Virus record (IMG/VR): IMGVR_UViG_3300025018_000098 | Span: 32,001-96,000 of that record | Direction: 5' to 3' (one strand) | Length of the DNA stretch: 64,000 nucleotides | DNA from: a virus | In this document: in pieces, positions 1 to 64,000 of the stretch | How positions within the stretch are numbered: position 1 is the stretch's first letter | How the letters are laid out: the number at the start of each line of letters is the position of its first letter | The notes under the pieces: model-generated | Told to the model about the DNA's origin: nothing | What the model saw: only the letters and a program-made list of their open reading frames with translations | Databases searched by the model: none | Position numbers and translations under genes: made by a program

Positions 1-1370
1 TTCCACGTGACATGGTCCGGAAGCACCACCTTCTTCTTCAGGGCATCCTGTGGGGACAGCATCTCTGTCTTGCCCGTCTTGAGGTTGTACAGGCGCACCA
101 GCGGCTGCCGGTCCTTCGTCTGCGTCCCTGACGTGAGGTGAAGCATCGTCCCCGGGCTGCCCTCCGGCGTGAACACGGGGTCGAGGAAGCCAAGCTGGGA
201 AGGGTCTACGGCCCGGCTCGAGTCAGACAAGGCGTGGTCAGACTTGACGCCGCCGTCGCCCATGATCGTGACCTGCGACCTGTCCGCCAGCATCGAGAGG
301 GGGTTGGTCTGTGTGGCGAGGGTTCCGATACCGTCCTTGGCGAACACATGAACGACGGGATCTCGGAACAGGTCCGGCATCACAACGTTGCGGATGGCGC
401 TCGAGTGCCCAGCCAAGATGGCCTCACGCACCTTCGGCTTCGCCAGGGACTTCATGATGCGTGTATGGATGCCCTTCTTGGACGTCCGCAGCTGGTCGAC
501 GAAGTGATCGGTAGGCGTCCAGAGCTCCTTGAAGTGGAGGGCATCGATGGGGTCCGAGTCTACCTTGCCTGCGCTCACATTCAGCAGCTTCGAGGACGCA
601 CGTAGGATGCCGTCTTCGTTTACGTGGTCGTGCGCCTTGCCCAGTGTCGTCTTCATGACGTCTGGGTCAACCTGGGTGGACTGGAAGTAGGACTCCACGG
701 CCATCTTAGGCGTAACCCCAGTGGGCATCGCAGAGCCGTGCACCTGCTTGTAGAACTTGGCCAGATCCTTCTCAGGGTTGGACTTCTTCTTATTGCTCTC
801 GAATGCCTCAGCGCCCCAGGCCTTCTTCATGGCCTCGTCGGATACCCCAGCAGCCTGGAGTACTGAGTACACGGGGATCTTGTTGCCGATGTCCATGGAC
901 ATGGAGCCGGTGGCAGGATCCATCACAATCTCAAAGCGCTTGCCCTTGGACAGCTGGAACTGTGCCTTGAACTCCCCGTCTCGCTCTGTGGGTTTGACGT
1001 ACGCGCCGGGCTTCAAGCGCCACTGGTTGCGGAGGATCTTTTCCTTGCCATCCACGATGTAGCTGTAGTGCCGGGTGGTCTTCGGGATCTCAGCCAGGTT
1101 CACGTTGTCCCGTGTGACGTGGACCTTACCTGTCGCCTTGTCTACGATCTCCACGGTCCCCAGCACTGGGACGCTCCAGCTCTGCCCCTTCATGCGTGCA
1201 GCGAGCTGTCCCTTGATATCGTCGATCCCCTTTTCGTCGTGCGCCGTGATGCCGGAGACCCGCACCTCGAACTCCCCCGAGGGGTCGTCCATGGGGAAGG
1301 TGCTCTTGATCTCGTCGATGAACTGGGTACGGAGCTCGTCGAACTGATGGGTGGGGTCGGTGTTCAGCAC
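1..1370 (-). CDS. rpoB: Phage-encoded DNA-directed RNA polymerase beta subunit, N-terminal ~456 aa (continues past window edge)
   Basis: Not in ORF track; hand-translated open frame from GTG 1370 (in-frame TAG at 1380-1382). [33 protein letters not shown] matches RpoB [81 protein letters not shown] matches [23 protein letters not shown]...RDVHPTHYGRVCPIETPEG. Confidence 0.93.
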   Translation of the reverse strand, partial: [456 protein letters not shown]

Positions 1371-1376
1371 GCTTGC

Positions 1377-1406
1377 AGTCTACTCGGCAGGTGTTTCGGG
1401 GGTCAA
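1377..1406 (-). promoter_or_regulatory. Class B promoter TTGACC-N18-TAGACT, 6 nt before GTG of rpoB-like gene (leaderless)
   Basis: -35 at 1406-1401, -10 at 1382-1377; no Shine-Dalgarno. Confidence 0.75.
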
Positions 1407-1420
1407 TCATACCCCCGAAA
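1394..1420. repeat. Perfect 10-bp inverted repeat between divergent promoters
   Basis: TTTCGGGGGT-caatcat-ACCCCCGAAA. Confidence 0.85.
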
Positions 1421-1435
1421 AGCCTTTCTTGTGTG

Positions 1436-1453
1436 GCCTATAAGCAACGTGGA
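1436..1453 (+). promoter_or_regulatory. Class A phage promoter motif
   Basis: GCCTATAAGCAACGTGGA; the same 11-mer core occurs at 11149, 54415(-) and 63612. Confidence 0.8.
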
Positions 1454-1460
1454 GACATCT

Positions 1461-1598
1461 ATGGCCAAGAGATCAAATGCATCCAGCAAAAAAGCACAAG
1501 CCGAAAAGGAAAAAGAGGAGCGACCTACCTCGTCCCTCGACGAGTATGAGCGGGAAGTACTGGAGGTACTCGACCACGTAATGGAGGGGCCCAAGTGA
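1461..1598 (+). CDS. Small charged hypothetical protein, 45 aa
   Basis: GGAG SD then ATG 1461 (MAKRSNASSKK...); first gene after class A motif; true start lies inside track ORF 1068..1598. Confidence 0.7.
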   Translation: MAKRSNASSKKAQAEKEKEERPTSSLDEYEREVLEVLDHVMEGPK

Positions 1599-1696
1599 GT
1601 CTGTTCCTGTGGGGAGTCGCTGCAGGCACCTGCCTTGGGATCGTGTCCGCGTTCACCAGACCCCCACCCCCCAAAGGAGGAGCCGATGGAACATGA
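1595..1696 (+). CDS. Small membrane peptide, 33 aa
   Basis: GTGA overlap with upstream stop, GGAGG upstream; MSLFLWGVAAGTCLGIVSAFTRPPPPKGGADGT has a hydrophobic N-terminus; fills the gap between neighbours. Confidence 0.5.
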   Translation: MSLFLWGVAAGTCLGIVSAFTRPPPPKGGADGT

Positions 1697-1985
1697 GGTG
1701 CGCTGCCCCCTATGCGGCGCCGGGATAGAGATCTTCGGGGATCCCAGAAACAATGACCCCCCGACGGATGCTGTCGTCGCACTGCAGGGGCAGTGGCTGT
1801 ACTCGGCGGAGTATCAGACGCCACTCTTCGTCTGTGATCCGGACACAGAGCTGACCGTCATTCAGCTAGCTACTGGACAGCTAGCACTACTGCCCGACAC
1901 CGAGGGCTACCCAACCAAGCACTACCACCATGAATGCCTCTGTGAGGCCACCAGTGAGGACGAGGAAGATGACGACGAAGATTGA
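1686..1985 (+). CDS. Zn-finger-like hypothetical protein, 99 aa, acidic tail
   Basis: SD AAGGAGG; CPLC ... HHEC. Confidence 0.7.
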   Translation: MEHEVRCPLCGAGIEIFGDPRNNDPPTDAVVALQGQWLYSAEYQTPLFVCDPDTELTVIQLATGQLALLPDTEGYPTKHYHHECLCEATSEDEEDDDED

Positions 1986-3099
1986 AGTGAACGCCCCGGC
2001 CAAGGGCTACCAGGACGTGCGAGCGATTGTGCTCGAGGAGCTGCGGGCACAAGAGAAGCACCAGCATCTGTTCATCCCAGGGGTGTTCGGCCCTCCGGGG
2101 ATCGGCAAGTCCGACATGATGTTGGACATCTGCATCGAGCTGCAGCGCACCTTCCGCCCCCAGAACACCGGGGACAACTCGGACCCCTCCGACATCGCAG
2201 GCATCGCAGTGCCTCAAGGATTGTTGGAGGCGTACGGGAACCAGTACGCCAAGACCGCGGCGGACACCAACGCGCTACGTACCCCCGAGGTGCAGAAGAT
2301 TGTGTGGGCCTTGAACCGAGCTGCGGCAGAGGCCTGCGAAGAGGCGGTCATGTTGTTCTTCGATGACATCGACAAGGCTCCTCCGATCGTAGCGGCAGGG
2401 CTCGTGGGCCTCTTCGGCACACGCTCCTTCCGAGACTACCGGCTGCACAAGGACTCGCTGCTCGTAGCTGCCGGTAACAGGCTTGGAGATGATGTCCTGG
2501 CCAGTGAGATGAGCGAGTCGCTGCGAGGGCGCATGACCATCATCGAGCTCGTTCCCAACCTCAAGGACTTTGTCGGCTTCGCGAAGGAGAACCCGGACGA
2601 CGTTCACCCTGCAGTCGTCACGTTCCTGCAGGCGTACCCCGAGTACCTGTTCGCCCTGCCCAAGGAGGGTGAGTACCGCAACCCCAACCCTCGCTCATAC
2701 GTCGAGCTCTCTCGGCTGCTGTATGACATCCCGGAGTCGCGCTGGGATGGGGCAGTGGCACGCAAGGTCGGGCAGAGCACCGCAGTCACTTGGAAGAAGT
2801 GGTTCAACATCCTGGCCAAGATCGACCTCAACGCCATCCTGTACCAGGGTGAGCTCCCCAAGGAGGAGAATCCTCTGAAGGCACGGCAGCTCAACTACGG
2901 GGCCATGTTCCGGCTTCTGCAGCACATCGTAACCAGCGAGATCAAGGAGGGCTGGACCGGTCTCGAGAAGTTCATCGGCAGCTTGGAGCCCGAGTTCCGG
3001 GTCGCCATGCTCGTCCAAATCCCACAGGCAAAGCGAAGCCAGCTCGCGTCCAAGTACGAGGGTGCAGCTGAGCTCATCATGGAGACTCTGATCAAATGA
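1969..3099 (+). CDS. MoxR-like AAA+ ATPase
   Basis: Walker A GPPGIGKS, Walker B LFFDDID, sensor-1 AAGN, Arg finger LRGRM, sensor-2 NPRSY; adjacent VWA partner. Confidence 0.88.
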   Translation: MTTKIEVNAPAKGYQDVRAIVLEELRAQEKHQHLFIPGVFGPPGIGKSDMMLDICIELQRTFRPQNTGDNSDPSDIAGIAVPQGLLEAYGNQYAKTAADTNALRTPEVQKIVWALNRAAAEACEEAVMLFFDDIDKAPPIVAAGLVGLFGTRSFRDYRLHKDSLLVAAGNRLGDDVLASEMSESLRGRMTIIELVPNLKDFVGFAKENPDDVHPAVVTFLQAYPEYLFALPKEGEYRNPNPRSYVELSRLLYDIPESRWDGAVARKVGQSTAVTWKKWFNILAKIDLNAILYQGELPKEENPLKARQLNYGAMFRLLQHIVTSEIKEGWTGLEKFIGSLEPEFRVAMLVQIPQAKRSQLASKYEGAAELIMETLIK

Positions 3100-4313
3100 T
3101 TGTTCCCGGACCCGACGCGGAAGTGCATCAAATCATAGATTCGGCAGCGACCGAGCTGGTGGTGCGCTTCCCATTGGCCGGGCTCTCCCTTTACGGGAGG
3201 GCCGTGGTCATACGACAACAAGGCGACTGCCCCACAGCCGCAACAGACGGGCGCAATATTCTTTGCGGCCCAGACTTCCTACGGGAGATGTACACAACAA
3301 GTGGAACCGGCGGTGTCACCTTCGTGCTCTTGCATGAGTGGGCGCACATCTTTTTCAACCACGTCGGACGTAGGGGAGATCGCCTACCCAAGATCTGGAA
3401 TATCGCCGCGGACCTCTACACGAATCAGCAGTGCGAGGACATCCTCGTCACCAAGACACCTGGTGGTGGGGTAAAGCCAGAACCTCAGTACATCGGCAAG
3501 ACTGTCGAAGAGATCTACGACATGCTGCTGGATACAGCTTCCAAGAGGAACCCAGAGGATCCCGAGAAGGGGATCGAGGAGGCGATGAAGGGGGAGTCCA
3601 AGCCAGAGAACTTTGGGAGCGGGGCTGACTTGCTGCCTCCCTCTACCGACATCGAGGACGTGGCAGAGACGGATGCCTTCCGGGAGGGGTTCATCGAAGA
3701 GCTGCTCGAGAACCAGTCCCTCATGGAAATGAACCCCACGGCCAAGCTCCCCACGGCGTTCAGAGAACGCTTTGAGCAGCTCAAGGACGGCCGAGTCCCC
3801 TGGGAGCGACTCATCATGGGTCGGGTCATGGCCGAGCTCGGGCACGACTGCGCCACGTACTCACCCCCCAACCGCAGGAGGCACTACCCCCTTGTGATCT
3901 CACCCTCGTACCGGGCCCTGAAGGAGCGCAAGCTCATGTTGGCCATCGATGTGTCCTACTCCGTGGGACAGGATCTCATGAGGCTCTTCATCTCTTCGGT
4001 CACCAACGCGGCCAAGCGAGCCACAGAGACACGCATCGTCACCTTCGACTCCTGCATTCGAGAGGACTACATCACACAGGACCCTGGGAGTATCCTCAAG
4101 AACATTCGGTTCATCTCTGGGGCACACTCCCACACGAGCGTCGTGGATGTCTTCAGTATCGTGGACACGTACAAGCCGCGGAGCCTCGCAGTCCTTACGG
4201 ATGGCTTCGTACGACTGCCAAGCAAGACATACCCGCGCACGATGTGGCTCATCCCACGTGGGGGGTGCCCTCAATCCTGGGGAACGAACTACACACTGGA
4301 CATTGCATGGTGA
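3096..4313 (+). CDS. HEXXH metallopeptidase-like + VWA domain protein (DUF2201-type)
   Basis: TAATDG, HEWAH, WNIAAD; C-terminal MIDAS-like DVSYS and LTDG; ATGA-coupled to the ATPase. Confidence 0.85.
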   Translation: MIVPGPDAEVHQIIDSAATELVVRFPLAGLSLYGRAVVIRQQGDCPTAATDGRNILCGPDFLREMYTTSGTGGVTFVLLHEWAHIFFNHVGRRGDRLPKIWNIAADLYTNQQCEDILVTKTPGGGVKPEPQYIGKTVEEIYDMLLDTASKRNPEDPEKGIEEAMKGESKPENFGSGADLLPPSTDIEDVAETDAFREGFIEELLENQSLMEMNPTAKLPTAFRERFEQLKDGRVPWERLIMGRVMAELGHDCATYSPPNRRRHYPLVISPSYRALKERKLMLAIDVSYSVGQDLMRLFISSVTNAAKRATETRIVTFDSCIREDYITQDPGSILKNIRFISGAHSHTSVVDVFSIVDTYKPRSLAVLTDGFVRLPSKTYPRTMWLIPRGGCPQSWGTNYTLDIAW

Positions 4314-5839
4314 ACCAAGAACTGAACAACGCGCTCGCAGACACAATCTTCTGCACACAACACGCTCGAGCCTTCGGTAGGGGCACGGGGTACGGGATCC
4401 GGAGCCCCCTGTGGGACTGCGCACTTCTCGTGTTTGGGCTTGATGCCTGGAAGCACTACGAGAAGTTAGGTATGGCGGCCCGCATAGATCCTACGGAGGC
4501 CGACGGAATACCGAAGAAGAACAACCAGGGGCGGGATGTCCAACGTGCTAGTCCGCTAGCTGCAGTAGAGGTCATGCGCACAACCCTGGGCGACTCCACT
4601 CGCCTGGGGCTCGACCCTTTGTTCTGCATCGAAGACCTGCACGGGTACTTCACGCAGAACATCTATGCGTACCATGAGTCCTTTCCGCTGAACATCGCGA
4701 CGGCGTTCATGCTGTACGGGGACGTCCATACTCAGACAGAGGGCCGCAGGCTCTACGCGCATCTCCTAGACCCCGGGAGCCGCATCAACCTGCGCTTGGT
4801 GAATAACACACAGATGTCCTATGGAGGGCCCATCTCTCGCCTCTCCTCTTCTTGGGCACTGCCTGTGTTCCCCGAGGACCTCGGCGTGCCTCCGCTCCCA
4901 GACATAGACAAAACGGACACCCTGTACTGCCCTGCCCACCTATCCTGGCTGACGGAAGAGGCTGCCGAACGAATGGTGAGCAGTATCCAGCTGTCCTCTC
5001 AGTACGAGACGGTGGTTATGCGGTATCTCAACCAGCGCTTCGGGCGCCGCTGGGATGCCTTGTTGGAGAAGAACGCTCGAAGCGCCTTGGCTCGATACAC
5101 GAAGCTGCAGCCAGACTACGTATACCTAACCCACCTGCTTCGGTGTCTGCCCCCGGCAGATGCCCATGAGTGGATCAATGCTCGAACGCAGGGCGGGAAC
5201 AAGATCTATGCAGTGCTGCATGTGACTGTGCGGGATTCCCCAGCGGGGTTCCGTAAGAACGGCTACCGAACGTTGTCTAGCAGCTCTAAGTTGGAGATCA
5301 TCCCATACATCGTAGAGCCGTTGACGATAGCTGATGTGAAGGCGCTGTCCCCGAAAAACCGAACTGCAGTGCTGTACTACATGCCTTGGCGGCTACTCGA
5401 GGAGGTAGTCACGGAGCATCGTAGCAAGATCTCTGCGTCGCTGCTGAAGGTAGGTGTGAACGAGGCCACGAATCTGGATTGGTTACGTGACTGCATGTCC
5501 CCGCACGAGAAGAGGTACACCACTCCTCACGAGTACCAGTCGGCCTTCTCCGGAAACGACCCAGCGAAGTTCATGCACGGGTGGGAGACCATGATGCCAC
5601 TCGTGGTGACCTCCTATGAGGAGTCTCGGAAGTTCCGGGAGACCTTCGTAGCGAAGTACGGCTACGGTACAGCTGTCCTGCTCGCGCACAGGTACTCGGT
5701 GAACCTGAGGGACGGCGCAGACAAGGGGCCCATCAACCAACTACTAGATCGAGCAGCGATACCCGGCGAGGTGCGTGAGGAGTTCCTCACGAGCATCCCT
5801 CAGCTAGGTACGGACTACAAGTTCCAGTGGGAGTTCTGA
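4307..5839 (+). CDS. Hypothetical protein, ~510 aa
   Basis: Long ORF overlapping the previous stop and ending at a terminator; no motif recognised. Confidence 0.7.
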   Translation: MVNQELNNALADTIFCTQHARAFGRGTGYGIRSPLWDCALLVFGLDAWKHYEKLGMAARIDPTEADGIPKKNNQGRDVQRASPLAAVEVMRTTLGDSTRLGLDPLFCIEDLHGYFTQNIYAYHESFPLNIATAFMLYGDVHTQTEGRRLYAHLLDPGSRINLRLVNNTQMSYGGPISRLSSSWALPVFPEDLGVPPLPDIDKTDTLYCPAHLSWLTEEAAERMVSSIQLSSQYETVVMRYLNQRFGRRWDALLEKNARSALARYTKLQPDYVYLTHLLRCLPPADAHEWINARTQGGNKIYAVLHVTVRDSPAGFRKNGYRTLSSSSKLEIIPYIVEPLTIADVKALSPKNRTAVLYYMPWRLLEEVVTEHRSKISASLLKVGVNEATNLDWLRDCMSPHEKRYTTPHEYQSAFSGNDPAKFMHGWETMMPLVVTSYEESRKFRETFVAKYGYGTAVLLAHRYSVNLRDGADKGPINQLLDRAAIPGEVREEFLTSIPQLGTDYKFQWEF

Positions 5840-5873
5840 GAGAAGGTGGCCGGGAGCCTCCGGCCTTCTCTTT
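5840..5873. terminator. Intrinsic terminator between convergent operons
   Basis: GAGAAG(GT)GGCCGG-gagcct-CCGGCCTTCTC followed by TTT. Confidence 0.7.
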
Positions 5874-5874
5874 G

Positions 5875-7767
5875 CTATTGCAGGGAGGCTCGCCGTGGGG
5901 GGAGCTGCTCAGGCATGGGACGCATGTCTACGCCGGTCCCTGGCGCAGGGCCGATCATGTTCTGCCGCACGAGCTCCGCCATCTCAGGCTGACTCTTCTG
6001 CAGCTGGGCCATGTGCTGCTGCCGTACCTCCATGGGGAGGCCTTGGAGCTGTTGAGCATACCCCTGTGCCAGCTGGTTCAGTGGGATGCCCGTCCCGGCC
6101 CCAGAGAGGCCAGAGCCCTGTGAATCCTGGAACGGGCTGCTGCTCTCCCCAGAGTCCGCCTCAGCGGCAGCCTGGGCCTCCTGCTGAGCTCTGCGCTGGG
6201 ATTCCATCATCACCTCTTCAGACTTGGCCTGGTACCGAGCTGATGTCACACCCGCCTCGCCCTGAGCCTCCGCCATGAGGAGCTGCTGCTTCTTGGTGGC
6301 CTCGGACTTGATGGCAGACTCAGCGATGATGAGCTTGTTCTCGTCCTCCATCTTGAAGTCGGAGAGGCCCAGCAGCGTGGTGTCGGAGAGCTTGGATGCC
6401 TGGTTCAGCTGGAAGGCGTACGCCTGACGCTGCAGGTCATCGGCCATCTTGAAGGGCTTGAACCGTCCCTCGATCTCTGGCCAGCCCAGGAATGCACCCA
6501 CACGCTGGATGACCCACTTGAGGAGACGGTACTGAGCTCGCACATTCGAGAGGAAGAAGTTCTCGAGCATACGCATGGAGACGCTGGTCCCGGCGTATGA
6601 CGCATTCCCGAACACGAGCTCTACCGGGAAGCCCATCCCTACTGTCAGCATCTCGCCCATCATGCGGATCTCTTGCATGAGGAGTAGGTTCCGGCCGTTC
6701 TCTCCAATGGTCTGCTGTCCCAGGGGGAAGGGCAGGATACCTACGTAGGCAGGGTCGAGACGCTGCCTGGTGAGCTCCCGCTGGATGTGTGTGCGCCAGT
6801 CTCGCAGGTCCACGGTACTGAACGGGTCTGCCCCTGCTGTGGCCGGCTGGGGGTACAAGAAGATCTGCGGCATCAAGTGCGTGAGGAGTACGGACTCCTG
6901 GGCCTTCTTCATGATCTGCATGTAGAAGGCATCCTTCAGCACGGGCATCAGAAGGGGGGTACCCCAGCCTCGCTCCGTACTGGACAGGGTCGGGCGGCGC
7001 ATGTGGAACACCTCCCGCTTGTCGAACACGAGAAGGCGGTCTGCCTTCGCAGCCTGAAGGAAGATCTCAGGCGTCGTAGACACCAAGTCCTTGCGTCCCA
7101 TCGTGAGCTCTCGCTTGAACTGCGAGGGCATGTCCAGCGCGTAGTCGTACCGACCCGTGGACTCGTTGTAGAAGATCGTGACGTTCTCCGGGTTCCACCG
7201 GATGAGGTTGATCTCAGAGGGCTTGGTGTAGTAGTCGTCTCGGCTGTTCGCGAAGTCGCTGTTGCCACACTTGGGGCAGGTCAGCCAGAACTTGTGGTTC
7301 GTGTAGCGCCAGTGCTGGCGGGACGTGATGGCGTCATGTGTCTTCGAACACGAGCCGCAGATGATCTGCTTCCGGAAGGGGAAGCTAGCCGAGATGAAAA
7401 CGTTCCCGTAGACATAGTAGTCGAGGTTGGCTTCGAACTGATGGACCGGGTAGTTGAGGTCCCCGTCCATGAACCCCTGCCACTTGTCCCGGACGCTGAG
7501 GCTCTTGTGCTGCATCGCCAGGTCAGTGACCGGGTACTCCGCTGCTCGAGTACAGATGGAGTTGATGATGCCGTGAGTCAGGTAGTAGTACCTGCAGAAG
7601 CTAAACAGGCTCTTGATGGAGGGTGGCGTGTAGGTGGACGCCTGGTCGAAGAACGGGTTCGCGAACGGAGCGTACTGCCGCCCAAGGATGTCTTGCTTGC
7701 TGGCCGAGTGAGCAAAGGTGGCTCCGCGGCCAGCACCAGCCATCGATGACGAGTTATTGAAGAACAT
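5875..7767 (-). CDS. Portal protein with Zn-ribbon insertion and Gln-rich C-terminus
   Basis: Portal-like segments YYLTHGIINSICTRAAEYP, VFHMRRP..WGTPLLMPVL, GMGFPVELVFG; inserted CGSC...CPKC. Confidence 0.75.
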   Translation of the reverse strand: MFFNNSSSMAGAGRGATFAHSASKQDILGRQYAPFANPFFDQASTYTPPSIKSLFSFCRYYYLTHGIINSICTRAAEYPVTDLAMQHKSLSVRDKWQGFMDGDLNYPVHQFEANLDYYVYGNVFISASFPFRKQIICGSCSKTHDAITSRQHWRYTNHKFWLTCPKCGNSDFANSRDDYYTKPSEINLIRWNPENVTIFYNESTGRYDYALDMPSQFKRELTMGRKDLVSTTPEIFLQAAKADRLLVFDKREVFHMRRPTLSSTERGWGTPLLMPVLKDAFYMQIMKKAQESVLLTHLMPQIFLYPQPATAGADPFSTVDLRDWRTHIQRELTRQRLDPAYVGILPFPLGQQTIGENGRNLLLMQEIRMMGEMLTVGMGFPVELVFGNASYAGTSVSMRMLENFFLSNVRAQYRLLKWVIQRVGAFLGWPEIEGRFKPFKMADDLQRQAYAFQLNQASKLSDTTLLGLSDFKMEDENKLIIAESAIKSEATKKQQLLMAEAQGEAGVTSARYQAKSEEVMMESQRRAQQEAQAAAEADSGESSSPFQDSQGSGLSGAGTGIPLNQLAQGYAQQLQGLPMEVRQQHMAQLQKSQPEMAELVRQNMIGPAPGTGVDMRPMPEQLPPRRASLQ

Positions 7768-8642
7768 CAGCCTTGCTCATCTTTCTTCTTGCCCCGGAAC
7801 TTGTCTGCAGCGGAGTACAGCATTTGGCCAGGGATAAGAGGTAGTCCCCCACCTAACACACCTGCGCCCACCATAGCTATGTTGCTAGCGACGTTCCGGC
7901 CGCGCTGCTTCAGATCTTTGTCTCCGGTGACAGCTTCCTTGGCCGCCATGGCAGCCGGGAGTGCCACCATCGCCTTACCGACAGTGGACCCACCTGTGGA
8001 GTTCTCCCAAAGGCCCTTCGCTGCAGCCTTCGGATCCTTCTTGAATGCCTTGGCGATGCCTGGGAGCGTCGTGTACCCAGCGTCTCGAGCGGCCTGCTGA
8101 GATGCACCACCCTGCAGGACCTCCTTCGCTCGAGCTGCAGATGCGGCCGGGTCGATCTTGATGCCTCGCTTAGCAGCATCAGCATCACGAAGAGCGTGAA
8201 GTGCATTCGTGCGTTTCGCCTTCGCCACGCCCCCCATCCCAATGGCATCTGCGTTGCCCAACCCAGTGACCCCATGCACCTGGCGCTTGGCGAAGTTCGT
8301 GGCGCTGGTCACGCCGCGCTTAGCAGTGCCTGCGATCGCCCCAGGGATGGACTTCTTACCTGTGAGAAGCATGGTGTCCCGGACTGCCCCGGAACCCATG
8401 GCGGCACCACCTGCAGCAACACCCCCGACCGCTGCTCCGCGCAGACCTGCCCGAAGATAGTCCTTGGGCTCGCCGTCCTTACGAAGTGCCTCCCGGCCGA
8501 TGTTGCCCACAGCACCTACGCCAGCACCTAGCGCTGCAGATGAGCCAGGGCTACGCATGAACTTATGCGCGATGCCTGCATAGTTGATGGCGTGCTTTTC
8601 CATCATAACAAGGCGCATGCTTCGCAAAACTTCAGGGGTCAT
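7767..8642 (-). CDS. Gly/Ala-rich basic protein, putative internal head/ejection protein
   Basis: Glycine-zipper-like hydrophobic segments; TGATG-coupled to portal; N-terminal MEKHA. Confidence 0.55.
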   Translation of the reverse strand: MTPEVLRSMRLVMMEKHAINYAGIAHKFMRSPGSSAALGAGVGAVGNIGREALRKDGEPKDYLRAGLRGAAVGGVAAGGAAMGSGAVRDTMLLTGKKSIPGAIAGTAKRGVTSATNFAKRQVHGVTGLGNADAIGMGGVAKAKRTNALHALRDADAAKRGIKIDPAASAARAKEVLQGGASQQAARDAGYTTLPGIAKAFKKDPKAAAKGLWENSTGGSTVGKAMVALPAAMAAKEAVTGDKDLKQRGRNVASNIAMVGAGVLGGGLPLIPGQMLYSAADKFRGKKKDEQG

Positions 8643-8648
8643 CTGGCT

Positions 8649-8655
8649 ACTGTAC
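8649..8655 (-). promoter_or_regulatory. Class B -10 (GTACAGT), 6 nt before ATG 8642
   Basis: G-TACAGT-AGCCAG-ATG; no SD. Confidence 0.65.
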
Positions 8656-8674
8656 CTCGAAGGCTAGTCACAAG

Positions 8675-9637
8675 TCACTTCGCGACGCTGTGTAGCTGTT
8701 GGATGAGGTGTTGGCGCACCTGGTTTCTATAGTCCCAGTGCGTCAGTAGTTTGTAAACACCGTTCCCCATTGTGTCGTGAGGGACGTGATCAACTGCCTC
8801 TTCCAGCGGGAGGTGCTTCAGCTTCTCGTAGAGCGCCTTAGCCTCATCCCGAACTGCATCGTTGGGGCCTGGGATCTTGTGCACGTTGCTTGACCCGCAG
8901 GCAACACAGGTGACGTCGTTGTCGTCCTGCTCTACTAGACCGCAGTCCTTGCACGTGATTTTGCGGTCATCGAGGATGCGCTGTGCGAAGGATAGGGGGC
9001 TCGGTAGATAGTCAACCCCCGCATCCTTGGCGGCCACAGCAATGAAGCGATCGATGTCGTCCGTAGGCTTACGCTCGGGGTCGATCAGCTTGGCCGTATC
9101 CGCCATGGCGGCGAGGTGCCCCAGTTCCGGGAGCTCCAGGTAGACGATGTTGGGCTGCTTCCCGGCCAGCCCTCGAGCCACCCAGTGGAACACCTCCCAC
9201 TGTCGCCATGGGGACGGACTGGTCAGGAGGACCTGCACCGCCATGATCTTGGCCCACACGCTGTTGGATAGCTGAATACCATCCTTGCGCATGGTCTCTC
9301 GAAGCACCTCGGCATCCCACTCCAGATACTCTTCGCCGTACTTGTCCAAGAGCAGGAGGGATAGAACCAACGGGTGGGCATTAGGGTGACGCCAGATGTT
9401 CTTCGGCGTGACCTCTGGTGCGGCACCACCTCCATTTGGTCGCTGCGCCGCAACCTTGTCCATGCCCGCAGGCATCTCACGTATCCAGCCTGGCAGCGTT
9501 GCTTGGACGTTAGCTACCAGTGCCTCACAAGAAATCGGTGGAGCAGCCGGGGGCTGTACACGCTGGGCGGTCTTGATGAAGGGCGGGGTACGCCCCGAGA
9601 GAGGCCACTGCCTGTTGATGATGTCGTCGCTAAACAT
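8675..9637 (-). CDS. Head-cluster protein with Zn ribbon, ~320 aa
   Basis: GGAG SD before ATG 9637; CKDC...CVAC; GTACTCT -10-like element at 9653-9659. Confidence 0.65.
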   Translation of the reverse strand: MFSDDIINRQWPLSGRTPPFIKTAQRVQPPAAPPISCEALVANVQATLPGWIREMPAGMDKVAAQRPNGGGAAPEVTPKNIWRHPNAHPLVLSLLLLDKYGEEYLEWDAEVLRETMRKDGIQLSNSVWAKIMAVQVLLTSPSPWRQWEVFHWVARGLAGKQPNIVYLELPELGHLAAMADTAKLIDPERKPTDDIDRFIAVAAKDAGVDYLPSPLSFAQRILDDRKITCKDCGLVEQDDNDVTCVACGSSNVHKIPGPNDAVRDEAKALYEKLKHLPLEEAVDHVPHDTMGNGVYKLLTHWDYRNQVRQHLIQQLHSVAK

Positions 9638-9688
9638 GATGCTCCAAGACAGAGAGTACACCAATCTTGAAGCATGTAAGCAACGAAG

Positions 9689-11107
9689 CTAGGAGCGGGC
9701 GGACTGTCCGGCGTCATCAGAAGCTAGGCGAGCCAACGCATGCTTCTGGGGGTCCGGCAGCGCGGTGAAGAATCCGACGGGGTCCTTTTGGAAGTCGGGC
9801 CACATATCCTCCTCGAACGCGCTGCAGAAGACGTTCTTGCCTCGAGACGCATAGCTGCGGAGCATGTCGTCATTGACGTAGTCAGACCCATGGTTCCAAG
9901 AGAAGTTCTCGGTGTTCTTCTCCGTGGCGTCTGACCGCGACGAGATGGCGGTGCCTTCCGCAGCGAACTTCGCAGAGCCGTACACCGCGGCGTATGGATC
10001 CCGGAAGCCCACGACGGCCTTGTTGTACGCTCCCGACACGCCCATGGCCGTGTCCGCCTCAACCAGGGCAGCGACCATCTCCTCTGGGGTGTACGAAGCC
10101 ACCTTGCTGCGGAGCTCCGTGTACGTGTCCACGCCCTCGATACCCTCGAAGGAGTTGGCACGGGACAAGAGCTCGAGATCGATGTGTGGTCCGAAGCCAT
10201 CCCCGGCGTAGTCGAGAACACGACCTGCGAGCTTGACCCCCACAGCCTGCGCCCTCTGGTAGACCGCATCCGCGTACTGCCTACGTGTTCCCTCCGAGAA
10301 GGAGCCCCAGTACTCGTCGAAGTAGGCAGACGCTTCCTTCACCTGGCTGTAGGTATCGATGGGGTACTTGCGCTCGTCGCGCAGGGCGAAGTGCTTGTTG
10401 TACTCCGCCACCTTCTTGGCTGGGGCGCCCAGGCCCGTGATGTCGGCCCCGGGCTCCCACTCGCGAGATCCATCGAAGTGGTCCAAGAAGTCGTCCAGCC
10501 CAGACACCTTCTGCTTGGTCCGAGCAGCTGTGTTGAGAGCAGGCTTGATCGTCTTCTCAGACCCAGGCCCGCTCAAGGTGCCCGCCATAGGCATGACGGA
10601 GGAGCCGTTGAGGTCCGCCTGCTTTGTGACATCCGGTGTCTCGAGAGCCCCAGACTGCACTCGTTGGAACTGCGCCATGTCTTTGCGCTTCTTCTCCATG
10701 CCATCCCGAGCGGTCATACCCATGGCCGCCGTGGTCATCAGGGCCCCAAGCACAGCCTTCTTCACCAGAGGCTCTGGAGGGTCGAGGTCGTACCAGGCAC
10801 AAGCGTTGAGCAGATTCTTCGCTGTGGTTGCCTGGGCCGTCTTGGGCAGGATGTGCCCACACTCGAGGAAGTAGATGATCGAGGTGGCCAGGTGCGCCTC
10901 ATCGTGCATGGCGTACTTGCGGAGGGTCTCCTCACCGTTTGCCGCAACGAGCCCAAACATACGGTCTGGGAGACGCGCCAAGTCAGGCGCTTCGAGCAAG
11001 TCAGCGGAGGCCAGCTTCGTGGGCAATGCACCCCCTGCCAACTTCTTACGTAGGACGATCCCCTGGAGGTCATCGTACACATCAAGGATTAGGCCTGCGG
11101 TCTTCAT
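9689..11107 (-). CDS. Head-associated protein with two DUF6582-like repeats
   Basis: LPDRMFGLV..RKYAMHDEAHLATSIIYF and HFALRDERKYPIDTYSQVKEASAYF; many K-x-A motifs. Confidence 0.6.
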   Translation of the reverse strand: MKTAGLILDVYDDLQGIVLRKKLAGGALPTKLASADLLEAPDLARLPDRMFGLVAANGEETLRKYAMHDEAHLATSIIYFLECGHILPKTAQATTAKNLLNACAWYDLDPPEPLVKKAVLGALMTTAAMGMTARDGMEKKRKDMAQFQRVQSGALETPDVTKQADLNGSSVMPMAGTLSGPGSEKTIKPALNTAARTKQKVSGLDDFLDHFDGSREWEPGADITGLGAPAKKVAEYNKHFALRDERKYPIDTYSQVKEASAYFDEYWGSFSEGTRRQYADAVYQRAQAVGVKLAGRVLDYAGDGFGPHIDLELLSRANSFEGIEGVDTYTELRSKVASYTPEEMVAALVEADTAMGVSGAYNKAVVGFRDPYAAVYGSAKFAAEGTAISSRSDATEKNTENFSWNHGSDYVNDDMLRSYASRGKNVFCSAFEEDMWPDFQKDPVGFFTALPDPQKHALARLASDDAGQSARS

Positions 11108-11114
11108 GCCGACA

Positions 11115-11144
11115 AGGATACGCCGGGCGCCACAACGAGGTCAA
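11115..11144 (-). promoter_or_regulatory. Class B promoter TTGACC-N18-TATCCT, 7 nt before ATG 11107
   Basis: Same -35 and spacing as the rpoB-like promoter; no SD. Confidence 0.72.
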
Positions 11145-11148
11145 CGCC

Positions 11149-11166
11149 GCCTATAAGCAATGTGAA
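11149..11166 (+). promoter_or_regulatory. Class A promoter heading the replication operon
   Basis: GCCTATAAGCAATGTGAA. Confidence 0.8.
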
Positions 11167-11185
11167 ACCAACCAGGAGAGTATCT

Positions 11186-11704
11186 GTGGCAATGATTGGT
11201 ACGAAGCGGGGCCCCACTGGGCACCTGAAGAACTGCAACCTATGGGGAGAGTACGAACAGGCGGGGACCTCCGCAGAAGCAAACCTGTGCAACGGCGGGA
11301 GGTTCGGGAACGAGGTGTGGGCGCGGTGCCCCAGCGTGATGGACTGCCGCAAGGCCACCTACCAAGCTCAAGAGTCCTCCCAAGCACCGAGCCGCATCAT
11401 CGGGAGCACCCAACTGAACAGGTACAGCCGAACAGGCACCAGCATCTCAGGTCTGGTGCAGAGGAAAACAGAGACTCCGTCCGTGGGGCTACGGAAAAGG
11501 ATTCCTGGGGTCGAGGCAGAAGTGGTAGACATGGGTGGCGCCAGCCACTCGCCTGTGTTCCTTCCCTCAGATGGTGAGGGGACCTTCACACGAATGGCCA
11601 AGAACATGGGCCAGGGTGCTATCGCCGCCATGTTCTTCCACGGGCTAGCCATCGCACAGTCGGTGGACTTCTTCCCACACAACACCAACAGAGAAAACGA
11701 GTAA
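11186..11704 (+). CDS. Hypothetical protein with N-terminal Cys cluster
   Basis: AGGAG SD; GTG 11186 or ATG 11192; C..C..CPSVMDC. Confidence 0.65.
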   Translation: MAMIGTKRGPTGHLKNCNLWGEYEQAGTSAEANLCNGGRFGNEVWARCPSVMDCRKATYQAQESSQAPSRIIGSTQLNRYSRTGTSISGLVQRKTETPSVGLRKRIPGVEAEVVDMGGASHSPVFLPSDGEGTFTRMAKNMGQGAIAAMFFHGLAIAQSVDFFPHNTNRENE

Positions 11705-11705
11705 G

Positions 11706-13106
11706 ATGCACATTGTTCAACGGAAGCCAGATCTCGGTTACTTCGACAACTGGCTCTGGCTTCCCAAGAGCAAGATCTCGGCGACGCAGCTGCAGTCGTC
11801 TCTTTCCTATGACAACGCAAGGAAGAATGAGGTCTTGCATGCCTGGGTAGAGACGCCCCACCACTACAAGGTGCCCCGCAACTACTACGGGCTGGACACC
11901 CTAGCGAAGCTTCCCTATCCAGTGATCGACTCGCGGTTCACCGCGTTCCCTCGAGTGAACCTACAGAGCCGGGTCGTTCTTGACTCCCTGGAAGAAGGTC
12001 AGACATATCAGCAGGATGGGTCCAACGCGCTGCTGAGCACCTACGACGGTATTCTTTGTCTACGGTGCGGCGCCGGAAAGACCGTTGTTGCTTTGCATAC
12101 CGCGGCACAGCACCAGGTTCCCATCCTCGTGGTGGTTACGGACAAAGGATTGGCCGCCCAGTGGGTGAAGGAGATCAAGTGGATACTTGGCCTCGAGGAT
12201 GAAGACATTGGGCGTGTGGGTGGCGATAAGGGGCAGTTCAACTGGCAGAAGCCTGTCACTGTGGCCATCGTCAACACTCTGGCCAAGCGGGCGTGGGACA
12301 ACTCCCTGCCTCCGGAAATGCTTCGGCACTTCGGCATCATCCTCATCGACGAGACTCACGTGATGGGTGCTCCATGGTTCAACGCAGCCATCCCGCCCTT
12401 CCATGGTCGTCGTTGGGGCCTGTCCGCCACGCCCACTCGTGAGGACGACTTCAACTCCCTACTGACGCACACGGTGGGGAACGTCGTGTACTCCTACCTC
12501 ATGCCTGACCTACGGCCCGAGGTCTTCTTCAGGCAGCTCCCCACGAAGTTGCTCGTACACAAGCAAGAGATCTTCCAACTCACGCACGACGTCTCGGGGC
12601 AGTTCCACTTCGGCAAGACCTACGGGTACTTCGCCAACCACGACCAGGCCCGCACAGAGACCATCGTAGCCGACATCAAGAATGCCCTATCCGTGGGACG
12701 AGAAGTCCTTGTGCTGACGCACAGCAGAGACATGTGCGATGTGCTGGGCAAGTACTTCGACAACGCTGGGGTGTGCCATGGAGGTGTGTCTGAAGTAGAG
12801 CGGGCTCGTCGAGTAGACGAGTGTAACCCGGTCATCTGCATCATGCAGCTGGGCAAGCAGGCCCTCGACAAGCCGAAGCTGGACACCCTCTTCGTAGTCG
12901 AGCCCTTCCGGAAGGAGGGGATGCTGCAGCAAACGATGGGCCGCATTCTCCGGAACGAGGCGAACAAGCAACAACCAGTCGTTTTCTTCTATGAGGACTC
13001 TGGGATCAAGCCTCTGCGGCTGTTGTGCAACAAGATCCGCAAAGCATTCGCGCGCTGGCCCGATATCAAGGGTGGGCGCATTCCGTACAAAGTCATAACG
13101 AAATGA
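11706..13106 (+). CDS. Superfamily 2 DExH helicase (UvsW/XPB-like)
   Basis: Motifs CGAGKT, DETH, SAT, QTMGRILR. Confidence 0.92.
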   Translation: MHIVQRKPDLGYFDNWLWLPKSKISATQLQSSLSYDNARKNEVLHAWVETPHHYKVPRNYYGLDTLAKLPYPVIDSRFTAFPRVNLQSRVVLDSLEEGQTYQQDGSNALLSTYDGILCLRCGAGKTVVALHTAAQHQVPILVVVTDKGLAAQWVKEIKWILGLEDEDIGRVGGDKGQFNWQKPVTVAIVNTLAKRAWDNSLPPEMLRHFGIILIDETHVMGAPWFNAAIPPFHGRRWGLSATPTREDDFNSLLTHTVGNVVYSYLMPDLRPEVFFRQLPTKLLVHKQEIFQLTHDVSGQFHFGKTYGYFANHDQARTETIVADIKNALSVGREVLVLTHSRDMCDVLGKYFDNAGVCHGGVSEVERARRVDECNPVICIMQLGKQALDKPKLDTLFVVEPFRKEGMLQQTMGRILRNEANKQQPVVFFYEDSGIKPLRLLCNKIRKAFARWPDIKGGRIPYKVITK

Positions 13107-13113
13107 GAGACCA

Positions 13114-13539
13114 ATGAAGTTGAGCTACGTAAACGGAGATGGGTGCCCCATGGTGGTGGACCTCACCACAAACGACTGGGCAGGAGATCTCTGCCTGGTG
13201 ATGCAGGGCCGAGACACTTGGATCGGCTTTGGGACACCTGTGCTTGAAGAGGTATCCCGGTTCGACCTCTGGCACGTCCTGATGGTGCACAGCGAGACCC
13301 GATTCGTGCAGGGCCCTCCAGGTAGCCAGGGATTGGGCCTGCAGAGCCCTACTGCCTCGGTGCCTCCGTACCTGTCCTCTCCCATCCCACGCATGACGTT
13401 CTTGGGCGCGTTTGCTTTTGCTGAGCTGGGCGACACAGACCCTGGGTCACCCCTGTACGAGACCCTAGTGGGCGGATACCAGAAGGTGATGTGTCCGCCT
13501 GTCATCGTCCAGCCTCCAAAGAGCAACTTGGTGCTCTAG
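13114..13539 (+). CDS. Hypothetical protein, 141 aa
   Basis: Tightly packed in operon, GAGA upstream. Confidence 0.65.
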   Translation: MKLSYVNGDGCPMVVDLTTNDWAGDLCLVMQGRDTWIGFGTPVLEEVSRFDLWHVLMVHSETRFVQGPPGSQGLGLQSPTASVPPYLSSPIPRMTFLGAFAFAELGDTDPGSPLYETLVGGYQKVMCPPVIVQPPKSNLVL

Positions 13540-14231
13540 TGTTCACCCACAAGAAGCACCTGGAGCAGGTGGCGAAGGAGTGGGCAGGCTGCACCCTATG
13601 CGAGCTACACGAACTGCGGGATGGGGATATCATGTTCGGGGACGGCCCCGTCCCTGCTGAGATCCTCTTCATCAGTTCCGCCCCGACCGAGAGTGACGAG
13701 GAGTACACGTCGCTATTCACCGGAGATGAAGGAGGCCTCCTCGTAGAGATCCTCAACGAGCTCAAGGTCTCCACGGATGGTATCTACCGCACCTCCGCGG
13801 TTGCCTGCCGGCCCAAGGCTCTCATCCCCGCTACGGAAGAAGAGGAAGAGCGGATCGTTCAGATCCAACCAGCGAAAGATCACTTGCAGGCGTGTCGAGC
13901 ACGCCTGTACGAGATCATCTATGCAGTCGATCCTCGAATCATCGTGACCTTCGGGGAGGCGGCGCTGCAGACCCTCCACGTTCAGACGAATGTGGATCGG
14001 GCACCCAAGAAGAAGATCAGTGACGCTCGGGGTGAGATCTACGAGCTCACCATCCCGGGCCGACTAGCGCAGGAGGTCAGATATCCAGTGTTCCCCACAC
14101 TGGACCTGACGTACCTGATCAAGAACCCATCGTCAGCAGCACACGGCCCCATCAACACCGTGTTCAACGACCTTGGCAACGTCATGCAGTACCTACAGTG
14201 GACGAAGGACAACGAAAACAATGAAGACTAA
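13539..14231 (+). CDS. Uracil-DNA glycosylase family 4-like Fe-S protein with degenerate active site
   Basis: TAGTG overlap; CTLC, FGDG..AEILFI, ACRP, ACRARL..II.AVDPRIIVTFG. Confidence 0.8.
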   Translation: MFTHKKHLEQVAKEWAGCTLCELHELRDGDIMFGDGPVPAEILFISSAPTESDEEYTSLFTGDEGGLLVEILNELKVSTDGIYRTSAVACRPKALIPATEEEEERIVQIQPAKDHLQACRARLYEIIYAVDPRIIVTFGEAALQTLHVQTNVDRAPKKKISDARGEIYELTIPGRLAQEVRYPVFPTLDLTYLIKNPSSAAHGPINTVFNDLGNVMQYLQWTKDNENNED

Positions 14232-14667
14232 GACCGGCAAGAAGATCAACAGCGTCCCCATGAAGGTGGTGGCTGCGCGGTCGGAGTTCGAAGGGGCACA
14301 GGCTGCCCTCGAGAGCTTCCGAAACACCCACCTCGACGTCTTGGAGGAGTACGACGCCCTGGTTGGGCACTACAACGCATCAGTGGATGCATTCAAGGCT
14401 GCCGTCAGCGACAACGCCGAGGTGCTTGGGCGTGAATATGGCCCCATGCGCATCTCGATCCCGGACACCCTCGATGTGGAGGCTCTCAAGGAGGCCCTGG
14501 GTGATCGTGCGGAAGCGTTCATCAAGACCAAGGAGTCTGTGGACAGCACTGCGTACAACTCGGCCCTCAATGCCGGAACCATCAAGGCCGACGTGGATGC
14601 CAAGGTGCGCAAGAAGGGATCTCCTCGCATCACAGCTCCCAAGCCCGTCGGAATCTACGCACGATGA
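14221..14667 (+). CDS. Hypothetical protein, 148 aa (weak Gam/Gp157-like resemblance)
   Basis: Coiled-coil N-half; FIKTKESVD segment; good codon bias. Confidence 0.6.
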   Translation: MKTKTGKKINSVPMKVVAARSEFEGAQAALESFRNTHLDVLEEYDALVGHYNASVDAFKAAVSDNAEVLGREYGPMRISIPDTLDVEALKEALGDRAEAFIKTKESVDSTAYNSALNAGTIKADVDAKVRKKGSPRITAPKPVGIYAR

Positions 14668-15062
14668 TCGAGACAGAAGTGGAGGTGCTTCTCCAGAAAC
14701 GAGAGGTGGAGCACCTCTGCTTTGTCCAGAAGCACTACAACACACTTGAGGAGGAACTCATGCGAGCTCTCGGCAAAGATCGATTCGTGGCCCTTCTGGG
14801 GGACAAGCGTGCCCGTGTGCGCGTCAACATCACAGAGCGTCTCTCCGGCCCCAACAACACCTACAGCTCCATCAGCATCGGAACCACTGTCGAGATGACA
14901 TGCAACCAGTCCGCTGCAGCCATCGAGGAGGCGGAGGAGCTGGTGACTAAGATGTGCCTGGCCCACCAGGACAAACACATAGAGCCAGTATACCGGGGGC
15001 TCCTCGAGCACTTGGTGCGCCTGGACAGCACCCTAGACGAGTTCGAGAAGGAGCTCGAGTAG
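14664..15062 (+). CDS. Hypothetical protein, 132 aa
   Basis: ATGA overlap with previous gene. Confidence 0.7.
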   Translation: MIETEVEVLLQKREVEHLCFVQKHYNTLEEELMRALGKDRFVALLGDKRARVRVNITERLSGPNNTYSSISIGTTVEMTCNQSAAAIEEAEELVTKMCLAHQDKHIEPVYRGLLEHLVRLDSTLDEFEKELE

Positions 15063-15409
15063 TGGCCCACACAGGCTTCAAGGGATGCCGCATTGGCATC
15101 CGAGCCTTCAGCATCCAGGGGTCGAGCATCATAGCTGATGTGGACTTCCTGGATGAGGAGGGCGTCTCCCACGCACAGACGAGGCACACCTTCCCAGCCT
15201 CTGCGGTCCCAGAGATCGGAGAGGCGGTGGGGAACCTCATGACCCTCGTCATCAATGAAATCGCCCGCAAGCACTTCGATGCTCCGGGAGGGTTTCCCAG
15301 TGAGCCCGAGAAAGTAGTACATGGAATCCGAGAAGCCCTCGCCGCCAAAACTCCCCAAGGGATTGATCCCTTTGGAAGCGGTGACGACCCAAGTGACGGA
15401 CAAGGCTAG
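15062..15409 (+). CDS. Hypothetical protein, 115 aa
   Basis: TAGTG overlap, AAGGAG SD. Confidence 0.6.
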   Translation: MAHTGFKGCRIGIRAFSIQGSSIIADVDFLDEEGVSHAQTRHTFPASAVPEIGEAVGNLMTLVINEIARKHFDAPGGFPSEPEKVVHGIREALAAKTPQGIDPFGSGDDPSDGQG

Positions 15410-16394
15410 CAGGTACCTGCCAGACCTTCGCTACAGCGCCGCGGTGGAGTCCCCACCTCACTACGGCATCATCCCACTCAGTGAGTGGACAGGAAACAAA
15501 CTGGTTGCAGACGACGTAGGGCTCTACCTCTCCAATGGTGAGGGGCGGAGCCCTTTCCTGTTTACGGACTGGAGCCGCTCTCAGCTACTCTCTCTTCTGG
15601 GGACCAAGGAACGCTGGTTCCGCACAGTGTCCCTTGGGCAGCAGGTGGCTGAGCTCAACATGCGCCTACACGCTCTGGAGCCCTACCGCATCCGGCTAGA
15701 GAGAGCCGCTGGGGGAGGAGACCACGACATTCACTACGTCCGAGGCATCGTGTCCAAGCAGTATGCGGAGATCACGGACGTGCACGTCATGGAGCAGCTG
15801 ACCCGTGGGCTGAAGGCTCCCGTGTATGCGCTGGCCAAGTACACCAAGCAGACAGACCGGGCGTCCTACGCCTACTTACTGTCCAATGACTCCATCTCTG
15901 TGACGGGCGGTCAGGGAGTGCTCCCTGGTATCTTGGTGAAGAACAGCGAGGTTGGGTACACATCTCTGTGGGTACACCTGTTCCTGTTCTTCCAGAAGAC
16001 AGGACACATCGCGGTACGCAAGGCTCCCCTGTTGCGTCGCATCCATCGAGGAAGCGTCGCTGACCTACACAAGCAGTTCGCAGAGGCGCAGGAGTCTGCG
16101 GCTGGGCTCTGGGAGGACATCCAGAGTAAGCTCGCCATCCTTGAGTTCGCGGCGGTGGCCAGCGAAGACGCGGCTCTGCGCCGTATGGAGGTGCTCTGCA
16201 GCAATGCAGGAGCCCCCCGCTCGTACACGCTACGGTGTGTGCAGCACTACAAGGCCGCAGGGCACCAAGTCCACACGGCCCTCAAGATATTCGAGTCGGT
16301 CGCTGCAGTGGCGGCCAAAGAGGGTGCTGGGAACCTAGACCAGGCACACATCAACCACATTGTCGCCGGGGCTGTGCTCTTCAGCTTGCTCTGA
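15321..16394 (+). CDS. DUF932-like protein
   Basis: RGIVSKQYAEITD and GILVKNSEVGYTSL..RRIHRG resemble DUF932; start uncertain. Confidence 0.6.
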   Translation: MESEKPSPPKLPKGLIPLEAVTTQVTDKASRYLPDLRYSAAVESPPHYGIIPLSEWTGNKLVADDVGLYLSNGEGRSPFLFTDWSRSQLLSLLGTKERWFRTVSLGQQVAELNMRLHALEPYRIRLERAAGGGDHDIHYVRGIVSKQYAEITDVHVMEQLTRGLKAPVYALAKYTKQTDRASYAYLLSNDSISVTGGQGVLPGILVKNSEVGYTSLWVHLFLFFQKTGHIAVRKAPLLRRIHRGSVADLHKQFAEAQESAAGLWEDIQSKLAILEFAAVASEDAALRRMEVLCSNAGAPRSYTLRCVQHYKAAGHQVHTALKIFESVAAVAAKEGAGNLDQAHINHIVAGAVLFSLL

Positions 16395-16520
16395 GACCTA
16401 CCACCTGTGGGGCACGCGGTCGTGTGCCCTGCGCTACCACTAGCAGTGCATGGGTATGTTGTTGCCAACCCCGACTGGGGTCGGTAGAACAGCTGCCCGC
16501 CATATTCCCAGGAGAGGCCC

Positions 16521-18086
16521 TTGTCCGCTATTGAGATGGACCTAATCGCCGCGATTCTGGACACAGGAGATATGTCCCCCATCTTCGAGGGGCACTTCAC
16601 CGAAGAGCACTGCCTCACGAATGAAGGCAAGGCTCTTTACCAGTTCATCGCCAACTACCGAGTCACCACGCAGGGTGCCGGACGTATCCCAACACGAGCC
16701 ACGATCGAGCACCGCTTTGACCTGGAGGGGTTCGGGTTACCTGAACAAGGTCTGGTTGTTCCAGACGTACGAGCACTTCTTCATGAAGTGTATATCGAGT
16801 GGGCACGCAAGCAGTTGCGGGAGCTCGCCAGCGAGACCGCAGAGATAGCTGAGGACGTGGATCCTCTTGGGGAGCTCGCGGCCCTGCGGCAGAAGCTGGA
16901 GGTCATCGAGACCCAACTGACGCCGTCGGAGGATGGTAGCTTCGCCACACACCTTGACGAGATCGTTGAGGACTATGCTGCAGGGGCTCTGCTTCCTGCA
17001 GGTATCCCATGGCCTTGGCCTACGATGCAGGAAGCCACCAATGGTCTGCACCGTGGTGAGTTCTATCCAATCGTGGGACGTCCCAAGGCGCGCAAGACCT
17101 TCGTAGCGTTGGAGGTCTGCGTCAACGCCATGATCAAGGACCATGCTCGAGTGCTGGTGGTGACCCCGGAGATGCCTGTGAAGCAGATGCTGCTGCGGGC
17201 AACGGCCTTTGCGGCGAAGCTGAACTACACCGACTTCAAGAAGGGTGAGCTTAGCTTCGAAGACGAGCAGCTCCTTGCAGCCCTAGCGCAACGCTACGCT
17301 GCCTCAGCGACCAAGGAGAAGGGGGACGTCGTATTTCATGCCGCCTCCGGCGATGAGGATGAGGAACGAGACTTCGCCAAGGCATCCTTCGTGGTTACGA
17401 AGGGTACCAACCGAGGGCTCAGCTACATCGAAGCCAAGGTCGATCAGTACAAGCCAGACATCGTGTTCATTGACTCCTTTTATCGCCTATCAGGAGAGGG
17501 ACAGAAGAAATCTGACGCGGACTGGAAGGTGGTCACGAGCTTGAGCCGCGGGCTCAAGGACATGGCCATGGACCGGAACGTAGTAGTGATCGGAACCCAC
17601 CAGATGAACCGTGGTGCTGACCGTGAGATCGGGTCCCTAGCCAACCTGGCCCTCTCTGATGGCGTTGGGCAGGACGCGGACATGGTCATTCGTGTGATCA
17701 CGTGCAAGCGCATACACACCAACGATATCTCCGCCCTGGTCATCCTCGGTGCCCGTGAGACATCTGCAGAGGGGGTGCTCATCAACAACGTGCCTTGCTG
17801 TGACTTCTCTGAGATCGAACCCATCATAAGTCCTAGAAAGATCATGGACATGCTGATGGAAGAGGAGCAACAGGACGTGGACGAGGGAGAGGGAGAGGAC
17901 AAGAAGAACCGCCACAAGAAGAAGAAAAAGCAGGGGAGTGTTGGGAAGACATCCTCCAAGGCGGCCCCCGTAGGCATAGGGGCAGGGTCCAACCTCGGCA
18001 AAAAGATCAAGAGCGGTAGCCTGAAGAGAACGGCTGCTGCCGAAAGGTTCGTGCCGAGGCCTGTGAGGAAGCCGGCGAATGAGTGA
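16521..18086 (+). CDS. dnaB: Replicative DnaB-like (SF4) helicase
   Basis: TTG start with GGAGAGG; GRPKARKT, PEM, FIDSFY, HQMNR, LSDGVGQDAD. Confidence 0.9.
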   Translation: MSAIEMDLIAAILDTGDMSPIFEGHFTEEHCLTNEGKALYQFIANYRVTTQGAGRIPTRATIEHRFDLEGFGLPEQGLVVPDVRALLHEVYIEWARKQLRELASETAEIAEDVDPLGELAALRQKLEVIETQLTPSEDGSFATHLDEIVEDYAAGALLPAGIPWPWPTMQEATNGLHRGEFYPIVGRPKARKTFVALEVCVNAMIKDHARVLVVTPEMPVKQMLLRATAFAAKLNYTDFKKGELSFEDEQLLAALAQRYAASATKEKGDVVFHAASGDEDEERDFAKASFVVTKGTNRGLSYIEAKVDQYKPDIVFIDSFYRLSGEGQKKSDADWKVVTSLSRGLKDMAMDRNVVVIGTHQMNRGADREIGSLANLALSDGVGQDADMVIRVITCKRIHTNDISALVILGARETSAEGVLINNVPCCDFSEIEPIISPRKIMDMLMEEEQQDVDEGEGEDKKNRHKKKKKQGSVGKTSSKAAPVGIGAGSNLGKKIKSGSLKRTAAAERFVPRPVRKPANE

Positions 18087-19098
18087 CACTCTCCCTCTGC
18101 TGCGCGCTGCTGGCGGCGGCGGAGTTCTAGCGAACGCCGTAGTCAGTGAGGCTACTATCATGGTGTGCTGTCCGTTCCACAATGAACGTACTCCCTCATG
18201 TGCAGTCAGCCGTAGCAAGCCCGTGTTCTTTTGTCATGGCTGCAAGGAGAGCGGGCACATCCTACGCCTCATGGAGGCTTACGGGATGTCGAGGTCCCTG
18301 GCAAAGGCCTCTGTGGACCGCCTCCACTTCGAGGACAGGCAGAACACTGTCTCTCGAGCCAACAGCTTCTACCGCAAACACGTAGGCCCTAATCGATACC
18401 GGGGGGACTACATCCTTGACGAGGACATCCTCGATGACTTCCGCCTGATGCCCAACGCGCTGCGAAAGCAGGGCTTCTTGAAGAGCACACTGAGGCACTT
18501 CGAGGTGGGCTTCGACGCGGCAAGGTGTCGCATCACGTACCCCATCCGGAACATCTACGGAGAGCTCGTAGGCATTTCGGGACGTACGGTCATCGACGAG
18601 GAGCCTCGCTACAAGATCTACAAGAGAGAGCTCCAAGAGGTGACGGGCATACCCGAAGACTACACCTTGGAGCGCATCAAGAAGGCCACCATGTGGCACG
18701 CCCACATCAGCTACCCCCACCTGTACAACAGTAGGGACCCCATCGTAGTAACGGAGGGGTTCAAGGCAGCGATGTGGCTTTGGCAGTGCGGGATCGACAA
18801 CGTAGTGGCCCTCATCGGGTCCTCAATGTCACAGCTGCAGGCTAACCTCCTCACTCACTGTGGAGAGGTCTTCCTATTCCTCGATAACAACGAGGCAGGA
18901 ATCTTAGGCACCGCGAAGGCGGGCTCCTTGACTACCGGGACCATGACGTATGTCGCGAAGTACCCGGATCTTAGAGAACAGCCTGACGATCTCGATAAGT
19001 ACGAGATCCGAACGGCACTGAAACTAGCTGAACCGTTTACCAACTGGAGAATAGATAATGTCGGGATTCGTAAAGCGCCGAGGCGCAGTTGGACGTAG
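18079..19098 (+). CDS. dnaG: DnaG-type DNA primase
   Basis: CPFHNERTPS..FFCHGC Zn finger; RITYPIRN..GISGR; PRYK; Toprim TEG and FLDNNEAG. Confidence 0.92.
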   Translation: MSDTLPLLRAAGGGGVLANAVVSEATIMVCCPFHNERTPSCAVSRSKPVFFCHGCKESGHILRLMEAYGMSRSLAKASVDRLHFEDRQNTVSRANSFYRKHVGPNRYRGDYILDEDILDDFRLMPNALRKQGFLKSTLRHFEVGFDAARCRITYPIRNIYGELVGISGRTVIDEEPRYKIYKRELQEVTGIPEDYTLERIKKATMWHAHISYPHLYNSRDPIVVTEGFKAAMWLWQCGIDNVVALIGSSMSQLQANLLTHCGEVFLFLDNNEAGILGTAKAGSLTTGTMTYVAKYPDLREQPDDLDKYEIRTALKLAEPFTNWRIDNVGIRKAPRRSWT

Positions 19099-20431
19099 TA
19101 GCTTCGCCAACAAGGGTCGGGCGCGTCGGGAAAAGCAACAAAGTGGCGGGAACCTCCCGGCCGGAATGTTCGAGCGCTTCAAGCCCTTGACCAGCAAAGG
19201 CCAGTGGGTCCGCATCCCTCGACTGGAGCACACCTACGAGGTGTACGACCGGAGCGAGAAGGAGGTGGTGACGCTCGAGGGCATGCCCTGGGTCGAGTAC
19301 ACCTACCACTGGTACAACACGGGCAGTCGCGGGTGGACTTGTTCCTCCGGGGCCCACAGGGACAAGCCCTGTTACGGGTGTGCCGAACGGGACGCCTTCT
19401 ACGAGAAGCTTCGTGAGAAGCAGCGCAAGCAGCGTGCCGCTACGGGCATGAGCGACGAAGAGAAGAAGGCCAACAGTCCGGCCATCAGCGCGTCTGCCCA
19501 GTATGCCCTCGCGGTGACTGGTGTGGACACCTACTACGAGGTGCCCCTTACCAACAAGGATGGCAGCCCTCGAAAGAGCAAGGCGGGGAACGTAATCAAG
19601 AACTACATCCCGCGTTCTCTGGCGAAGAAGCACGAGCTGTCCCTGCCCAGCAAGATGGGACACAATATGCACTGGAGCTTCGGACGCAACCACTGCGACC
19701 AGCTCATCCAGTTCGACGAGCAGCTCTACAACAGCTGCGCAACCTGTGCCAGCGACATGTCCTGTAAGGCTGTCGTATGCACGGAGTGCAGCGCGGTGGA
19801 GGCTCTCGAGGAGGAGATCTCTGGAGACGAGCTCCTGGAGGTTCGCGATAGCCTCGATGGGGCTACTTGTGGGGAGTGTGGGGCCAAGGACAGCCTTGTG
19901 ACCCAGATGCTCTGTGAATGTGGTGAGCCCCAACCCGGCTCGCTGTACGACTTCGATCTGCGCTTCAAGGCGGTGTCCTCCGGGGAATCCACCATCCTGA
20001 AGATCTCGGACATCCGTGTCCCAGTGCAGAATGACGACATCGACAAGCTGCTCGCGACGCCTCTGGACGTCAAGGCCATCTTCGCCGGCACCCCGATCAG
20101 TGTGCAGGCCCAGATGCTCGGTGAGCGCGCGAAGTCGATTGACCCCTCCGGAGGCAAGCTCGCCTCGTCATACACCAAGGACGAGGACGGCGATGAGGGT
20201 GGGGACGACGAGGATGAAACCACGTCGGACAACGTGTGGGGCAGCGGCGCTGCTCCTACGAAGGGCAAGAAAACTGCTTCTGTAGGCCGGAAGAAGGTCG
20301 AGGAGGCGGAAGAAGACGAGGGCGATGAGCCTGACGAAGACGACGTTCCGGAAGATGACGAGGACGATGAATCGCCTCCGCCCCGCAAGGTGGCTGCGAA
20401 GAAGTCCAAGACTCCCCCCTGGCGCCGATAA
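19058..20431 (+). CDS. Putative single-stranded DNA-binding protein (gp32-like) with Zn ribbons and acidic tail
   Basis: Position between primase and polymerase; H..C..CYGC; further CxxC pairs; long D/E-rich C-terminus. Confidence 0.55.
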   Translation: MSGFVKRRGAVGRSSFANKGRARREKQQSGGNLPAGMFERFKPLTSKGQWVRIPRLEHTYEVYDRSEKEVVTLEGMPWVEYTYHWYNTGSRGWTCSSGAHRDKPCYGCAERDAFYEKLREKQRKQRAATGMSDEEKKANSPAISASAQYALAVTGVDTYYEVPLTNKDGSPRKSKAGNVIKNYIPRSLAKKHELSLPSKMGHNMHWSFGRNHCDQLIQFDEQLYNSCATCASDMSCKAVVCTECSAVEALEEEISGDELLEVRDSLDGATCGECGAKDSLVTQMLCECGEPQPGSLYDFDLRFKAVSSGESTILKISDIRVPVQNDDIDKLLATPLDVKAIFAGTPISVQAQMLGERAKSIDPSGGKLASSYTKDEDGDEGGDDEDETTSDNVWGSGAAPTKGKKTASVGRKKVEEAEEDEGDEPDEDDVPEDDEDDESPPPRKVAAKKSKTPPWRR

Positions 20432-20434
20432 CAC

Positions 20435-22444
20435 ATGCCGCGCCTAAGACTGCTGCCTGAAGCAGTCGAGGCCAAAACACCAGAGGATTGTGCTTCCATT
20501 CTTCGGTACCTCGAAAGACGTGCCGAAGATGGGGGTGCGGTGTTTGGCATCGACACAGAGACTACAGGCCTCGACAAGATGCGCGATCGCGTTCTCTTTT
20601 GGTCCATGGCCACCGATGAGGATAGGTACTGCTTTCCCATAGGCATGTTGACCTTCTTTGATCCCCTCTTCGACAACAAAGACATCACCTGGGCCTTGGC
20701 CAACGCCAAGTACGATATGCACCTGCTCAAGAATATGGGCACGGAGCTGACAGGGCCTAAGGACGACATCATCGTCATGGATGCCATGGTGGATGATACT
20801 CGAGCGCACGGCCTCAAGGACCAGGCAGACTACGCCTACGACGCCCGCTGGGGCGACTTCAAGGAGCTCTTCCTCGATCCATACTTCGTGGGGAACGTAC
20901 TTGGCTTCGACAAGAAGGACTACGCCGAGTTCAAGAAGATGGGTGTGGGAGACAAGCTACTACGAGTCTACGGGCAGTCCCCTCAGACCGTTGTGGACTA
21001 CGCATCGTGTGATGCCTACTTCACCCTGATGCGCCACCGGGACCTATCCAATGCGCTAGCATCGGAAGAGCTGCCCACTCAGATGGTGGCGGGTATGTCG
21101 ACGCTACTCGACTACTACACGATCATCGAACAGCCGATGACTCAGTGTCTGTGGGACATGGAGCGCAAAGGCATCCTCATCGACCAGGACTACATCAAGA
21201 AGCTGGATATCCCAATGCGGGAAGGCATCAAGGGTCTCGAGTCTGAGCTGCACCGCATCGCAGGCAAGACGTTCAACCCCAAGAGCCCTGACCAGTTGAA
21301 GTGGATCCTCTACGACGCTGAGGGCGGCTTCGGCATGAAGCCCATCCGGTACACCAAGGGCGGTAAGTCAGTGCCCAAGCCTTCCACAGATGAGAAGACT
21401 CTCGACATCCTGATGCAGAAGCACGCAGGAACTGTCGCGTCTCAGTTCATCAAGAAGCTGCTGGAGCACAGAAGCCTAGTCAAGCTGCATGGTACCTACG
21501 TCAAGGGCATCATGAAGTACATCGGGCCGGACAACCGGCTGCACACGAAGTACAACCAGGCTGGGGCACGTACGGCACGTCTGAGTTCGTCTGAGCCCAA
21601 CGTTCAGAACATCCCGCGCCCGGATCCCATGAGCGATCCTTACATGCTGCGAGGGGCCTTCATCGCCAGCCCGGGTAAGGATCTCATCGACCGAGACTAT
21701 CCCCAGATCGAGTTCCGAGTCGCCGCCGTCAACGCGAATGACGAACGCATGATGACTGCCGTTCGCAACGGCTGGGACATCCACAACGCGAACACCGCGA
21801 ACATGTACGGCATTCCGTATGAGGACGTGGCCCTCGCCAAGAGCAAGAAGAAGGACGAGCTGACCAAAGAAGACAAGGCCATTCTCCGTAAGCGACAGGA
21901 GTCGAAGACGGTTGGGCTTGGCACTCTCTTCGGTGAAGGTGCTCGTAAGATGGCAGCCCAGCTGAACATCTCTGTGGACGCTGCCTACTCCCTGAAGAAC
22001 CTGTTCTTCGAGAAGTACCCAGGCATCGAGCAGAACATCTACGAGATGCACGATTTCGCTCACGAGTACGGGTTCACGTACACCATGCTCGGGCGTAAGC
22101 GCCGCCTCCACAAGATCAACAACAGTTTCTCGAACTTCATTGTTGCTCAAGAGGAACGGCAGGCATACAACACATCAGTACAGGGTTCCGCGGCCGAGCT
22201 CATCAAGCTCGCCATGCTGCAGATCCACTTCGACAAAGACCTCCGCAGTCTTGGTAACGACCTCCTACTCACAGTCCACGATGAACTCCTATCCGAGGCG
22301 CCCAAGGGTGTGTCGAAGGACGTCGGGCTACGTATGGAGGAACTCATGCAACATCCCCTTCACTGGGGGCCCATCCAGCTCGAGTACCCAGTACCCATCC
22401 AGCCGGATGGTGACAACGGGTATCGATGGAGTGAGCTGCACTAG
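20435..22444 (+). CDS. polA: Family A DNA polymerase with 3'-5' exonuclease
   Basis: DTETTG, NAKYD, YASCD; RLSSSEPNVQNIP; motif A DYPQIEFR; motif B RQESKTVGLGTLFG; motif C VHDEL. Confidence 0.96.
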   Translation: MPRLRLLPEAVEAKTPEDCASILRYLERRAEDGGAVFGIDTETTGLDKMRDRVLFWSMATDEDRYCFPIGMLTFFDPLFDNKDITWALANAKYDMHLLKNMGTELTGPKDDIIVMDAMVDDTRAHGLKDQADYAYDARWGDFKELFLDPYFVGNVLGFDKKDYAEFKKMGVGDKLLRVYGQSPQTVVDYASCDAYFTLMRHRDLSNALASEELPTQMVAGMSTLLDYYTIIEQPMTQCLWDMERKGILIDQDYIKKLDIPMREGIKGLESELHRIAGKTFNPKSPDQLKWILYDAEGGFGMKPIRYTKGGKSVPKPSTDEKTLDILMQKHAGTVASQFIKKLLEHRSLVKLHGTYVKGIMKYIGPDNRLHTKYNQAGARTARLSSSEPNVQNIPRPDPMSDPYMLRGAFIASPGKDLIDRDYPQIEFRVAAVNANDERMMTAVRNGWDIHNANTANMYGIPYEDVALAKSKKKDELTKEDKAILRKRQESKTVGLGTLFGEGARKMAAQLNISVDAAYSLKNLFFEKYPGIEQNIYEMHDFAHEYGFTYTMLGRKRRLHKINNSFSNFIVAQEERQAYNTSVQGSAAELIKLAMLQIHFDKDLRSLGNDLLLTVHDELLSEAPKGVSKDVGLRMEELMQHPLHWGPIQLEYPVPIQPDGDNGYRWSELH

Positions 22445-22461
22445 CTCACGGAAAGAGGAAT

Positions 22462-22632
22462 ATGGAAAAGTACGGTGTCCAAACCAATCCAGAAGAGATG
22501 GTCAAGCAGGGTGGGGGCTGCGAACGAGAAGACTGCCCCAAGGAGCTCGACCACTCGACCAACCCGCCCAAGTGTGCCGTGTGTGGGTACGAACACCTGA
22601 GCGGCAGCAAGGAGGTTCCCGATGGCCGGTAA
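22462..22632 (+). CDS. Small Zn-ribbon protein, 56 aa
   Basis: GAGGA SD; MEKYGVQTNPEEMVKQGGGCEREDCPKELDHSTNPPKCAVCGYEHL...; below track cutoff. Confidence 0.7.
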   Translation: MEKYGVQTNPEEMVKQGGGCEREDCPKELDHSTNPPKCAVCGYEHLSGSKEVPDGR

Positions 22633-24172
22633 GCGATGGAGTCCTGCTCGTCGAGCGCAGGCAGATGAGTTGTTCGGGCAGGGCAGCACCCCTGCCCAGA
22701 TCGCGAAGGCTGTCGATCTCCCGCTGCCTATGGTCAAGGAGTACCTGGTAGCGGCCCCAGCGAAGGCCCCGACCAAGAAGACTGTGGTCAAGAAGGTCCC
22801 GGCCAAGAAGGCGAAGGCCGCTGCCAAGCCCACACTCGAGGACGAGGACGACGAGCTCGAGCTTGAGGGTGACGACAGTGATGGGGATGATGCAGCAGAG
22901 AACGAGCGTCCTGCCAAGAAGATCGCATCCAAGGGCCGGAAGCAGGAGAAGAAGGCTGCCAAGAAGACAGCGGCTCCTACCCGTAAGGAAATCATCAACA
23001 GCCTGATTGCGTCAACCAACGCTGCGTATAAGGGGCAGGTCCTGCAGCGCGCATCAGAGACCAAGACAAGCTACCTGCTACGAAGGCCTACTGGTGTGCT
23101 GTCCCTGGACATCGCGCTGGCAGGTGGTTGGCCGGCTGGGGCACTGTGCCTGCTTTCTGGGCCAGATGGGGCAGGCAAGGACCTGCTCTTGAACTACAGC
23201 ATTGCGCAGCAGCAGCGTCTCCAGGGGAAGGACTCCGCAGCCGTCATCCTGGGTACGGAGTTCAAGTACGACAAGCCCTTCGCTCGAGACTACTGCGGAG
23301 TGCAGGTTGCTCTGACGAAGGACGAGATCGACGAGGTCAACCAGGGACGGGACATCAAGGGCCTGCCTCTGCTGACCCTTGAGGAACGCCACGAGTACCA
23401 GAAGCAGGTGGGGGAGATCCTTCTCCTGCAGGGCCTCATCATGGACGATGCTCTCGACATCCTGTTGGACTGCATCGCGGCGAACACGTTCCAGCTCGCG
23501 TTCATCAACTCCCTCGGGGTCATGCAGACCGCGGCCAAGGAGGAGAAGAGCGCCAAGGAGGGGTTGTCGGCACATGCCACGCAGTCCAACGAGGCACAGC
23601 TTCTGTCGCGCTTCATGCCCATGCTGTTCACATGCTTGAACAGGGCCTCACACGATGGTCACGCAAACGAGACTGCCATCCTGGCTACCAGCCAGGTGCG
23701 TGCAGAGCGTGACCTTCCTCGAGCCCGCCCAGGTATGCGCCTGGCAGAGAAGCAGAAGTACAAGACGGGCTCCGGCTCCTGGGCGCTCAAGCACGGCAAG
23801 GCCATCGAACTCATGCTCCACAAGGGCACCAAGTTCTTCGACAAGTCGGTGAGCCCGCCCATGGTCATGGGCAACGAGATCCAGTGGGAGACCAAGAAGG
23901 GCAAGCTTGGTACTCATGAAGGACTTCGAGGCCAGTTCGACTTCTACTTCGGAGATGGGCTGGACACCCTCGCGGACCTCATCAAAACGGCGATCGAGTA
24001 CGACGTGATTGAGCAGGGCGGTGCCTGGTACTCCTACACCACCAAGGATGGGGAGGACATTCGGGGACAAGGTATCGACAAGTTCCGCAGGCACTTGGTG
24101 TTCAACGAGGAGCTCCAGATGGAGATTCGCGAAGAGACCATGCGCGCTGCAGAAGTCGTCTGCGTCTACTGA
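22622..24172 (+). CDS. recA: RecA-like recombinase with ~120-aa N-terminal extension
   Basis: PTGVLSLDIALAGGWP.G, GPDGAGKD, SQVR, GSWALKH; RecA C-domain VIEQGGAWYSY..GQG. Confidence 0.88.
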   Translation: MAGKRWSPARRAQADELFGQGSTPAQIAKAVDLPLPMVKEYLVAAPAKAPTKKTVVKKVPAKKAKAAAKPTLEDEDDELELEGDDSDGDDAAENERPAKKIASKGRKQEKKAAKKTAAPTRKEIINSLIASTNAAYKGQVLQRASETKTSYLLRRPTGVLSLDIALAGGWPAGALCLLSGPDGAGKDLLLNYSIAQQQRLQGKDSAAVILGTEFKYDKPFARDYCGVQVALTKDEIDEVNQGRDIKGLPLLTLEERHEYQKQVGEILLLQGLIMDDALDILLDCIAANTFQLAFINSLGVMQTAAKEEKSAKEGLSAHATQSNEAQLLSRFMPMLFTCLNRASHDGHANETAILATSQVRAERDLPRARPGMRLAEKQKYKTGSGSWALKHGKAIELMLHKGTKFFDKSVSPPMVMGNEIQWETKKGKLGTHEGLRGQFDFYFGDGLDTLADLIKTAIEYDVIEQGGAWYSYTTKDGEDIRGQGIDKFRRHLVFNEELQMEIREETMRAAEVVCVY

Positions 24173-24519
24173 TGGCCCGTGCGCACAAGAATCGTATGAG
24201 GGCCACCGTAGCTACCGAGGCGCGTGTCGCCAAGGACTACGGTGGCCAGCGCACCCCCCGCTCAGGGGCTGACCACATCAAGGCCGACGTACGCAAGAAA
24301 GATAAGCTGCGCGTTGAGGTGAAAGAGACCGAGAAGCTCTCGTACCGCTTCCACATCGATGACTGGATGAAGCTGGTCGGTGAGGCGAAGAAGGCTGGCG
24401 AGATGCCAATCTTCCATATCGTGCTCACAGATAGGCACGGCAAACAGCATGACCTCACGGTGCTTCGGCACCAGGACGCATCCGTCATGATCAACGAACA
24501 CTTTGCAGAGGGGGACTGA
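24172..24519 (+). CDS. Hjc-like PD-(D/E)XK Holliday junction resolvase
   Basis: EARVAK..GG.RTPRSGA...ADV.....VEVK. Confidence 0.75.
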   Translation: MARAHKNRMRATVATEARVAKDYGGQRTPRSGADHIKADVRKKDKLRVEVKETEKLSYRFHIDDWMKLVGEAKKAGEMPIFHIVLTDRHGKQHDLTVLRHQDASVMINEHFAEGD

Positions 24520-24520
24520 C

Positions 24521-25366
24521 GTGATTGTCCTGGAAACAATAGAGGACCTCGAGAAGGTCGCTGGAGGCACCGACCTGATCGACCTCGATCAGGAGTACGA
24601 CAACGCCCTAGCCAATGACCCCAAGCGGGTACAAGAGACTCTGGTGCGTCAGGGATACTTCCATCCCAGCGCAGTAGGGATGTGCGGTCGGCGCAACGTG
24701 TACGAGGTCATTCGGGCCCCGCTCACAACAGACGTGCTGAAGCCACAGACCTTGGAGATCTTTGAGCTGGGTCATTCGATCCATGCTCTTGTGCAGAAGC
24801 GCTTCCACGACTACTTGGGGCCTTGGCTTCGGAGTAAGGGGCTCGAGTACGAGTTCGAGGACGAGGTGCCGCACAACCCCGAGATAGACGCCCTCTTCCT
24901 AGCTCTTAGGGTTGGGGGGACGGCGGATGGCCTGCTCAAGATCGTAGCACCAAAACTGTGGTCCATGCGGGCGGTCCTTGAGATCAAGTCCATCAATGAT
25001 GCGAACTGCGGGAAGCTGAAGGGGCCGAAGGATGAGCATGTGGAGCAGGCACACCTGTACGCATATCGGTTCAACTGCCCTCTTATCATCCTCTGGTACT
25101 ACAACAAGAACAACAGCTCGCGCCGTGTGTATGTCCTACGCTTCGACCACAGCATCTTGGAGAAGGTCCTCAAGAAGTACGAAGGGTGGAACACTCACGT
25201 AAACGAAGGAACGCTGCCTCCGCGAGAAGAGTCCTTCTTCGGGTGTGGGGGATGCTCATACCAAGAAGAGTGTGGTCCTTTGAGTATGAAGTCCCTACAC
25301 AACAAAACAGCAGCGAAGACAGCCCGTAAGAAGGGGCTGGGAAAGCGAAGAGGTACCCGTGGCTAG
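24521..25366 (+). CDS. Cas4-like PD-(D/E)XK exonuclease with Fe-S cysteines
   Basis: PSAVGMCGR, GHSIH, GTADG, LEIKS, QAHLY, CGGCSYQEEC. Confidence 0.85.
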   Translation: MIVLETIEDLEKVAGGTDLIDLDQEYDNALANDPKRVQETLVRQGYFHPSAVGMCGRRNVYEVIRAPLTTDVLKPQTLEIFELGHSIHALVQKRFHDYLGPWLRSKGLEYEFEDEVPHNPEIDALFLALRVGGTADGLLKIVAPKLWSMRAVLEIKSINDANCGKLKGPKDEHVEQAHLYAYRFNCPLIILWYYNKNNSSRRVYVLRFDHSILEKVLKKYEGWNTHVNEGTLPPREESFFGCGGCSYQEECGPLSMKSLHNKTAAKTARKKGLGKRRGTRG

Positions 25367-25985
25367 ACTGAAGACCAAGGGGGCTGGCGTCATCAACGAG
25401 GCCCAGACCAACGCCAACACGGAGGCGCTCTATGGGCTGACCGAGTCCATCCAAGAGAAGCTCGTGCACGAGTTCGGCATCGAGGAGTACCCTCGTCCGA
25501 GTGGTGCCCCAGAGCCACTGAGTGAGGTAGACGTGGGGGCCATGGCCAACATCGCACTTGGGAACCTGTACTCCCAGTACGTGGCCTACTCGGTGTACCT
25601 CAACAACAAGCTCACGGACATCCGGTGCTTGTCGAAGACGGCGAAGATCGTCCTAAAGAACGTGTCCGCAGACATCAAGCTCCAACTCCTGTCGGAGGGG
25701 GTGCCTAAGGACCAGGTGTCTGCACAAGTACGAGCACACCCGAAGTTCAACGAGCTCGAGATCGAGTCGCTGAAGTTCGAGATCATGTCCGAGAAGGTCG
25801 AGACGTACGCCAAGGGGTACCGGGACCAGGCTGCGGCCCTCTCTCGGAACATCGAGCTCCGCAAGCTGGAGTTCGAGCAGCAGCTGCGAGAAGGGCATGT
25901 CCAGAAGACCAAGGGTATGGCTACCGCAACCGGGGATGCTAGCAGACGCCGAGGCCTCGGACGCACGGTACGGACGGGCAAGTGA
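25359..25985 (+). CDS. Helical coiled-coil protein, possible UvsY-like recombination mediator
   Basis: All-helical pattern; context beside RecA and nucleases. Confidence 0.45.
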   Translation: MARLKTKGAGVINEAQTNANTEALYGLTESIQEKLVHEFGIEEYPRPSGAPEPLSEVDVGAMANIALGNLYSQYVAYSVYLNNKLTDIRCLSKTAKIVLKNVSADIKLQLLSEGVPKDQVSAQVRAHPKFNELEIESLKFEIMSEKVETYAKGYRDQAAALSRNIELRKLEFEQQLREGHVQKTKGMATATGDASRRRGLGRTVRTGK

Positions 25986-26509
25986 GGACGAAGAGCGGTA
26001 AGCCTCTTCTCGCACAACCCTCCGCTCCTGTCAGGGCGGAGGGCACCCCCGTGCTGGTTGTAGAGACTACCCTAAGCTCGCCGCCTCCAGTGTCCATCAA
26101 CGACGCCTACACAACCTTCCGCGGGAAGCGCAACCTCACGGCTGCAGGAAGGCACTACAAAGATGCGCTAGGGGCCGCCATCGGGAGCGCCACCCTCGAC
26201 TGGAAAACGGGGCATGACGCGATCTATAAGCAAGGTGGATGGGCAACACTGGAAGCCCATCTGTACCTGACCAGTCTGCGCAACGCGGCCTGGATTCCTG
26301 GAGGCAGCAAGACCAAGGGCGGCAAAGAGCGGCAACCCTGGAAGGTTCAGGATGCCTCGAACTACGTGAAGCTTCTCGAAGACGCCGTGGCCAGCGGGTC
26401 CGGCATCGACGACTGCAACACCATGCGGGTCTGTGTCCAAAAGCACTTCGACACAACCAATCCCAGGATCTTCATTCGGTACACCATATGGAAAGGGCAT
26501 TATGAATAA
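25982..26509 (+). CDS. rusA: RusA-family endodeoxyribonuclease
   Basis: PPVSIN.AY; DASNYVKLLEDAV....IDD. Confidence 0.82.
   Translation: MRTKSGKPLLAQPSAPVRAEGTPVLVVETTLSSPPPVSINDAYTTFRGKRNLTAAGRHYKDALGAAIGSATLDWKTGHDAIYKQGGWATLEAHLYLTSLRNAAWIPGGSKTKGGKERQPWKVQDASNYVKLLEDAVASGSGIDDCNTMRVCVQKHFDTTNPRIFIRYTIWKGHYE
26222..26239 (+). promoter_or_regulatory. Possible internal class A promoter
   Basis: ATCTATAAGCAAGGTGGA matches the extended consensus except the 5' end; lies within rusA. Confidence 0.45.
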
Positions 26510-26747
26510 GAAGCTCGAGACCATTACGGTGGATCTCGACACAGAGGCTCATGCACCCACCTTCGTGGTTTGCTACGGTCGAAGTACGACATTCCGTGTC
26601 GAGGGCAGGCAGGCAACCGTAGACCAGGGTTCTCGGTCTGTGGTACATCGCTCGCTCTGCGTCAGCCGACCTTACGGGGATGAGCGCTGTGGGCTGTGCC
26701 CGCAACGCATCTTCACCATCTCCTTGGAGGCCCGAGGAGCAACCTGA
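26502..26747 (+). CDS. Hypothetical protein, 81 aa, Cys-containing
   Basis: Overlaps rusA stop; CVSR...CGLC. Confidence 0.6.
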   Translation: MNKKLETITVDLDTEAHAPTFVVCYGRSTTFRVEGRQATVDQGSRSVVHRSLCVSRPYGDERCGLCPQRIFTISLEARGAT

Positions 26748-27070
26748 TGGACACACTCAACAAAACAGAGCTAGTGCAGTTGGCCCAAGTACTCAGCGAA
26801 TCCGCGAATCGCGGGATGTCTCGAGAAGAGCTCATCGCGATCATCGAGGAAGAGTGGGACGGTCCTGTACAGAAGCACAACATCAACAAGAGTCGGCATC
26901 GATTGTACGAGTACATCGATGCGAACTGGAAGCAGCTCGAAGCCCTCCTGAGCTGCCCTATGCGTACGCGCAAACCAAGATCATGCTTCAGGTGCCTGGA
27001 TATTCAGGTAGCTGAGTGCATCGTAACCAATCCCCAAATAATGAAGCGAGATGAAGATGAGCAAGAATAA
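26747..27070 (+). CDS. Hypothetical protein, 107 aa, helix-extension-helix-like N-terminus plus Cys cluster
   Basis: TGATG overlap, GAGGAG SD; LNKTELVQLA...MSREELIAII; C..CFRC..C. Confidence 0.65.
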   Translation: MDTLNKTELVQLAQVLSESANRGMSREELIAIIEEEWDGPVQKHNINKSRHRLYEYIDANWKQLEALLSCPMRTRKPRSCFRCLDIQVAECIVTNPQIMKRDEDEQE

Positions 27071-27686
27071 GAAGGACCCGAGTCAGCTGAAGCAGATCCT
27101 CACCGACCTGGGGGCCCCCCTCACGAAGGAGCAATGGGGAGAGCTCAAGACAACCCGGGACCAGCGCCTGTCGGAGCTGTTCCGGGCGGGCGGATACGCT
27201 GCGCGGGAGTTCATTGGCTTCAGCGTCGATGTTGCGGCCGAGACTGCACTGGAGCTCCAGGCCGAGTTCTTCGAGGAGCCTGCCAAGGGCGCCAAGAAGA
27301 CGGCAGCCAAGGGCAAGTCCGCAGCCAAGGCTTCGGTAACCAAGGCCAAGGCCGCATCGAAGAAGCGCGCGGCGGTGGAGGATGACGAGGACGAAGGTGA
27401 GGAGGAGAGCAGCGGGGGTGCTGCTGACTCCAGCGAGATCGAGGCTGCCCTGGCCTACATCGCGGAGAAGCTGGAGAAGCTGGACCTGCTCGACGAACTG
27501 GCCGAGAAGGTCACCTCCCTCGAGGCGGAGCTTGCCGAGACCAAGTCCTTCGTGCTCGAGACGCACTTCGGGTTCGCCTGTATCGCCCTGGGTGACGAGG
27601 ACATCCGTGCGAGCTTCGAGGACCCGGCCATCTGCGAGGAGATGCTGGGTACTCTGCAGTGCGACGGTGACGACTCGGGAAACTGA
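27051..27686 (+). CDS. Hypothetical protein with K/A-rich and acidic low-complexity linker and coiled coil
   Basis: Strong codon bias; start 27051 or 27057. Confidence 0.75.
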   Translation: MKMSKNKKDPSQLKQILTDLGAPLTKEQWGELKTTRDQRLSELFRAGGYAAREFIGFSVDVAAETALELQAEFFEEPAKGAKKTAAKGKSAAKASVTKAKAASKKRAAVEDDEDEGEEESSGGAADSSEIEAALAYIAEKLEKLDLLDELAEKVTSLEAELAETKSFVLETHFGFACIALGDEDIRASFEDPAICEEMLGTLQCDGDDSGN

Positions 27687-27712
27687 GAGGGCCGGCACCC
27701 CAGGTAGTCGAT

Positions 27713-27898
27713 GTGCTTCCTGGGGTGGTCCCCCTATCCAAGGGGGATCTGATCTACATCAGTTCGTCGGAGCTAGCTGCCATGACGCTGCCCCAGGTTA
27801 GGGCGCAGCTGAAGAAGCTTGGTCTGCCGTACTCAGACGTAGAGACAGTCGGCGCGGGCGTAACCCGCCTCGTAGAGAACGCGCTCACGATCATGTGA
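27713..27898 (+). CDS. Small hypothetical protein
   Basis: Last ORF before terminator; start uncertain. Confidence 0.5.
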   Translation: MLPGVVPLSKGDLIYISSSELAAMTLPQVRAQLKKLGLPYSDVETVGAGVTRLVENALTIM

Positions 27899-27900
27899 GC

Positions 27901-27932
27901 AAAGAGGGAGCCCGAAGGCTCCCTCTTTTTTT
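27901..27932. terminator. Rho-independent terminator, probably bidirectional
   Basis: AAAGAGGGAGC-ccgaag-GCTCCCTCTTT plus T-run, between convergent operons. Confidence 0.9.
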
Positions 27933-27933
27933 G

Positions 27934-28494
27934 CTATAGGATCATGCCCATAGGTCTGTTGAAGTGTGGTCCGCCACGTTTCAACGTGATCTTCGAGAGG
28001 CCGGCTGCGATGGGCGTAGCACCTCGGTGCTGGGCATCTCGAGTAGCGAAATCCCACATACCTTTGACTGGGGTAGGTAGGCCGTAGTCAGCGTACCACC
28101 AGCCCTTCGCATCCCGGAAGATGCACAAGGCGTGTCCCTTCTGCTTACCCTGGGCGTCGATGTACTGGTACCAGCCGAAGTACACGTGAGCGGCGAGGTC
28201 CGACTCCAGGAGCGCCGTGCACCAGTACATGGCGTGGTCATCGCAGTCACCCACCTTCTCTTTGGCGTTGATGCGTCGCTGCGTCTTGGTCGGGTGGTTG
28301 AGTACATCCAAAGCCCCTCGGAGGGGATCCGTCTTGTACATGCGACCGTGGCTCAGAGCCTCCGTGATCTCCGAAGGTGCGCTATACACCGGGATGGTCA
28401 CCTTCTTGCGGGTCAGGAACATGGTGAGCCCGTACCAAAAGCGTACGAAGCCTAGCAGGTACTTGAAGGCAAACCGAGTCAGTTTCTTGCGCAT
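27934..28494 (-). CDS. Transglutaminase-like cysteine protease, candidate endolysin
   Basis: Triad pattern GDCDDHA / GHALC / YADYG; aromatic, hydrophobic N-terminus; last gene of lysis-like cluster. Confidence 0.65.
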   Translation of the reverse strand: MRKKLTRFAFKYLLGFVRFWYGLTMFLTRKKVTIPVYSAPSEITEALSHGRMYKTDPLRGALDVLNHPTKTQRRINAKEKVGDCDDHAMYWCTALLESDLAAHVYFGWYQYIDAQGKQKGHALCIFRDAKGWWYADYGLPTPVKGMWDFATRDAQHRGATPIAAGLSKITLKRGGPHFNRPMGMIL

Positions 28495-28495
28495 A

Positions 28496-28957
28496 TCATC
28501 CTCCTAGAAGCAGGTAGCCGCCGATGACCAGGACGAGGGAGATACCCACTCCGATCACGAAGCCACCAGATGTGGTTCGAAAGAACCCCGGGTTCTGTGC
28601 TCGAGCTAGTCGCTGAGCCAGTGCCCTGTTGTCTTCTCGCAGACCAGCCACCTCCCGTAGGTAGCTCTCCTCGACGAGATCCAGCCGAGTCTGCCAGCTC
28701 TCCTCAGTCAGCCGCAGGGAGTCGACCCGTAGTCGGACTTGCCTCGGAACCTCCGCGGCATACCACTCCAGGCGGAAGGTCCAGCGAATGGCTGTGTCCG
28801 TGTCCAACAGCTGGCCCGAGAACGGCGCAGGCTGCCCCTCACGGAGGGCCACGACCCTATCGACGCCCTCTGGGGTGTTCGGAGGCCTGGGAGCCTCCTG
28901 GGCGGCCCCTGGGAGCGGGAACAGGAGCACACTCAGGAGCAGTAGGGTCCGCCTCAC
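28496..28957 (-). CDS. Spanin-like protein (signal peptide, coiled coil, C-terminal TM helix)
   Basis: MRRTLLLLSVLLFPLPGAA signal; EGQPAPFSGQLL; C-terminal GGFVIGVGISLVLVIGGYLL. Confidence 0.5.
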   Translation of the reverse strand: MRRTLLLLSVLLFPLPGAAQEAPRPPNTPEGVDRVVALREGQPAPFSGQLLDTDTAIRWTFRLEWYAAEVPRQVRLRVDSLRLTEESWQTRLDLVEESYLREVAGLREDNRALAQRLARAQNPGFFRTTSGGFVIGVGISLVLVIGGYLLLGG

Positions 28958-29289
28958 TTCTTACCTGCCTGCAGCATGCGGGTGGTGAGCTCATCTGGAT
29001 TGTCCCGAAGGTCTCGTACCTCAGCCCCCTGATCCTCCTCGAGGCCCTCTCGAGCATTGTCGGATGTCTCCACGAGGTCCTTCAGCTCGAGATCCAATGT
29101 GATCGCCTCAGACGCGAGCTCCCTCTTGCGTCGCTCAGACTCCTTCGAACTGCGCTTGTCTGCATCCTCCAGCGCGTCCACGACCACTGTGCTGGTCTTG
29201 AACAGCAGCAAGAAGGCCGACAGGGAAAGCAGGAGCTTGATCCAGTGCAGCTTGACCCAGGGCCAGGCCGTTTCCTTGAGCCACTTCAT
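28954..29289 (-). CDS. Inner-membrane spanin-like protein
   Basis: N-terminal TM helix followed by charged coiled coil. Confidence 0.5.
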   Translation of the reverse strand: MKWLKETAWPWVKLHWIKLLLSLSAFLLLFKTSTVVVDALEDADKRSSKESERRKRELASEAITLDLELKDLVETSDNAREGLEEDQGAEVRDLRDNPDELTTRMLQAGKK

Positions 29290-29657
29290 GACGCCTCGAT
29301 CAGTCTCTTCACCTTAGTGAAGATGTAATCCGCGAACTGCCCCACCGCAGCGCCCCAACCACCGTAGGTAGCCGCCATTCCCCAGACAGGGTTCGCCCAG
29401 CTCTCTTTGTGGTTGGTGACGTATGTGATCAGGATCTCAGGACGAACAGGCATGATGTTGGCGTAGAGCGCCCCGAGAAACAGCCCGAGCGTAGGTAGCA
29501 GCACGCGGGTGATATACTTGTTGTTCTTGCGCCGCTCTACTCCCATGCGGGTGTCCAGCACCCTCTTGATGAACTGCACAGAGCCCGACACCGCCAGTGC
29601 GAGCACCAGTGACTGCCAGCAAAAGAAGATATAGATAGGATTGTTGGGATCACTCAT
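29286..29657 (-). CDS. Holin-like membrane protein
   Basis: 123 aa, 2-3 hydrophobic segments, basic loop; GGAGG SD. Confidence 0.55.
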   Translation of the reverse strand: MSDPNNPIYIFFCWQSLVLALAVSGSVQFIKRVLDTRMGVERRKNNKYITRVLLPTLGLFLGALYANIMPVRPEILITYVTNHKESWANPVWGMAATYGGWGAAVGQFADYIFTKVKRLIEAS

Positions 29658-29671
29658 GCGCTTCCTCCGTA

Positions 29672-31969
29672 TCAGTCGAGGCTCAGGGAGTTGTCGCCAA
29701 TGATGGTGGCCACACCGGAATCAGAGATGGTCGGAACTCCAGTGCCTGCGCCAGTGTTCGTCACTACATTCCCATCGATGATGCAGTTATCTGCCCCAGC
29801 CAGCACTCTAATGGGGCTGCGTACGGTAGCCCCAGGTGTGAGAATCGAGATGTCGCAGCCGCGCACTTGCCCACGATTCCCCTGCAGGTTCACGACACTT
29901 ATGGCCGGGTCGTAGTCACAACGCACGAAGGCGGCCACCAAACGGCATCGATCGCCGATCTGGATGATCTCCGACCCTGCGGCGAACGCGGCGGGAGGGT
30001 TCCAGGCATATAGGGTCAGGTGGTTGAGGAGAACAGAGTCCCCGATCTGGATGTAGTTGCTGGAGGGGTACACCGTGGGATGAGGCTCGTCGATAGACAG
30101 CCCGTCGATGATGACTGGTTCCTCAGACGAACCGAATGCTGAGATCCAGGTGTAGCTCGAGCAGCGCAGGTCAGCGCCGCCGAGAATGCGCACACCGCGG
30201 TAGGTGCCTGGCCCAAGGATGATAACCGGTTCCGTGAAGTCGAAGCCCCCGACACCTGCTTGGTAGTGAACTACGAGCCCATCTACATCTGCGCTGAAAG
30301 TACGTACGATTGGTACGTCACAGTCCAGCCCGGGGGACCCATTGATGTTGATGATGTTGATGTTCCGCAGTACGAGGCTTGCCCCAGCGACGTAGCCGCC
30401 ACCGCTGATGTCCACCATCTGGGAGTATGTGGATGCAGGATCTGTAGTGTAGGTCAGGCCGTTGTAGTCGATTGTGATGTCACTCATGATCGACTTACGT
30501 CGAGTGTCGGCAGGTCCGTTGAAGTAGAAGTGAACAGCGGGAGAGAGCGCTCCCGAAGTGAACTCGAAGCGGAACCCGTCGACATGCACCGGCCCTGTAC
30601 CTCCGATGGACGCGATCGGGAGGGTAGACAGGTTGGCCGAATCTAGGCTGGCGGGGCCGATCGACATACGGCAGTTGCGGAAGCTCGGGACGCGGAGGGC
30701 GTTTACTGCGGTAGCCCCACCAACGAGGATGCCTCGAGTGCGGACAGCTGGCACTGTGCTCCCCGTCTGGAAGTAGCAGTCGTCGAAAGCTGCGTCAGAC
30801 GTTGCATCGACGTACAGGAGGCCATCCGTCTCAGACTCAAACGAGCACGACCGGAACAGCACGTTGTACGAATCGGTTATGGTGATGAGGGGGATCCCGG
30901 GATCCCCGGTATGGGTGAACCGGCAGTTCTCAAAGAGGATGGGGACCGAGCATCCATCCACCAGTAGGGCAGGTACTGGGTTGACCTCCCGGCCCTCGAA
31001 GGTGCAGTTGCGGAAGACCAGCCCGGACCCACTGGTGAGAGTGGTGAGCAACAAGCAAGCTTCTGCGAGCGTTGATGCAGCTACTGGGGCGGCAAAGGTG
31101 CACCCATCGTAGACACCCTGAGCGTCTGTTCGGCATCGCACTGTGGAGTCAGAGTCTGCAGTACCTCCGATGGAAACGAAGTTGCAGCCGCGCGCCAAGA
31201 GCTGCCCCTGATGCCGAAAACCACCCGCTTCGATCTGGCACCGTTCCAGGATGGTTCCTCCAGTAGTGGTCTCCCAACGAGATGTGGGGGAGCCCGCCCC
31301 TAGCCCCAAGGTCAGGTTCTCCCAATGCCCGTTGAACAACAGAGCGCCCGCATAGGTGGCCGGCGTCAGCAGCTGAGTGACTACTCCGCTACCACCGTGG
31401 GTCTCTCCTACGACCCTCGAGTAGCCCGCCATGATCGTAGGAACGGATGCCGGGAACCGGTAGTTCGTACCTCGACGCACAAAAAAGGTACCCACGCCCC
31501 CGCCGAAGTCCAGGTTTGCCAAGGACAGAACCTCAACAGCATCAGCGCCGTCGTAGTCCCCACCAGTCGAGTCCGTACCATCTGTGAGCACAGCGGTAAA
31601 CGCTCTGCGCTTCACAAGACCATCATTGGCGGCCTGTAGTGCCGTCTGAATCTCAACAGGGGCGCCCAACCCGCCGAGCCCTGTGGTAGTGACTGCCACT
31701 GCGGCGAAGCCTGCGGGATCCACCCCTACTGCAGCTGCTCCTGCCGAGGTGCTGAAGACGTTGATACGTGCGTCTAGGTCCTCGTCGTTCAGTGCAAGGG
31801 CGTACGTGGTGCGGTTCTTGACCGCAGACGTAACCTGCTCCCCGAAGGCGAGCCCGCGGTTAGCCGCTGAGTACGTGGGTGGGGAGGATAGGTCGATGGG
31901 AACCCAGCCCGGATCTCCAGGTACTCCAGCGCCGTTGCCGAAAATCTCTGCCGCAGTCTTGATACTCAT
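29672..31969 (-). CDS. Tail fibre/spike with right-handed beta-helix (pectin-lyase-like) domain
   Basis: Repeated FRNCTF/FENCRF/FRSCSF rungs; N-terminal NRTTYALALNDEDL attachment segment. Confidence 0.75.
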   Translation of the reverse strand: MSIKTAAEIFGNGAGVPGDPGWVPIDLSSPPTYSAANRGLAFGEQVTSAVKNRTTYALALNDEDLDARINVFSTSAGAAAVGVDPAGFAAVAVTTTGLGGLGAPVEIQTALQAANDGLVKRRAFTAVLTDGTDSTGGDYDGADAVEVLSLANLDFGGGVGTFFVRRGTNYRFPASVPTIMAGYSRVVGETHGGSGVVTQLLTPATYAGALLFNGHWENLTLGLGAGSPTSRWETTTGGTILERCQIEAGGFRHQGQLLARGCNFVSIGGTADSDSTVRCRTDAQGVYDGCTFAAPVAASTLAEACLLLTTLTSGSGLVFRNCTFEGREVNPVPALLVDGCSVPILFENCRFTHTGDPGIPLITITDSYNVLFRSCSFESETDGLLYVDATSDAAFDDCYFQTGSTVPAVRTRGILVGGATAVNALRVPSFRNCRMSIGPASLDSANLSTLPIASIGGTGPVHVDGFRFEFTSGALSPAVHFYFNGPADTRRKSIMSDITIDYNGLTYTTDPASTYSQMVDISGGGYVAGASLVLRNINIININGSPGLDCDVPIVRTFSADVDGLVVHYQAGVGGFDFTEPVIILGPGTYRGVRILGGADLRCSSYTWISAFGSSEEPVIIDGLSIDEPHPTVYPSSNYIQIGDSVLLNHLTLYAWNPPAAFAAGSEIIQIGDRCRLVAAFVRCDYDPAISVVNLQGNRGQVRGCDISILTPGATVRSPIRVLAGADNCIIDGNVVTNTGAGTGVPTISDSGVATIIGDNSLSLD

Positions 31970-31987
31970 GTGTTCCTCATCTTCGGG

Positions 31988-32626
31988 CTAGAAGCGCCAG
32001 GTCCACCGTACTTCGATGGCGAACACGCCAGTCTTAGCTACAGCGTTGAAAGTGTCGTAGGCAATCACTTGACCGCCGACCCCAGGATACGCTCCTGCGG
32101 TGCCGTTGGGCAACGACGGGTCTGCAGCACCCTTGAACAGTGCGATCTCTGAGATCGGAACACTGGGGAAGCTGCCTCCACTCAGATCTGTCTGAGAGAA
32201 GATGGCGGAGAAGCGGGTCGAGGTAGCCGTTGGAAAGGTGCCCGGAGTGGTGATCTCTTTCATCCACACATCAGGACCTTCCGTCACCGGAATCGGCCGC
32301 TCGAGGGCGGATACAGCAACATCTACGTCGGTCTGTAGATTGGTACCTGGGTAGGCCAGGCTTAGAGCGCTGCTCCCATCCAAGGCGTCGGCATCGTTCT
32401 GCCGAGTGCCCCCGATGCCAAAACCAATGTACCGAACGATGTCGTCCTGGTGGCGGGTGAAGTTGGCCCCAGCGAAAGCCTGCGCCGAAATGCACTCCGC
32501 CATGAACTGTCGTCCAGCGTTGGTGATGATGTTGTGGCTGCTTCGTGTATCGAGAACCCTGCCCTCCTTGTCCAGGAAGAGCAGGTCAAGATTGAGCCGA
32601 ATATTTACGTCTTCGAGAAGCCTCAT
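31988..32626 (-). CDS. Tail collar/baseplate fibre-attachment protein
   Basis: HNIITNAGR, YIGFGIG, ISEIALF, AYDTF...KT....EVRW pattern. Confidence 0.65.
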   Translation of the reverse strand: MRLLEDVNIRLNLDLLFLDKEGRVLDTRSSHNIITNAGRQFMAECISAQAFAGANFTRHQDDIVRYIGFGIGGTRQNDADALDGSSALSLAYPGTNLQTDVDVAVSALERPIPVTEGPDVWMKEITTPGTFPTATSTRFSAIFSQTDLSGGSFPSVPISEIALFKGAADPSLPNGTAGAYPGVGGQVIAYDTFNAVAKTGVFAIEVRWTWRF

Positions 32627-35600
32627 GGCAGCACATCGTTCCCTTGGTCTATTACCTTGACGGTAGCATAGGTGCCTACTGGAAGGTTGTCGTCGTAGTT
32701 CAGGAAAATCTCCGGCCCTGTGATCACGTAGGTACCGCCTACGAGGGACACAGGTACGAGAGCTTCATCATAGAAGAAGATTGTGTTGTCGTACTCGATG
32801 GGACCACCAGGCCAATCAAACACGATGTACATCTCGATGTAATCCGAGATGCAGTCGACGATGCCATCGTAGAAGGTCGCCCCGTCGTCGTAGGTGGACC
32901 AGATCGTCCCATCCCCGCGGTAATCGTCGTACATGTACGCCCGGCCGCTGGGGCAGCTGCTGTCGTACAGGAACATCGTGAGCGTCATGGAGAGCTCATC
33001 GATGATGTCCACGTCGTCTTCATGTGCGCGGGCACCCAGCAAGAACGGATACGTGTACGTAGGCCTCATCCGAAGCACAAACTGTTGAGCCAGGATGAGG
33101 TTGACTGTGCTCACGAGATCTAGGTTGAACGACAGCGTGAACGTGAAGAACTTCTCGAGCTCTGTGATGATCCCTGAACGTACGAAGGGGATATACCAGT
33201 CTGGGTCATTGATGTAGTCCTGGATCTCAACACCTGTCCCGATCGGAGCAAACTGCTCGATGTCATCCCCTACTGCGTATGGGACTCCTGTGGCAGGATT
33301 GACTTCGATCCCCGAGGTGGTGTCGAGATCCAGAGGGTCCTTCGTGTAGATGTACGTACGGAAGATCTCCGACTGCGTCGGGGTGTTTCCGTCGGCATCC
33401 TGGATGACCAACCGCCCCTTCGTAGGGCTGTAGTCCGCGCGCACTTCGGTAATAGTCCCTGCGTGCTCTGCGAAGGGCTGCCCGAATAGGATCTGAGCTC
33501 CCGTCTTGATCGCCTGTGGGGTCGGGCCCAGCTGCTGTGTGTACAGCAAGCCTGCCACCGCGGAGGGGTAGGAGAAGTCGTCACCAAAGGTTGTCGCATT
33601 CTCCCGCAGGAAGCCTACGAGGCGTCCGAATAGGTTCTGAATGTTCTCGTCGTTGCTGAGCAGCGTCAGCTCCGCCCACAAGATGTCTGGAGGCTCGAGG
33701 TCGGGCTCGATCCACACAGAGTCCCGCCACTGAAGCATGGGCAGCGCAGACTCATCATCCTCACGGTAGAAAGGCTCCAGATAGTAGTCGATGTTCTCCT
33801 TCCACAACGTGGGGTCGAGGTTCGCTGGGATAACCTCCTGCAGCTGCGGCACGCTCTTGACGTCTGCAGGGAGCGAGATGGCCTTTCGGCGCTTGACCCC
33901 CAGGAAGAATAGCTCGTACTCATCCCAATCAAGATAGATCAAGAAGTCCCCGAGGTTGGCTGCTAGCTGCATCCCGCGCTGTGCGACGAGGTCACCCCGT
34001 ACGTCGATGAACGCGCCACTCGAGACCGACTGGACCTCCCCCTTCACAAGGTCTCCTGGGTAGGTTCCCTCGCGCTCGTAGTCCGTAGTGTCCGACAGAA
34101 CTACAGACGGGATGGACCACTCAACCGAGGCATCCGAGGGTAGGCTATCGAACAGCAGAAGCCGCTGGTTCGGGGCAGGGTCTAAAGGGCTGCTCAGGAC
34201 GCGGTCGATTCGGAAGGTCTGTCCGTTATTCAGAACTAGAAGATCTTCCCGCTGTACGCCATGCTCGATCAGGTCGATGCCGACGTCCACACGATACGTG
34301 CGGTCGGTCACCAGGGCTCCGTTGCTGCCTGCGAGATAGTTCCACCCAGCGGCGAGATTCAGACCGGTGGCCGTGCTGGAGGAGTGCACCCGGAAGGGCA
34401 CCGTCGAAGAGCGGAGCCATAGTCGGACGTCCGTAGCCGTGACCACCTTGTCGTAGTAGATGCCGTAGCTGTTGAGTGCTCCGTTCAACTGGGTGTCCAG
34501 AAGAGTTACATCTAGGCCGGACACCGTGACGAGGATCAACCCCGTAGGGCTCGTGGCATCTACGAGCTCGAGCACAAGATCCTCCCCGTTGATCCCAGTG
34601 CCCGTGACTAGGTCAGGCGTGCTTCCGTACAGGAGACCCTTGCGGACAGAGATGGACGCAGTCCCTTCCTCGGGAACCAGGGTCTTGTAGGCCAACCACT
34701 TACGCTGAAGGATGGGCTGTGCATCGCCGATGGAGAAGTTGTAGTGGTACTGCCACGCCTCGAGCAGCTTGCCTCCAAGGATCTGAGCAGTCCCCTTCCA
34801 GAACTCCGAGAACATGCCTCGGTCCTCGACGAGCTCCCAGTCATCCCCCAACCCTTCCCAGAGGAAGTCCGTGTCCGGTTCGATCCCAAACGGTGTTCGA
34901 GCCCCCACTACGTTCACGAGTACTTCAGCTGTCTCCGACAGGCTCTCCCCGTCCCCGACAACCAGAGTGAACCGATATATACCCTGTACGTCTGGCACCA
35001 CGTGGGGAGTCTCTGAAGTGGCCCCCACAAGCAGTGACTGCCGAATGATCCGAAAGGGCTGGTCCGACAGCGTGTCTGGAACGGCATCTACCTCAACTGT
35101 GAGGGTGCCTCCAGGGTTGTCTACCGTTGCGATGTTGTGGCGCCCCCCGAGCACAACGAGCACATCTCCCGGCTGCACCCAGTCAGGAAGCGTTGTGGCT
35201 GGGAAGGATACGAGGGTGGTCGTCCCATCAGCACCGTCGGGTACTGTGGAACATGAAGGACCCTCGAAGACGAAGTCACTGCCGAAGGGCGCGTCCACCG
35301 CCCGCCATGTGTACGTTAGCGGCGCCCCCTCGATGTCAAAACTCGTCCGGCCATCGAGTCGTGCAGCCCGCCCCACCGGAACCACTCGGTCGGGGCCAGC
35401 ATTGGCCGTGGGCGGAAAGTTCGGGATGATCAATCCCGATGCAAGGCGCATGATTCGGTAGTCGAGTGTTACCGGCTCCGAGATGGTCCCCCTGCAAAAG
35501 ACTTTGAACAGATCACCAACCGAGGTCGGGGTGCGTTCAATGGGGATGATGAAGCTGATGCCTGGGAACGCTCCACGAGCATCACCGATAAAGACGTAGG

Positions 35601-36072
35601 CACGCCCCAGCCCCCCGTCCACCGCTACGCGGACGTAGTGGAAGAAGTTGTCGATCTCCCTGACGTTCTCCGAGGTGCCGGGGAGGGTAGTCACGGACCC
35701 AAAGTCATCGATGCGGCTGATAGCCATGCCCGTCTTGGCGAAGTAGATGGACACCCCTCGGCTGGCGTCATCCGCTAGCGTGATCCCCGCCGCATGCGTG
35801 GCTAGGTCCCCCACGTCATTGGGCAGCTTGGGGAAACGCACCTGCAGGTCGATGGTGTACCTGCTCGGCATGGGAACGTTGAACTCGGCGCTCACAGCGG
35901 TACCGTCGCTCGAGCGCATCCGCAGGAAGTTGCCTACGGGGACGTACTCAAAGTTTGGTACCCCATTGTTCGGGGAGAAGGTAACGTCTGACGGACCAAG
36001 GCCCAAGAAACTCCCAAGCGTCGCTTCGTCGAAGTTGGCTAGAGACCATGGAGGGTTTGTGGGGATTGCCAT
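32623..36072 (-). CDS. Large baseplate wedge protein (gp7/gpI-like) with PKD/Ig-like domain
   Basis: PPTANAGPDR..LDGRTSFDIEGAPLTYTW; NLFGRLVG..GPT; RMRPTYT; next to baseplate J. Confidence 0.65.
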   Translation of the reverse strand: MAIPTNPPWSLANFDEATLGSFLGLGPSDVTFSPNNGVPNFEYVPVGNFLRMRSSDGTAVSAEFNVPMPSRYTIDLQVRFPKLPNDVGDLATHAAGITLADDASRGVSIYFAKTGMAISRIDDFGSVTTLPGTSENVREIDNFFHYVRVAVDGGLGRAYVFIGDARGAFPGISFIIPIERTPTSVGDLFKVFCRGTISEPVTLDYRIMRLASGLIIPNFPPTANAGPDRVVPVGRAARLDGRTSFDIEGAPLTYTWRAVDAPFGSDFVFEGPSCSTVPDGADGTTTLVSFPATTLPDWVQPGDVLVVLGGRHNIATVDNPGGTLTVEVDAVPDTLSDQPFRIIRQSLLVGATSETPHVVPDVQGIYRFTLVVGDGESLSETAEVLVNVVGARTPFGIEPDTDFLWEGLGDDWELVEDRGMFSEFWKGTAQILGGKLLEAWQYHYNFSIGDAQPILQRKWLAYKTLVPEEGTASISVRKGLLYGSTPDLVTGTGINGEDLVLELVDATSPTGLILVTVSGLDVTLLDTQLNGALNSYGIYYDKVVTATDVRLWLRSSTVPFRVHSSSTATGLNLAAGWNYLAGSNGALVTDRTYRVDVGIDLIEHGVQREDLLVLNNGQTFRIDRVLSSPLDPAPNQRLLLFDSLPSDASVEWSIPSVVLSDTTDYEREGTYPGDLVKGEVQSVSSGAFIDVRGDLVAQRGMQLAANLGDFLIYLDWDEYELFFLGVKRRKAISLPADVKSVPQLQEVIPANLDPTLWKENIDYYLEPFYREDDESALPMLQWRDSVWIEPDLEPPDILWAELTLLSNDENIQNLFGRLVGFLRENATTFGDDFSYPSAVAGLLYTQQLGPTPQAIKTGAQILFGQPFAEHAGTITEVRADYSPTKGRLVIQDADGNTPTQSEIFRTYIYTKDPLDLDTTSGIEVNPATGVPYAVGDDIEQFAPIGTGVEIQDYINDPDWYIPFVRSGIITELEKFFTFTLSFNLDLVSTVNLILAQQFVLRMRPTYTYPFLLGARAHEDDVDIIDELSMTLTMFLYDSSCPSGRAYMYDDYRGDGTIWSTYDDGATFYDGIVDCISDYIEMYIVFDWPGGPIEYDNTIFFYDEALVPVSLVGGTYVITGPEIFLNYDDNLPVGTYATVKVIDQGNDVLP

Positions 36073-36079
36073 TTTCGGA

Positions 36080-36086
36080 AGGATAC
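36080..36086 (-). promoter_or_regulatory. Class B -10 (GTATCCT), 7 nt before ATG 36072
   Basis: G-TATCCT-TCCGAAA-ATG. Confidence 0.65.
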
Positions 36087-36091
36087 AGCCG

Positions 36092-36403
36092 ATGTCACTG
36101 CGAACGCTAGACCCAGTTCTTATTCAGCTCTTGTTGAAGGGTGAGGAGGACATACTTACGCCGCGGGCAGAGTCTCGTCGGTTTTGGAGCACCAGCGCGC
36201 CGTGCCCTCGGTGCGGTAGCGGCATGCAGGAGAAGTTAGCGCCTCCGACACAGGCGTTCACGCCGGATGAACCCCTCCCGCGAACACGAGCCACGTGTGA
36301 AGGATGTGGGTACTCCGTCGATCCACTGACTGGCATCGTGCACAATGTAGGCAACCCAGCCAAGGTTGAGTCGCCCGTACCGGTTGTCCGTCCCAAGGAC
36401 TAG
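36092..36403 (+). CDS. Zn-ribbon protein, 103 aa, antisense to the structural block
   Basis: AAGGA SD; CPRC...CEGC; fills the gap between two minus-strand genes. Confidence 0.65.
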   Translation: MSLRTLDPVLIQLLLKGEEDILTPRAESRRFWSTSAPCPRCGSGMQEKLAPPTQAFTPDEPLPRTRATCEGCGYSVDPLTGIVHNVGNPAKVESPVPVVRPKD

Positions 36404-39400
36404 CTGCTCCTCAAGCCGGTCGTCGTGACCCGGTTCAGAAGCACGGTGCCGCTGATGAAGCGCTGGACCCGACTTCCGGTGTTTACGAAGTCCCGCACCA
36501 CGGTGGCGCGAACCCGCCTGTCGATCTCGTGATAGACGACGACGAAGACGGGCGATGTTCTCCCGACGGTGCTGGAATCCACGGCATATACAGATGTCGC
36601 ACCACTCTTTCGAAGCACGTCAATGAGGTCCCCCACCTCGAGTTCGAAGTCGGGGTCTACCGCGTCCAACGCCTTTGCGATGGCCCTTACGGACTCAGCC
36701 TCCGCAGGCCCCCCAACGTACACCCAGTTCAGGTTCACGTAGTTGGGCAATAGGTGCCGCACCAAGATCTCTTCGTTGACCACTCGGTTGAGGGTGGAGT
36801 CCGCGAAGCTCTGGATTTCGTCCACCAGCAGGGACCTATCATAGACGACACGTACGTTCTGTCGGCTCATCTGCACAGACTCGGTCGGGCTATCTGAGGA
36901 TCCTACGAGCAGGATGGTGCGGCTGATCTCTGCGTGGAGCACCTCGGCCCGGCTGTAGCTGGTCACCTCGTTGCCTGTGGACAGGCGGTAGCCATCTGAC
37001 TCGTGACCCTGGATGGTCATGGCGATCCCAGACCCGATGTTGTACTGGTCCCCGGGGGCCATGGATAGGAGCTCCACATCGATGTAGTAGAGACTCGTCT
37101 CGTCCGTGTTGTCGTTCATCTCGGTAGATGAGACGCGCTGCACATACCGTCGAATGGAGTACTGAGCATCCGCCTGTGTGGCGCTTGCCGTGTAGTTGAA
37201 CAGCTCCAGGATGGTGGTGTTAGTCACCTCCTGGATGACGTACACCTCGGCGTCTGGGTGCTGGTTCGTGCCTGCGCTCAATCCGAGTGCCGCGAGGCCC
37301 GTGCTCGTATCCAAGACGGTGAGCTCGTCGTCGACCACAAGGGTGAGCTCGTCTGACACCGAGATCGTAGCGATCTCCTGTCCGACTTGAGCATTGATGT
37401 AGTCCCTCAAGTCGGAGAACGCTGTGTAGTCCGTAGGGAAGTTGATCGTGATCGTTGGGTTGTCTCGTCCGATCCGAAGAACCAGGCTCAAACCGCTAAC
37501 AAGCACAGGTGATGTGAGGGCCGCGGAGACGACAGGGATGAACTTCAGCTCCAACAAGTCCCCGGCCTGAATACCCAAGGCAAAGAAGTCCGCGTCGGCA
37601 TCCACGAAGGTGCCTGTGGCGATCGTGCTGCTTCCGGTACGGGGCAGCACTGTGGATGGCGGGGCGGGCACTAGGGTGCGCTGCAGGTCCGGGTCCGGGC
37701 GGTATACCAATGTCGCCCCATCGACCAGCGTCTCAAATCGAGTGGTGGCGTAGAGGAAGTTGGCGCTCGTGGGATCCAGGAAGTACACCCGAGCAGACCC
37801 AATCGAAGGGCGTCCTATGCGGATACGCGCCCCCACCTCGGGCAGCAGTGGGGTCATCTCGTAGGGCAGGAACGTGTTGGGGGGTCCGAAGGGTCCCGCA
37901 CCCACCTTGACCACATCATCAATGTCCTGTGCTGTACTTCCCCACGGGACACCCGCCAGGTCTGACGCAACAAGGACTCGATCCGACCCTGTGTTGTTCC
38001 CGGACACGAACTCGATCAAGTCGCCTAGTCGAACCCGCAGACTCGCAGCTCCTGCAGGAGGCAGCACACGGACATCCGCGTTGGAGCTCGGGCGCAGAGG
38101 GCTAGAGCTCCAACCCAGGGGAGTCCCGTCTGTAGCGCTTGCCAATAGCACGTAGGCTGAGGTGACCCCGACGTAGTCTTGGCCGTTGTACGTCAGAACG
38201 ACCGCTCGAGCGTAGTCCGTGAAGGGGTTCCCCCCTACGGTGGACCCGTTGATTTCGGACGCAATCTGGGCCGCGGTACGCGCACCAGAAGTCAGCGGGA
38301 CAGATGCAGTGCCTAGTGACGCCAAGTACCTCGCCGCGGGGTTGCGGAAGACCAAGGACAGCGTGTTGCCCACGCCAATGGTGTACCCGGCAGTGGTTGT
38401 TGGAACACCAGAGGACACAAGCCCGATGACTGCGCCTCCGTCGTACAAGAAGCCAGAGCTCTCGTTTTGGAAGGACTTGGTGATGGCCACGACTGGGTCC
38501 CGGTAGGGGATCTTGGTACCTACGGGAGCTCCGGTGGTGTCCAGCAGCTCCATCGCCGTGACGCGTACCACCGGGGTAGCCACAGATTCACTTGCCCGGA
38601 ATAGCTGAAACACAATACCGCTGCCCGTTCGCGGGAGCTCAGGGTTCACCGTCAACGTCACGGCTGCGACCGAGATGACCGTGTAGTCCCCCCCTGCAGC
38701 GTCGTCCTGGACACGAAGAACATCGCCCGACTGCACATTGGCATCGATGAAGTTGGTGCTGCCCAGTGTAGTCACGATGGTGCTGCCTGCCGCAATGACG
38801 AGGTCAGCCCCTTCGGTCTTGATCTCCTTGGGCTCCGTCAGCTCGGTGTCGATCTCATCGACCACACGCCAACTCAAGTTCGACTGAGTCCCGCTCATGT
38901 CGGCTTCAATCAGCAGGGCCCCAGCACTCACCAAGTAGATGCGGTATGACCCGGCGTCTACACCCTCCTCCAGGATGACGGACATGCCCGCACGAACACC
39001 GAGGGCGACGAGGTCCCCGCCAGGCACGTCATTGACCGTGAGGACGTTTGAGCTCGCCACCGTCTCAACGTCGAACCCCCGGGCTAGCGGACTCTCATCA
39101 GTCAGCGACGTGATCTGTGCTGACTCCTCTTGGAAGCCTCCGGCCACGTAGACGTCCGTTTTGCCGCCGATGTGGACAGTGTCGTCCTCGAGCACTAGCT
39201 GCCCGTCTACCGTGTCCGGAAGGGTGATACCCCCAGGGATATCCGATACGGTGAGCCTCTTCCGACGCAAGGCCCAAGACACCCCGGAGAGGCCGATGGG
39301 AAGGTCATCCTCAATAAGAACCTGTGTCGCTGAGAGTACGGACACGATTCGAAAGTCTCGGTAGACGAACGTACCATCCACGAAGGACATCGACAGGTAG

Positions 39401-40416
39401 AAGGGCCCTGGGTCAGAACCTACAGAGGCCACTCGAGTGGTAAACATCCCTGTCGCGGATTCTACGACTCTCGTTCGAAGATCCCCATCTAGGTCATCAG
39501 GGAAGGTTGCATCATTCCCATAGGCACTGCCGAGATCGTCGTCGTCCAAGATGGTGCCCATGCCCCCGCCGCGGATAATGTCTCGACGCATCTCGGGATC
39601 TCGGAACCCGATGACCTGCAGCTTACGCAGTGAGGGAAAGTTGTCCCCCAGCTCGGAGGTGATACCTCGAGCTACCGTGAGGGTCTTGTCCCCCTGCTTG
39701 CGCTCCGTACGGCTGACAAACTCCAGCGAACCCTCTCGGGTAGTGCCATCGGCGAATCGCCGCAGGTTGGTCACTCGAGAGGACGTCGCGAAGTTGGAGA
39801 TGGATACGACCTGCCCCGAGTCGATGTTGTACTCGCTGCCACGCTTCTCGGCCGTGTAGTTGATATCGAAGTAGTACTCCGTACCCTCAATGTTGAGCAT
39901 CATCTGCTCAGCCGTGATCTGTTGAGGGAACGTGGGGAAATAGCGAAGGCCTCCTCGGGTTGTTGCCGGGTTCGCGATCGTCGCCAGCACGGAGCGAGGA
40001 GATGTGAAGTAGGCTCGAACCACCCCTCGAGCGAACCCGCCACCCTGGCGGGTCTCAAAGAAGTTCGTCATCAAGGCGTCGATCTCACCATCAGAAAGAG
40101 CATCGGCGTTCTTCAGACTGCTGCGCAACTTGATGAGCTTCACCTCACGGGCGACGGGCTCGATGAGTACCGTCATGGGCATGATGAGCGTATCGTAGAG
40201 AGCGTCCACCTCTGTGATGCCCAAGTGTGGGTACGCCTGCTGGATGCGGGTACGTACAAAGACGTCGATGTCCTCGTCGAAGGGATCCACTCCAATCCGG
40301 TCAAGGATGGGCTGGATCAAACGAGTCTGGGCATTACTCCCATCTGAGAGATCCACGTCCGGGTTCCAACGCGACACAAGATCCGTCAGGAAGGTTTTGA
40401 GGTCAGAGGCCGCCAT
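36400..40416 (-). CDS. Baseplate J/gp6-like wedge protein with inserted repeat domains
   Basis: FFETRQGGGFARGVVRAYF, AEKRGSEYNI, VTN...F.DG..RE, HIGGKTDVYV. Confidence 0.75.
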   Translation of the reverse strand: MAASDLKTFLTDLVSRWNPDVDLSDGSNAQTRLIQPILDRIGVDPFDEDIDVFVRTRIQQAYPHLGITEVDALYDTLIMPMTVLIEPVAREVKLIKLRSSLKNADALSDGEIDALMTNFFETRQGGGFARGVVRAYFTSPRSVLATIANPATTRGGLRYFPTFPQQITAEQMMLNIEGTEYYFDINYTAEKRGSEYNIDSGQVVSISNFATSSRVTNLRRFADGTTREGSLEFVSRTERKQGDKTLTVARGITSELGDNFPSLRKLQVIGFRDPEMRRDIIRGGGMGTILDDDDLGSAYGNDATFPDDLDGDLRTRVVESATGMFTTRVASVGSDPGPFYLSMSFVDGTFVYRDFRIVSVLSATQVLIEDDLPIGLSGVSWALRRKRLTVSDIPGGITLPDTVDGQLVLEDDTVHIGGKTDVYVAGGFQEESAQITSLTDESPLARGFDVETVASSNVLTVNDVPGGDLVALGVRAGMSVILEEGVDAGSYRIYLVSAGALLIEADMSGTQSNLSWRVVDEIDTELTEPKEIKTEGADLVIAAGSTIVTTLGSTNFIDANVQSGDVLRVQDDAAGGDYTVISVAAVTLTVNPELPRTGSGIVFQLFRASESVATPVVRVTAMELLDTTGAPVGTKIPYRDPVVAITKSFQNESSGFLYDGGAVIGLVSSGVPTTTAGYTIGVGNTLSLVFRNPAARYLASLGTASVPLTSGARTAAQIASEINGSTVGGNPFTDYARAVVLTYNGQDYVGVTSAYVLLASATDGTPLGWSSSPLRPSSNADVRVLPPAGAASLRVRLGDLIEFVSGNNTGSDRVLVASDLAGVPWGSTAQDIDDVVKVGAGPFGPPNTFLPYEMTPLLPEVGARIRIGRPSIGSARVYFLDPTSANFLYATTRFETLVDGATLVYRPDPDLQRTLVPAPPSTVLPRTGSSTIATGTFVDADADFFALGIQAGDLLELKFIPVVSAALTSPVLVSGLSLVLRIGRDNPTITINFPTDYTAFSDLRDYINAQVGQEIATISVSDELTLVVDDELTVLDTSTGLAALGLSAGTNQHPDAEVYVIQEVTNTTILELFNYTASATQADAQYSIRRYVQRVSSTEMNDNTDETSLYYIDVELLSMAPGDQYNIGSGIAMTIQGHESDGYRLSTGNEVTSYSRAEVLHAEISRTILLVGSSDSPTESVQMSRQNVRVVYDRSLLVDEIQSFADSTLNRVVNEEILVRHLLPNYVNLNWVYVGGPAEAESVRAIAKALDAVDPDFELEVGDLIDVLRKSGATSVYAVDSSTVGRTSPVFVVVYHEIDRRVRATVVRDFVNTGSRVQRFISGTVLLNRVTTTGLRSS

Positions 40417-40419
40417 GGT

Positions 40420-41079
40420 TCATCCTGTGAGGGTAGCGATAGCGCGCCTACCGGCGTGCGTAGTGAGAGAGACGGAGAGGTAGATGGCCCCGTTCTGTGG
40501 GTCCATGTTCAAGTTCACCACCTCAGCGTTGAGGAGACGCTCGTCTGGTGGGATCGAACGGCCATAGCCGGACTGTACTCCGATGATGTACTGCCGTGTT
40601 CGACTAACCGCCACCGCGGCGTCAGAAGCCACTAGATCCCGCCCGCTGGTAGTGAGCGTCGACCCCACGAGGCGAAGCATGCCTCCGCCGCTGTTTGGCA
40701 CGAACACATTGCGTCCCCCGGTACGCAACAGCATGCGCAGGAAGTTCTGCATCAGCTTGACGATGCCTGTAGTCGAACGAGGGGACCCACCTACCGTAAA
40801 GGAGACCAGACTTCTCTCGGTGAGTGTGAGCTGGTTCGAGAGCACAAAGACGTCAGTGATGGGGGATAGGCTCAGCACGCTCGGCACCTGCGCCAAGATC
40901 TTGTTGGGGGCGTAGTGGACGAACTCTGGGGATTCGAGACCGTTGAAGATAACCTTCTCGACGGAGGTAAAATCCTCCCCGGTCAGAATGAGAGCTCGAG
41001 GTACCACCCCCACGGCTTCTTCGATGTAGCTGACATTGACCACATCCGACATGCGGATGACCTGGAAGTCCTGTGACAT
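40420..41079 (-). CDS. gp25-like baseplate protein with N-terminal IPT/TIG-like domain
   Basis: GIVKLMQNFLRMLL..G......GGG; PPDERL; upstream of baseplate J. Confidence 0.65.
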   Translation of the reverse strand: MSQDFQVIRMSDVVNVSYIEEAVGVVPRALILTGEDFTSVEKVIFNGLESPEFVHYAPNKILAQVPSVLSLSPITDVFVLSNQLTLTERSLVSFTVGGSPRSTTGIVKLMQNFLRMLLRTGGRNVFVPNSGGGMLRLVGSTLTTSGRDLVASDAAVAVSRTRQYIIGVQSGYGRSIPPDERLLNAEVVNLNMDPQNGAIYLSVSLTTHAGRRAIATLTG

Positions 41080-41420
41080 CAGGTGCCTCCCCCTGAGGGC
41101 GTGTTCACATCCTCAGCAGTGTCTGCCGTACGGAAGAGATCTGGAGACGTCTCCTTGATCCCATCGATGACCGAGTCTAAGTCCAACTTGATCTTCTCCA
41201 CCCGCGCCAACTTACTGAGCCGGGTGCCTCCTTGGGTCTCCCCCTCGATCAACTCAATCTGCTGGTCGATGAGCTCCTCGAGGGTGATCGAAGCAAAGCT
41301 CGTACTGATCTCAGACGCACGCAGAGCGTTCACAGCCGCGGATACCACGGTTCGGTAGTGCCGTAGTTGCTCCTTCGACTGTTCTCGTGCAGTAGCCTGG
41401 GGGTTGGGTTGCTCTGGCAT
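41079..41420 (-). CDS. Hypothetical helical protein, 113 aa
   Basis: Start placed at ATG 41420, 6 nt after TGG-TAAGGT. Confidence 0.65.
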   Translation of the reverse strand: MPEQPNPQATAREQSKEQLRHYRTVVSAAVNALRASEISTSFASITLEELIDQQIELIEGETQGGTRLSKLARVEKIKLDLDSVIDGIKETSPDLFRTADTAEDVNTPSGGGT

Positions 41421-41426
41421 CGGCAA

Positions 41427-41435
41427 ACCTTACCA
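41427..41435 (-). promoter_or_regulatory. Class B extended -10 (TGGTAAGGT)
   Basis: 6-nt spacer to ATG 41420. Confidence 0.65.
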
Positions 41436-41439
41436 CGCA

Positions 41440-43971
41440 TCAACCCCGGTTGTCGGCATCCGGAACATTGGACGTGCCAGGCTCCACAGCCTGGGTGGAC
41501 ACAATATCGACGCTGTCGAAGGGGTTCCCTCGAGCGCCCAACCGCTTCGACATGGGCAGGAGCTCTCTTCCCGCATCCGCCACGGCCCGCACCAGGTTGG
41601 TTGAATAGGAGACTGCATCCTTCGGCATCGTGAAGAACGTAGACAACTCCAGCGCCACGAGGAGGTCCAAGGCCCTGTTCATGCCCTGCTCGGCCAACAT
41701 GTTGAGCGCGTTCTTGATGACCCGCTCCTCAGGCACTACATAGGCGTCCAGATAGTCGGACAAGGTGCTCAAGGCTGCCTCGTAGGCAGCGAGGGTGGCC
41801 TGCTGCCCCACGGTGACAGAGTTCCCCCGAATGACCCGACTAATGATCTCGTCAACGCTGCGTAGGCTGCTGTTCGTCGCAAGCCACACGAGAAGCTGGC
41901 CCGCCAGCGTCTGCCAGTTGAGGTACTTGGTGCTGATGAGCGTGAAGGGCATAGCAACCCCGGGCAGCTCGATCCCCGGACTGAACGTGACAGCTGTCTT
42001 GCTGACCGAAGTCAGCAGCTGGTCCGCCTCTCCTGCGATACGGAGTGTGTCCCCCACACGTACCCCTCGAGCGGGTAGATTCCCCAGCGCGACGGTGCCT
42101 GTGCGCCCGGTCGCGGTGATTGGCCCAGCTGGAGCAGAGAAGAAACTCGAGAGGGCTGTACCTCCAGTGACCTCCAACGAAGAGGAACCTGGAGCAGATA
42201 GCTTGAGGTACGACGTGTAGAAGTCACCCTGAGCAAAGGTGAACACTGGTGGGGGCGTGGTCGTCTGCAGAAGGCTGCCAAAGCTAGATAGGCATCGGTA
42301 CAGACCACTCACTTGGGAGTCTTCTGCCTGCACCTGTGCCAAGGTATTCTCGAGAGCAGCCGCGGACACCGTGGTGACCCCGTACCTCGTCGAGTAGGTA
42401 CGATCTGCGTTTACATCCAGCGTGAGGGTGTTCCCCACCACGGACAAGATGTTCCCGAAGGTGTCGCCTGCAAGATCTTTGCGAGGGATCAGAAGGATCT
42501 GGCCCGCTACAACACCGAGCGCCTGTAGATCGACCGTAGCTACTGCAGTTGGGCTGCCCGCACTGAGTGAAATGCTCACTCCCACGTAGTCCAGTACGGC
42601 GAACCCGAGGCCCGGTATCACAGCCAACGGGTAGGTGCCCAGCTCCGTACGAACCTCCTCTGCGATAACCTCCGGGCCATACTCATCTGAGATGTGCTCA
42701 GCAATGGTGTCCACAGGCACCGGAGTCCCCAGGGCATATGCGTTACTCGGAGCGAACTGAGAGATGAACAGGATCTCGTCTGTACTGGTCGCAAGCAGAT
42801 GCACCGAGGCCCCGTCTACGGCTGCTGAGCTGTAGTAAAGAGAGTCTCCGGACGCGATCACCTGCAGCCCGGCAACAAGACCGTTCAGGTAGCTGGCCAG
42901 CGCAGGCAGATCTGCGTACGGACCTCCGGCCAGTGCTACTGCAGTGGGGGAGCCCCCGTTCAGCGAAACACGTAGTATCTCCGTAGTGGGGGTGTACGGG
43001 AAGCCGACGGTCACCGTACCTCCGTCGAGAATGGCCTCTGCGGTACTCGGCAGCTGCAGGGTCTGTGCCGCAGGCAGGGCGATGTCGAGGGTGCTTCCCT
43101 CCTCATAGAGAGCAGGCCCAGAGACGTCCCCAACAAGAGCTGGAGCCACATCCGGAGACGTGATGCTCATGGTCGCCGAGTCACTCCTCTCGAGTGTTCG
43201 TACGAGGGTTGGGATGCGAAACTGGCTGGCCTGTGTGAGGATGGACCTCTGGGCAAGAAGATCTAGTAAGGTCTCTCGAGCTTGGCCTAGATTGTCCGAG
43301 GACTCCATGACCGTCTTTGCGGCAAGGAGTCCTGAGGAGATGCGTCCAACGATGTCTCTGACCGACTTCTCCGGGAGCTGGATGGAGGTCAAGCGGGACA
43401 CGGCCTCCTGAACAGCCGCGGCTCGAGTTGTGATAGTACTGTGCCGCGGCCCTGCCTCAGCCCACCGCACACGGACGCGCTCGCGGATCTCTTGGGGGGT
43501 CTCTACAATCGCCCCGCTCGCCACCACGTTCGGGCGGAGTTGGGATGCGGCGAAGCGGTCGATGGACCGTTGAAAACGCACCACGGCGGGGCCAATGGAG
43601 CTCGAGATGCCCTGACTGCTTCGGCGCGAGTTCAGGCCAGCGTTGAGCTCAAGCAGAGCGGCCTGGGCATTCGTGAGCTCTGTCGTGTCCTCGATCAGCT
43701 GGGTACGGCGACCAAGCCCACCAATCAAGGAGTTGATGGCCTGCACATCCTGGTACTGCCTCTTTACGAAGGAGTTCAGCTTATTGGTCGAGAGCCAGAC
43801 GAGGTAGAAGTACGAGTCCGGACGCATCAGCAGGGCCGTGGTCAACAGGTCGTACACCTCATCCCGCATAGCCAGCGTGTCCCGAGCACCTGTGGGCGTC
43901 TTCGTGGTGGCTACCGCAGTTATGAGGTACTTGTCTACTGCAGCTTGGATCTCTTCGGAGGTGAAGCCCAT
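41440..43971 (-). CDS. Virion structural protein, 843 aa (baseplate-associated)
   Basis: Helical termini, beta-rich middle sharing GVxxGD modules with baseplate proteins. Confidence 0.6.
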   Translation of the reverse strand: MGFTSEEIQAAVDKYLITAVATTKTPTGARDTLAMRDEVYDLLTTALLMRPDSYFYLVWLSTNKLNSFVKRQYQDVQAINSLIGGLGRRTQLIEDTTELTNAQAALLELNAGLNSRRSSQGISSSIGPAVVRFQRSIDRFAASQLRPNVVASGAIVETPQEIRERVRVRWAEAGPRHSTITTRAAAVQEAVSRLTSIQLPEKSVRDIVGRISSGLLAAKTVMESSDNLGQARETLLDLLAQRSILTQASQFRIPTLVRTLERSDSATMSITSPDVAPALVGDVSGPALYEEGSTLDIALPAAQTLQLPSTAEAILDGGTVTVGFPYTPTTEILRVSLNGGSPTAVALAGGPYADLPALASYLNGLVAGLQVIASGDSLYYSSAAVDGASVHLLATSTDEILFISQFAPSNAYALGTPVPVDTIAEHISDEYGPEVIAEEVRTELGTYPLAVIPGLGFAVLDYVGVSISLSAGSPTAVATVDLQALGVVAGQILLIPRKDLAGDTFGNILSVVGNTLTLDVNADRTYSTRYGVTTVSAAALENTLAQVQAEDSQVSGLYRCLSSFGSLLQTTTPPPVFTFAQGDFYTSYLKLSAPGSSSLEVTGGTALSSFFSAPAGPITATGRTGTVALGNLPARGVRVGDTLRIAGEADQLLTSVSKTAVTFSPGIELPGVAMPFTLISTKYLNWQTLAGQLLVWLATNSSLRSVDEIISRVIRGNSVTVGQQATLAAYEAALSTLSDYLDAYVVPEERVIKNALNMLAEQGMNRALDLLVALELSTFFTMPKDAVSYSTNLVRAVADAGRELLPMSKRLGARGNPFDSVDIVSTQAVEPGTSNVPDADNRG

Positions 43972-44321
43972 CAGTCCTCTGACTCAATCCGACGATTGAT
44001 CTTGGACAAGTCCCCTCGAGTGAGCCGGGCGCATGCCTTCCGCAGCGCAATGGGGTTTAGCCCCAGTTGTTCGCAGATGTAGCGGAAGGTCATGTTCTCC
44101 TCACCGTCCCAGAACAACCACCCAGCTGCGTCTATGGCCAGTGCATAGTAGGGATCGTCCTCTTTGTACTTACGGTACAGGACGAAGTCCCAGATAGCTC
44201 TGCGTAGGATGGCCAACAACAGGCGTCGGGTGGGGGTGGATCTAGCCTTAGGCTCCTCAGTCGCAGGCTCGACGGAGTACCCGTGAGAGCTACGTGACTG
44301 TGATGCTGGCAGGGCTTCCAT
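43971..44321 (-). CDS. Small helical protein, possible DNA-binding regulator
   Basis: RRLLLAILRRAIWD...AAGWLF...TFRYICEQLGLNPIALRK (HTH-like); start uncertain. Confidence 0.5.
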   Translation of the reverse strand: MEALPASQSRSSHGYSVEPATEEPKARSTPTRRLLLAILRRAIWDFVLYRKYKEDDPYYALAIDAAGWLFWDGEENMTFRYICEQLGLNPIALRKACARLTRGDLSKINRRIESED

Positions 44322-45207
44322 TGATCCCATTGTCGGGCAGTCGCACAAGAGAGGAGTCTCGTCTGGTTGCGGTAAGGGTAGTTGTTCCGGCCGCAAGCGC
44401 GGTGAGTACGAGGGTGCCTGCACTGACTGCGACTGAGGCGATAGTTGGGTCATCGATTTCATACTCTACATCACCTGACGCCGCGCCAGTCAATATCTGG
44501 TAGTTGGTTGCCGTAACAACCGGCGTGAGGTCAAGCGTATCCCCTACCGTAAGGGCGTATGCCGGTGCTGGGTCATACACCACGGACATCACTACTGGGA
44601 ACAAGATGTCGATGATACTCACTGCTGCCCGATCAGGCACAAGGATCTCTCGAGGCTCATTCTCGTGCCCCTCGATGATCACCTGGAAGCAGCCACCGCG
44701 ATAAAGGTCGATGGAGAAGTAGCCTTGCGCGTTGCTCCGGGCATGCACGCGCTCTCCCATGATTCCGTCGCCACCTGCGATGAGAGGACTGTACTGAGAG
44801 ACGAAGTGCACGTCTACTCCAGGGAGAGCCTGCCCGGTGACATCTCGGAAGTAGCCTGATGCGCGACACAACAGAGGGTCCACGGCCTCCGGCAACGTGA
44901 ACAGATGGATGGGCACCGCAAAGCTGTTGGTGCCTGTTGGAGATCCTGCCGGTGGGCTGTACACCTCGATCAGCATGGGGGATTCGATTGCTCCGCCGCT
45001 GTAGAAGAAGCGGAGTTGGTACGTATCCGGAGCCACCTCCCCGTTGAGAGTGAACTCTACGTGCCCTGGGTCCGCAGGGGCGCCAGTGGTCCCCGATGTG
45101 ATGAGCGTCGTTCCCGCTGCGTCGTACACGCGGACCACGACCCCATCCACGGGTACTGGGACCACATCATCTGTCTCTACTAGGATGTCGACGAGCTCAA
45201 GAGCCAT
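44290..45207 (-). CDS. Virion protein with prealbumin-like and Ig-like (Big_2) domains
   Basis: GYFRDVTGQALPGVDV, SNAQGYFSIDL; IDDPTIASV....LTALAAGTTTLTAT. Confidence 0.7.
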   Translation of the reverse strand: MALELVDILVETDDVVPVPVDGVVVRVYDAAGTTLITSGTTGAPADPGHVEFTLNGEVAPDTYQLRFFYSGGAIESPMLIEVYSPPAGSPTGTNSFAVPIHLFTLPEAVDPLLCRASGYFRDVTGQALPGVDVHFVSQYSPLIAGGDGIMGERVHARSNAQGYFSIDLYRGGCFQVIIEGHENEPREILVPDRAAVSIIDILFPVVMSVVYDPAPAYALTVGDTLDLTPVVTATNYQILTGAASGDVEYEIDDPTIASVAVSAGTLVLTALAAGTTTLTATRRDSSLVRLPDNGINGSPASITVT

Positions 45208-45217
45208 TGGATTTGCC

Positions 45218-45310
45218 TCACAGGAAACGCTTCAAAAGGAACCGGAATACGCTCTCATACCAGGAGTTGGGTTCCTCGTCCCAAGGATCCTCGTCCGGAG
45301 AGCGCCCCAT
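45218..45310 (-). CDS. Small peptide, 30 aa
   Basis: TAATG-coupled; MGRSPDEDPWDEEPNSWYESVFRFLLKRFL fills the intergenic gap. Confidence 0.5.
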   Translation of the reverse strand: MGRSPDEDPWDEEPNSWYESVFRFLLKRFL

Positions 45311-45708
45311 TAGCCGCGGTGCGCCGGTAGGTGTTTGTCAATCAGACGTTCGAGGCCCTGCTTACCCTTCAGGTACACAGGAGCCGCCAGGCTGCCCCCA
45401 GGAGCCGCGGCAAGCACAGCAACGTCCGGATGCCGCACAAGGCCCTCCGTCCCCTTCTTGAGGGCCTTGTTCAGCCTGGGGCTATTGACGAGCTTCTTGT
45501 CGAGAAGCCCATGGGCCTTATCGATGATCGGCTTCTGGGCACGACCTAGTCGGTCTGTGACTGCGTGCTGCAGCCCGGCGAGCTCCTGTGGACTCCGCTT
45601 CTTCATGAGCAGCCGCGGAGTCTTGGGGATGTCTGTGGCAACAAGGCGGACTAGCCTCTCGATGAGGGCCTGCTTAGCGAACGAGTGAAAGAGGTCGGGG
45701 TCAATCAT
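45310..45708 (-). CDS. Basic protein, 132 aa, putative internal head protein
   Basis: TAATG-coupled; N-terminal LFHSFAKQA resembles VFHSFSDELRKIA in the 54941 gene. Confidence 0.6.
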   Translation of the reverse strand: MIDPDLFHSFAKQALIERLVRLVATDIPKTPRLLMKKRSPQELAGLQHAVTDRLGRAQKPIIDKAHGLLDKKLVNSPRLNKALKKGTEGLVRHPDVAVLAAAPGGSLAAPVYLKGKQGLERLIDKHLPAHRG

Positions 45709-46658
45709 TAGCTCGTCCGAATGGCGTGGTTGATGCGAGGCTCCTGGATCCCGAACTCGTCTTGAGTGACGAGGCTCTCATCCAGAAGATCTACTGCGTC
45801 CCCAGTCGTGGGGATGGTGATCCGGCGCACGAAGCCCGTACCATCTACAACTACATCTAGGACCATGCCCCGAAGCAAGCGAACCTCGGCGTACCCGTTG
45901 CGATCCGTCCGCAGCTCCTTGGAGTGCCGAAAGACTCCCCAGCCCGCCACTTTGTTCGGAATGAACACGTTGTGCAGGGTCACTCGGCGGTCTGGGATCG
46001 GACACCCGGATAGGTCTGCCACTCGAAGGTAGGCCACGATGGTCTCTGATACAGGGATCCGCTGAGCGCTGTTCGCTGGAAACGGAACACTGAGCTCACT
46101 GTTTGCTCCGGTGCCTGTGTTCAGGAACTGTACCCTGTACCAAAAATCTTCGTCCGAGTTGCTGTCTGTGAGGAAGTACTCATGAGTGCCGGACACAAGC
46201 ACGGTGTCCTGGTCTGTGCCCACGGCCCCATCTTCTTCTACCAGACCGAACATCACGTTTGCGTCGCCGGCTAGTATTTCGATAGACGCCGAAGTGCCCG
46301 TAGTGGCTGTCGTCATGACCACGACGCCAGACACATCTGCAGCGGTCACTAGACCAGTGGCCCCCATGATCTGTGTCGCCACCTGGGCCGCTGTCAGGGG
46401 ATCCGTCCCGGCGAACACCACGTCCACCTGAGCAGCACCCACCAGGAAGCTGAGCGTGCGCCCCACAACCAGGTAACCCTCGGAACGCCCGAAGGTGAGT
46501 ACTGCGGACCCGGGCGCCGCCTCTGTGACTACCGAGTAGGTGCCGTCTTTGCCATCTCGGCTGCGGTACCAGCGTAGTCGATTGTACGTCAACAACGCCC
46601 CGGCGATGTCGCGCACGAAGTAGCTGAGCGTGATGGGGATGTTGGTGACCGTCGCCAT
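45708..46658 (-). CDS. Virion structural protein, 316 aa
   Basis: C-terminal DLSGCPIPD..TDRNGYAEVRLLRG domain paralogous to the 44290 gene. Confidence 0.7.
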   Translation of the reverse strand: MATVTNIPITLSYFVRDIAGALLTYNRLRWYRSRDGKDGTYSVVTEAAPGSAVLTFGRSEGYLVVGRTLSFLVGAAQVDVVFAGTDPLTAAQVATQIMGATGLVTAADVSGVVVMTTATTGTSASIEILAGDANVMFGLVEEDGAVGTDQDTVLVSGTHEYFLTDSNSDEDFWYRVQFLNTGTGANSELSVPFPANSAQRIPVSETIVAYLRVADLSGCPIPDRRVTLHNVFIPNKVAGWGVFRHSKELRTDRNGYAEVRLLRGMVLDVVVDGTGFVRRITIPTTGDAVDLLDESLVTQDEFGIQEPRINHAIRTS

Positions 46659-46664
46659 GGGCCG

Positions 46665-46673
46665 AGTCTACCA
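46665..46673 (-). promoter_or_regulatory. Class B extended -10 (TGGTAGACT)
   Basis: 6 nt before ATG 46658; no SD. Confidence 0.75.
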
Positions 46674-46683
46674 TATAGCAAAC

Positions 46684-46717
46684 GAGAATAGAGAGGGCTG
46701 GGGCCCTCTCTATTCTC
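46684..46717 (-). terminator. 15-bp perfect hairpin terminator
   Basis: GAGAATAGAGAGGGC-tggg-GCCCTCTCTATTCTC; on the minus strand followed by GTTTG. Confidence 0.75.
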
Positions 46718-46868
46718 AGTGTTGTTCGTAGGCGTACGGGAGGAGAGCGCGGGTGCGCTCTCCGTCGTAGGGATCCGGAGCCAGCCGAAGCTGGATATCC
46801 TCATCCTGCTCATCCCACTCCTCGTCTAGGACGGGCGGGACGTATACGTTGACCTCGTGGTACTTCAT
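46716..46868 (-). CDS. Small acidic protein, 50 aa
   Basis: ATGA-coupled; MKYHEVNVYVPPVLDEEWDEQDEDIQLRLAPDPYDGERTRALLPYAYEQH. Confidence 0.55.
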   Translation of the reverse strand: MKYHEVNVYVPPVLDEEWDEQDEDIQLRLAPDPYDGERTRALLPYAYEQH

Positions 46869-47023
46869 ACCACCAGCCCCAGCACTTGACGTGCCGCGCG
46901 AATGTCACGCGCTCTCTTGTTATCCAGGCTGAACTCGCAGAGGCGTACCCCCCGCGCATCCGGCTTGCAGTAGGCCACCTCTATGGCGGCCTGCCGCAGC
47001 ATGCCCTCGAGTAGCTTGATCAT
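46865..47023 (-). CDS. Small hypothetical protein, 52 aa
   Basis: ATG 1 nt after upstream stop, AAGGG upstream. Confidence 0.55.
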   Translation of the reverse strand: MIKLLEGMLRQAAIEVAYCKPDARGVRLCEFSLDNKRARDIRAARQVLGLVV

Positions 47024-47024
47024 C

Positions 47025-47291
47025 TCAGCCCTTCTTGTCCTTGAGGCTCGCGGCGGCCTGCAGAGCACTGCCGATGAAGATGCCAAGCATCCCCGCGGCT
47101 ACTACGTCCTCACCACGAGGGCCCCGCGCCACCATGACGAGGCGTGGCGGGAACATGCTCACCGCCGCGGCCTCCTCTCGGATGAGAGCGTCATCCAGGT
47201 CGCGTCGCGCTTGGCGCAGATCCCGGTCCAGCTGCTCCCTCTTGGCTTCGAGGCAGCGGACTTGAGCTCGGGCTTCGTACTTGTTCATCAT
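47025..47291 (-). CDS. Hypothetical protein, 88 aa (coiled coil plus hydrophobic segment)
   Basis: AAGGA SD; first gene after class A variant. Confidence 0.65.
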   Translation of the reverse strand: MMNKYEARAQVRCLEAKREQLDRDLRQARRDLDDALIREEAAAVSMFPPRLVMVARGPRGEDVVAAGMLGIFIGSALQAAASLKDKKG

Positions 47292-47326
47292 TTGTTGATC
47301 CTTCTGGGCGTAGGCGCCCTGTTTCC

Positions 47327-47344
47327 TTCACCTTGCTCATAGGT
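47327..47344 (-). promoter_or_regulatory. Class A promoter variant
   Basis: ACCTATGAGCAAGGTGAA in intergenic DNA. Confidence 0.65.
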
Positions 47345-47359
47345 GAACGGGACCAAAGA

Positions 47360-47866
47360 TTAGCAATCATCCTCTTCTGACCCGCTCTCCTTAGGTCGAA
47401 AGGCTGCATCTGGGTCTGGTTGAGGATCCAACCCGGTGGCGACGTGCTGAGCACCCTCTGCGCCTGGTGGAGTAGCGGGACTCGAGCTCTCATCTGCTCG
47501 AAATGTTTGTGGGGGATCTGCCTGTGGAGCCTCTCCAGTGATGGTGTGCTGGGCTGACACCTCTCCTGATGCGTCGGGCTGCGGCGCCCACTCATCTAGT
47601 CGTGCAGCCCTGGGAGGATCCGCCTGAGGGTTCTCTCCGGTGGCGAGGTGCTGCGCGGAGATCGGACGCTCATCATCCGGGCAATGGAAGGATGAGAGCT
47701 CTCGAGCGTACCCAGGTCCTGTTGGGTAGAACTGAACCGTAGTGACATCGTACGCGTAGAGCTGTACCTCCGCCAGTTCTACTAGAAGGGTCAGCAGCGC
47801 CGTAGAGTCGTGTTCCAGACCCTGCGTGAGCACGCCTCCCCGGGTGTTGAGGCCCTGCGTGATCAC
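47360..47866 (-). CDS. Protein with three ~33-aa tandem repeats
   Basis: AQHLATGENPQADPP / AQHTITGEAPQADPP / AQHVATGLDPQPDPD. Confidence 0.65.
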   Translation of the reverse strand: MITQGLNTRGGVLTQGLEHDSTALLTLLVELAEVQLYAYDVTTVQFYPTGPGYARELSSFHCPDDERPISAQHLATGENPQADPPRAARLDEWAPQPDASGEVSAQHTITGEAPQADPPQTFRADESSSPATPPGAEGAQHVATGLDPQPDPDAAFRPKESGSEEDDC

Positions 47867-48492
47867 GAGGTCACCAGTGCACCTGCGCCACGCTTGGTCT
47901 GCACCCCGGTGCTCGTCTCCACGTCCTCCCCACCGTCAGTAGTGAGATCCCAGGACCGAAGCTCGGTGACGCCGTCGTCGTCGAAAAGCACAAGACGCTG
48001 ACCCGCGATGTCCACCTCGAGGCGGTTGTCCGTGATCTTGCGGATGAGCGTGACCGCTGCGACTAGGCTAGCCGCTGTGCCGTGCGCCCACACCGCGGTG
48101 GCCACGTCCCCAGCGCTTGCGTCCGCAGTCGAAATGGCCTGGGTCAGCGAGCTCGTGACCAGTCGAATCTGCGTGGAAAACACACCGAGCGTTCCGGCGA
48201 ATAGCGGGTCCCCACTGCCTACTGGGTAGAGGTTGCCTGCCAGTGTGAGTGTGTGGCTCGCCTCACGTGGGCGAATCAACCAACCATCCGTGGTGTTCAG
48301 GAAGAAGTATGAACCCACGAACACACCACCCCCGATAGGTTCTCCGCCAATAGTGGTGAACGCCTCTGGGAATGGCGCTCCGGTCCCGGCGAAGACCCAG
48401 TCCTTCCAGGCGTCGTAGATGTCGGTCACGGCGACTGCGTCGCCGTCCGCCGCCTCTAGGATGATGAGCCTGTTGGGTCCGTCAAAGATCAT
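47863..48492 (-). CDS. Virion structural protein, 209 aa
   Basis: ATGA-coupled in structural operon; beta-rich; VATAVW motif. Confidence 0.65.
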   Translation of the reverse strand: MIFDGPNRLIILEAADGDAVAVTDIYDAWKDWVFAGTGAPFPEAFTTIGGEPIGGGVFVGSYFFLNTTDGWLIRPREASHTLTLAGNLYPVGSGDPLFAGTLGVFSTQIRLVTSSLTQAISTADASAGDVATAVWAHGTAASLVAAVTLIRKITDNRLEVDIAGQRLVLFDDDGVTELRSWDLTTDGGEDVETSTGVQTKRGAGALVTS

Positions 48493-51050
48493 GGGTTCCC
48501 GTACTGCCTATCCCGCTGCTGCTGAACCGAGAGGGTGACGTCATCCGTGATGGCGACGTCGGTGAACCTCAGGTTCTTGTAGCCCAACGAAACGACTGCG
48601 ACGTTGACCAGGGGATACGCCACAGAATCGATCTCCAGTGAGAACGTGCCCCCGGTGATGACCTCCTGTCCGTCGAGTTCCACCAACGGGTTCGCGGCGT
48701 CGTAAACCCGCACTTCGCTGGGGTTCTTCAGGCCGTTGACCGTTAGGGTATATGTCTCGAGCGGGTAGAAGTTCGCAGCCTGATCCGCGAGCGTGGTCGT
48801 AGTCAGGACAGCGAAGCCGGAGATGGCGCTATCGCTTGCCGACGCGGTGCATGTGATCCGCACCTTGAACCCGAACCCTGCCGGGCTGATGGTCTCAGCC
48901 GAAAGGTTTGCGCCTGAGATAGTCGTCCAGCTTCCGCTGAACCCAGAACCCGTGTCGAGGTCGTACTCGAAGGTGTACGTGCCGCCTCCCACTACGTCCT
49001 CCTCGTGCGCTAGGTTGGCGAAGCCCGTATGGCCCTTGATGCTGTAAGGCCAAGTGTAGACAACTTGGTCCCCGGCGGTACGCATCAGCAGATCTCCGAT
49101 GCCGTTCCAGATCGGTGTCCCTGACGTGATCTCGACGTCTGCCAAGTGGAACGTACCACGGTCGTTGAACAACAACCCAAGAGCCCCTGTAGTGTCCGAC
49201 TTGAAGTAGTCGAGAAAGCAGGTGCCCACGACATTGTTCATGTCGCCCTCTACTCCCGTGCCCGTGTCGACGGACCCCGACGCTCCATGCATCCCCTTCA
49301 TCAGGGCGCGTGAAGCATCTATCTCGATCTCCTTTGCGTAGCTCCCTGAGCAGTTCTCGATCAGGATGTCCGAAGCAGCGTTCATCGTGTTGATCGCCGA
49401 AATGCCAGAGATGTTGTCGTACCAAAGTCTCTTGAGCTTGAGGTTGCTACACACGCCGTTGGTGTTGACGACGTAGGTTATCTTCCCCTCCCCGTCGATC
49501 TTCGCCGTAATCTCCCCGTGGTTGTATATCCGCACGTTGTTCGAGTCGACTACGTAGTAGAGCTGCCCTTCTGAGTGCTTGGCTCCTCCGGTAGCGAGCC
49601 GACCGCTGCGCACTGTCACATCTGAGGACCCCGTGAAGTACGCCGCCATCGTGGCGTTGGGCTCAGTCGTGCCGCGCCCAGGAACATGTCCGTAGATAAG
49701 CTCGTCTATCTCTAGCCCGACACACCCCGACGTCGCGTTTAGGTAGCAGCCGATCATAATCAGCGTCTCAGCCCGAAAGTTTGAGACGATGGTCAGATTA
49801 CACCGAGTAGTGTTCTCGTCCTGTCTCGGCACAACCAGCTTGACCACTCCTTCGTAAAACACGTTGGCTGATGTGGTGACACTTAGCGCTGCTGCGTTGC
49901 TTCCAGCACTACCAGCACAAACAACAACGTTCCGCAGCGTCAGACCGCCTGTGTTGTCGAGTATGCCTGGAGTAGTCAGTGGGCCCACGGCGTAGTTGGC
50001 TGCGCACCCAGGGCCAAAGTAGCAGTTGTCGATCAACACATCTGCATTGACGTTATTGACGGTGTTGCCGCTCACGCCGAGTCCCCAGCAAGAATCCGTC
50101 ACTACGGTTGTACTTGTGCCCCGCATTTCGAAGGAGACCGAAGACCCATTCATGTGGTCTACGAACACGTTGACGCTCACAAGAGGCGGGACGACGCGGA
50201 TGTAGTCGTTGAGTACGGCTGTGTTTATCTCTGTGTCAGGGGTCGCTAGCGTGGTTGTGCCTAGGTGGACGTTAGGAATACGGATCCTGGCGCCGCTGGG
50301 AGGCACTCCACCATTCACCGAGTTGTAGAACGTCAGCGTAGAGGTTCCTACAACTTGGCTAAACACAAAACCCGACTCGAAGGTGTTCCCAAAGTCGTCG
50401 GGATCTGAGTAGGCTGCTGAGCCACTCACGTTTATGCGGTGCCAGATCTGGAAGACCCCTGTACCACTTCCCGTCTCCACCCACACCGCGGGTTGGTGCC
50501 CCTCGTGGGGGAGCGTGAACACCTGGTTGTCCGTGCCGTCACCTAGCCCGACTTCATACCAGTCTCCGGTGACAGTGAACGTCGACCGCGCGTCGATCGC
50601 GACCCAGTTACTGTCCTCTCCGTAGACGATCAGGTACCCAATCTTTGACGCGTCACAGGTCGCTGCCCAGCCGCCGCTTACGAAGGAGTCCGCTGCGGCT
50701 GGGGGCGTAGACCCCGCGTCCATGGTGAGCGTCAGCGTCCCCGCCGCCGCGACACCTGCATTCAGCCTGACCACCTTTCCTGTGTCTGCTCCGCCGTTCC
50801 AGGAGATTGCATCGAGAACTGCAGGCAAGGCACCTGTGCCGCTGGAGTATTCGACCTCGTATGTGCGCGACCCATCAATCCGCACTTCTCCATCTGTGCA
50901 CGTGATGATGCCCAAGATGCCCATAGGCGTCAGGTGCGGCATCGAGTCGATAGTGAGTACCGCCCCCGTGTTGGTTGTGATATTCTCGCCCGCGCCACGG
51001 CCTGTCAGGGCGTCGTGGTTCGTGTCTACGCTGATGGTCTGGTTGGCCAT
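48489..51050 (-). CDS. Large beta-rich virion protein, 853 aa (fibre/decoration-like, probable beta-helix)
   Basis: GAGGTG SD; G/T/N/V-rich composition. Confidence 0.65.
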   Translation of the reverse strand: MANQTISVDTNHDALTGRGAGENITTNTGAVLTIDSMPHLTPMGILGIITCTDGEVRIDGSRTYEVEYSSGTGALPAVLDAISWNGGADTGKVVRLNAGVAAAGTLTLTMDAGSTPPAAADSFVSGGWAATCDASKIGYLIVYGEDSNWVAIDARSTFTVTGDWYEVGLGDGTDNQVFTLPHEGHQPAVWVETGSGTGVFQIWHRINVSGSAAYSDPDDFGNTFESGFVFSQVVGTSTLTFYNSVNGGVPPSGARIRIPNVHLGTTTLATPDTEINTAVLNDYIRVVPPLVSVNVFVDHMNGSSVSFEMRGTSTTVVTDSCWGLGVSGNTVNNVNADVLIDNCYFGPGCAANYAVGPLTTPGILDNTGGLTLRNVVVCAGSAGSNAAALSVTTSANVFYEGVVKLVVPRQDENTTRCNLTIVSNFRAETLIMIGCYLNATSGCVGLEIDELIYGHVPGRGTTEPNATMAAYFTGSSDVTVRSGRLATGGAKHSEGQLYYVVDSNNVRIYNHGEITAKIDGEGKITYVVNTNGVCSNLKLKRLWYDNISGISAINTMNAASDILIENCSGSYAKEIEIDASRALMKGMHGASGSVDTGTGVEGDMNNVVGTCFLDYFKSDTTGALGLLFNDRGTFHLADVEITSGTPIWNGIGDLLMRTAGDQVVYTWPYSIKGHTGFANLAHEEDVVGGGTYTFEYDLDTGSGFSGSWTTISGANLSAETISPAGFGFKVRITCTASASDSAISGFAVLTTTTLADQAANFYPLETYTLTVNGLKNPSEVRVYDAANPLVELDGQEVITGGTFSLEIDSVAYPLVNVAVVSLGYKNLRFTDVAITDDVTLSVQQQRDRQYGNP

Positions 51051-51058
51051 GCGTCACC

Positions 51059-52478
51059 TCAGTAGGTACGCTCGAGGCCCGAGACAGCCGCTGCCGTGTT
51101 GGTTGTCGAGCGTGTCAGCGTGACTGTCGCGCGCGGCGCGTACTGCGCGCCTGTGAGGCCAATGGCGACCACCACAACGTCAGCGTCTGTCCCCGGAGTA
51201 CGTCCTCCCTGCGCGTTCCCATCGTAGTCGAAGGTGTGTACGATGGACGTAGCCCCCGAGACGTTCCCGGCCATTGGGTTCGAGTCGAAGTCTTCCACGA
51301 TCTGCGCCCCGGCTTCTCCAAAGTCGTTACCCGCACCAGGTAGCGTTGCGAAGTAGACCCAGTACTTCGCCGCGGCATCAGCCACCAGGTTTGCGCCAAA
51401 GCTGATGGTGAGGGTCGCGACGTACGGGTTGACACGCTCTGCGCCAGTGTTGTCCGTGACGACTATACGGTTCGTGTCCGCGGTGACGTAGTTGTCTACA
51501 AATACACCACCACCACCGCCGGAGAGATTCGTCGTCAGCGTCGTGTAGAGGACATCACCCACAAATAGCGACAATGCCGCGGCGGTCTCGCCGATGACCG
51601 TCCCTGCACCAGCGTCGATGTCCACGGTTTGGCGCAACGACCACTGCATGAACTCGTAGATCTCTTCTACGGTGGCACCGTTGCCCTCAACGATGACACC
51701 GAAGTTGTAGGAGACGCCCCCCACAAAACGCGCCTGTGGCGCTGCGTAGTACGTGATGGACATGCCCGAGTACGGCGCAACATCAGCTACGCCGTTCGAG
51801 TCGGCGTCGATCTGCACATCTGTATGTGTGATTCGGGCATCCGCACGTGTCGTCAGTGGGAATCGGTAAACCTGCCCCCGCCAGTGAGGTCACGCCGATG
51901 TCAGTCAGGTCCGACGCAGAGTAGGTGTCTCCTTGCTGTCGCGCGTAGAGATTCAGCGCGCCGCGTAGGTCGTAGCCATCGCCGTAGGCCCCGTCACCAT
52001 TTGGGTCGCTCAGGATCTGGATGGCCTGGTCGACTGAGCCTGTCAGGGCAAAGTCCGTGGCTGATCCCCCGGCCTGTAGGTAGTAGACCTGGGTCCCCGG
52101 CTCGAGCGCACCGAGCGTGATGATTCCAGCCCACTGCTGCGTCACGTTGCCCGAGGTGTCCCGCACCGTCCAGCCCGCGCGCCGCACAAGCTCGCGTGTC
52201 GCGTCGGAGTCCCAGTCCCACCCGTCCACGAGCTCAAAGCTCTCGTCGCCGAGGGGCTCAAAGGGGAACGGGAACGCAGCCAGGTTCTTGGTCAGCGGGT
52301 CGTCGTGCCACTGTTCCTTGAGGAACGAGTAGACCGCCCGGCCCGTGACGCCATCCGTGGACAGAGCCCCGGAGATGTTGAGCTTGATCCTCAGGGTGGA
52401 CGTGTTGATGAACACCTCCTGTGAAGAGTCGTCGGCGAGGGAGTCCGCGAGATCGTCAGGGTCAATGATGAGCGCCAT
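51059..52478 (-). pseudogene. Virion structural protein (~472 aa) split by a 1-nt frameshift at a G5 run
   Basis: Track ORFs 51783..52478 and 51059..51817 join if one G is removed at 51875-51879: IGVTSLAG|QVYRFPLTTRADARITHTDVQIDAD. Confidence 0.7.
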
Positions 52479-52484
52479 GCGGCC

Positions 52485-52493
52485 AGTCTACCA
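52485..52493 (-). promoter_or_regulatory. Class B extended -10 (TGGTAGACT)
   Basis: 6 nt before ATG 52478; no SD. Confidence 0.75.
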
Positions 52494-52516
52494 TTGTGGC
52501 GCCATATTGGGGATCC

Positions 52517-52954
52517 CTAGCGAACGGAGAGCGCCCCCGGCGTAGGGTACTCAACAAGTAGGTCCCTGCCCGTAGTAGAGATAGGTGCCACGAACCCCAA
52601 GTGAGCCACAAGAGGATCATTGCCTGGGGTTGTGTCATCCCCACCAACCTGTCGGTAGAGGATAGCTCCAGCAGGAGTCACGCCGGACAGGGCCGGGAAG
52701 AGGGTGCTGGCTGCACGGAGTAGAGCTCGGTCCCCCATCAGGTCGATCGCGACCGTCCGACTTACCACGTCCTGTCGAGCGTACGTCCCGCCGACCACTT
52801 CGAACGCCAGGACATCAGCCACAGTCGTGTGAGCTGCATTGAAGATGTACCCAGCAGCCACAAGCATGCAGCGAAAGGTCCTCGAGCCGTCAGACCATCC
52901 AAGGGCGTCGGTAGCCAGGAGGTACTTCGCCTGTGTGTACACAGAGGATGCCAC
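52517..52954 (-). CDS. Small virion/tail protein, 145 aa
   Basis: Pattern typical of phage minor tail domains (RCMLV..Y.F...H....DV...EV.GGTY). Confidence 0.6.
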   Translation of the reverse strand: MASSVYTQAKYLLATDALGWSDGSRTFRCMLVAAGYIFNAAHTTVADVLAFEVVGGTYARQDVVSRTVAIDLMGDRALLRAASTLFPALSGVTPAGAILYRQVGGDDTTPGNDPLVAHLGFVAPISTTGRDLLVEYPTPGALSVR

Positions 52955-52963
52955 GGCAAAAAA

Positions 52964-53194
52964 TCAGAGCTCCCCGGCCAGGAAGCTGGTGATGTCGTCG
53001 GTGACCAGCACCTCAGCCTCGGCAGTGTTGCTTCGGCTGAGGCGATCACTCCCAGTTCGACCACGAAGGACACTCTTCATGAAGGTCACCTCGTCCTCGA
53101 GGCGGGTCTTCTCGTAGGTGTACCAAGAGTCGAGTGCCTCCTTGAGACGGTCGAGCTTAGCGTTTCGTGCGTCAATCTGGGATTGGGTAGCCAT
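52964..53194 (-). CDS. Hypothetical protein, 76 aa
   Basis: TGATG-coupled to sigma gene. Confidence 0.65.
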   Translation of the reverse strand: MATQSQIDARNAKLDRLKEALDSWYTYEKTRLEDEVTFMKSVLRGRTGSDRLSRSNTAEAEVLVTDDITSFLAGEL

Positions 53195-54003
53195 CAGGTC
53201 TTGTCCAGGTAGGGCTTGAGCTTCTCGAAGATCCTCGAGCGCACCCGGTAGACGCGGTCAGGCCTGAGGTCTGTCTTCTTCGCGACGGCGTTTGCATCGA
53301 AGTTCTTCTTCGACAGCTGTCCGCCCGGGTACATCGCCTGAAGGACCTTGTTCTCCTCTTCGTTGAGGATCGAAGGTGCCATCGAGATGATAGTCTTGAT
53401 CTGGCTAGGGGTCTGCAGGTCCATGTCACTGCGCGTGGGATCCATCCCCGTGTAGAGCTCACGTCGGATGCCCTTCTGCATCCGCTTGACCTGGTTGAGC
53501 CCCGCGTTGCCCGGCCACTGGAGGTGCGTCTGCAGCTCTTCTGGGGAGGGATCTCTTCCGTGAATGACCTTCAGCTCGTTGAAGGCGTTGTTATACTCCT
53601 GGTAGTTCTGTGTGTCGCTCTTGGACATGCGCGCGAAGTTACGACCCTTGGCCGCGTCCTCGCTGTACCGCTGGAACTGGGTGTACACGTGGGTCTTGAG
53701 CTTCGCCCCAGCCTCCGGGTTGTACGACTTGATGCCCTTCAGCATGTACTGACGCAGCTTGGCCTCCGTCGCCCCCGTGGGGAGTGCTCCGCCGTAGCCC
53801 GCGCTGTACCCCCTGGCCTTGGCCCTGACGAGCGGCTCCATGCTCGTCATCAAGGGGAGGAGATGTTTGTCTTGGCGCCCGTTCTGGTCCCACTTGTGCC
53901 AGAGGTCATGTTCCTTGCTCTCACGACCTTTGACCTCAGCGTACCGACCAGCACGGGCCGCCTGGTTGAACGCCTCGACACTGGCCTTCTTTTTCTTCGC
54001 CAT
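53194..54003 (-). CDS. Phage sigma-70-family factor (regions 2, 3, 4; FliA/SigF-like architecture)
   Basis: Region 2 PLVRAKARGY..MLKGIKSYNPEAGAKLKTHVY; region 3 ELKVIHGRDPSPEELQTHL; region 4 LNEEENKVL..AVAKKTDLRPDRVYRVRSRIFEKLK. Confidence 0.85.
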   Translation of the reverse strand: MAKKKKASVEAFNQAARAGRYAEVKGRESKEHDLWHKWDQNGRQDKHLLPLMTSMEPLVRAKARGYSAGYGGALPTGATEAKLRQYMLKGIKSYNPEAGAKLKTHVYTQFQRYSEDAAKGRNFARMSKSDTQNYQEYNNAFNELKVIHGRDPSPEELQTHLQWPGNAGLNQVKRMQKGIRRELYTGMDPTRSDMDLQTPSQIKTIISMAPSILNEEENKVLQAMYPGGQLSKKNFDANAVAKKTDLRPDRVYRVRSRIFEKLKPYLDKT

Positions 54004-54004
54004 C

Positions 54005-54400
54005 TCAGCTCTTGTTGCGATCCCGAAAGCGCCGAACAGCCCGCTGAGTCACCGCGGGAGACCCCGAGGTGCTTCGGACGTGCTCACCCAGGATCCGAGA
54101 CATGCTGTCGTTGTAGTCCCGAGTGGCGCCCGCGTACCCGTCGAGCGTGCGGTCAAGTGTGCCGTGCATGGTTTCATCGTGCTTGTGCGTGGTCGTGTCC
54201 GTGAACCCGTAGTCCGGGGCGAACCCCATGTCGGGCTTACCCTCCGGAGCATCAGGCGGATCCAGGGGTGCTGTCTCATTCTCGCCGGTAACGATGTCGT
54301 TGGTACCCAACTCTTGGGCCAGCTTGTGGCGTGCAAGAAGCAGCAGCGTAGGGCTCACGCTGCTGCTGTAGGCGATGTCTTCTGCGAACTTACGAATCAT
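54005..54400 (-). CDS. Hypothetical protein, 131 aa
   Basis: GGAGG SD before ATG 54400; KFA and KLA motifs. Confidence 0.65.
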   Translation of the reverse strand: MIRKFAEDIAYSSSVSPTLLLLARHKLAQELGTNDIVTGENETAPLDPPDAPEGKPDMGFAPDYGFTDTTTHKHDETMHGTLDRTLDGYAGATRDYNDSMSRILGEHVRSTSGSPAVTQRAVRRFRDRNKS

Positions 54401-54407
54401 GTTGACC

Positions 54408-54425
54408 TCCAGGTTGCTTATAGGC
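54408..54425 (-). promoter_or_regulatory. Class A promoter upstream of the sigma operon
   Basis: GCCTATAAGCAACCTGGA, intergenic. Confidence 0.78.
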
Positions 54426-54941
54426 TCATTGAGCATCGCGTTTACGAAGAAGGTCTTCTTTGACGTCCTTCGCAGCTTCGCGGATCTTGTTTTGGGCAGC
54501 GTCCGTTTCGTGCTTGCCGATAGTCTTTGCTGCCGCGGAGAACGCCTCGTTGGCGAGGTCCTTACTTCCTATGGAGGTGACCTCCTGTGCCGCCCCGCTG
54601 ATCCTGCGGTTGAGGTTCCCTGGAGTGTCTATAAACCCACGTACCCCACGACTCAGAGACTTCTTCACGGGAGACCGCAGGGCATTCAACGCCGCCTCCT
54701 CTAGTGAGTTGCGGGGCTCGACCCTCTTCTTGACCTTGTTCGTAAACTCCTGAACCTGCGCCCGCTCGTCATCTAGGTCACGGATGTCGAAGGCAATCTT
54801 CCGCAGTTCGTCGGAGAAGCTGTGGAAGACACTCGCCTCCTTACGCTTATCGTGCACCGTCTGGCTCAAGAGTGTTGAGACATTGGTGCTGATCTTGCCC
54901 TTGCGTGACTTGGGCTTTTGGCTGCCGATGCTGAAGACCAT
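54426..54941 (-). CDS. Basic protein, 171 aa, putative internal head protein
   Basis: Start moved to ATG 54941 (class B geometry); FSDELRKIA motif. Confidence 0.65.
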   Translation of the reverse strand: MVFSIGSQKPKSRKGKISTNVSTLLSQTVHDKRKEASVFHSFSDELRKIAFDIRDLDDERAQVQEFTNKVKKRVEPRNSLEEAALNALRSPVKKSLSRGVRGFIDTPGNLNRRISGAAQEVTSIGSKDLANEAFSAAAKTIGKHETDAAQNKIREAAKDVKEDLLRKRDAQ

Positions 54942-54947
54942 GGGGGG

Positions 54948-54954
54948 AGTGTAC
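54948..54954 (-). promoter_or_regulatory. Class B -10 (GTACACT)
   Basis: G-TACACT-CCCCCC-ATG. Confidence 0.7.
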
Positions 54955-54979
54955 CCCAACTCCCCAAGGTCGTACACAA

Positions 54980-57900
54980 TCAGCCGAGTAGACCCCTGGA
55001 CGCCAGCAGCTGCTGCAGATAGCGGAACACCGCCAGGCGCTTCTCCTTGCGGGTGTCGAGCTTGCTCGAGATGGCCTCATCTCCCTCGGCCTCCCGCTGC
55101 CGACGCGGACTACTCGTCTCATCTGGGTCCGTTGTCCCCAAGCCAAGAATCTGTTGGGGGCGCCCCTCCACGTTCCGTACGAGCTGGCGTAGGTCGTCGA
55201 TATCCCCGAAGGCCCTCGAGTGGAAGCCCTCCACGCCACGTACTACCACCCCGTCATCGTTGATCTCGAGGTTGGTCGAGCCGAACATGTCATACATCGT
55301 GGCGATGGGGCGCCAGGTGTACGAGCGTAGGAAGTCGTCGATGTCGTAGCGGTTCGTACGGATGATAGAGTACGCCTTCACGAGCTCATCAATAGCGTGG
55401 TTGATGGTGCCTCGGGCCTCGATCTCTGCGATCGTCCGCTGGTCGATGGGGTCTGGGTCGCCCTCGCCGGAGGGAGGACCCACCGCGTCCCCGTGAATCT
55501 CCGTGGTGTTCGAGGTAGCCCCCTGGTTGGCGCTCGTGAGCCCCCGATCCGGGTTCGTGTCCTCGAACACGGTCTCTGTTCCATTCGGAGCTCGGATGAC
55601 CAAGGGATCTACGATGGCGCCTGTGCCGAAGAAGTAGCCGTACAGCCCGCCGATCTGATGGCTGCGGTAGTGGTCCCCGTACCAAGGTGGGTACACCAGG
55701 TCCTCCGGTGGGAGGTTCTGGAAGGTGCGCTCATACACTCCGATCCGCTCCTCAATCTGGTACGCGCTGAAGGTCACCGTGATGGACGTCGTAGTCCCGG
55801 TGGAGCCCGCCCCGGAGTCATCGGTGACTGTTGTGTGGCCCGCCTGCTGCGTGCCTACAGAGCCTACCATGGCCATGACCTCGACCCCCAAGCTGCCCGC
55901 GGCTACCTCCTGGCCCACAGGGACTCGAGTACCGCGGTGCCTTCGCCCGGACACGTACCCTCCCGGAGCCCACAGAGGTACGGTGCTGTCTGACGCGAAA
56001 CGCAGCGGAGCCGCCTCTGTAGGGCCCGGGGGGAGGGCAGCGGACCCTCGGACGGTTCTACGACGTGACGGGGCTCTCTGGCCCTCCCTGCGGCGCTGGT
56101 ACTGGTCCGTTACGTCAGTGACCGACAGGATCTCACCACCTGTGGGGCCTCGGTCTGTGAGGCTAGGCGGCGATGTCCAAGCCACGATGCTGGTGACCGT
56201 GCGCTCGTGAGTACGGGTGAACCGGCTGCCCCCCTGTTGTTCCGTATCCCCCAGGAACTCGGTCTTCTCGTTGGTGGTGCGGGAGTAGCCCATCTGAATG
56301 CTGGTGGTGCCCTGCCCGCCAGCAGCGAGGCTGTGTGTGATAGATGTAGGTGTGCCTAGATACTGCGTGTCAGGCTGGATATCGATGAGATCCCGGGCCA
56401 GTTGCAACGCTCGAGTGTTTACAGCTAGGGCATCTCGCTCACTACCCCCTGGGACGTCTCCATTGCTTGGGAAACCGCCCTCCCCCTCCATCTGAGCTCG
56501 GACGATGGTGCGGGCTGCCTCATACTCACCCGCAGTCAGCTCGGTGCGAGGCTTGTACTTGTCGATGACCACAGCCGGGAAGCCAAGGACGACGAACGGG
56601 TTGAACTTCCCGTCCACTGTCATCTGCCTCGTCTGGAAGCGACGCTGAAAGAAGATGTGGTTACACGCCAGCTGGGCGTAGCCCACGCGCACCCCGTTGA
56701 TCTCGATGGACCCGCCTCGGATGGCGTGGAGATTGAGATCGCTCATGCGCTGGAACTCGGGGATGATGCCCGAGTAGAGCTCGTGATCCATGAGGTCCCG
56801 AATGAACCACGCAGGGGCATCCGAAATATCTGGGCTGTTGCTTCCCACACGGCCCCGACCAAGGGAGCGTCCGGTGCGTGTTCCCAGAGCTCGGCTGGGC
56901 GCCATGTAGAACCCATCGAAGAACATGTCCGACCCGAAGAAGGCACTGTGGGTCCGAAGCATCAATCGCGTCGTCTCCTTCAGGTAGTCCCGAGAGTACG
57001 AGAACGAGTTGTAGAGCTCCGGAAAGATGACGTTACACCGAGGGGGTGCCACCATCCAGACATCCGGCCGCCAGATCTGCGTCAGAAGCCGTGGAGGCGG
57101 ATCCGGCTGAGACGTAGCCCTCTGCACGCGCTTTCGGTGGTTGGTCGCCAGCACGTGGTTCATGTCCGAAATGATCTGGGTGCACATACGAACCACGGCC
57201 TGTCCAGCCCGGCTGTCTGGCGGGTAGAACGTATTGGTAGTGACGTTGCGCTGCCCTCGGCGAGTGTTCTGGGTGATACCTTGGAAGTTCGTAGTGGTAG
57301 CTGCGAACTTCTGGCTCACCTCCGGTCCCGCGTCATAGATGCTCGAGAACTCCCCGGACGAAGAAGGATCAATGCCGACCCTCCGAGCTCGCGCTCCGGC
57401 GTTGTCAGATAGTCGCTGCAGAGATCGGAGCTCTCGCGCCAGCCCTCCCCGCTCTCGAGACAGCGCCCTAGCCGAGTCTGGGGTCGTAGCCGACTGTTGG
57501 CGCTCGAGTAGGTTCTGTGCCCGATCCTTGATCGTACTGGCTGCTCGAGCAAGGGGTCGGGTTGCTGCATCATCCTCCAGACTGACCGTCTCAAACTGAG
57601 GCAGATTGGGGTCCTGGGTGGACGGCACGAAATGGGGCGACGTGATGGGAATGATCTGGTGGAAGATGAACTGCTGCAGCGCGTTGAGCACCGCCCGGAT
57701 GGCTACCTGCTTGCCCAGCCCGGCCAGCTTGCGACTGAACAGCGATCCGAAGCCGTGTGCCCGCAGGAGCCGCCGCTCATCTTCCCCTGAGAATGGGTTG
57801 GCGCCAACCATCTGCGTGAGGTGTAGACGCATCTCCGCCAAGGAGAAGAAGTCGTTGGTCCCTCGCACCGCCCGAGTGCCGTAGTAAGTCCCACCGATGG

Positions 57901-58549
57901 CTTCGATGATGTGCATCAGGCCGCCCTGTAGCGTGCCTCGCAGCTGAGGGTATGAGCGGGGTGGCGTCGCAATCATCGAGAGGATGATGTCCCCGCTGCC
58001 GCGCAGGAAGGAGTTGAACACCGTGGTGGATGCCCCCGTGAACGCTGCCCGGATACCCCCACCGCCCATGGAGAAGCCGCTGACCTGGTACTGGAATGCG
58101 TAGTCCCAGTAGCTCGAGAAGTCGAGGCACTGCAAGATCATGGAGCGTTGGGTGGGGTTCTTCTGATGCTGAACACCTGTGATCTCGCCGCCGAAGAGCA
58201 GTCGCCAGTTCTTGCTCTCCTTGTCTTCGTTCTCCTGCTGCGGGGAGCTGTCGAAACGTACTGCAGGTAGGATGCTGTCGAGCTCAGGATCGCGATACTG
58301 GGAGTGGCTAACCGAGACCCCGTCGCCCGCGATTCGGGCTCGGCTCGTAGATGGTGCCCCGTGGTAGAAATCGTAGAAGAAGACGTGAACCAACGACCGG
58401 GGCTTGAACTCCAGCGCAGCATCCATCGGCAGGATCTGGATAGAGCACGCGGCAGGGGTGTCCGCCTGAGACACAACATTTGCAGCGACGATTGGGATCT
58501 CAACACCCTCAACGAAGAGGCGGAGCCGGAGCAGGTGGGCATTTGCCAT
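54980..58549 (-). CDS. Baseplate hub protein (gp27/gpD-like), 1189 aa
   Basis: RLFVEGVEIP..ACSIQI..VHVF..LLFGGEI..LQCLD; late GKFNPFVVLGFP; two genes after tape measure. Confidence 0.65.
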   Translation of the reverse strand: MANAHLLRLRLFVEGVEIPIVAANVVSQADTPAACSIQILPMDAALEFKPRSLVHVFFYDFYHGAPSTSRARIAGDGVSVSHSQYRDPELDSILPAVRFDSSPQQENEDKESKNWRLLFGGEITGVQHQKNPTQRSMILQCLDFSSYWDYAFQYQVSGFSMGGGGIRAAFTGASTTVFNSFLRGSGDIILSMIATPPRSYPQLRGTLQGGLMHIIEAIGGTYYGTRAVRGTNDFFSLAEMRLHLTQMVGANPFSGEDERRLLRAHGFGSLFSRKLAGLGKQVAIRAVLNALQQFIFHQIIPITSPHFVPSTQDPNLPQFETVSLEDDAATRPLARAASTIKDRAQNLLERQQSATTPDSARALSRERGGLARELRSLQRLSDNAGARARRVGIDPSSSGEFSSIYDAGPEVSQKFAATTTNFQGITQNTRRGQRNVTTNTFYPPDSRAGQAVVRMCTQIISDMNHVLATNHRKRVQRATSQPDPPPRLLTQIWRPDVWMVAPPRCNVIFPELYNSFSYSRDYLKETTRLMLRTHSAFFGSDMFFDGFYMAPSRALGTRTGRSLGRGRVGSNSPDISDAPAWFIRDLMDHELYSGIIPEFQRMSDLNLHAIRGGSIEINGVRVGYAQLACNHIFFQRRFQTRQMTVDGKFNPFVVLGFPAVVIDKYKPRTELTAGEYEAARTIVRAQMEGEGGFPSNGDVPGGSERDALAVNTRALQLARDLIDIQPDTQYLGTPTSITHSLAAGGQGTTSIQMGYSRTTNEKTEFLGDTEQQGGSRFTRTHERTVTSIVAWTSPPSLTDRGPTGGEILSVTDVTDQYQRRREGQRAPSRRRTVRGSAALPPGPTEAAPLRFASDSTVPLWAPGGYVSGRRHRGTRVPVGQEVAAGSLGVEVMAMVGSVGTQQAGHTTVTDDSGAGSTGTTTSITVTFSAYQIEERIGVYERTFQNLPPEDLVYPPWYGDHYRSHQIGGLYGYFFGTGAIVDPLVIRAPNGTETVFEDTNPDRGLTSANQGATSNTTEIHGDAVGPPSGEGDPDPIDQRTIAEIEARGTINHAIDELVKAYSIIRTNRYDIDDFLRSYTWRPIATMYDMFGSTNLEINDDGVVVRGVEGFHSRAFGDIDDLRQLVRNVEGRPQQILGLGTTDPDETSSPRRQREAEGDEAISSKLDTRKEKRLAVFRYLQQLLASRGLLG

Positions 58550-58555
58550 GGCCGG

Positions 58556-58564
58556 AACTTACCA
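58556..58564 (-). promoter_or_regulatory. Class B extended -10 (TGGTAAGTT)
   Basis: 6 nt before ATG 58549. Confidence 0.7.
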
Positions 58565-58569
58565 CGCCA

Positions 58570-59790
58570 TCAGAGGATAGTGTTCAGGCCTTGCGTCGCT
58601 GGCTCAAGAACCCCGTCTGCCTGCCGAATCCCGAAGGAGCCGAAGACCTGCAGTCCTGCGAACCCCGCCCTGCCCAGGAGCAGGTAGTTCGTGCTGGGGG
58701 CGGTCACATCGATGCCCATCTCTGTGAGCTGTCGCCGGGCTTCCTGCTCGAGAGCCTCTGGAGACTGGAGCTCGAGGTGCTTCCGCACCCGGTCGAGCTC
58801 TTGCTTATCGTACCGAGCGGACCCGGGATCTCTCTCAACGTACTCGTCCTCGTTGGAGTGGTATGGGTACGGGTCCCCTGTGTGCCCAGGCAGAAAGGCT
58901 TGGTTCGTGACCGGCTTCGTCACGATCTGGTTACCAATGCCTTCTGTTGGGAAGCGGATCTGCCTGCCGTAGAAGGTGTTCTTGATGGTCTCCAAGGTCT
59001 TCTGGATCGAGAACGTCGCATCGTTCTTATACTCTGCAGCTGCAGCCAGGAAGCCGCTCAACCCACCGCCGCTACCTGCAGTGGTTGCGGCAGGGAGGCT
59101 CGCATTCTGGGACACCTTGGGACCCACACCCCCCTCCCCAGGCTTCGACGGCTGTGCGTTCGAAGACACCCCCTGGCGGGTGCGGAGCGGCTTATACACG
59201 GAACCCACGTCAGAGAGGATGGAGTAGTTGGTGACGAAGAACTGAAACTGCAGCAGCTGCTTGTACGGATCCGCTGATGTGCCCACCGTCTGTGAGTTCA
59301 TCATGTACCCTTCGGCGACTACGTCATCGAAGTAGATGTACATACGGGCACTAGCCTCGAGCAGCTTGGTGCCTCGGAAGATGTTCTCATAGTTGTGCCA
59401 CCACTCTGACTTCCAGTTGAAGTCGTTGGTGTTGAGAAGCAGCCCTTGAAAGTTGAGCATCCGGGGTGACTCGCCAAAGAAGAAGATGTAGTCCTCTCCG
59501 AAGGTCTCCACAATCTGTTGCCGCTCCGCCCGTTGCTCCGTCACGTTGGTGATGATGAAGTTGGCGTAGTGGTCCGAGATACCTGTACGCTCCCCTTCCC
59601 GCTGAGACGAGGAGGAGTTCACGATTGGGATGGCGTTCCCCTGACTGTCAATCACCTTCATGATGCAGTAGGTGTCCTCCTTGATCTCGATTCCGCGCAT
59701 GGGTCGGCGAATATTGAGGAGCTTAGGGTCCTCCCGGACCAGGGTGGCCTCATTGAACGCGGAGGTGGTGACGGAGATGAAGACAGCCAT
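58570..59790 (-). CDS. Tail tube initiator/baseplate-tube junction-like protein
   Basis: ERQQIVETFGEDYIFFFGESPRMLNFQGLL..FQFFV tube-fold pattern; follows tape measure. Confidence 0.55.
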   Translation of the reverse strand: MAVFISVTTSAFNEATLVREDPKLLNIRRPMRGIEIKEDTYCIMKVIDSQGNAIPIVNSSSSQREGERTGISDHYANFIITNVTEQRAERQQIVETFGEDYIFFFGESPRMLNFQGLLLNTNDFNWKSEWWHNYENIFRGTKLLEASARMYIYFDDVVAEGYMMNSQTVGTSADPYKQLLQFQFFVTNYSILSDVGSVYKPLRTRQGVSSNAQPSKPGEGGVGPKVSQNASLPAATTAGSGGGLSGFLAAAAEYKNDATFSIQKTLETIKNTFYGRQIRFPTEGIGNQIVTKPVTNQAFLPGHTGDPYPYHSNEDEYVERDPGSARYDKQELDRVRKHLELQSPEALEQEARRQLTEMGIDVTAPSTNYLLLGRAGFAGLQVFGSFGIRQADGVLEPATQGLNTIL

Positions 59791-59796
59791 GGCGCA

Positions 59797-59803
59797 AGTC
59801 TAC
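59797..59803 (-). promoter_or_regulatory. Class B -10 (GTAGACT)
   Basis: 6 nt before ATG 59790. Confidence 0.72.
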
Positions 59804-59804
59804 C

Positions 59805-60011
59805 TCAGATGACCAAGCCCTGCTTGAGGATCCAATCCTTGATCTCCCGAGGGGTAGGCTCGGTGAGGTCCTCTCGAGTGACACGTCGATGAACCTCGGC
59901 TCGGATCAGAACGCCGTAGGCGTCTTCGACCCCTACTGTGTCGTACGCCTTGACGGTGGCCTGCCTTCCGGTGACCCCAAACTTGAGCTCTACCTCTGTT
60001 CGGTCTGCCAT
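59805..60011 (-). CDS. Hypothetical protein, 68 aa
   Basis: GAGGA SD; fills gap. Confidence 0.6.
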   Translation of the reverse strand: MADRTEVELKFGVTGRQATVKAYDTVGVEDAYGVLIRAEVHRRVTREDLTEPTPREIKDWILKQGLVI

Positions 60012-60017
60012 ACTTCC

Positions 60018-63000
60018 TCACTCCGATGCCGGGGGCGGGGTGGTTCCCCCACCCGCGTTTGGGTCTGCTGGGGCATCCGGGCCACCAGCCACAATATTCA
60101 CATTGAGCGTTCCGGTGATGGCTCCCGCGATCTTCTGTAGATGCTGGTTGCGCGCGACACCCAACGGATCACGCCGCTCTGCCGCTGCAGTAGCCCGACT
60201 CTGCGCCGCCTGGGCAAACTCGGCCCGGTGCTCCGTACGGAAGTCAGCCACTGCTCGTTGCGCTTCTGGGTTGTTCGGCTGCTCGGCTAGTCGGCGCATC
60301 AACTCAGAGCTCTGCTGTGCGGTAGCGAGTGCAGCAGAGCCACCACCCAACTGCTCTGCCAACTGCGATTCGTATTCACGCATCGTTCGAGCCGCCCGCT
60401 CGCCCACCTCACCCTCTCGCCCCATGTTCCGTGCAGCGTCTCGAAGCATGCTCCGTGCTCGACGTCCAGACACCTCTTGGCCACCACGACCAGTAAAGGA
60501 CATCTCTCCGACTGTCTGCCCGGTAAGGATTCCCTCTGCGTGCTCCTGTGCCTGCCTCCGACCGCGGCGCCCACCCCCTCCCAAGACCTCCATATCGTTG
60601 GCCCGCTGAGTCGCGGACATCCCTAGTGCACCTAGATTGTTGTCCTGCAGGGCAGCCATCAACTGAGAGTATTCCTCTGAGTTGCGGTCCATACTTCCGA
60701 CAACCTGGTGGAAGTCGCTCTGGGCGGTTTCCCTATCCTCTCGGGAAGATGCACCTTGCAGGCGTCGCAAAGCGTCCTGAGCGGGACCCGTTCCCTCAAT
60801 ACCGCTGAGCGCTTGAATAGCTCCCGCATGGTTCGCCCGCATACGAGCTTGGGCCTCCTGTGCTGCCTGAATGTCAGACTCGCTGAAGCGGGCATTCCGC
60901 AGTTCTGAGGTAGACTCGCCATGTTCTGCGGCTGCCGTGCGGATCTGTTCCTGGAGGCTGGTCATGGCTCCACCGTTGGCACCAGCTCGGTTGCTCATCA
61001 CGCTCATCTGCTCCATCCGTGCCTTGAACGTCTCGCTATCCGCTCCGTCCTCATCAAGAGCCGCGATCGTGTCCCGGTACAGCGCCATGTATTCTTCATT
61101 GTCTTGAAGTGCTGTGAAGTCTTCCCGATTCATGGAGAGGCTGTCTGCCTGCTCGAGCAGCATATCCTCTTCTTCTGTGTTGGCACTCCGTCGGTTGTGG
61201 TGATCAATCGCACCTCGTGCGCGTCGAGACTCTCGCACCCTGCGCCGCCGAGAACTCGCAGCGTGCCCACCCGCAGCGATGAAATCGAGGGAGTCCCTCT
61301 CCTGTGATGCTGCTTCTCCTGCAGGGGTGTTACCCATCAAGCGATCCCAGAAGCTCCCGCCGCCATTCGCCGTGTTGCCCGCATTGATCGAGACGCCGAA
61401 GTCCGTACCCCCCGCTCGAGCAATGGTTGCATCAATGGCATTCCCGCTGAAGCCACCTTCGATACGTCCGTAGATGTCCCCATGACCACCAGCAGCACGG
61501 GCACCGAGACGAGCCATGTTGATGCGGTGTAGCATCTCGCCCTGGCCGATCTCCCCGATGCGCGCCATGTCCGACACGTCTCTGTCTGAGGTCACCATTC
61601 CCATTCGAGCCATTCGCGTCTGCTGCATCTCCTCCAGCAGCCCCTGCTGCGTCATCCCGGTGGGGTCTACTCCGCGCCCGCGCAGGATCGAAGCACGTGA
61701 TGCCCCCGTTTCGAAGAGACCCCGGCTCTCCAGGTCCATGGGGCCCCGGCCACGAGTTCCCGCGCGCTGTGTCGCATCGACGATGTCCCGAAAGTCAGAG
61801 GAGGACGCACTACCAGAGGCTATGCGGCCAGTAATCCTAGACATACCCTCGGACATACCCCCTGTGGTACCTCCGATCATCCGATCCATCATGGCCTCCA
61901 CTCGAGAGGCGAAGCGCGTAGCGAAGCGGGTGCCCATCTCTCGGGCCTTAGTTACGCCAGTCTCATTGGCCAGGCCGTGGCCAAGATGCGACATGAAGGC
62001 ATCGAAAGACCTGTTCTGGGCCATGTCCGACTCGCGGTCAGCACCTCGTTGGCCGCTTTGCCGGGTCGACTCCTCCTGGATGGCGATGTCCCCTTGGTTG
62101 CGGATCAAGCCCATCATCACCTCGGACTCTCGGCGGCCCATATGGAAGCGGCGCTGCATCACGAGGGACCCGAGATCATCCCCCTGAGAGAGAGCTCGGT
62201 CACCGATGGCTGCACGCATCATCCCGATCTGTCCGGCCATCCCACCACGCTCGAGCAGCCCGCCGCGTAGATCTCCCTCTCTGTTGATGAACCGAGCCCG
62301 CCCAATCTGGCTGAGGTTGCTATGAGCATTACGGCGGATGTCGCCGATGCTCATAGACCCCATGAGGAACTGGTTGGTGCGCCCTGCGTCGAGACCTGTG
62401 GCATCGCTGTTGGACAGAGCTGCCAGAGCGTACCGCCCCATAGGCCGCCGGCTGAACTCAGCCGTGCGCTGCATCATGTTCGTCGTGAAGGCTGAGATGG
62501 CATCTGTGCCCGTGAGGCCTCCGGTGGCTTCAGAGAGTGACTCCTTGCTCACGGCACCCATCGTGATAGCCGCCCCGAGCGTTGATGCACCTCGCATGGC
62601 CCCGAAGGCGCCTTGGCGGCCGGTGCCTCCGACAGAGCGGGCGATCTGAGCCCCCTGGGCCGACATCTGCATGGCCTCCGCTCGAGACATGCCTGTGGCC
62701 TGGGTCACCTCACGCACGTTCTTGGCGAACTGCGAGCGGTCCATCTGTCCGAAGATGCCTGAGGTCTTGGCATCCTCTACGAACTTGAGGGCCTCATTGA
62801 GGCTGCCCCCGAGCTCCTTCTGCACAGTCTTCAGCGTATCCAGCATCTGCTTGAACTTGCTGCTGAACTCTCCGACGCTCGAGACCCCCTGGAACATCCC
62901 GGCCTGAGCTCCACCTGAGATCAGGGAGTTGAGCTCGCCCGAGTTGGTCAGGGAGTTGCTTCGGAGCTCCTGATTGATCGCTGCCCCGATACCACCCATC

Positions 63001-63590
63001 TGCTGTTGGCCGAAGCCGCGGCCCATATGCCCCTGACCACCTTGGAAGTTGAAGTTCTGGCGCAGGGTACTGTTCAGCTGAGTCTGGTCTTGGATACCTC
63101 CTGTGAACGCCCCCGCGTATGCTCCCACAGCCTTCGATGCAACGTAGGCAGGCAGCATGGCACCACCGGCCATGGCAAGGCCTCCGGCCATACCCATCAT
63201 ACCCCCACCCATTGCGGTGGACGCACGCATACCGAGGCCTATTGCGGAGAAGGGATCACCAAAGGCCCCCATGGCTCCGGACATCATCAGCCCGGCCCCG
63301 GCCACGGGCATCGCGACGTTACGGCCGAAGGAGCCGATACCCGCAGCCATCCTTTCGCCAGCCATGCCTACATCGCCACCGTACGCCGCCGTGACGGCCA
63401 GGTTTCTGGCGGCTCCGCCCGGGTGCGGCATCGGCATCGGCGGCGGAGGCGGGGGAGGTGCCATCCCTCCTTGACCGCCCGGGCCACCATACGCGGAGTA
63501 GCTCATCTGCTGCGCATACCCAGCATTCTGGGCGAACATGGCGTTACCTGCAGCGATGGACTGCGAGATGTAGCTTGAGTCGTAAGGCAC
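60018..63590 (-). CDS. Tail tape measure protein, 1190 aa
   Basis: Long helical G/A/M/Q-rich protein with hydrophobic Gly-rich segments, upstream of tube initiator and hub. Confidence 0.75.
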   Translation of the reverse strand: MPYDSSYISQSIAAGNAMFAQNAGYAQQMSYSAYGGPGGQGGMAPPPPPPPMPMPHPGGAARNLAVTAAYGGDVGMAGERMAAGIGSFGRNVAMPVAGAGLMMSGAMGAFGDPFSAIGLGMRASTAMGGGMMGMAGGLAMAGGAMLPAYVASKAVGAYAGAFTGGIQDQTQLNSTLRQNFNFQGGQGHMGRGFGQQQMGGIGAAINQELRSNSLTNSGELNSLISGGAQAGMFQGVSSVGEFSSKFKQMLDTLKTVQKELGGSLNEALKFVEDAKTSGIFGQMDRSQFAKNVREVTQATGMSRAEAMQMSAQGAQIARSVGGTGRQGAFGAMRGASTLGAAITMGAVSKESLSEATGGLTGTDAISAFTTNMMQRTAEFSRRPMGRYALAALSNSDATGLDAGRTNQFLMGSMSIGDIRRNAHSNLSQIGRARFINREGDLRGGLLERGGMAGQIGMMRAAIGDRALSQGDDLGSLVMQRRFHMGRRESEVMMGLIRNQGDIAIQEESTRQSGQRGADRESDMAQNRSFDAFMSHLGHGLANETGVTKAREMGTRFATRFASRVEAMMDRMIGGTTGGMSEGMSRITGRIASGSASSSDFRDIVDATQRAGTRGRGPMDLESRGLFETGASRASILRGRGVDPTGMTQQGLLEEMQQTRMARMGMVTSDRDVSDMARIGEIGQGEMLHRINMARLGARAAGGHGDIYGRIEGGFSGNAIDATIARAGGTDFGVSINAGNTANGGGSFWDRLMGNTPAGEAASQERDSLDFIAAGGHAASSRRRRVRESRRARGAIDHHNRRSANTEEEDMLLEQADSLSMNREDFTALQDNEEYMALYRDTIAALDEDGADSETFKARMEQMSVMSNRAGANGGAMTSLQEQIRTAAAEHGESTSELRNARFSESDIQAAQEAQARMRANHAGAIQALSGIEGTGPAQDALRRLQGASSREDRETAQSDFHQVVGSMDRNSEEYSQLMAALQDNNLGALGMSATQRANDMEVLGGGGRRGRRQAQEHAEGILTGQTVGEMSFTGRGGQEVSGRRARSMLRDAARNMGREGEVGERAARTMREYESQLAEQLGGGSAALATAQQSSELMRRLAEQPNNPEAQRAVADFRTEHRAEFAQAAQSRATAAAERRDPLGVARNQHLQKIAGAITGTLNVNIVAGGPDAPADPNAGGGTTPPPASE

Positions 63591-63596
63591 GACGGA

Positions 63597-63603
63597 AGTC
63601 TAC
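63597..63603 (-). promoter_or_regulatory. Class B -10 (GTAGACT)
   Basis: 6 nt before GTG 63590. Confidence 0.72.
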
Positions 63604-63611
63604 ACGATATC

Positions 63612-63629
63612 GCCTATAAGCAGTACGAA
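63612..63629 (+). promoter_or_regulatory. Class A promoter
   Basis: GCCTATAAGCAGTACGAA. Confidence 0.78.
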
Positions 63630-63638
63630 GGGAAACAC

Positions 63639-63884
63639 ATGCCTGATCAGAATCCACCCCAAGACAAAAACCACACCATCCTCTCATTAGATGATGTACA
63701 TCTCATGCTCATCGAACACACAGGACCAGATGGGAACTCCCGCTTCCGTGCCCGCATCGCACGCCAGCCTCCGCTGGATGGGAGCACCACGGACGTTCTC
63801 AGCCTCACTGACCTCGCCGCGGTGAAGGTCCTCATCGACAGTGCGCTGCAGCTCGGGCTCGCAGCGCACAGCAGGAAGCTATGA
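63639..63884 (+). CDS. Hypothetical protein, 81 aa
   Basis: AAGGG SD after class A motif. Confidence 0.65.
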   Translation: MPDQNPPQDKNHTILSLDDVHLMLIEHTGPDGNSRFRARIARQPPLDGSTTDVLSLTDLAAVKVLIDSALQLGLAAHSRKL

Positions 63885-64000
63885 CAGACGAACGCAAGTA
63901 CATCCTCATCGGCCTCGCAGGCTTCACCAGCTCCGGAAAGGACACAGCGGCGGAGTACCTCGATGACACCCACGAGATCACGCCGCGCAGTTTCGCACAC
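63881..64000 (+). CDS. Deoxynucleoside monophosphate kinase, N-terminal fragment
   Basis: ATGA-coupled; MTDERKYILIGLAGFTSSGKDTAAEYL....SFA matches phage dNMP kinase N-terminus. Confidence 0.8.
   Translation, partial: MTDERKYILIGLAGFTSSGKDTAAEYLDDTHEITPRSFAH

What the first reader, a model, noticed from the sequence alone, without database searches (positions are those of the whole stretch)
1..63629. Self-contained transcription system: phage RNAP beta, phage sigma factor and a two-class promoter code, apparently wired in inverted (N4-like) order
Seen: an RpoB homolog (1..1370), a sigma-70-family gene (53194..54003) and two distinct motifs. Class A (CCTATRAGCAAnnTGRA) precedes non-structural units and the sigma operon. 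Class B (G-TAnnnT-N6/7-start) precedes structural genes and the RNAP gene. Class B looks like a housekeeping sigma-70 promoter (two have TTGACC-N18, four have TGn extensions); class A does not (no T at -7, no conserved -35). Established: N4 uses a virion RNAP for early genes and host RNAP for late genes; phiKZ-like phages package a multisubunit RNAP but use phage RNAP for late genes. Inference: because RNAP is co-regulated with virion genes, it (perhaps with the sigma) is packaged and reads class A early, while host holoenzyme reads class B late. Alternative: class A expresses the sigma early and it then directs class B.
Basis: partly seen in the sequence, partly recalled or inferred. Interest (0 to 1): 0.92.

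Follow-up and report, generated by a model that had tools for sequence, protein, structure and literature searches.

The report
Phage polymerase-sigma with two promoter classes
An uncultured 169-kb groundwater phage encodes a one-chain bacterial-type RNA polymerase and a single sigma factor that probably travel in the virus particle and switch on early genes from a phage-specific promoter, while host-type promoters that make leaderless messages drive its structural genes; this reversed order is known from other phages, but not with a sigma-dependent, cell-like enzyme.

Summary
Observation confirmed, with corrections. The 'RpoB' is the first 456 aa of a 2059-aa beta-beta' fusion with no alpha gene. 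The sigma is a real sigma70-family protein lacking the housekeeping WW dyad, orthologous to gp10 of Salmonella phage Arash; gp10 and the polymerase are both in Arash's published particle proteome. Class A (about 27 sites genome-wide) heads non-structural units, has a weak upstream element, and keeps its core in Arash and Vibrio D69. Class B is a -10 box 6-7 nt before start codons (leaderless mRNA geometry) on virion-side genes. TTGACC-N18-TAnnnT is conserved at the polymerase gene across relatives. The sigma has both an A and a B site upstream in 8 of 8 close complete genomes. Arash and D69 carry a second, WW-type sigma; this lineage has none detectable. Best model (0.55): packaged phage holoenzyme reads A early and host holoenzyme reads B late, so the system is not self-contained. 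No start site or timing is measured. N4, phi14:2 and P23-45 are precedents for the order. This scan has already reported the family on other genomes. New variant of a known kind.

The parts
1..1370 (-). 5' 456 codons of a 2059-aa single-chain beta-beta' RNA polymerase (whole gene G000 27191-33370); GTG start, leaderless geometry
   Evidence: start conserved in relatives
1377..1406 (-). Class B promoter of the RNAP gene: TTGACC (1401-1406), 18 nt, TAGACT (1377-1382), 6 nt, GTG
1437..1453 (+). Class A site, back to back with the RNAP promoter; heads a 45-codon ORF (1461-1598) and the AAA/VWA unit
   Evidence: same arrangement in relatives
5875..11107 (-). Class B-led head block: g37 (K-x-A-rich, 9689-11107), g36, g35 and portal g34 (Arash gp204 orthologue)
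8649..8654 (-). Class B box, 6 nt before ATG 8642 (not conserved at this position in relatives; weakest member)
11115..11144 (-). Class B promoter of g37: TTGACC (11139-11144), 18 nt, TATCCT (11115-11120), 7 nt, ATG
11150..11166 (+). Class A site heading the replication block, 5 nt from the divergent B -35 box
11192..27070 (+). Class A-led replication block: SF2 helicase, UDG, DnaB, primase, PolA, RecA-like
26223..26239 (+). Class A-like site (1 mismatch) inside a coding region; also present in the orthologous gene of G001, but could reflect coding constraint
36080..36085 (-). Class B box, 7 nt before ATG 36072 (1149-aa gene)
41427..41432 (-). Class B box with TGn, 6 nt before ATG 41420; conserved in G001, G002, G004
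46665..46670 (-). Class B box with TGn, 6 nt before ATG 46658, just downstream of a 16-bp terminator-like hairpin
47327..47343 (-). Class A site, with upstream GCTAA element, heading three small ORFs
52485..52490 (-). Class B box with TGn, 6 nt before ATG 52478
53194..54003 (-). Sigma70-family factor (regions 2-4, 269 aa), Arash gp10 orthologue, no WW dyad, N-terminal K-x-A site
54408..54424 (-). Class A site 421 nt upstream of the sigma; heads g84 (true start 54400, 131 aa)
54948..54953 (-). Class B box, 6 nt before ATG 54941 (g85); reads towards the sigma
58556..58561 (-). Class B box with TGn before the 1189-aa gene (Arash virion gp8 orthologue)
59797..59802 (-). Class B box before the 406-aa gene (Arash virion gp6 orthologue)
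63597..63602 (-). Class B box, 6 nt before GTG 63590 (1190-aa gene)
63613..63629 (+). Class A site divergent from the 63597 B box; heads the nucleotide-kinase unit

Best explanation
The particle carries the single-chain beta-beta' core and the phage sigma (inferred). After injection this holoenzyme reads class A (core CCTATRAG, a downstream GTG-type block and a weak upstream GCTAA element) and makes leadered, Shine-Dalgarno mRNAs for host-takeover, nucleotide and replication genes, plus more sigma through the A site ahead of the sigma gene (inferred). Late, the host housekeeping-sigma holoenzyme reads class B and makes leaderless mRNAs for virion proteins, the polymerase and the sigma, reloading new particles (inferred). 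The -10-only B sites probably need a phage activator or host shut-off, not identified. Shown: the genes, both motifs, their gene-class split, their conservation, and one detectable sigma. Not shown: start sites, timing, packaging in this phage, and which enzyme reads B.
For: Packaging: Arash beta gp206 is the top protein of the particle proteome (128 unique peptides), beta' has 40 and sigma gp10 has 24; the second sigma gp196 is absent from the list (PMC10585845). The window's sigma is the gp10 orthologue (E 2e-17), in the same tail-gene context. 22 of its 30 closest homologues carry K-x-A/S in the first 26 aa against 11% background, the motif enriched in head-region proteins. A read by this sigma: the core ATAAG/ATCAG with a downstream GTG block heads non-structural genes in G000, G001, G004, Arash and D69, whose cultured hosts differ. 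26 of 27 A sites lead non-virion units; the exception is the sigma operon. The sigma has an A site and a B site upstream in 8 of 8 close complete genomes. Sigma-core fit: predicted complex of sigma region 2 with the beta' clamp helices scores 0.73, best of 3 controls 0.42; the mark was reached by 58 of 80 solved and 2 of 110 mismatched pairs; runs agree in at least 70% of contacts; partner pLDDT at least 72. This is a textbook pair, so it shows likeness only. B read by host: TTGACC-N18-TAnnnT-N6/7-start at both the RNAP gene and g37 in G000 and six relatives (two of them partial), and the same pattern in 5 more complete genomes with 0 in controls. The phage sigma lacks the W433/W434 dyad. No second sigma in 9 complete genomes. 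Clamp-helix arginines equivalent to E. coli R275/R278/R281 are substituted (their role in sigma70 binding is from my own knowledge). Precedents: PMC4496689, 10.1101/2020.03.07.982082, 10.1101/2022.12.01.518664.
Against: No expression or start-site data. The Arash proteome came from a sucrose gradient, lists 116 proteins including primase and ligase, and its authors allow carry-over. In Arash and D69 a phage WW-type sigma exists and late genes carry -10-only TAAAAT boxes, so the family may ancestrally read late boxes with a phage factor; a very divergent replacement could be missed here. The two B promoters with a full -35 should be active in an uninfected host, which fits immediate rather than late RNAP expression. 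The capsid and terminase genes have no adjacent B box. The host is unknown.
Confidence: 0.55

Rival explanations
1. Packaged phage holoenzyme reads A, but B is read by the phage core after a sigma switch: either it borrows the host housekeeping sigma (hybrid holoenzyme) or it uses an unrecognised phage late factor replacing Arash gp196.
For: Arash and D69 encode a WW-type second sigma and have TAAAAT late boxes, so a TAnnnT-reading sigma working in this family is plausible. The core keeps clamp helices and a flap. Many genes here remain unannotated.
Against: No gp196-type or other second sigma was found by profile search in 9 complete genomes. Clamp-helix residues used by housekeeping sigma are changed. 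A few packaged cores would have to carry all late synthesis until the RNAP gene itself was read.
Confidence: 0.2
2. T7-like order: host holoenzyme reads the two full -35/-10 B promoters at once, making RNAP (and sigma by read-through) de novo; the new holoenzyme then reads A; packaging is incidental.
For: Only the RNAP gene and g37 carry a conserved TTGACC -35. The Arash particle preparation is noisy.
Against: g37 heads the portal block and looks like a head-assembly protein (K-x-A 14 against 4.1 expected). The sigma's B site has no -35. Arash beta outranks the major capsid protein in spectra. The sigma's N-terminal K-x-A tag points to packaging.
Confidence: 0.12
3. The phage sigma works partly or mainly on the host core (sigma appropriation, as for SPO1 gp28) to read A; its own A site raises sigma levels early for that purpose.
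For: The sigma has a conserved early A site while the RNAP gene has none; extra early sigma without extra core is otherwise unexplained.
Against: The sigma family co-occurs with the phage core in the genomes examined and is co-detected with it in Arash particles.
Confidence: 0.08
4. One reading: class A is read by a host factor, expresses the sigma early, and the phage sigma then directs class B.
For: The A site before the sigma; T4 gp55-type logic is common (own knowledge).
Against: The A core is shared by phages of Salmonella and Vibrio and by this GC-rich lineage, which points to a phage reader. The sigma lacks the WW dyad while B is housekeeping-like. The Arash orthologue is in particles.
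Confidence: 0.05

Closest known systems
Salmonella phage Arash (OQ632216.1; PMC10585845) and Vibrio phages D69/D148/D181
   Same: Homologous RNAP (28-30% identity), orthologous gp10-type sigma in the tail cluster, shared portal, terminase and capsid, same early-type ATAAG core and a TAnnnT-type box before structural genes; RNAP and gp10 detected in Arash particles.
   Different: Here the RNAP is one 2059-aa chain (Arash and D69: two pieces, about 1525 + 610 aa, split inside beta'). No gp196-type second sigma. B boxes abut start codons (leaderless) and two have a conserved TTGACC, whereas Arash late boxes precede Shine-Dalgarno leaders. The Arash paper reports no promoters.
mReC clade of RNAP-encoding Caudovirales (Weinheimer and Aylward 2020, PMC7481178)
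   Same: Medium-to-large tailed phage with cell-like beta and beta' detectable by standard profiles.
   Different: That paper does not mention sigma or virion packaging. Placement of this enzyme in the clade was not tested with a tree.
crAss-like phage phi14:2 (10.1101/2020.03.07.982082)
   Same: Single-chain virion RNAP for early genes; host RNAP at -35/-10-like promoters for middle and late genes; such motifs are also found upstream of RNAP and portal homologues in relatives.
   Different: phi14:2 gp66 is a highly divergent two-barrel enzyme, and its early transcripts share no motif. Here the enzyme is cell-like, has a cognate sigma70 protein and a strict early motif.
Coliphage N4 (PMC4496689) and Thermus phage P23-45 (10.1101/2022.12.01.518664)
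   Same: Virion RNAP first, host sigma70 holoenzyme last, with phage-modified or phage-activated late transcription.
   Different: Both use a second, non-virion phage RNAP for an intermediate class and no phage sigma; N4 vRNAP is of the T7-like single-subunit kind (own knowledge).
Thermus phage phiYS40 and Deinococcus-Thermus leaderless -10 promoters (PMC3594737, PMC12340547)
   Same: Mostly leaderless middle/late mRNAs; -10 box 6-7 bp before the ORF.
   Different: phiYS40 has no RNAP of this kind as far as I know. The geometry does not identify the host here.
phiKZ/AR9 jumbo-phage multisubunit RNAPs (PMC7598289)
   Same: Virion-packaged multisubunit RNAP for early genes.
   Different: They encode two split enzymes, read late genes with phage nvRNAP, and their promoter subunit lacks sequence similarity to sigma.

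Membership tests
Sigma70 family (g83) | Regions 2, 3 and 4 with sigma fold | tested here: met
Housekeeping-type (group 1/2) sigma | Region 2.3-2.4 aromatic WW dyad | tested here: not met
   the Arash gp196 family does have it
Cell-like multisubunit two-barrel RNAP | Beta and beta' conserved regions with DxDGD catalytic loop | tested here: met
   (loop reads NGDIDGD)
Cell-like multisubunit two-barrel RNAP | Alpha subunit gene | tested here: not met
   PF01000 no match in G000, 14 of 14 controls positive
Arash/D69-like RNAP phages | Orthologous RNAP, gp10 sigma, portal, terminase, capsid | tested here: met
Arash/D69-like RNAP phages | Second (gp196-type) sigma | tested here: not met
mReC clade | Monophyly with mReC RNAPs in a beta/beta' tree | not tested
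   no tree built; mReC reference sequences not fetched
N4/phi14:2-type inverted programme | RNAP in the virion | tested here: inconclusive
   indirect only: Arash proteome, gene context and K-x-A tag on the sigma
N4/phi14:2-type inverted programme | Early RNA rifampicin- and chloramphenicol-resistant; late RNA rifampicin-sensitive | not testable with these tools
   needs infection experiments; the phage Rif pocket is substituted, so the test would discriminate
Leaderless -10 promoters | TAnnnT 6-7 nt before the start codon, no Shine-Dalgarno | tested here: met
   SD in 2 of 13 B starts against 23 of 29 A-led starts
Leaderless -10 promoters | Transcript 5' end at the start codon | not testable with these tools
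   needs 5'-end mapping
phiKZ/AR9-type system | Two sets of split beta/beta' genes | tested here: inconclusive
   one unsplit fused gene found; a dedicated search for a second divergent set was not run

The most novel reading that the evidence does not exclude
An alpha-less, single-chain, cell-like RNA polymerase is injected as a ready sigma70-type holoenzyme, and this lineage has lost the family's late sigma and replaced it with the host housekeeping sigma (on host core, or on the phage core as a hybrid holoenzyme), while also splitting translation mode by stage: leadered early mRNAs, leaderless late mRNAs.
Probability: 0.35. Interest if true: 0.82.

Novelty: new variant of a known kind. Interest (0 to 1): 0.64.

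Why it matters
The deeply branching phage RNAPs of the Arash/mReC type have no biochemical or transcriptional study in the library searched. This finding supplies concrete promoter consensus sequences, a cognate sigma and a wiring diagram, and the early motif carries over to Arash, which grows on a laboratory Salmonella strain, so the model is directly testable. A two-protein, alpha-independent, predicted rifampicin-resistant holoenzyme bears on how RNAP assembles without alpha and how a sigma without the WW dyad melts DNA, and could serve as an orthogonal transcription tool. The one-sigma versus two-sigma split shows a late programme changing hands within a family. The reversed order itself is not new.

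Tried and rejected
Pfam sigma models PF04542 and PF04545 on the own genome: no match; these miss even the real sigma, so they say nothing on a second one. Pairwise comparison with Arash gp196: nothing. The word-index search gave only 2 sigma homologues; the full HMMER search was needed. The window's exact class A pattern finds nothing in G001-G003 because the core varies; a relaxed core does. The same seed fails in the more distant G005, which has a GATAAG variant and lacks the N6/7 geometry at most orthologues. The generic sigma70 scan misses class B because it allows only 16-18 nt spacers and high consensus. Host assignment failed: GyrB hits are taxonomically scattered, the kinase gave one 28% hit, the capsid protein none in genomes, no WhiB, no tRNAs in the window. 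The hairpin inside g84 is not more stable than shuffles (z -0.21); not claimed as an attenuator. Primary papers on P23-45 and phiYS40 were not held; secondary sources were used. No later paper on Arash or D69 transcription was found. 'Self-contained system' rejected as the lead reading.
Full report
Setting. The window is bases 32001-96000 of a 168,874-bp phage contig with a 188-bp terminal repeat, about 60% G+C, held by aquifer, hot-spring and cold-spring metagenomes. It encodes terminase, portal, capsid and tail genes mostly on the minus strand and a replication block on the plus strand. The host is unknown.

The polymerase. The ORF ending at window 1370 is the 5' end of a 2059-aa protein carrying beta and beta' domains in one chain. 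The catalytic loop reads NGDIDGD and the only four cysteines lie at 1711-1783, so the N-terminal beta' zinc finger is gone. No alpha gene is found. Positions equivalent to E. coli Q513, D516, H526 and S531 are T, T, D and T in the alignment to Thermus beta (E. coli numbering from my own knowledge), which predicts rifampicin resistance. The closest cultured relatives are Vibrio phages D69/D148/D181 and Salmonella phage Arash; uncultured relatives at 52-57% identity keep the fusion where complete.

The sigma. Window 53194-54003 has no direct Pfam hit, but its family does, the family profile matches SigB, SigA and RpoS over regions 2-4, and the predicted fold matches sigma70 chains. Region 2.3-2.4 lacks the tryptophan pair of housekeeping sigmas here and in five relatives. 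It is the orthologue of Arash gp10. In the Arash particle proteome beta gp206 is the most detected protein, beta' and gp10 are well covered, and the second sigma gp196 is not listed; the preparation is noisy and the authors allow carry-over (PMC10585845). A predicted complex puts sigma region 2 on the clamp helices (0.73 against best control 0.42; mark reached by 58 of 80 solved and 2 of 110 mismatched pairs; at least 70% contact agreement; pLDDT at least 72). As a textbook pair this shows likeness, not binding. 22 of 30 close sigma homologues have K-x-A/S within 26 residues of the N-terminus against 11% elsewhere; the lead came from earlier scan notes, and cleavage is untested.

Class A. Six window sites against 0.11 expected; about 27 genome-wide. 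Most lie 24-28 nt before a start with a Shine-Dalgarno sequence. 26 of 27 lead non-virion units; the exception is the sigma operon. A GCTAA-type element at fixed distance upstream occurs in 13 of 23 sites, so 'no conserved -35' is only partly right. The core is kept in G001, G002 and G004, and as GGTATAAG or GTTATAAG with a downstream GT block before non-structural genes of Arash and D69. A motif that follows the phage sigma across unrelated hosts is best read by that sigma (inference).

Class B. TAnnnT sits 6-7 nt before 11 called starts and at none of offsets 2-5 or 8-10; with two corrected starts there are 13, 11 in the window. Only 2 of 13 have a Shine-Dalgarno match. This is the geometry of leaderless transcripts (PMC12340547), as in phiYS40 middle/late mRNAs (PMC3594737). 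The geometry is retained at orthologous genes in relatives. At the RNAP gene and g37, TTGACC-N18-TAnnnT-N6/7-start is conserved in G000 and six relatives, and the pattern recurs in five more complete genomes, in four as a pair about 10-11 kb apart (gene identity there inferred from spacing). Each of these two promoters sits back to back with a class A site. 'Structural' is supported for some B-led genes by Arash virion orthologues (gp6, gp8, portal block) and is positional for the rest.

Dual control and sigma number. In 8 of 8 close complete genomes the sigma has a B box about 950-1150 nt upstream and an A site at 23-421 nt; Arash also has an A-type site 304 nt before gp10. Arash and D69 encode a second sigma with the WW dyad and use -10-only TAAAAT boxes before structural genes. 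Nine complete genomes of this lineage have one sigma and no gp196 orthologue.

Mechanism. Most likely (0.55): particle-borne core plus sigma reads A first; host housekeeping holoenzyme reads B late and refills particles with RNAP and sigma. I put the first half near 0.8 and the second near 0.65-0.7. The main rival (0.2) keeps the first half but has the phage core read B with a borrowed host sigma or a hidden phage factor. Nothing here measures transcription.

Comparison and novelty. Virion RNAP early with host RNAP late is established for N4, phi14:2 and P23-45. RNAP-encoding phages of this size are described (PMC7481178), and Arash particles are reported to hold RNAP and sigma. Not found in the papers searched: the promoter code, the sigma-dependent virion holoenzyme as a tested mechanism, the one-sigma lineage and the leaderless late class. 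This scan has already reported the same family and a similar reading on other genomes; those notes are not counted as support. Verdict: real, new variant of a known kind, interest 0.64.

Noticed in passing
window:46683-46718: 16-bp hairpin, terminator-like on both strands, ending 12 nt before the class B box at 46670; probably insulates the A-led small ORFs from the late gene downstream.
   Followed up: no
window:54339-54367 (-): 12-bp hairpin inside g84, about 40 nt downstream of the class A site and upstream of the sigma; poor U tract, region z-score -0.21.
   Followed up: partly
window:1969-4313 (+): AAA ATPase plus metallopeptidase/VWA pair (DUF2201), conserved in relatives next to the RNAP gene.
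   Followed up: no
window:9689-11107 (-); also L001 and L002 head-region genes: K-x-A enrichment: g37 14 against 4.1 expected, g27 11 against 2.9, g14 10 against 3.7, g19 6 against 1.1; RNAP not enriched. Candidate head-protease sites.
   Followed up: partly
L006:15077-15280 (G000 163951, +): Perfect class A site followed by no ORF but by a tRNA T-loop-like stretch and hairpins; candidate small non-coding RNA.
   Followed up: no
L001:12295-15639 (-): 1114-aa head-region gene with Hint and LAGLIDADG domains, i.e. an intein; the G001 orthologue is 593 aa.
   Followed up: no
L003:6823-9652 (-): PAS histidine kinase and response-regulator hits in a class B-led block just beyond the window.
   Followed up: no
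L003-L006 (G000 94000-168874): Pfam hits among non-structural genes: Tad2-like anti-defence domain, WYL, ThyX, dCTP deaminase, RecD2, pyrophosphatase; genes mostly not assigned individually.
   Followed up: no
L002:3070-4968 (+): GyrB-like gene with its own class A site; a partner A subunit was not looked for.
   Followed up: no
window:1370-1453, 11107-11166, 63590-63629: Three back-to-back A/B promoter pairs with overlapping upstream regions (a fourth, wider pair at G000 108057-108137); could make the two classes mutually exclusive.
   Followed up: partly
G005 (L129-L138): More distant relative with one sigma, a GATAAG variant of class A and mostly no N6/7 leaderless geometry; perhaps a different host group.
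   Followed up: partly

What the first reader, a model, noticed from the sequence alone, without database searches (positions are those of the whole stretch)
1..1370. Streamlined, divergent RNAP beta subunit missed by the ORF track
The conserved TPEG motif falls at about residue 401, versus 563 in E. coli RpoB, so about 160 aa of N-terminal/lobe sequence are absent. Unlike the split phiKZ subunits, it appears continuous and bacteria-like over this stretch. Phages encoding unsplit multisubunit RNAP subunits are known mainly from metagenomes and are poorly characterised.
Basis: partly seen in the sequence, partly recalled or inferred. Interest (0 to 1): 0.75.

Follow-up and report, generated by a model that had tools for sequence, protein, structure and literature searches.

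The report
Single-chain phage RNA polymerase, N-terminal part
The frame at the left edge of the window is the first 456 residues of a 2059-residue phage protein that joins both large subunits of a bacterial-type RNA polymerase in one chain; the phage has its own sigma factor but no alpha or omega subunit, and hundreds of uncultured relatives share this layout.

Summary
Observation confirmed. Window 3-1370 (-) is an open frame that runs off the left edge, with an Rpb2 domain 3 match and TPEG at residue 401.

Interpretation partly right. In the 168,874-bp phage genome the frame continues to 2059 aa. It is a direct beta-beta' fusion with all Rpb2 and Rpb1 domains, both active-site lysines, the Asp triad (NGDIDGD, not NADFDGD), the bridge helix and the trigger loop.

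The "160 missing residues" are mostly E. coli's own insert SI1 plus about 38 N-terminal residues. Against cyanobacterial beta, TPEG lies only about 18 residues earlier. An AF2 model of the beta part matches whole bacterial beta chains (TM 0.75). The real losses are the lineage-specific inserts and the beta' zinc-binding domain.

The genome has one RNAP, no detectable alpha or omega, and a divergent sigma70-family factor at window 53194-54003. More than 240 fused homologues exist in metagenomes. On trees they and the Arash/D69 phages sit apart from 55 bacteria.

The gene follows the portal gene in 8 of 8 related genomes. It shares a TAGACT-N6-start motif with five other genes, at least two of them homologues of Arash structural proteins. 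Virion packaging is plausible but unproven.

This scan found the same enzyme earlier on three other phage genomes. No paper I searched describes it.

The parts
1..1370 (-). First 456 codons of the 2059-codon single-chain beta-beta' RNA polymerase gene. The whole gene is genome 27191-33370 (-), equal to L002:9191-15370 (-), so 4809 bases lie left of the window.
129..320 (-). Rpb2 domain 3 (fork region), residues 351-414
   Evidence: (E 2.9e-08)
159..170 (-). TPEG motif, residues 401-404
   Evidence: T401, P402 and E403 are invariant or nearly so in alignments A1 and A4
261..341 (-). Equivalent of rifampicin cluster I (E. coli beta 507-533), residues 344-370, with Q513T, D516T, H526D, R529Q and S531T
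   Evidence: alignment to Salmonella beta; drug insensitivity is inferred, not tested
1368..1370 (-). GTG start codon. An in-frame TAG lies four codons upstream and no Shine-Dalgarno sequence is present.
   Evidence: Homologue N-termini align from residue 2, and two of them also begin with V.
1377..1406 (-). Promoter-like TTGACC-N18-TAGACT, with TAGACT six bases before the start codon
   Evidence: TAGACT-N6-start also sits at five other gene starts in the genome.
1394..1420 (.). Inverted repeat of 10 pairs, by the scan's count, over the -35 element (arms TTTCGGGGG / CCCCCGAAA)
5875..7767 (-). Portal gene, upstream of the RNAP gene on the same strand. A 4.5-kb block of plus-strand genes separates them here.
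   Evidence: match to Arash portal gp204, E 2e-62; (portal-RNAP order in 5 of 5 related genomes)
53194..54003 (-). Divergent sigma70-family factor, 269 aa, the likely promoter-specificity partner of the RNAP

Best explanation
Window 1-1370 (-) encodes the N-terminal part of a 2059-residue single polypeptide. It is a complete bacterial-type beta subunit (residues 1-1013) joined directly to a beta-prime subunit (1014-2059).

Shown:
- The junction has no linker. The beta C-terminal helix runs straight into beta-prime, which lacks its first ~17 residues.
- All catalytic elements are kept: the two barrel lysines K785 and K793, the Asp triad, the bridge helix, the trigger-loop His and the second zinc site.
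- The lineage-specific inserts (SI1, SI2, i11, SI3) and the beta-prime N-terminal zinc-binding domain are absent.
- The phage genome has one such gene, no detectable alpha or omega, and one divergent sigma70-family gene. That sigma gene co-occurs with the polymerase in related phages.

Inferred:
- The chain plus the phage sigma forms a self-contained holoenzyme. The beta-prime clamp helices and the beta flap tip, which bind sigma in bacteria, are present.
- It reads phage-specific promoters and is probably insensitive to rifampicin.
- The covalent link replaces the assembly role of the alpha dimer.
- The gene sits in the head and virion gene block just after the portal gene. It shares a TAGACT-N6-start element with five other genes, at least two of them homologues of Arash structural proteins. 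I therefore think the enzyme is made late and packaged into the capsid to start transcription in the next host. I put this at about even odds.
For: Full ORF and domains. PDB phmmer gives the beta-prime part 1110-2038 against B. subtilis beta-prime at E 1e-83, and the beta part 15-1009 against 8gzg_C.

Junction, inserts, zinc-binding-domain loss and conserved catalytic residues. Invariant in A1 are K785, R789, K793, D1402, D1404, D1406, C1711, C1773, C1780 and C1783.

AF2 model of residues 1-1013: pLDDT 84, pTM 0.80. It matches full bacterial beta chains at E 1e-70 and TMq about 0.75.

Single copy, no alpha, omega or Sigma70_r2 Pfam hit: with positive controls in 14 of 14 genomes for the alpha and omega families.

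Sigma: BLASTP 1e-18 to Arash gp10; phrog_351 at 9e-05; FliA/WhiG at 8.7e-06. For the AF2 model, the 50 best Foldseek hits listed are all sigma70-family chains over about 250 columns. In 5 of 5 contigs with a sigma homologue an RNAP homologue is also present.

Family size. Of 268 homologues, 244 are 1900 aa or longer.

Not of recent host origin: bacterial loci are 24-30% identical, and trees place 55 (or 27) bacteria on one side at support 100.

Context: portal-RNAP order in Arash, D69 and five IMG/VR genomes. TAGACT-N6-start lies at six gene starts. The next gene downstream has a coding-like base composition and only a weak match (E 0.006) to Arash structural protein gp238.

Arash virion mass spectrometry detected gp206, gp216 and sigma gp10 (PMC10585845).
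Against: There is no biochemical evidence for any member of the fused clade.

Absence of alpha and omega rests on profile searches. A very divergent scaffold protein, or use of the host's alpha and omega, is not excluded.

The Arash virion evidence is weak. That study found 116 phage proteins in particles, including ribonucleotide reductases, a kinase and RNA ligases. Its authors themselves allow carry-over of abundant enzymes.

The RNAP promoter has a good -35 element (TTGACC), so host sigma70 holoenzyme could transcribe the gene early. In that case packaging would not be needed.

The catalytic loop departs from the near-universal NADFDGD, so kinetics may differ.

The trees have no archaeal or eukaryotic outgroup, and the phage rows have unusual amino-acid composition.
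Confidence: 0.8

Rival explanations
1. Non-virion polymerase in a T7-like cascade. Host RNA polymerase transcribes the phage RNAP gene (through its TTGACC-N18-TAGACT promoter) and the sigma gene (through a CCTATAAG-type promoter) early. The phage holoenzyme then reads the late promoters. Nothing is packaged.
For: The RNAP promoter is the only TAGACT-type site with a sigma70-like -35 element (9 of 12 matches). A CCTATAAG motif lies just upstream of the sigma operon at window 54423. The Arash particle proteome looks contaminated by soluble enzymes.
Against: The gene lies after the portal gene inside the head and virion block in 8 of 8 related genomes. It shares its start-proximal motif with genes for structural-protein homologues. 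Arash gp206 gave the highest spectral count of all particle proteins.
Confidence: 0.4
2. Hybrid enzyme. The phage chain supplies only beta-beta' and must recruit the host's alpha dimer, and perhaps omega, to fold and work.
For: All known bacterial cores need alpha2 for assembly (established knowledge). No phage alpha was found. The beta and beta-prime folds are otherwise close to bacterial ones.
Against: Identity to any bacterial beta or beta-prime is only 24-30%, so alpha-contact surfaces are unlikely to fit many hosts. The split phage RNAPs of phiKZ-type phages are multisubunit enzymes in which no alpha equivalent is described (PMC7824862). Covalent tethering removes the main assembly need, which is my inference.
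Confidence: 0.25
3. Recently captured host rpoB-rpoC, for example from a bacterium with fused genes such as Helicobacter or Wolbachia.
For: Fused rpoB-rpoC genes exist in those bacteria (PMC7483510, citing Zakharova 1999). NCBIfam models of those fusions do match.
Against: The scores are 399 and 364 bits against curated cut-offs of 5372 and 4632. All 79 bacterial loci are 24-30% identical and have separate ORFs. The bacteria form one side of the tree at support 100.
Confidence: 0.01
4. Artefact or dead gene. An assembly or frameshift error joined two genes, or the altered catalytic loop marks an inactive relic.
For: NGDIDGD departs from NADFDGD.
Against: The same architecture is seen in more than 240 homologues from many samples. 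There are no internal stops. The three Asp, both Lys and the zinc-site Cys are invariant across sequences 33-60% identical. Inteins in relatives target exactly these motifs, which is typical of essential active sites.
Confidence: 0.02

Closest known systems
RNA polymerase of Salmonella phage Arash (gp206 + gp216, with sigma gp10) and of Vibrio phages D69, D148 and D181
   Same: Same phage lineage at long range. RNAP identity is 28-30% over 97% of the length. Major capsid protein, large terminase, portal, sigma and several structural proteins are shared. Beta is fused to beta-prime at the same junction, the zinc-binding domain is lost, and the portal gene lies just upstream.
   Different: In Arash and D69 the chain is cut after the catalytic domain, giving 1525 aa plus 607 aa. 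The cut lies at query residue ~1494, close to the cyanobacterial rpoC1/rpoC2 split. Here the whole enzyme is one 2059-aa chain. The catalytic loop is AADYDGD there and NGDIDGD here.
mReC phages (Weinheimer and Aylward 2020, PMC7481178)
   Same: Tailed phages from metagenomes that encode bacterial-type beta and beta-prime branching apart from cellular RNAPs.
   Different: That paper does not mention a beta-beta' fusion in mReC. Its filter required NADxDGD, which this protein fails. The major capsid proteins it detected matched T4-type PF07068, and its terminases with Pfam hits matched PF03237. Here the capsid protein hits neither, and the terminase hits GpA_ATPase.
Fused RpoB-RpoC of Helicobacter and Wolbachia
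   Same: Beta and beta-prime in one chain, joined beta C-terminus to beta-prime N-terminus.
   Different: Those are cellular enzymes of about 2840-2890 aa that work with alpha2 and omega. This protein scores far below their NCBIfam cut-offs and is about 800 residues shorter.
Split multisubunit RNAPs of phiKZ and AR9 jumbo phages
   Same: Phage-encoded two-barrel RNAPs related to bacterial beta and beta-prime. One set is packaged in the virion (PMC7824862). No phage alpha equivalent is described in that review.
   Different: Those are cut into 4-5 polypeptides, come in two paralogous sets and have no sigma. This is the opposite architecture, with one set and a sigma70-family partner. PHROG matches to those families are weak (1e-26 to 1e-04).
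Single-chain two-barrel RNAPs (crAss-like gp66, YonO, P23-45 tape-measure RNAP)
   Same: One polypeptide carrying both barrels. Some are packaged in the virion.
   Different: Those have no recognisable Rpb1 or Rpb2 domain homology (PMC7481178). This protein matches six Rpb domain families, four above the Pfam cut-off, and aligns along whole bacterial subunits.

Membership tests
Bacterial-type RNAP beta (RpoB) | Rpb2 domain 3 (fork) and domain 6 (barrel with flap) above the Pfam cut-offs | tested here: met
   PF04565 at 32 bits (cut-off 21) and PF00562 at 172 bits (cut-off 23.4)
Bacterial-type RNAP beta (RpoB) | Two active-site lysines (E. coli K1065 and K1073) and the RH pair | tested here: met
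   K785, R789, H790 and K793. K785, R789 and K793 are invariant in A1.
Bacterial-type RNAP beta (RpoB) | Whole-subunit fold including protrusion, lobe and flap | tested here: met
   AF2 model with pTM 0.80. Foldseek against bacterial beta chains gives TMq 0.71-0.76 over about 1100 columns, E 1e-70.
Bacterial-type RNAP beta (RpoB) | Score above the NCBIfam equivalog cut-off | tested here: not met
   NF001616 at 312 bits against a cut-off of 896, and TIGR02013 at 281 against 801. It is a homologue, not an orthologue of cellular rpoB.
Bacterial-type RNAP beta-prime (RpoC) | Mg-binding Asp triad in the NADFDGD loop | tested here: met
   NGDIDGD at residue 1400. The three Asp and the Gly are invariant, but N, A and F are not conserved.
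Bacterial-type RNAP beta-prime (RpoC) | N-terminal zinc-binding domain (E. coli C70, C72, C85, C88) | tested here: not met
   Beta-prime 64-99 is deleted in this protein, in five fused homologues and in Arash and D69
Bacterial-type RNAP beta-prime (RpoC) | Second zinc site, bridge helix, trigger loop with His | tested here: met
   C1711, C1773, C1780 and C1783 are invariant. Bridge helix and trigger-loop alignment.
Cellular fused beta/beta' (Helicobacter NF007172, Wolbachia NF011417) | Score above the curated equivalog cut-off | tested here: not met
   399 bits against 5372, and 364 bits against 4632
mReC as defined in PMC7481178 | NADxDGD motif in the beta-prime match | tested here: not met
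   NGDIDGD; filter text
mReC as defined in PMC7481178 | Major capsid protein of PF07068 and terminase of PF03237 type | tested here: not met
   No PF07068 hit for the capsid protein, and the terminase hits PF05876
Arash-like RNAP phages | Beta fused to beta-prime, portal gene upstream, cognate sigma, shared capsid, terminase and portal proteins | tested here: met
   It differs in lacking the split inside beta-prime.
Sigma70 family (the partner protein) | Sigma2-sigma3-sigma4 fold and sequence-profile match | tested here: inconclusive
   Fold: the 50 best Foldseek hits listed are all sigma factors, E 1e-06 to 5e-04, but TM is 0.2-0.35 and pLDDT 76. Profiles: FliA/WhiG at 25.6 bits against a cut-off of 189.6, no Sigma70_r2 Pfam hit, and Sigma70_r3 at E 0.025.
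Virion-packaged RNAP | Protein present inside purified particles and ejected into the host | not testable with these tools
   Indirect only: Arash mass spectrometry, synteny and the shared promoter motif

The most novel reading that the evidence does not exclude
A two-gene transcription machine. One 228-kDa chain holds the whole catalytic core of a bacterial-type RNA polymerase and needs no alpha, omega or zinc finger. Together with one phage sigma factor it is packaged in the capsid and injected, so that the phage is independent of, and blind to inhibitors of, the host polymerase. The fusion would be an adaptation that lets the core refold after passage through the tail without an assembly scaffold. 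The family has hundreds of clusters with a relaxed catalytic loop (xxDxDGD). It would then be the smallest natural sigma-dependent multisubunit-type RNAP.
Probability: 0.35. Interest if true: 0.8.

Novelty: new variant of a known kind. Interest (0 to 1): 0.68.

Why it matters
Bacterial RNA polymerase is thought to need the alpha dimer to assemble beta and beta-prime. A natural, widespread enzyme with both large subunits in one slimmed chain, with a sigma partner and no alpha or omega gene beside it, would be a ready-made minimal model for sigma-dependent transcription. It would also be a compact orthogonal expression tool.

The family shows which parts of the core can be lost: the zinc-binding domain, all lineage-specific inserts, and the N, A and F residues of NADFDGD. 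It extends the range of phage RNAP architectures from heavily split (phiKZ) to fully fused.

The family is large and apparently undescribed. The 50%-identity library holds 1571 representatives at E below 1e-30. This subclade would also have been removed by the motif filter of the one published survey.

Tried and rejected
1. Pfam Sigma70_r2 search of the whole genome found nothing. Pfam on five ORFs around window 52-55 kb gave no family. The sigma was found only through Arash gp10, PHROGs, NCBIfam and the fold.
2. The word-index homologue search for the sigma returned only one relative. I used a pattern scan of IMG/VR instead.
3. PHROGs and Pfam gave nothing for the three genes downstream of the RNAP or for the 531-aa gene at window 4244-5839.
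Gene neighbourhoods of the metagenomic homologues could therefore be checked only through five IMG/VR genomes.
5. The default MAFFT run in treekit timed out. I aligned with FFT-NS-i and built FastTree and quick IQ-TREE trees. No careful mixture-model tree, AU test or archaeal or eukaryotic outgroup was run.
6. Five literature searches found no paper describing a fused bacterial-type beta-beta' in phages. Subscription journals are not covered.
7. I considered that the 160-residue deficit meant loss of the beta lobe. The alignment to cyanobacterial beta and the fold rule this out.
8. I considered recent host capture and assembly artefact, and rejected both (see rivals).
Full report
**Where the feature lies.** The window is bases 32001-96000 of a single 168,874-bp IMG/VR virus record that CheckV rates as complete. 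With open ends allowed, the ORF listing shows a frame at 3..1370 on the minus strand, 456 codons, starting with GTG and running off the left edge. That is why an ordinary ORF list would miss it. Pfam finds RNA_pol_Rpb2_3 at residues 351-414, and TPEG starts at residue 401.

**The whole gene.** I fetched the DNA to the left (L002). The frame continues to 2059 codons, at L002:9191-15370 (-), which is genome 27191-33370. Pfam matches along the chain are Rpb2_3, Rpb2_6, Rpb1_1, Rpb1_2, Rpb1_3 and Rpb1_5. Against PDB sequences, residues 15-1009 align with a whole bacterial beta. Residues 1110-2038 align with B. subtilis beta-prime 170-1199 at E 1e-83, and the 60 best hits listed are all bacterial. 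The protein is therefore a beta-beta' fusion.

- The join is direct in a MAFFT alignment with Salmonella beta and beta-prime. The last beta helix is followed at once by the beta-prime N-terminal segment, which lacks its first ~17 residues.
- The catalytic loop is NGDIDGD at residue 1400.
- The two barrel lysines (K785 and K793, matching E. coli K1065 and K1073), the Asp triad and the four Cys of the second zinc site are invariant in a 12-sequence alignment spanning 33-59% identity to this protein.
- The bridge helix and the trigger loop with its His align.

**What is and is not missing.** Relative to the E. coli-numbered Salmonella subunits, the gaps are these:

- beta 2-38
- beta 221-361 (insert SI1)
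- beta 939-1047 (SI2)
- beta 1126-1198 (i11)
- beta-prime 1-17
- beta-prime 64-99 (the zinc-binding domain with its four Cys)
- beta-prime 148-177
- most of beta-prime 948-1185 (SI3 and neighbouring sequence)
- the C-terminal tail

The names of the inserts are from my knowledge of Lane and Darst 2010.

Against Synechocystis beta, the first 408 residues align continuously with residues 28-426, and TPEG lies only about 18 residues earlier. An AF2 model of residues 1-1013 was built on 33 sequences (pLDDT 84, pTM 0.80). It superposes on complete bacterial beta chains over about 1100 columns with TMq 0.71-0.76 at E about 1e-70. Protrusion, lobe, fork, flap and barrel are therefore present. Only residues 903-970, which pack on beta-prime in real enzymes, are of low confidence.

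"Streamlined" is fair in the sense of a core without lineage-specific inserts. It is not fair in the sense of a lost lobe. The one loss from the conserved core is the beta-prime zinc-binding domain, which is also absent in every phage relative I aligned.

The rifampicin cluster I equivalent carries substitutions at the classic resistance positions: Q513T, D516T, H526D, R529Q and S531T. Insensitivity to the drug is an inference.

**Other subunits.** Profile searches of all six frames of the genome found only this one copy of the Rpb2_6 and Rpb1_2 domains. They found no alpha N-terminal domain, alpha C-terminal domain, omega or Sigma70_r2. The alpha and omega families were found in all 14 control genomes, and Sigma70_r2 in 11 of 14.

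The 269-aa product of window 53194-54003 (-) has the following support:

- It matches Arash gp10, annotated as a sigma factor, at E 1e-18.
- It matches phrog_351 (sigma factor) at 9e-05.
- It matches the FliA/WhiG NCBIfam model at 8.7e-06, far below the cut-off.
- Its AF2 model has pLDDT 76. The 50 best PDB hits listed are all sigma70-family chains aligned over about 250 columns. TM-scores are low, as expected for a flexible three-domain protein.

A pattern scan found 28 homologues on IMG/VR contigs. All five contigs I tested also encode the polymerase, in frames of 2089, 2135, 2922, 1526 and 1770 aa. The beta-prime clamp helices and the beta flap tip, which are the sigma docking sites of bacterial cores, are present in the alignment.

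**Relatives.** A word-index search returned more than 100 clusters of 2050-2100 aa proteins on contigs of 150-200 kb, the closest 61% identical. An exhaustive HMMER search with the beta part against 1.84 billion representatives gave 7841 hits, 1571 of them below 1e-30. The best 150 are almost all 2000 aa or longer.

Of the 268 homologues in hand, 153 are 1900-2200 aa, 91 are longer and 24 are shorter. The shorter ones are fragments or separate beta subunits.

The catalytic loop is NADFDGD in only 77. GGD[IVL]DGD occurs in 79 and NGDIDGD in 13. Only the pattern xxDxDGD is constant.

The longer proteins carry 126 insertions of 120 aa or more. Those I saw annotated carry intein and homing-endonuclease domains. 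The insertions cluster at the catalytic loop (45), the trigger-loop region (19), the lysine motif (about 19) and TPEG (12).

Cultured relatives are Salmonella phage Arash and Vibrio phages D69, D148 and D181, at 28-30% identity over 97% of the length. There, beta and the N-terminal half of beta-prime form one 1525-aa protein, and the rest of beta-prime a 607-aa protein. The cut at query residue ~1494 lies next to the cyanobacterial gamma/beta'' boundary.

This phage also shares capsid, terminase, portal, sigma and several structural proteins with Arash at 23-36% identity.

**Not a recent host gene.** A scan of one genome per prokaryote species returned 79 bacterial rpoB-rpoC loci from many phyla. 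All are 24-30% identical and have separate ORFs. It also returned one fused 2873-aa gene on a 204-kb phage-like contig binned into a Bacteroidales MAG.

On a FastTree tree (87 rows, 1961 columns), the 55 bacteria form one side of a branch at support 100, and the fused phages with Arash and D69 form the other. Cobetia phage Carin-5, which has separate subunits, is a long branch at the base of the bacteria. A quick IQ-TREE run on 42 rows gives the same split at SH-aLRT 100.

NCBIfam scores are far below every equivalog cut-off, including the Helicobacter and Wolbachia fusion models. Bacterial models score about four times higher than archaeal ones. No outgroup was included, so I make no claim about depth of origin.

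**Relation to the literature.** The mReC paper (PMC7481178) describes phages with bacterial-type beta and beta-prime. It mentions fusion only for crAssphage. Its filter required NADxDGD, which this subclade fails. Its marker families, capsid PF07068 and terminase PF03237, are not matched here. The Arash paper annotates gp206 simply as beta subunit. Five searches found no description of a fully fused bacterial-type enzyme in phages. The same enzyme has been reported by this scan on three other phage genomes. Those reports agree with what I found independently here.

**How it is probably used.**

*Shown.* The GTG start is preceded by an in-frame TAG four codons upstream, by no Shine-Dalgarno sequence, and by TTGACC-N18-TAGACT with TAGACT six bases from the start. 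TAGACT-N6-start occurs at exactly six predicted gene starts in the genome. At least two of the other five (window 58570-59790 and 54980-58549, which follows it in the same operon) are homologues of Arash structural proteins.

The portal gene lies just upstream on the same strand in Arash, D69 and five IMG/VR genomes. In this phage and one other, a 4.5-kb block is inserted between the two genes. The next gene downstream has a coding-like base composition and only a weak match (E 0.006) to Arash structural protein gp238.

In Arash particles gp206 had the highest spectral count, and gp216 and sigma gp10 were also found.

*Inferred.* The enzyme is made with the virion proteins and packaged. A single chain would ease refolding after ejection.

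*Caveats.* The Arash preparation also contained many soluble enzymes. The RNAP promoter has a host-like -35 element under a 10-pair inverted repeat. A second motif, CCTATAAGCAAGGTG followed by a ribosome-binding site, heads about 17 mostly small genes and lies just upstream of the sigma operon. A host-primed cascade is therefore a serious rival. I put virion delivery at about even odds.

**Verdict.** The finding is real, and more interesting than described because the chain is a complete fusion. It is less extreme than described in the N-terminal region. It is a new variant of a known kind (phage bacterial-type RNAP), belongs to a very large uncharacterised family, and has been met by this scan before.

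Noticed in passing
window 1930-5839 (+): A block of plus-strand genes sits between the portal and RNAP genes. It holds a MoxR-like AAA_5 ATPase (389 aa), a DUF2201 metallopeptidase/VWA-like protein (405 aa) and a 531-aa protein with no family match. Most relatives have portal and RNAP adjacent. One IMG/VR genome (G003) has a gap of similar size.
   Followed up: partly
window 1430-1598 (+): The motif CCTATAAGCAACGTGGAG is followed by ATG at 1461 and a 45-codon ORF, divergent from the RNAP gene. The same motif (consensus CCTATAAGCAAGGTGAAGGAG, then ATG) occurs about 17 times in the genome. Most copies head small minus-strand genes at 100-155 kb, often just after T-rich hairpin tails.
   Followed up: partly
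genome 158694, 95590, 91790, 84478, 78658 and 33370 (all minus strand; window 63590, 59790, 52478, 46658 and 1370): TAGACT lies exactly six bases before the start codon at six predicted gene starts, usually preceded by TGG, with no Shine-Dalgarno sequence. This suggests leaderless mRNAs from one promoter class. Only the RNAP copy has a sigma70-like -35 element.
   Followed up: partly
homologues P0027, P0084, P0088, P0105, P0124, P0164 and others: 91 of 268 homologues carry large insertions, up to four per protein, for a total length of up to 4739 aa. The ones I saw annotated carry intein or homing-endonuclease domains. The insertions concentrate in the catalytic Asp loop, the trigger-loop region, the barrel lysine motif and TPEG.
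   Followed up: partly
L017 (DAOQAF010000001.1, 204 kb): A phage-like contig with a fused 2873-aa RNAP is filed inside a Bacteroidales MAG. It is either a binning artefact or a hint to a host.
   Followed up: no
L028, L032, L033, L052, L055, L058, L059, L062, L067, L071, L072, L081: MAGs labelled Gammaproteobacteria or Pseudomonadales have small beta subunits (1074-1166 aa). On the RNAP tree they group with Patescibacteria and Saccharimonadia rather than with Salmonella and Acinetobacter. These are probably taxonomic mislabels in the records.
   Followed up: no
L015 (Cobetia phage Carin-5): A third phage layout: sigma, then beta-prime (1083 aa), then beta (927 aa) as separate adjacent genes. 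The sequences are very divergent, with a terminal branch of 1.85.
   Followed up: no
L002:8076-9191 (-): The 371-aa gene that starts at the RNAP stop codon was dropped by my simple gene caller but has a coding-like base composition. It has a weak match to Arash structural protein gp238, which lies next to the PAAR spike gene.
   Followed up: partly

Follow-up and report, generated by a model that had tools for sequence, protein, structure and literature searches.

The genome of this large uncultured phage carries a short directional word, here called class A, that is best read as a phage-specific promoter used by the phage's own sigma factor, P0001, together with, probably, its fused RNA polymerase (RNAP) to switch on non-structural genes; we put this reading at about 70%. 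Structural genes and the polymerase gene are preceded by a different, host-type leaderless promoter with a TAnnnT box (class B). Our starting point was a window of 64,000 nucleotides (positions 32,001 to 96,000 of IMG/VR record IMGVR_UViG_3300025018_000098), for which an initial annotation had proposed a new promoter class with a G as predicted +1, a proposal that passed checks on the placement of further copies and on the lack of enrichment of the Arash spelling in Salmonella DNA. Phage-specific -10 promoters are already a known kind, and no paper on this one turned up in a search of main texts, mostly from non-subscription journals.

Spelling, placement and spread of the class A word

The six 18-mers first listed in the window are all present on the strands given (Table 1): four share the 11-mer GCCTATAAGCA, each has a G 7 nt after TATRAG, which opens the GGAG ahead of the ATGs at 1461 and 54400, and five are intergenic, the sixth (26222) lying within a RusA-like gene. 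The consensus drawn from them, CCTATRAGCAAnnTGRA, proved too narrow, holding exactly in four copies, with one mismatch at 26222 and two at 63612. The conserved core is more compact and tolerates C at -9: CC-TAT[A/C/G]AG-N5-Y|R, a -10 box in which G replaces the usual T(-7), with a weak A-rich box near -32 upstream. The rest of the word is local spelling plus ribosome site, and we call the flank local because the full-length spelling of this genome finds no exact match among viral contigs.

T(-12) occurs in 26 of 27 genome sites (C in the remaining one), and -9 is A, G or C. In the register that we infer, the Y|R step follows at a spacer of 6 in 22 sites and of 5 and 7 in two each; it stands at a fixed distance in 22/27 sites of this phage, 22/23 of Arash and 18/21 of D69. 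This is the general sigma70-family layout, a -10 hexamer with A(-11) lying 6–7 nt before a predicted pyrimidine-purine start, with the G as predicted +1. A full site would comprise a weak (G)CNAA near -32, CC as an extended -10, the TAT[A/C/G]AG core with G at -7, five free bases and a T(-1)/G(+1) step that merges with the ribosome site. The earlier statement that no -35 is conserved is only partly right. The consensus contains no TTGAC; of 26 genome sites, 10 have AA at -32/-31, a weak box, and over 250 pooled sites A reaches 0.55/0.52 there, against about 0.2 elsewhere. Class A shows neither the T at -7 nor the TTGACA-like -35 of host primary sigma70/sigmaA promoters, whereas class B fits that type; besides the class B promoters in Table 1, similar TAnnnT boxes stand ahead of the starts at 8642, 36072, 41420, 52478, 58549, 59790 and 63590.

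Genome-wide, further copies are again non-coding and oriented towards genes, as the initial annotation had anticipated. The 169-kb genome holds 27, of which 26 are non-coding, once the intragenic site 162077 (TATCAT) is dropped from 28 matches. Many stand directly after hairpin-plus-T-run terminators or at divergent junctions. Behind the copies lie replication and accessory units and the sigma gene; in relatives, genes for tRNA and tmRNA are also headed by such sites. With up to three mismatches, the earlier consensus matches 11 times, where shuffles give 2.5 ± 1.3. When a matrix is built solely from the 20 non-coding copies outside the window, it ranks the window's six first (17.4–29.9 bits; next 11.1), while 100 shuffles gave a mean of 0.17 matches above 15 bits (maximum 2), one shuffle reaching 21.6 bits. 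In a genome that is 10% non-coding, 29 of 48 occurrences of CTAT[ACG]AG fall in non-coding DNA, compared with 7 of 115 for the control CTAC[ACG]AG and 3 of 14 for CTAT[ACG]AT, and TATAAG emerged de novo as the top upstream hexamer.

Table 1. Proposed class A and class B promoters and the two transcription genes, in window positions
Feature	Position	Strand	Details
Fused beta-beta' RNAP gene, 5' end	1..1370	-	2059 aa; G000 27191-33370
Class B of RNAP gene	1371..1406	-	TTGACC-N18-TAGACT-N6-GTG; leaderless
Class A	1436..1453	+	-10 TATAAG 1439-1444; predicted +1 G 1451; heads 45-aa ORF (1461) and AAA-ATPase/vWA-metallopeptidase unit
Class B	11108..11144	-	TTGACC-N18-TATCCT-N7-ATG; back-to-back with 11149 copy
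Class A	11149..11166	+	-10 11152-11157; predicted +1 11164; heads replication module (helicase, UDG, DnaB, primase, Pol A, RecA, resolvase)
Class A, intragenic	26222..26239	+	In RusA-like gene 26051-26509, codons Y-K-Q-G-G; predicted +1 26237; next start (26747) 510 nt on
Class B, extended -10	46659..46673	-	TGGTAGACT-N6-ATG; ahead of structural-region gene
Class A, TATGAG subclass	47327..47344	-	TTGCTAA ~-37..-31 (47366-47360); predicted +1 47329; hairpin leader; heads three short ORFs (47291 down to 46716)
Sigma70-family factor P0001	53194..54003	-	269 aa; regions 2-4; Arash gp10 ortholog
Class A	54408..54425	-	Right after stop at 54426; predicted +1 54410; heads 131-aa ORF (54400) and sigma gene
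Class A	63612..63629	+	Predicted +1 63627; heads 81-aa ORF and dNMP kinase

Several of the window's copies are conserved in place. A site stands at the 1436 position, back-to-back with the polymerase promoter, in 10/11 close and 41/47 distant RNAP loci (some of them near-duplicates), and a site precedes the ortholog of the gene behind the 11149 copy in all five close relatives. The intragenic copy at 26222 is lost in G007 and retains CTAT[A/C]AG in the other four of five close relatives through a rare TAT codon (3–17% use); one relative keeps the word despite a K-to-Q change, and because the word survives an amino-acid change, selection acts on the DNA. The gene downstream of the 47344 copy has no ortholog in the five relatives, and the 63612 copy, which overlaps a divergent class B promoter, lacks a counterpart in G009.

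Beyond this genome, all 11 other long genomes, that of the Salmonella phage Arash included, have a variant as their top word once ribosome sites are set aside, and by this measure the class A word is lineage-wide, looser in G015 and G018 (G006, G008, G010, G012, G016, G017 and G019 are not among the genomes used whole). G[GT]TATAAG-N5-YR occurs 31 times in Arash (30 on one strand; control 1) and 22 times in D69 (control 5); the counts are 3 in a Salmonella contig (control 11) and 1 and 0 in two RNAP phages without a P0001 match. The initial annotation had suggested checking for absence from the host; for Arash, which infects Salmonella, 501 kb of Salmonella DNA show no enrichment of its spelling. 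Four genome bins with distant relatives (36–38%), from three different groups and one unclassified bacterium, show no motif excess. Two other ideas were tried and rejected: TATRAG words as hidden stop codons, the sites being at unit heads and not gene ends, and sigma-54 for the TTGCT box, the GG-N10-GC spacing not being kept in copies inspected by eye.

The phage sigma factor and the fused polymerase

P0001 by itself has no Pfam match. Sigma70_r3 is found in 93 of 114 members of its family, its profile matches PDB sigmas at E ~1e-18 (including FliA 6pmi and the WhiG-length 6pfv), and its model (pLDDT 90) has sigma models or chains as all 50 listed Foldseek matches, SigD at the top; profile and fold support regions 2, 3 and 4. 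The factor travels with the polymerase: 14 of 15 long RNAP relatives encode it, as do 9/9 complete ones, and the only four cultured phages that P0001 matches are the top four RNAP matches. A class A site lies at most 420 nt upstream of the sigma gene in 5/5 close-clade genomes and in G018; G011, G013, G014 and D69 have none within 700 nt, and Arash and G015 have doubtful candidates. Searching for loci with P0001 as the only protein gave no match, and the polymerase alignment was used for locus searches because sigma alignments were too variable.

Where -14/-13 reads CC (five genomes), sigma position 115 is D or E, and where it reads G[G/T] (seven genomes), this position is R, G004 (a fragment with no sigma) being left out; on the tree the covariation amounts to one change and is therefore not independent evidence. 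The residue mapping, which refers to FliA D81 and sigma70 numbering, is uncertain by one position. An acidic residue there has been implicated in the reading of -13C by sigma32 (PMC6687850).

The polymerase is a single chain of 2059 aa that joins an Rpb2 to an Rpb1 domain, with the catalytic NGDIDGD intact and the sigma-binding clamp helices retained; it has at least 256 relatives, and no alpha gene was found in this lineage. A predicted complex places sigma residues 74–89 on clamp residues 1200–1236 with a score of 0.73, against 0.00 for the best control. Of solved pairs, 116 of 157 attain the mark used, as do 2 of 215 mismatched ones; at least 50% of contacts recur between runs, and partner pLDDT is at least 68. 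This prediction may reflect likeness to solved holoenzymes, and in it phage and host core are inseparable. We are highly confident that the class A word is a promoter, consider it very likely that P0001 reads it and think that it is probably read on the phage core polymerase. One RNA run gave 0 contigs over an 18.5-kb stretch, which counts neither for nor against expression.

Proposed order of events and competing readings

The programme that we propose would be N4-like in its logic. Polymerase and sigma would be made from host-type class B units alongside virion proteins, packaged and injected; early class A transcription would follow, with sigma boosted through the site preceding its own gene, and class B structural genes would be read by host sigma70. 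We see the odds that the phage holoenzyme is virion-delivered and early as even. In Arash particles, 128 peptides represent beta, 40 beta' and 24 gp10, the ortholog of P0001, and the second Arash sigma, gp196, is absent from the particle list (PMC10585845 Table 2). Polymerase is the most abundant protein of these particles, whose 116 listed proteins include primase and reductase and for which the authors allow contamination (PMC10585845). The fullest version is tentative and, to us, somewhat short of even: the lineage would package and inject a minimal holoenzyme of one-chain beta-beta' plus a sigma70-family factor, with a private G(-7) promoter for early genes, self-amplified sigma and host-type late genes, inverting the SPO1/T4 order, and promoter spelling would shift across the lineage together with sigma residues, which would amount to a natural recognition code.

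A timing variant, whose probability is counted within that of the preferred reading, keeps the phage holoenzyme but makes it a middle enzyme, host sigma70 first transcribing the RNAP gene via TTGACC-N18-TAGACT and the new enzyme then firing class A. That the fullest host-type promoter is the one ahead of the RNAP gene, kept with the same spacing in 10/11 close loci, and that class A would drive replication genes, typically middle genes, both speak for it; the abundance of polymerase in Arash particles and the position of sigma within a structural gene cluster in both phages speak against it, and we think it less likely than not.

It is unlikely that the same promoter and phage sigma act on the host core, with the phage polymerase serving another class, such as the structural genes. 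SPO1 gp28 and T4 gp55 are phage sigmas that act in this way, and P0001, keeping regions 2-4, could bind any bacterial core. A second, gp196-like sigma is found only in Arash and D69, and none for class B in 10 uncultured genomes (G004 being a fragment without either sigma), so that something else must read class B. Recruitment of host core by phage sigmas is described as common in the part of PMC7824862 covered here. Sigma and polymerase nevertheless co-occur, both are in Arash particles, the polymerase retains its sigma-binding clamp helices and class B carries host-type TTGACC/TAnnnT boxes.

Very improbable is a host reader, either a sigma-28/FliA-like factor or a primary sigma tolerating the missing T(-7). 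Here GCCTATAA is one base off the sigma-28 box GCCGATAA (PMC2859248, in part), the best copies matching 7 of 8 positions, and there is a TAA(A) box near -33, with GGGATAA spelled in G011, G015 and G018. The spelling, however, tracks the phage sigma clade, Arash, a Salmonella phage, uses GGTATAAG, a spelling that Salmonella DNA shows no enrichment of, neither host consensus has G(-7), and -9 is free in the phage sites. Slightly less probable still is a translation or RNA element or a stoperator-like repressor site: the motif is asymmetric, transcription-oriented, near start codons and merges with the Shine-Dalgarno, but it precedes tRNA and tmRNA genes (tRNA-Asn in Arash, tmRNA in G001), lies 24 to >200 nt from start codons while Y|R stays fixed, and sits at unit heads and in the back-to-back pair 159418/159431, and PHROG/Pfam scans of 212 proteins found no repressor or integrase.

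To our knowledge, characterised phage multisubunit polymerases use sigma-unrelated factors, and phage sigmas use the host core. If the preferred reading holds, a phage with both would reveal how sigma operates on a stripped-down core and how G(-7) within a -10 box is recognised, and could offer a compact orthogonal transcription system. Because Arash has the same word and proteins, class A can be tested there, and because it is in culture, the prediction can be put exactly, as some 30 starts falling at GGTATAAG-N5-T|R.

Comparison with known systems

Sigma-28 (FliA/SigD/WhiG) promoters, given as TAAAGTTT-n11-GCCGATAA in part of PMC2859248, resemble class A in their composite -10 with upstream CC or GC, an A-T-A-A core without T(-7) and, perhaps, an A-rich box near -32, and in a sigma with regions 2-4 only. 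The phage sites differ in having T(-12), an invariant G(-7) and a free -9, in an upstream box that is weak and one base closer (where sigma-28 has TAAA 15 nt upstream of the octamer, they have AA in 10/26 and GCTAA in a subclass) and in a reader that we propose to be phage-encoded. The T4 late promoter, TATAAATA read by gp55, is also a -10-dominant TATAA word with a phage sigma as reader, as proposed here; T4 uses it for late genes, with host core and a truncated sigma, whereas our word heads non-structural genes. Early promoters of the phiKZ and AR9 virion RNAPs share a short AT-rich word near -10 and an own multisubunit polymerase (PMC7598289, in part), but those phages have two split polymerases and no sigma homolog (PMC7824862), unlike the single fused beta-beta' with sigma found here.

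The multisubunit-RNAP-encoding Caudovirales (mReC; PMC7481178, in part) are likewise tailed phages with alignable beta and beta', but in our phage the subunits are fused and the marker families differ: the terminase matches PF05876 rather than PF03237, and the capsid (phrog_2522) has no Pfam match, PF07068 included. The PMC7481178 main text mentions neither 'sigma' nor 'promoter'. Coliphage N4, finally, uses its virion RNAP early and host RNAP late (PMC13434306, in part), an order like the one proposed here, in which non-structural genes would fall to a phage enzyme and virion genes to host-type promoters; the N4 enzyme is T7-like and reads hairpin promoters, whereas the system described here would pair a two-barrel enzyme with a sigma factor and a linear -10 box.

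Class A sites in the window and the whole genome

The initial annotation proposed a new phage promoter from six motif copies, and our analysis supports it as a real, lineage-wide phage promoter class (class A). All six copies stand in the window exactly as described, more than chance predicts. A genome-wide scan for further copies in the parent phage contig (G000, 168,874 bp; window at 32001-96000) gave 28 matrix sites. Excluding one intragenic TATCAT leaves 27, 26 of them non-coding; such counts are approximate because our purpose-made simple gene caller weights ribosome sites and leaderless boxes. With a matrix trained solely on 20 non-coding copies outside the window, the top window matches are precisely the six, after which scores drop from 17.4 to 11.1 bits. 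In an unbiased word count, TATAAG is the top enriched upstream hexamer (15/25 occurrences), and 29 of 48 CTAT[ACG]AG occurrences are non-coding, a bias not seen in control words.

The conserved part reads CC-TAT[A/C/G]AG, with T and G after a further five weakly conserved positions. Of the 27 sites, 22 have a pyrimidine-purine step six bases past the hexamer, which is how a -10 box and start are spaced in sigma70-family promoters. Many copies follow immediately on a hairpin and T run or stand back-to-back with a divergent promoter. Farther upstream lies a weak box with AA at -32/-31, clearest as GCTAA in the six TATGAG copies, including window 47344. One back-to-back class A pair, 159418 (-) and 159431 (+) in G000, fits within 14 bp. 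The step is one base nearer the -10 box in the uncultured relatives G001, G004, G007 and G009 (17/21 sites in G009, 20/24 in G007) than in G000 or the cultured Salmonella phage Arash; G001, G007 and G009 form a single sigma clade.

Class A sites precede gyrase B, an AAA/vWA unit, the entire replication module, dNMP kinase, the small-ORF run at 116-160 kb and the sigma gene. Two head stretches with no called gene, which are therefore candidate small RNAs. The TATGAG subclass looks like a copied regulatory cassette set before orphan genes. A short hairpin stands ahead of the ribosome site in 4/6 of its copies.

Host-type class B boxes (TAnnnT, 6-7 bases ahead of the start codon) mark structural-region genes and the polymerase gene, a layout that predicts leaderless mRNAs for both. 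At the polymerase gene and one other gene, TTGACC also lies 18 nt upstream; the polymerase arrangement is present in 10/11 close loci. Arash and the long relative D69 carry TAAAATA on the structural strand in place of this box; a second sigma occurs only in these two among the genomes compared. Elsewhere, AT-rich repeats in a 60% GC genome are a possible origin or protein-binding array.

Features and class A spellings (L001-L006, further stretches with local coordinates)
Feature	Location	Strand	Remark
Class A copies	window 1436, 11149, 26222, 63612	+	
Class A copies	window 47344, 54425	-	
TATGAG subclass	window 47291-47366; G000 20009, 108137, 135385, 147970, 163951		GCTAA near -33 and GAAGGAA start in common
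Class A site, gene-less stretch downstream	G000 153825-153937	-	stretch ends in stem and T run
Class A site, gene-less stretch downstream	G000 163965-164130	+	no gene called
Class B, (TG)GTAGACT-like TAnnnT 6-7 bases before ATG/GTG	window 1371-1406, 8642, 11107, 36072, 41420, 46658, 52478, 58549, 59790, 63590	- (all)	
Fused beta-beta' polymerase gene, 5' end	window 1-1370		NGDIDGD intact
P0001, sigma70-family protein	window 53194-54003		profile and fold
PAS histidine kinase and response regulator	G000 102879-105530 (L003)		in phage operon
Intein/LAGLIDADG-containing gene	L001:12298-15639		near capsid cluster
Tad2-like anti-Thoeris domain	L003:14042-14446		
WYL protein	L004:18523-19227		
Inorganic pyrophosphatase domain protein	L006:10233-11435		
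AT-rich repeats	G000 161300-161480, 163850-163900, 135410-135440		TAACTAAC/TTAGTAAG type
Spelling CTAT[ACG]AG	G001, G005, G007, G009		
Spelling GGTATAAG	G013, G014, Arash		
Spelling GTTATAAG	D69		
Spelling GG[G/C]ATAA[G/C]	G011, G015, G018		

Conservation across the lineage

In each of eleven other long genomes, the top upstream word other than the ribosome site is a class A variant. Arash has 31 G[GT]TATAAG-N5-YR sites, 30 of them on the non-structural strand; this pattern is not above control in a Salmonella contig or two other polymerase-encoding phages. Of 58 polymerase loci, near-duplicates included, 51 have a class A site pointing away from the polymerase gene; the opposite strand gives 7 and coding controls give 2. 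The most stringent conservation test is the codon-level comparison at intragenic copy 26222, inside a RusA-like gene: CTAT[A/C]AG is retained in 4/5 close relatives via TAT (3-17% of tyrosine codons), G005 exchanges lysine for glutamine with the motif intact, and G007 has lost the copy. Class A sites ahead of tRNA-Asn in Arash and 42 nt upstream of tmRNA in G001 are evidence against a translation role.

The phage sigma and a proposed transcription programme

P0001, the proposed class A reader, has counterparts in 14 of 15 long relatives located via the polymerase; the only cultured phages it matches, Arash and three Vibrio phages, are also the four best polymerase matches. Members of its family do not carry the region 2.3 tryptophan pair, going by presumed residue numbering, and family scans of the phage proteins gave no match to an alpha-subunit gene. 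A predicted complex sets sigma region 2.2 on the polymerase clamp helices (score 0.73 versus 0.00 for the best control); because this is the textbook interface, possibly reproduced from solved structures, the model shows compatibility of sigma and clamp only.

Genomes with an acidic residue at sigma position 115 have CC at -14/-13, and those with arginine there have G[G/T]. This position appears to match the place of an acidic residue implicated in -13C recognition by sigma32 (PMC6687850). The covariation reflects a single change on the tree and is no more than consistent with the model.

The published protein table of Arash particles has beta as the most abundant entry and 24 peptides for gp10 (PMC10585845); gp10 is the P0001 ortholog (E 2e-17, matching neighbourhood). 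In G000, one site of each class, B and A, lies upstream of the sigma gene, and a class A site lies near sigma in 5/5 close genomes and in none of four distant ones. Because of these particle proteins and paired sites, we favor a packaged phage holoenzyme that would fire class A early, with positive feedback through the class A site upstream of the sigma gene, and with host sigma70 reading class B. The particle table omits the second Arash sigma, gp196, and the preparation also contains non-virion enzymes (PMC10585845). Alternatively, class A timing may be middle rather than early, or the phage sigma may use the host core.

Comparison with known promoters

No description of the class A promoter was found in the literature searched, and the word 'promoter' is absent from the Arash paper. 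Class A GCCTATAA with upstream TAA lies near the sigma-28 consensus as cited, TAAAGTTT-n11-GCCGATAA (PMC2859248); it works like a sigma-28-type promoter yet misses that consensus, and at T(-7) it also departs from the consensus of host sigma70. Early promoters of phiKZ and AR9, as described, are alike in role but differ in machinery (PMC7598289, PMC7824862), and we do not class the phage as mReC because its capsid and terminase markers differ (PMC7481178). The proposed use of host sigma70 on class B resembles N4, which is reported to leave its late genes to the host polymerase (PMC13434306).
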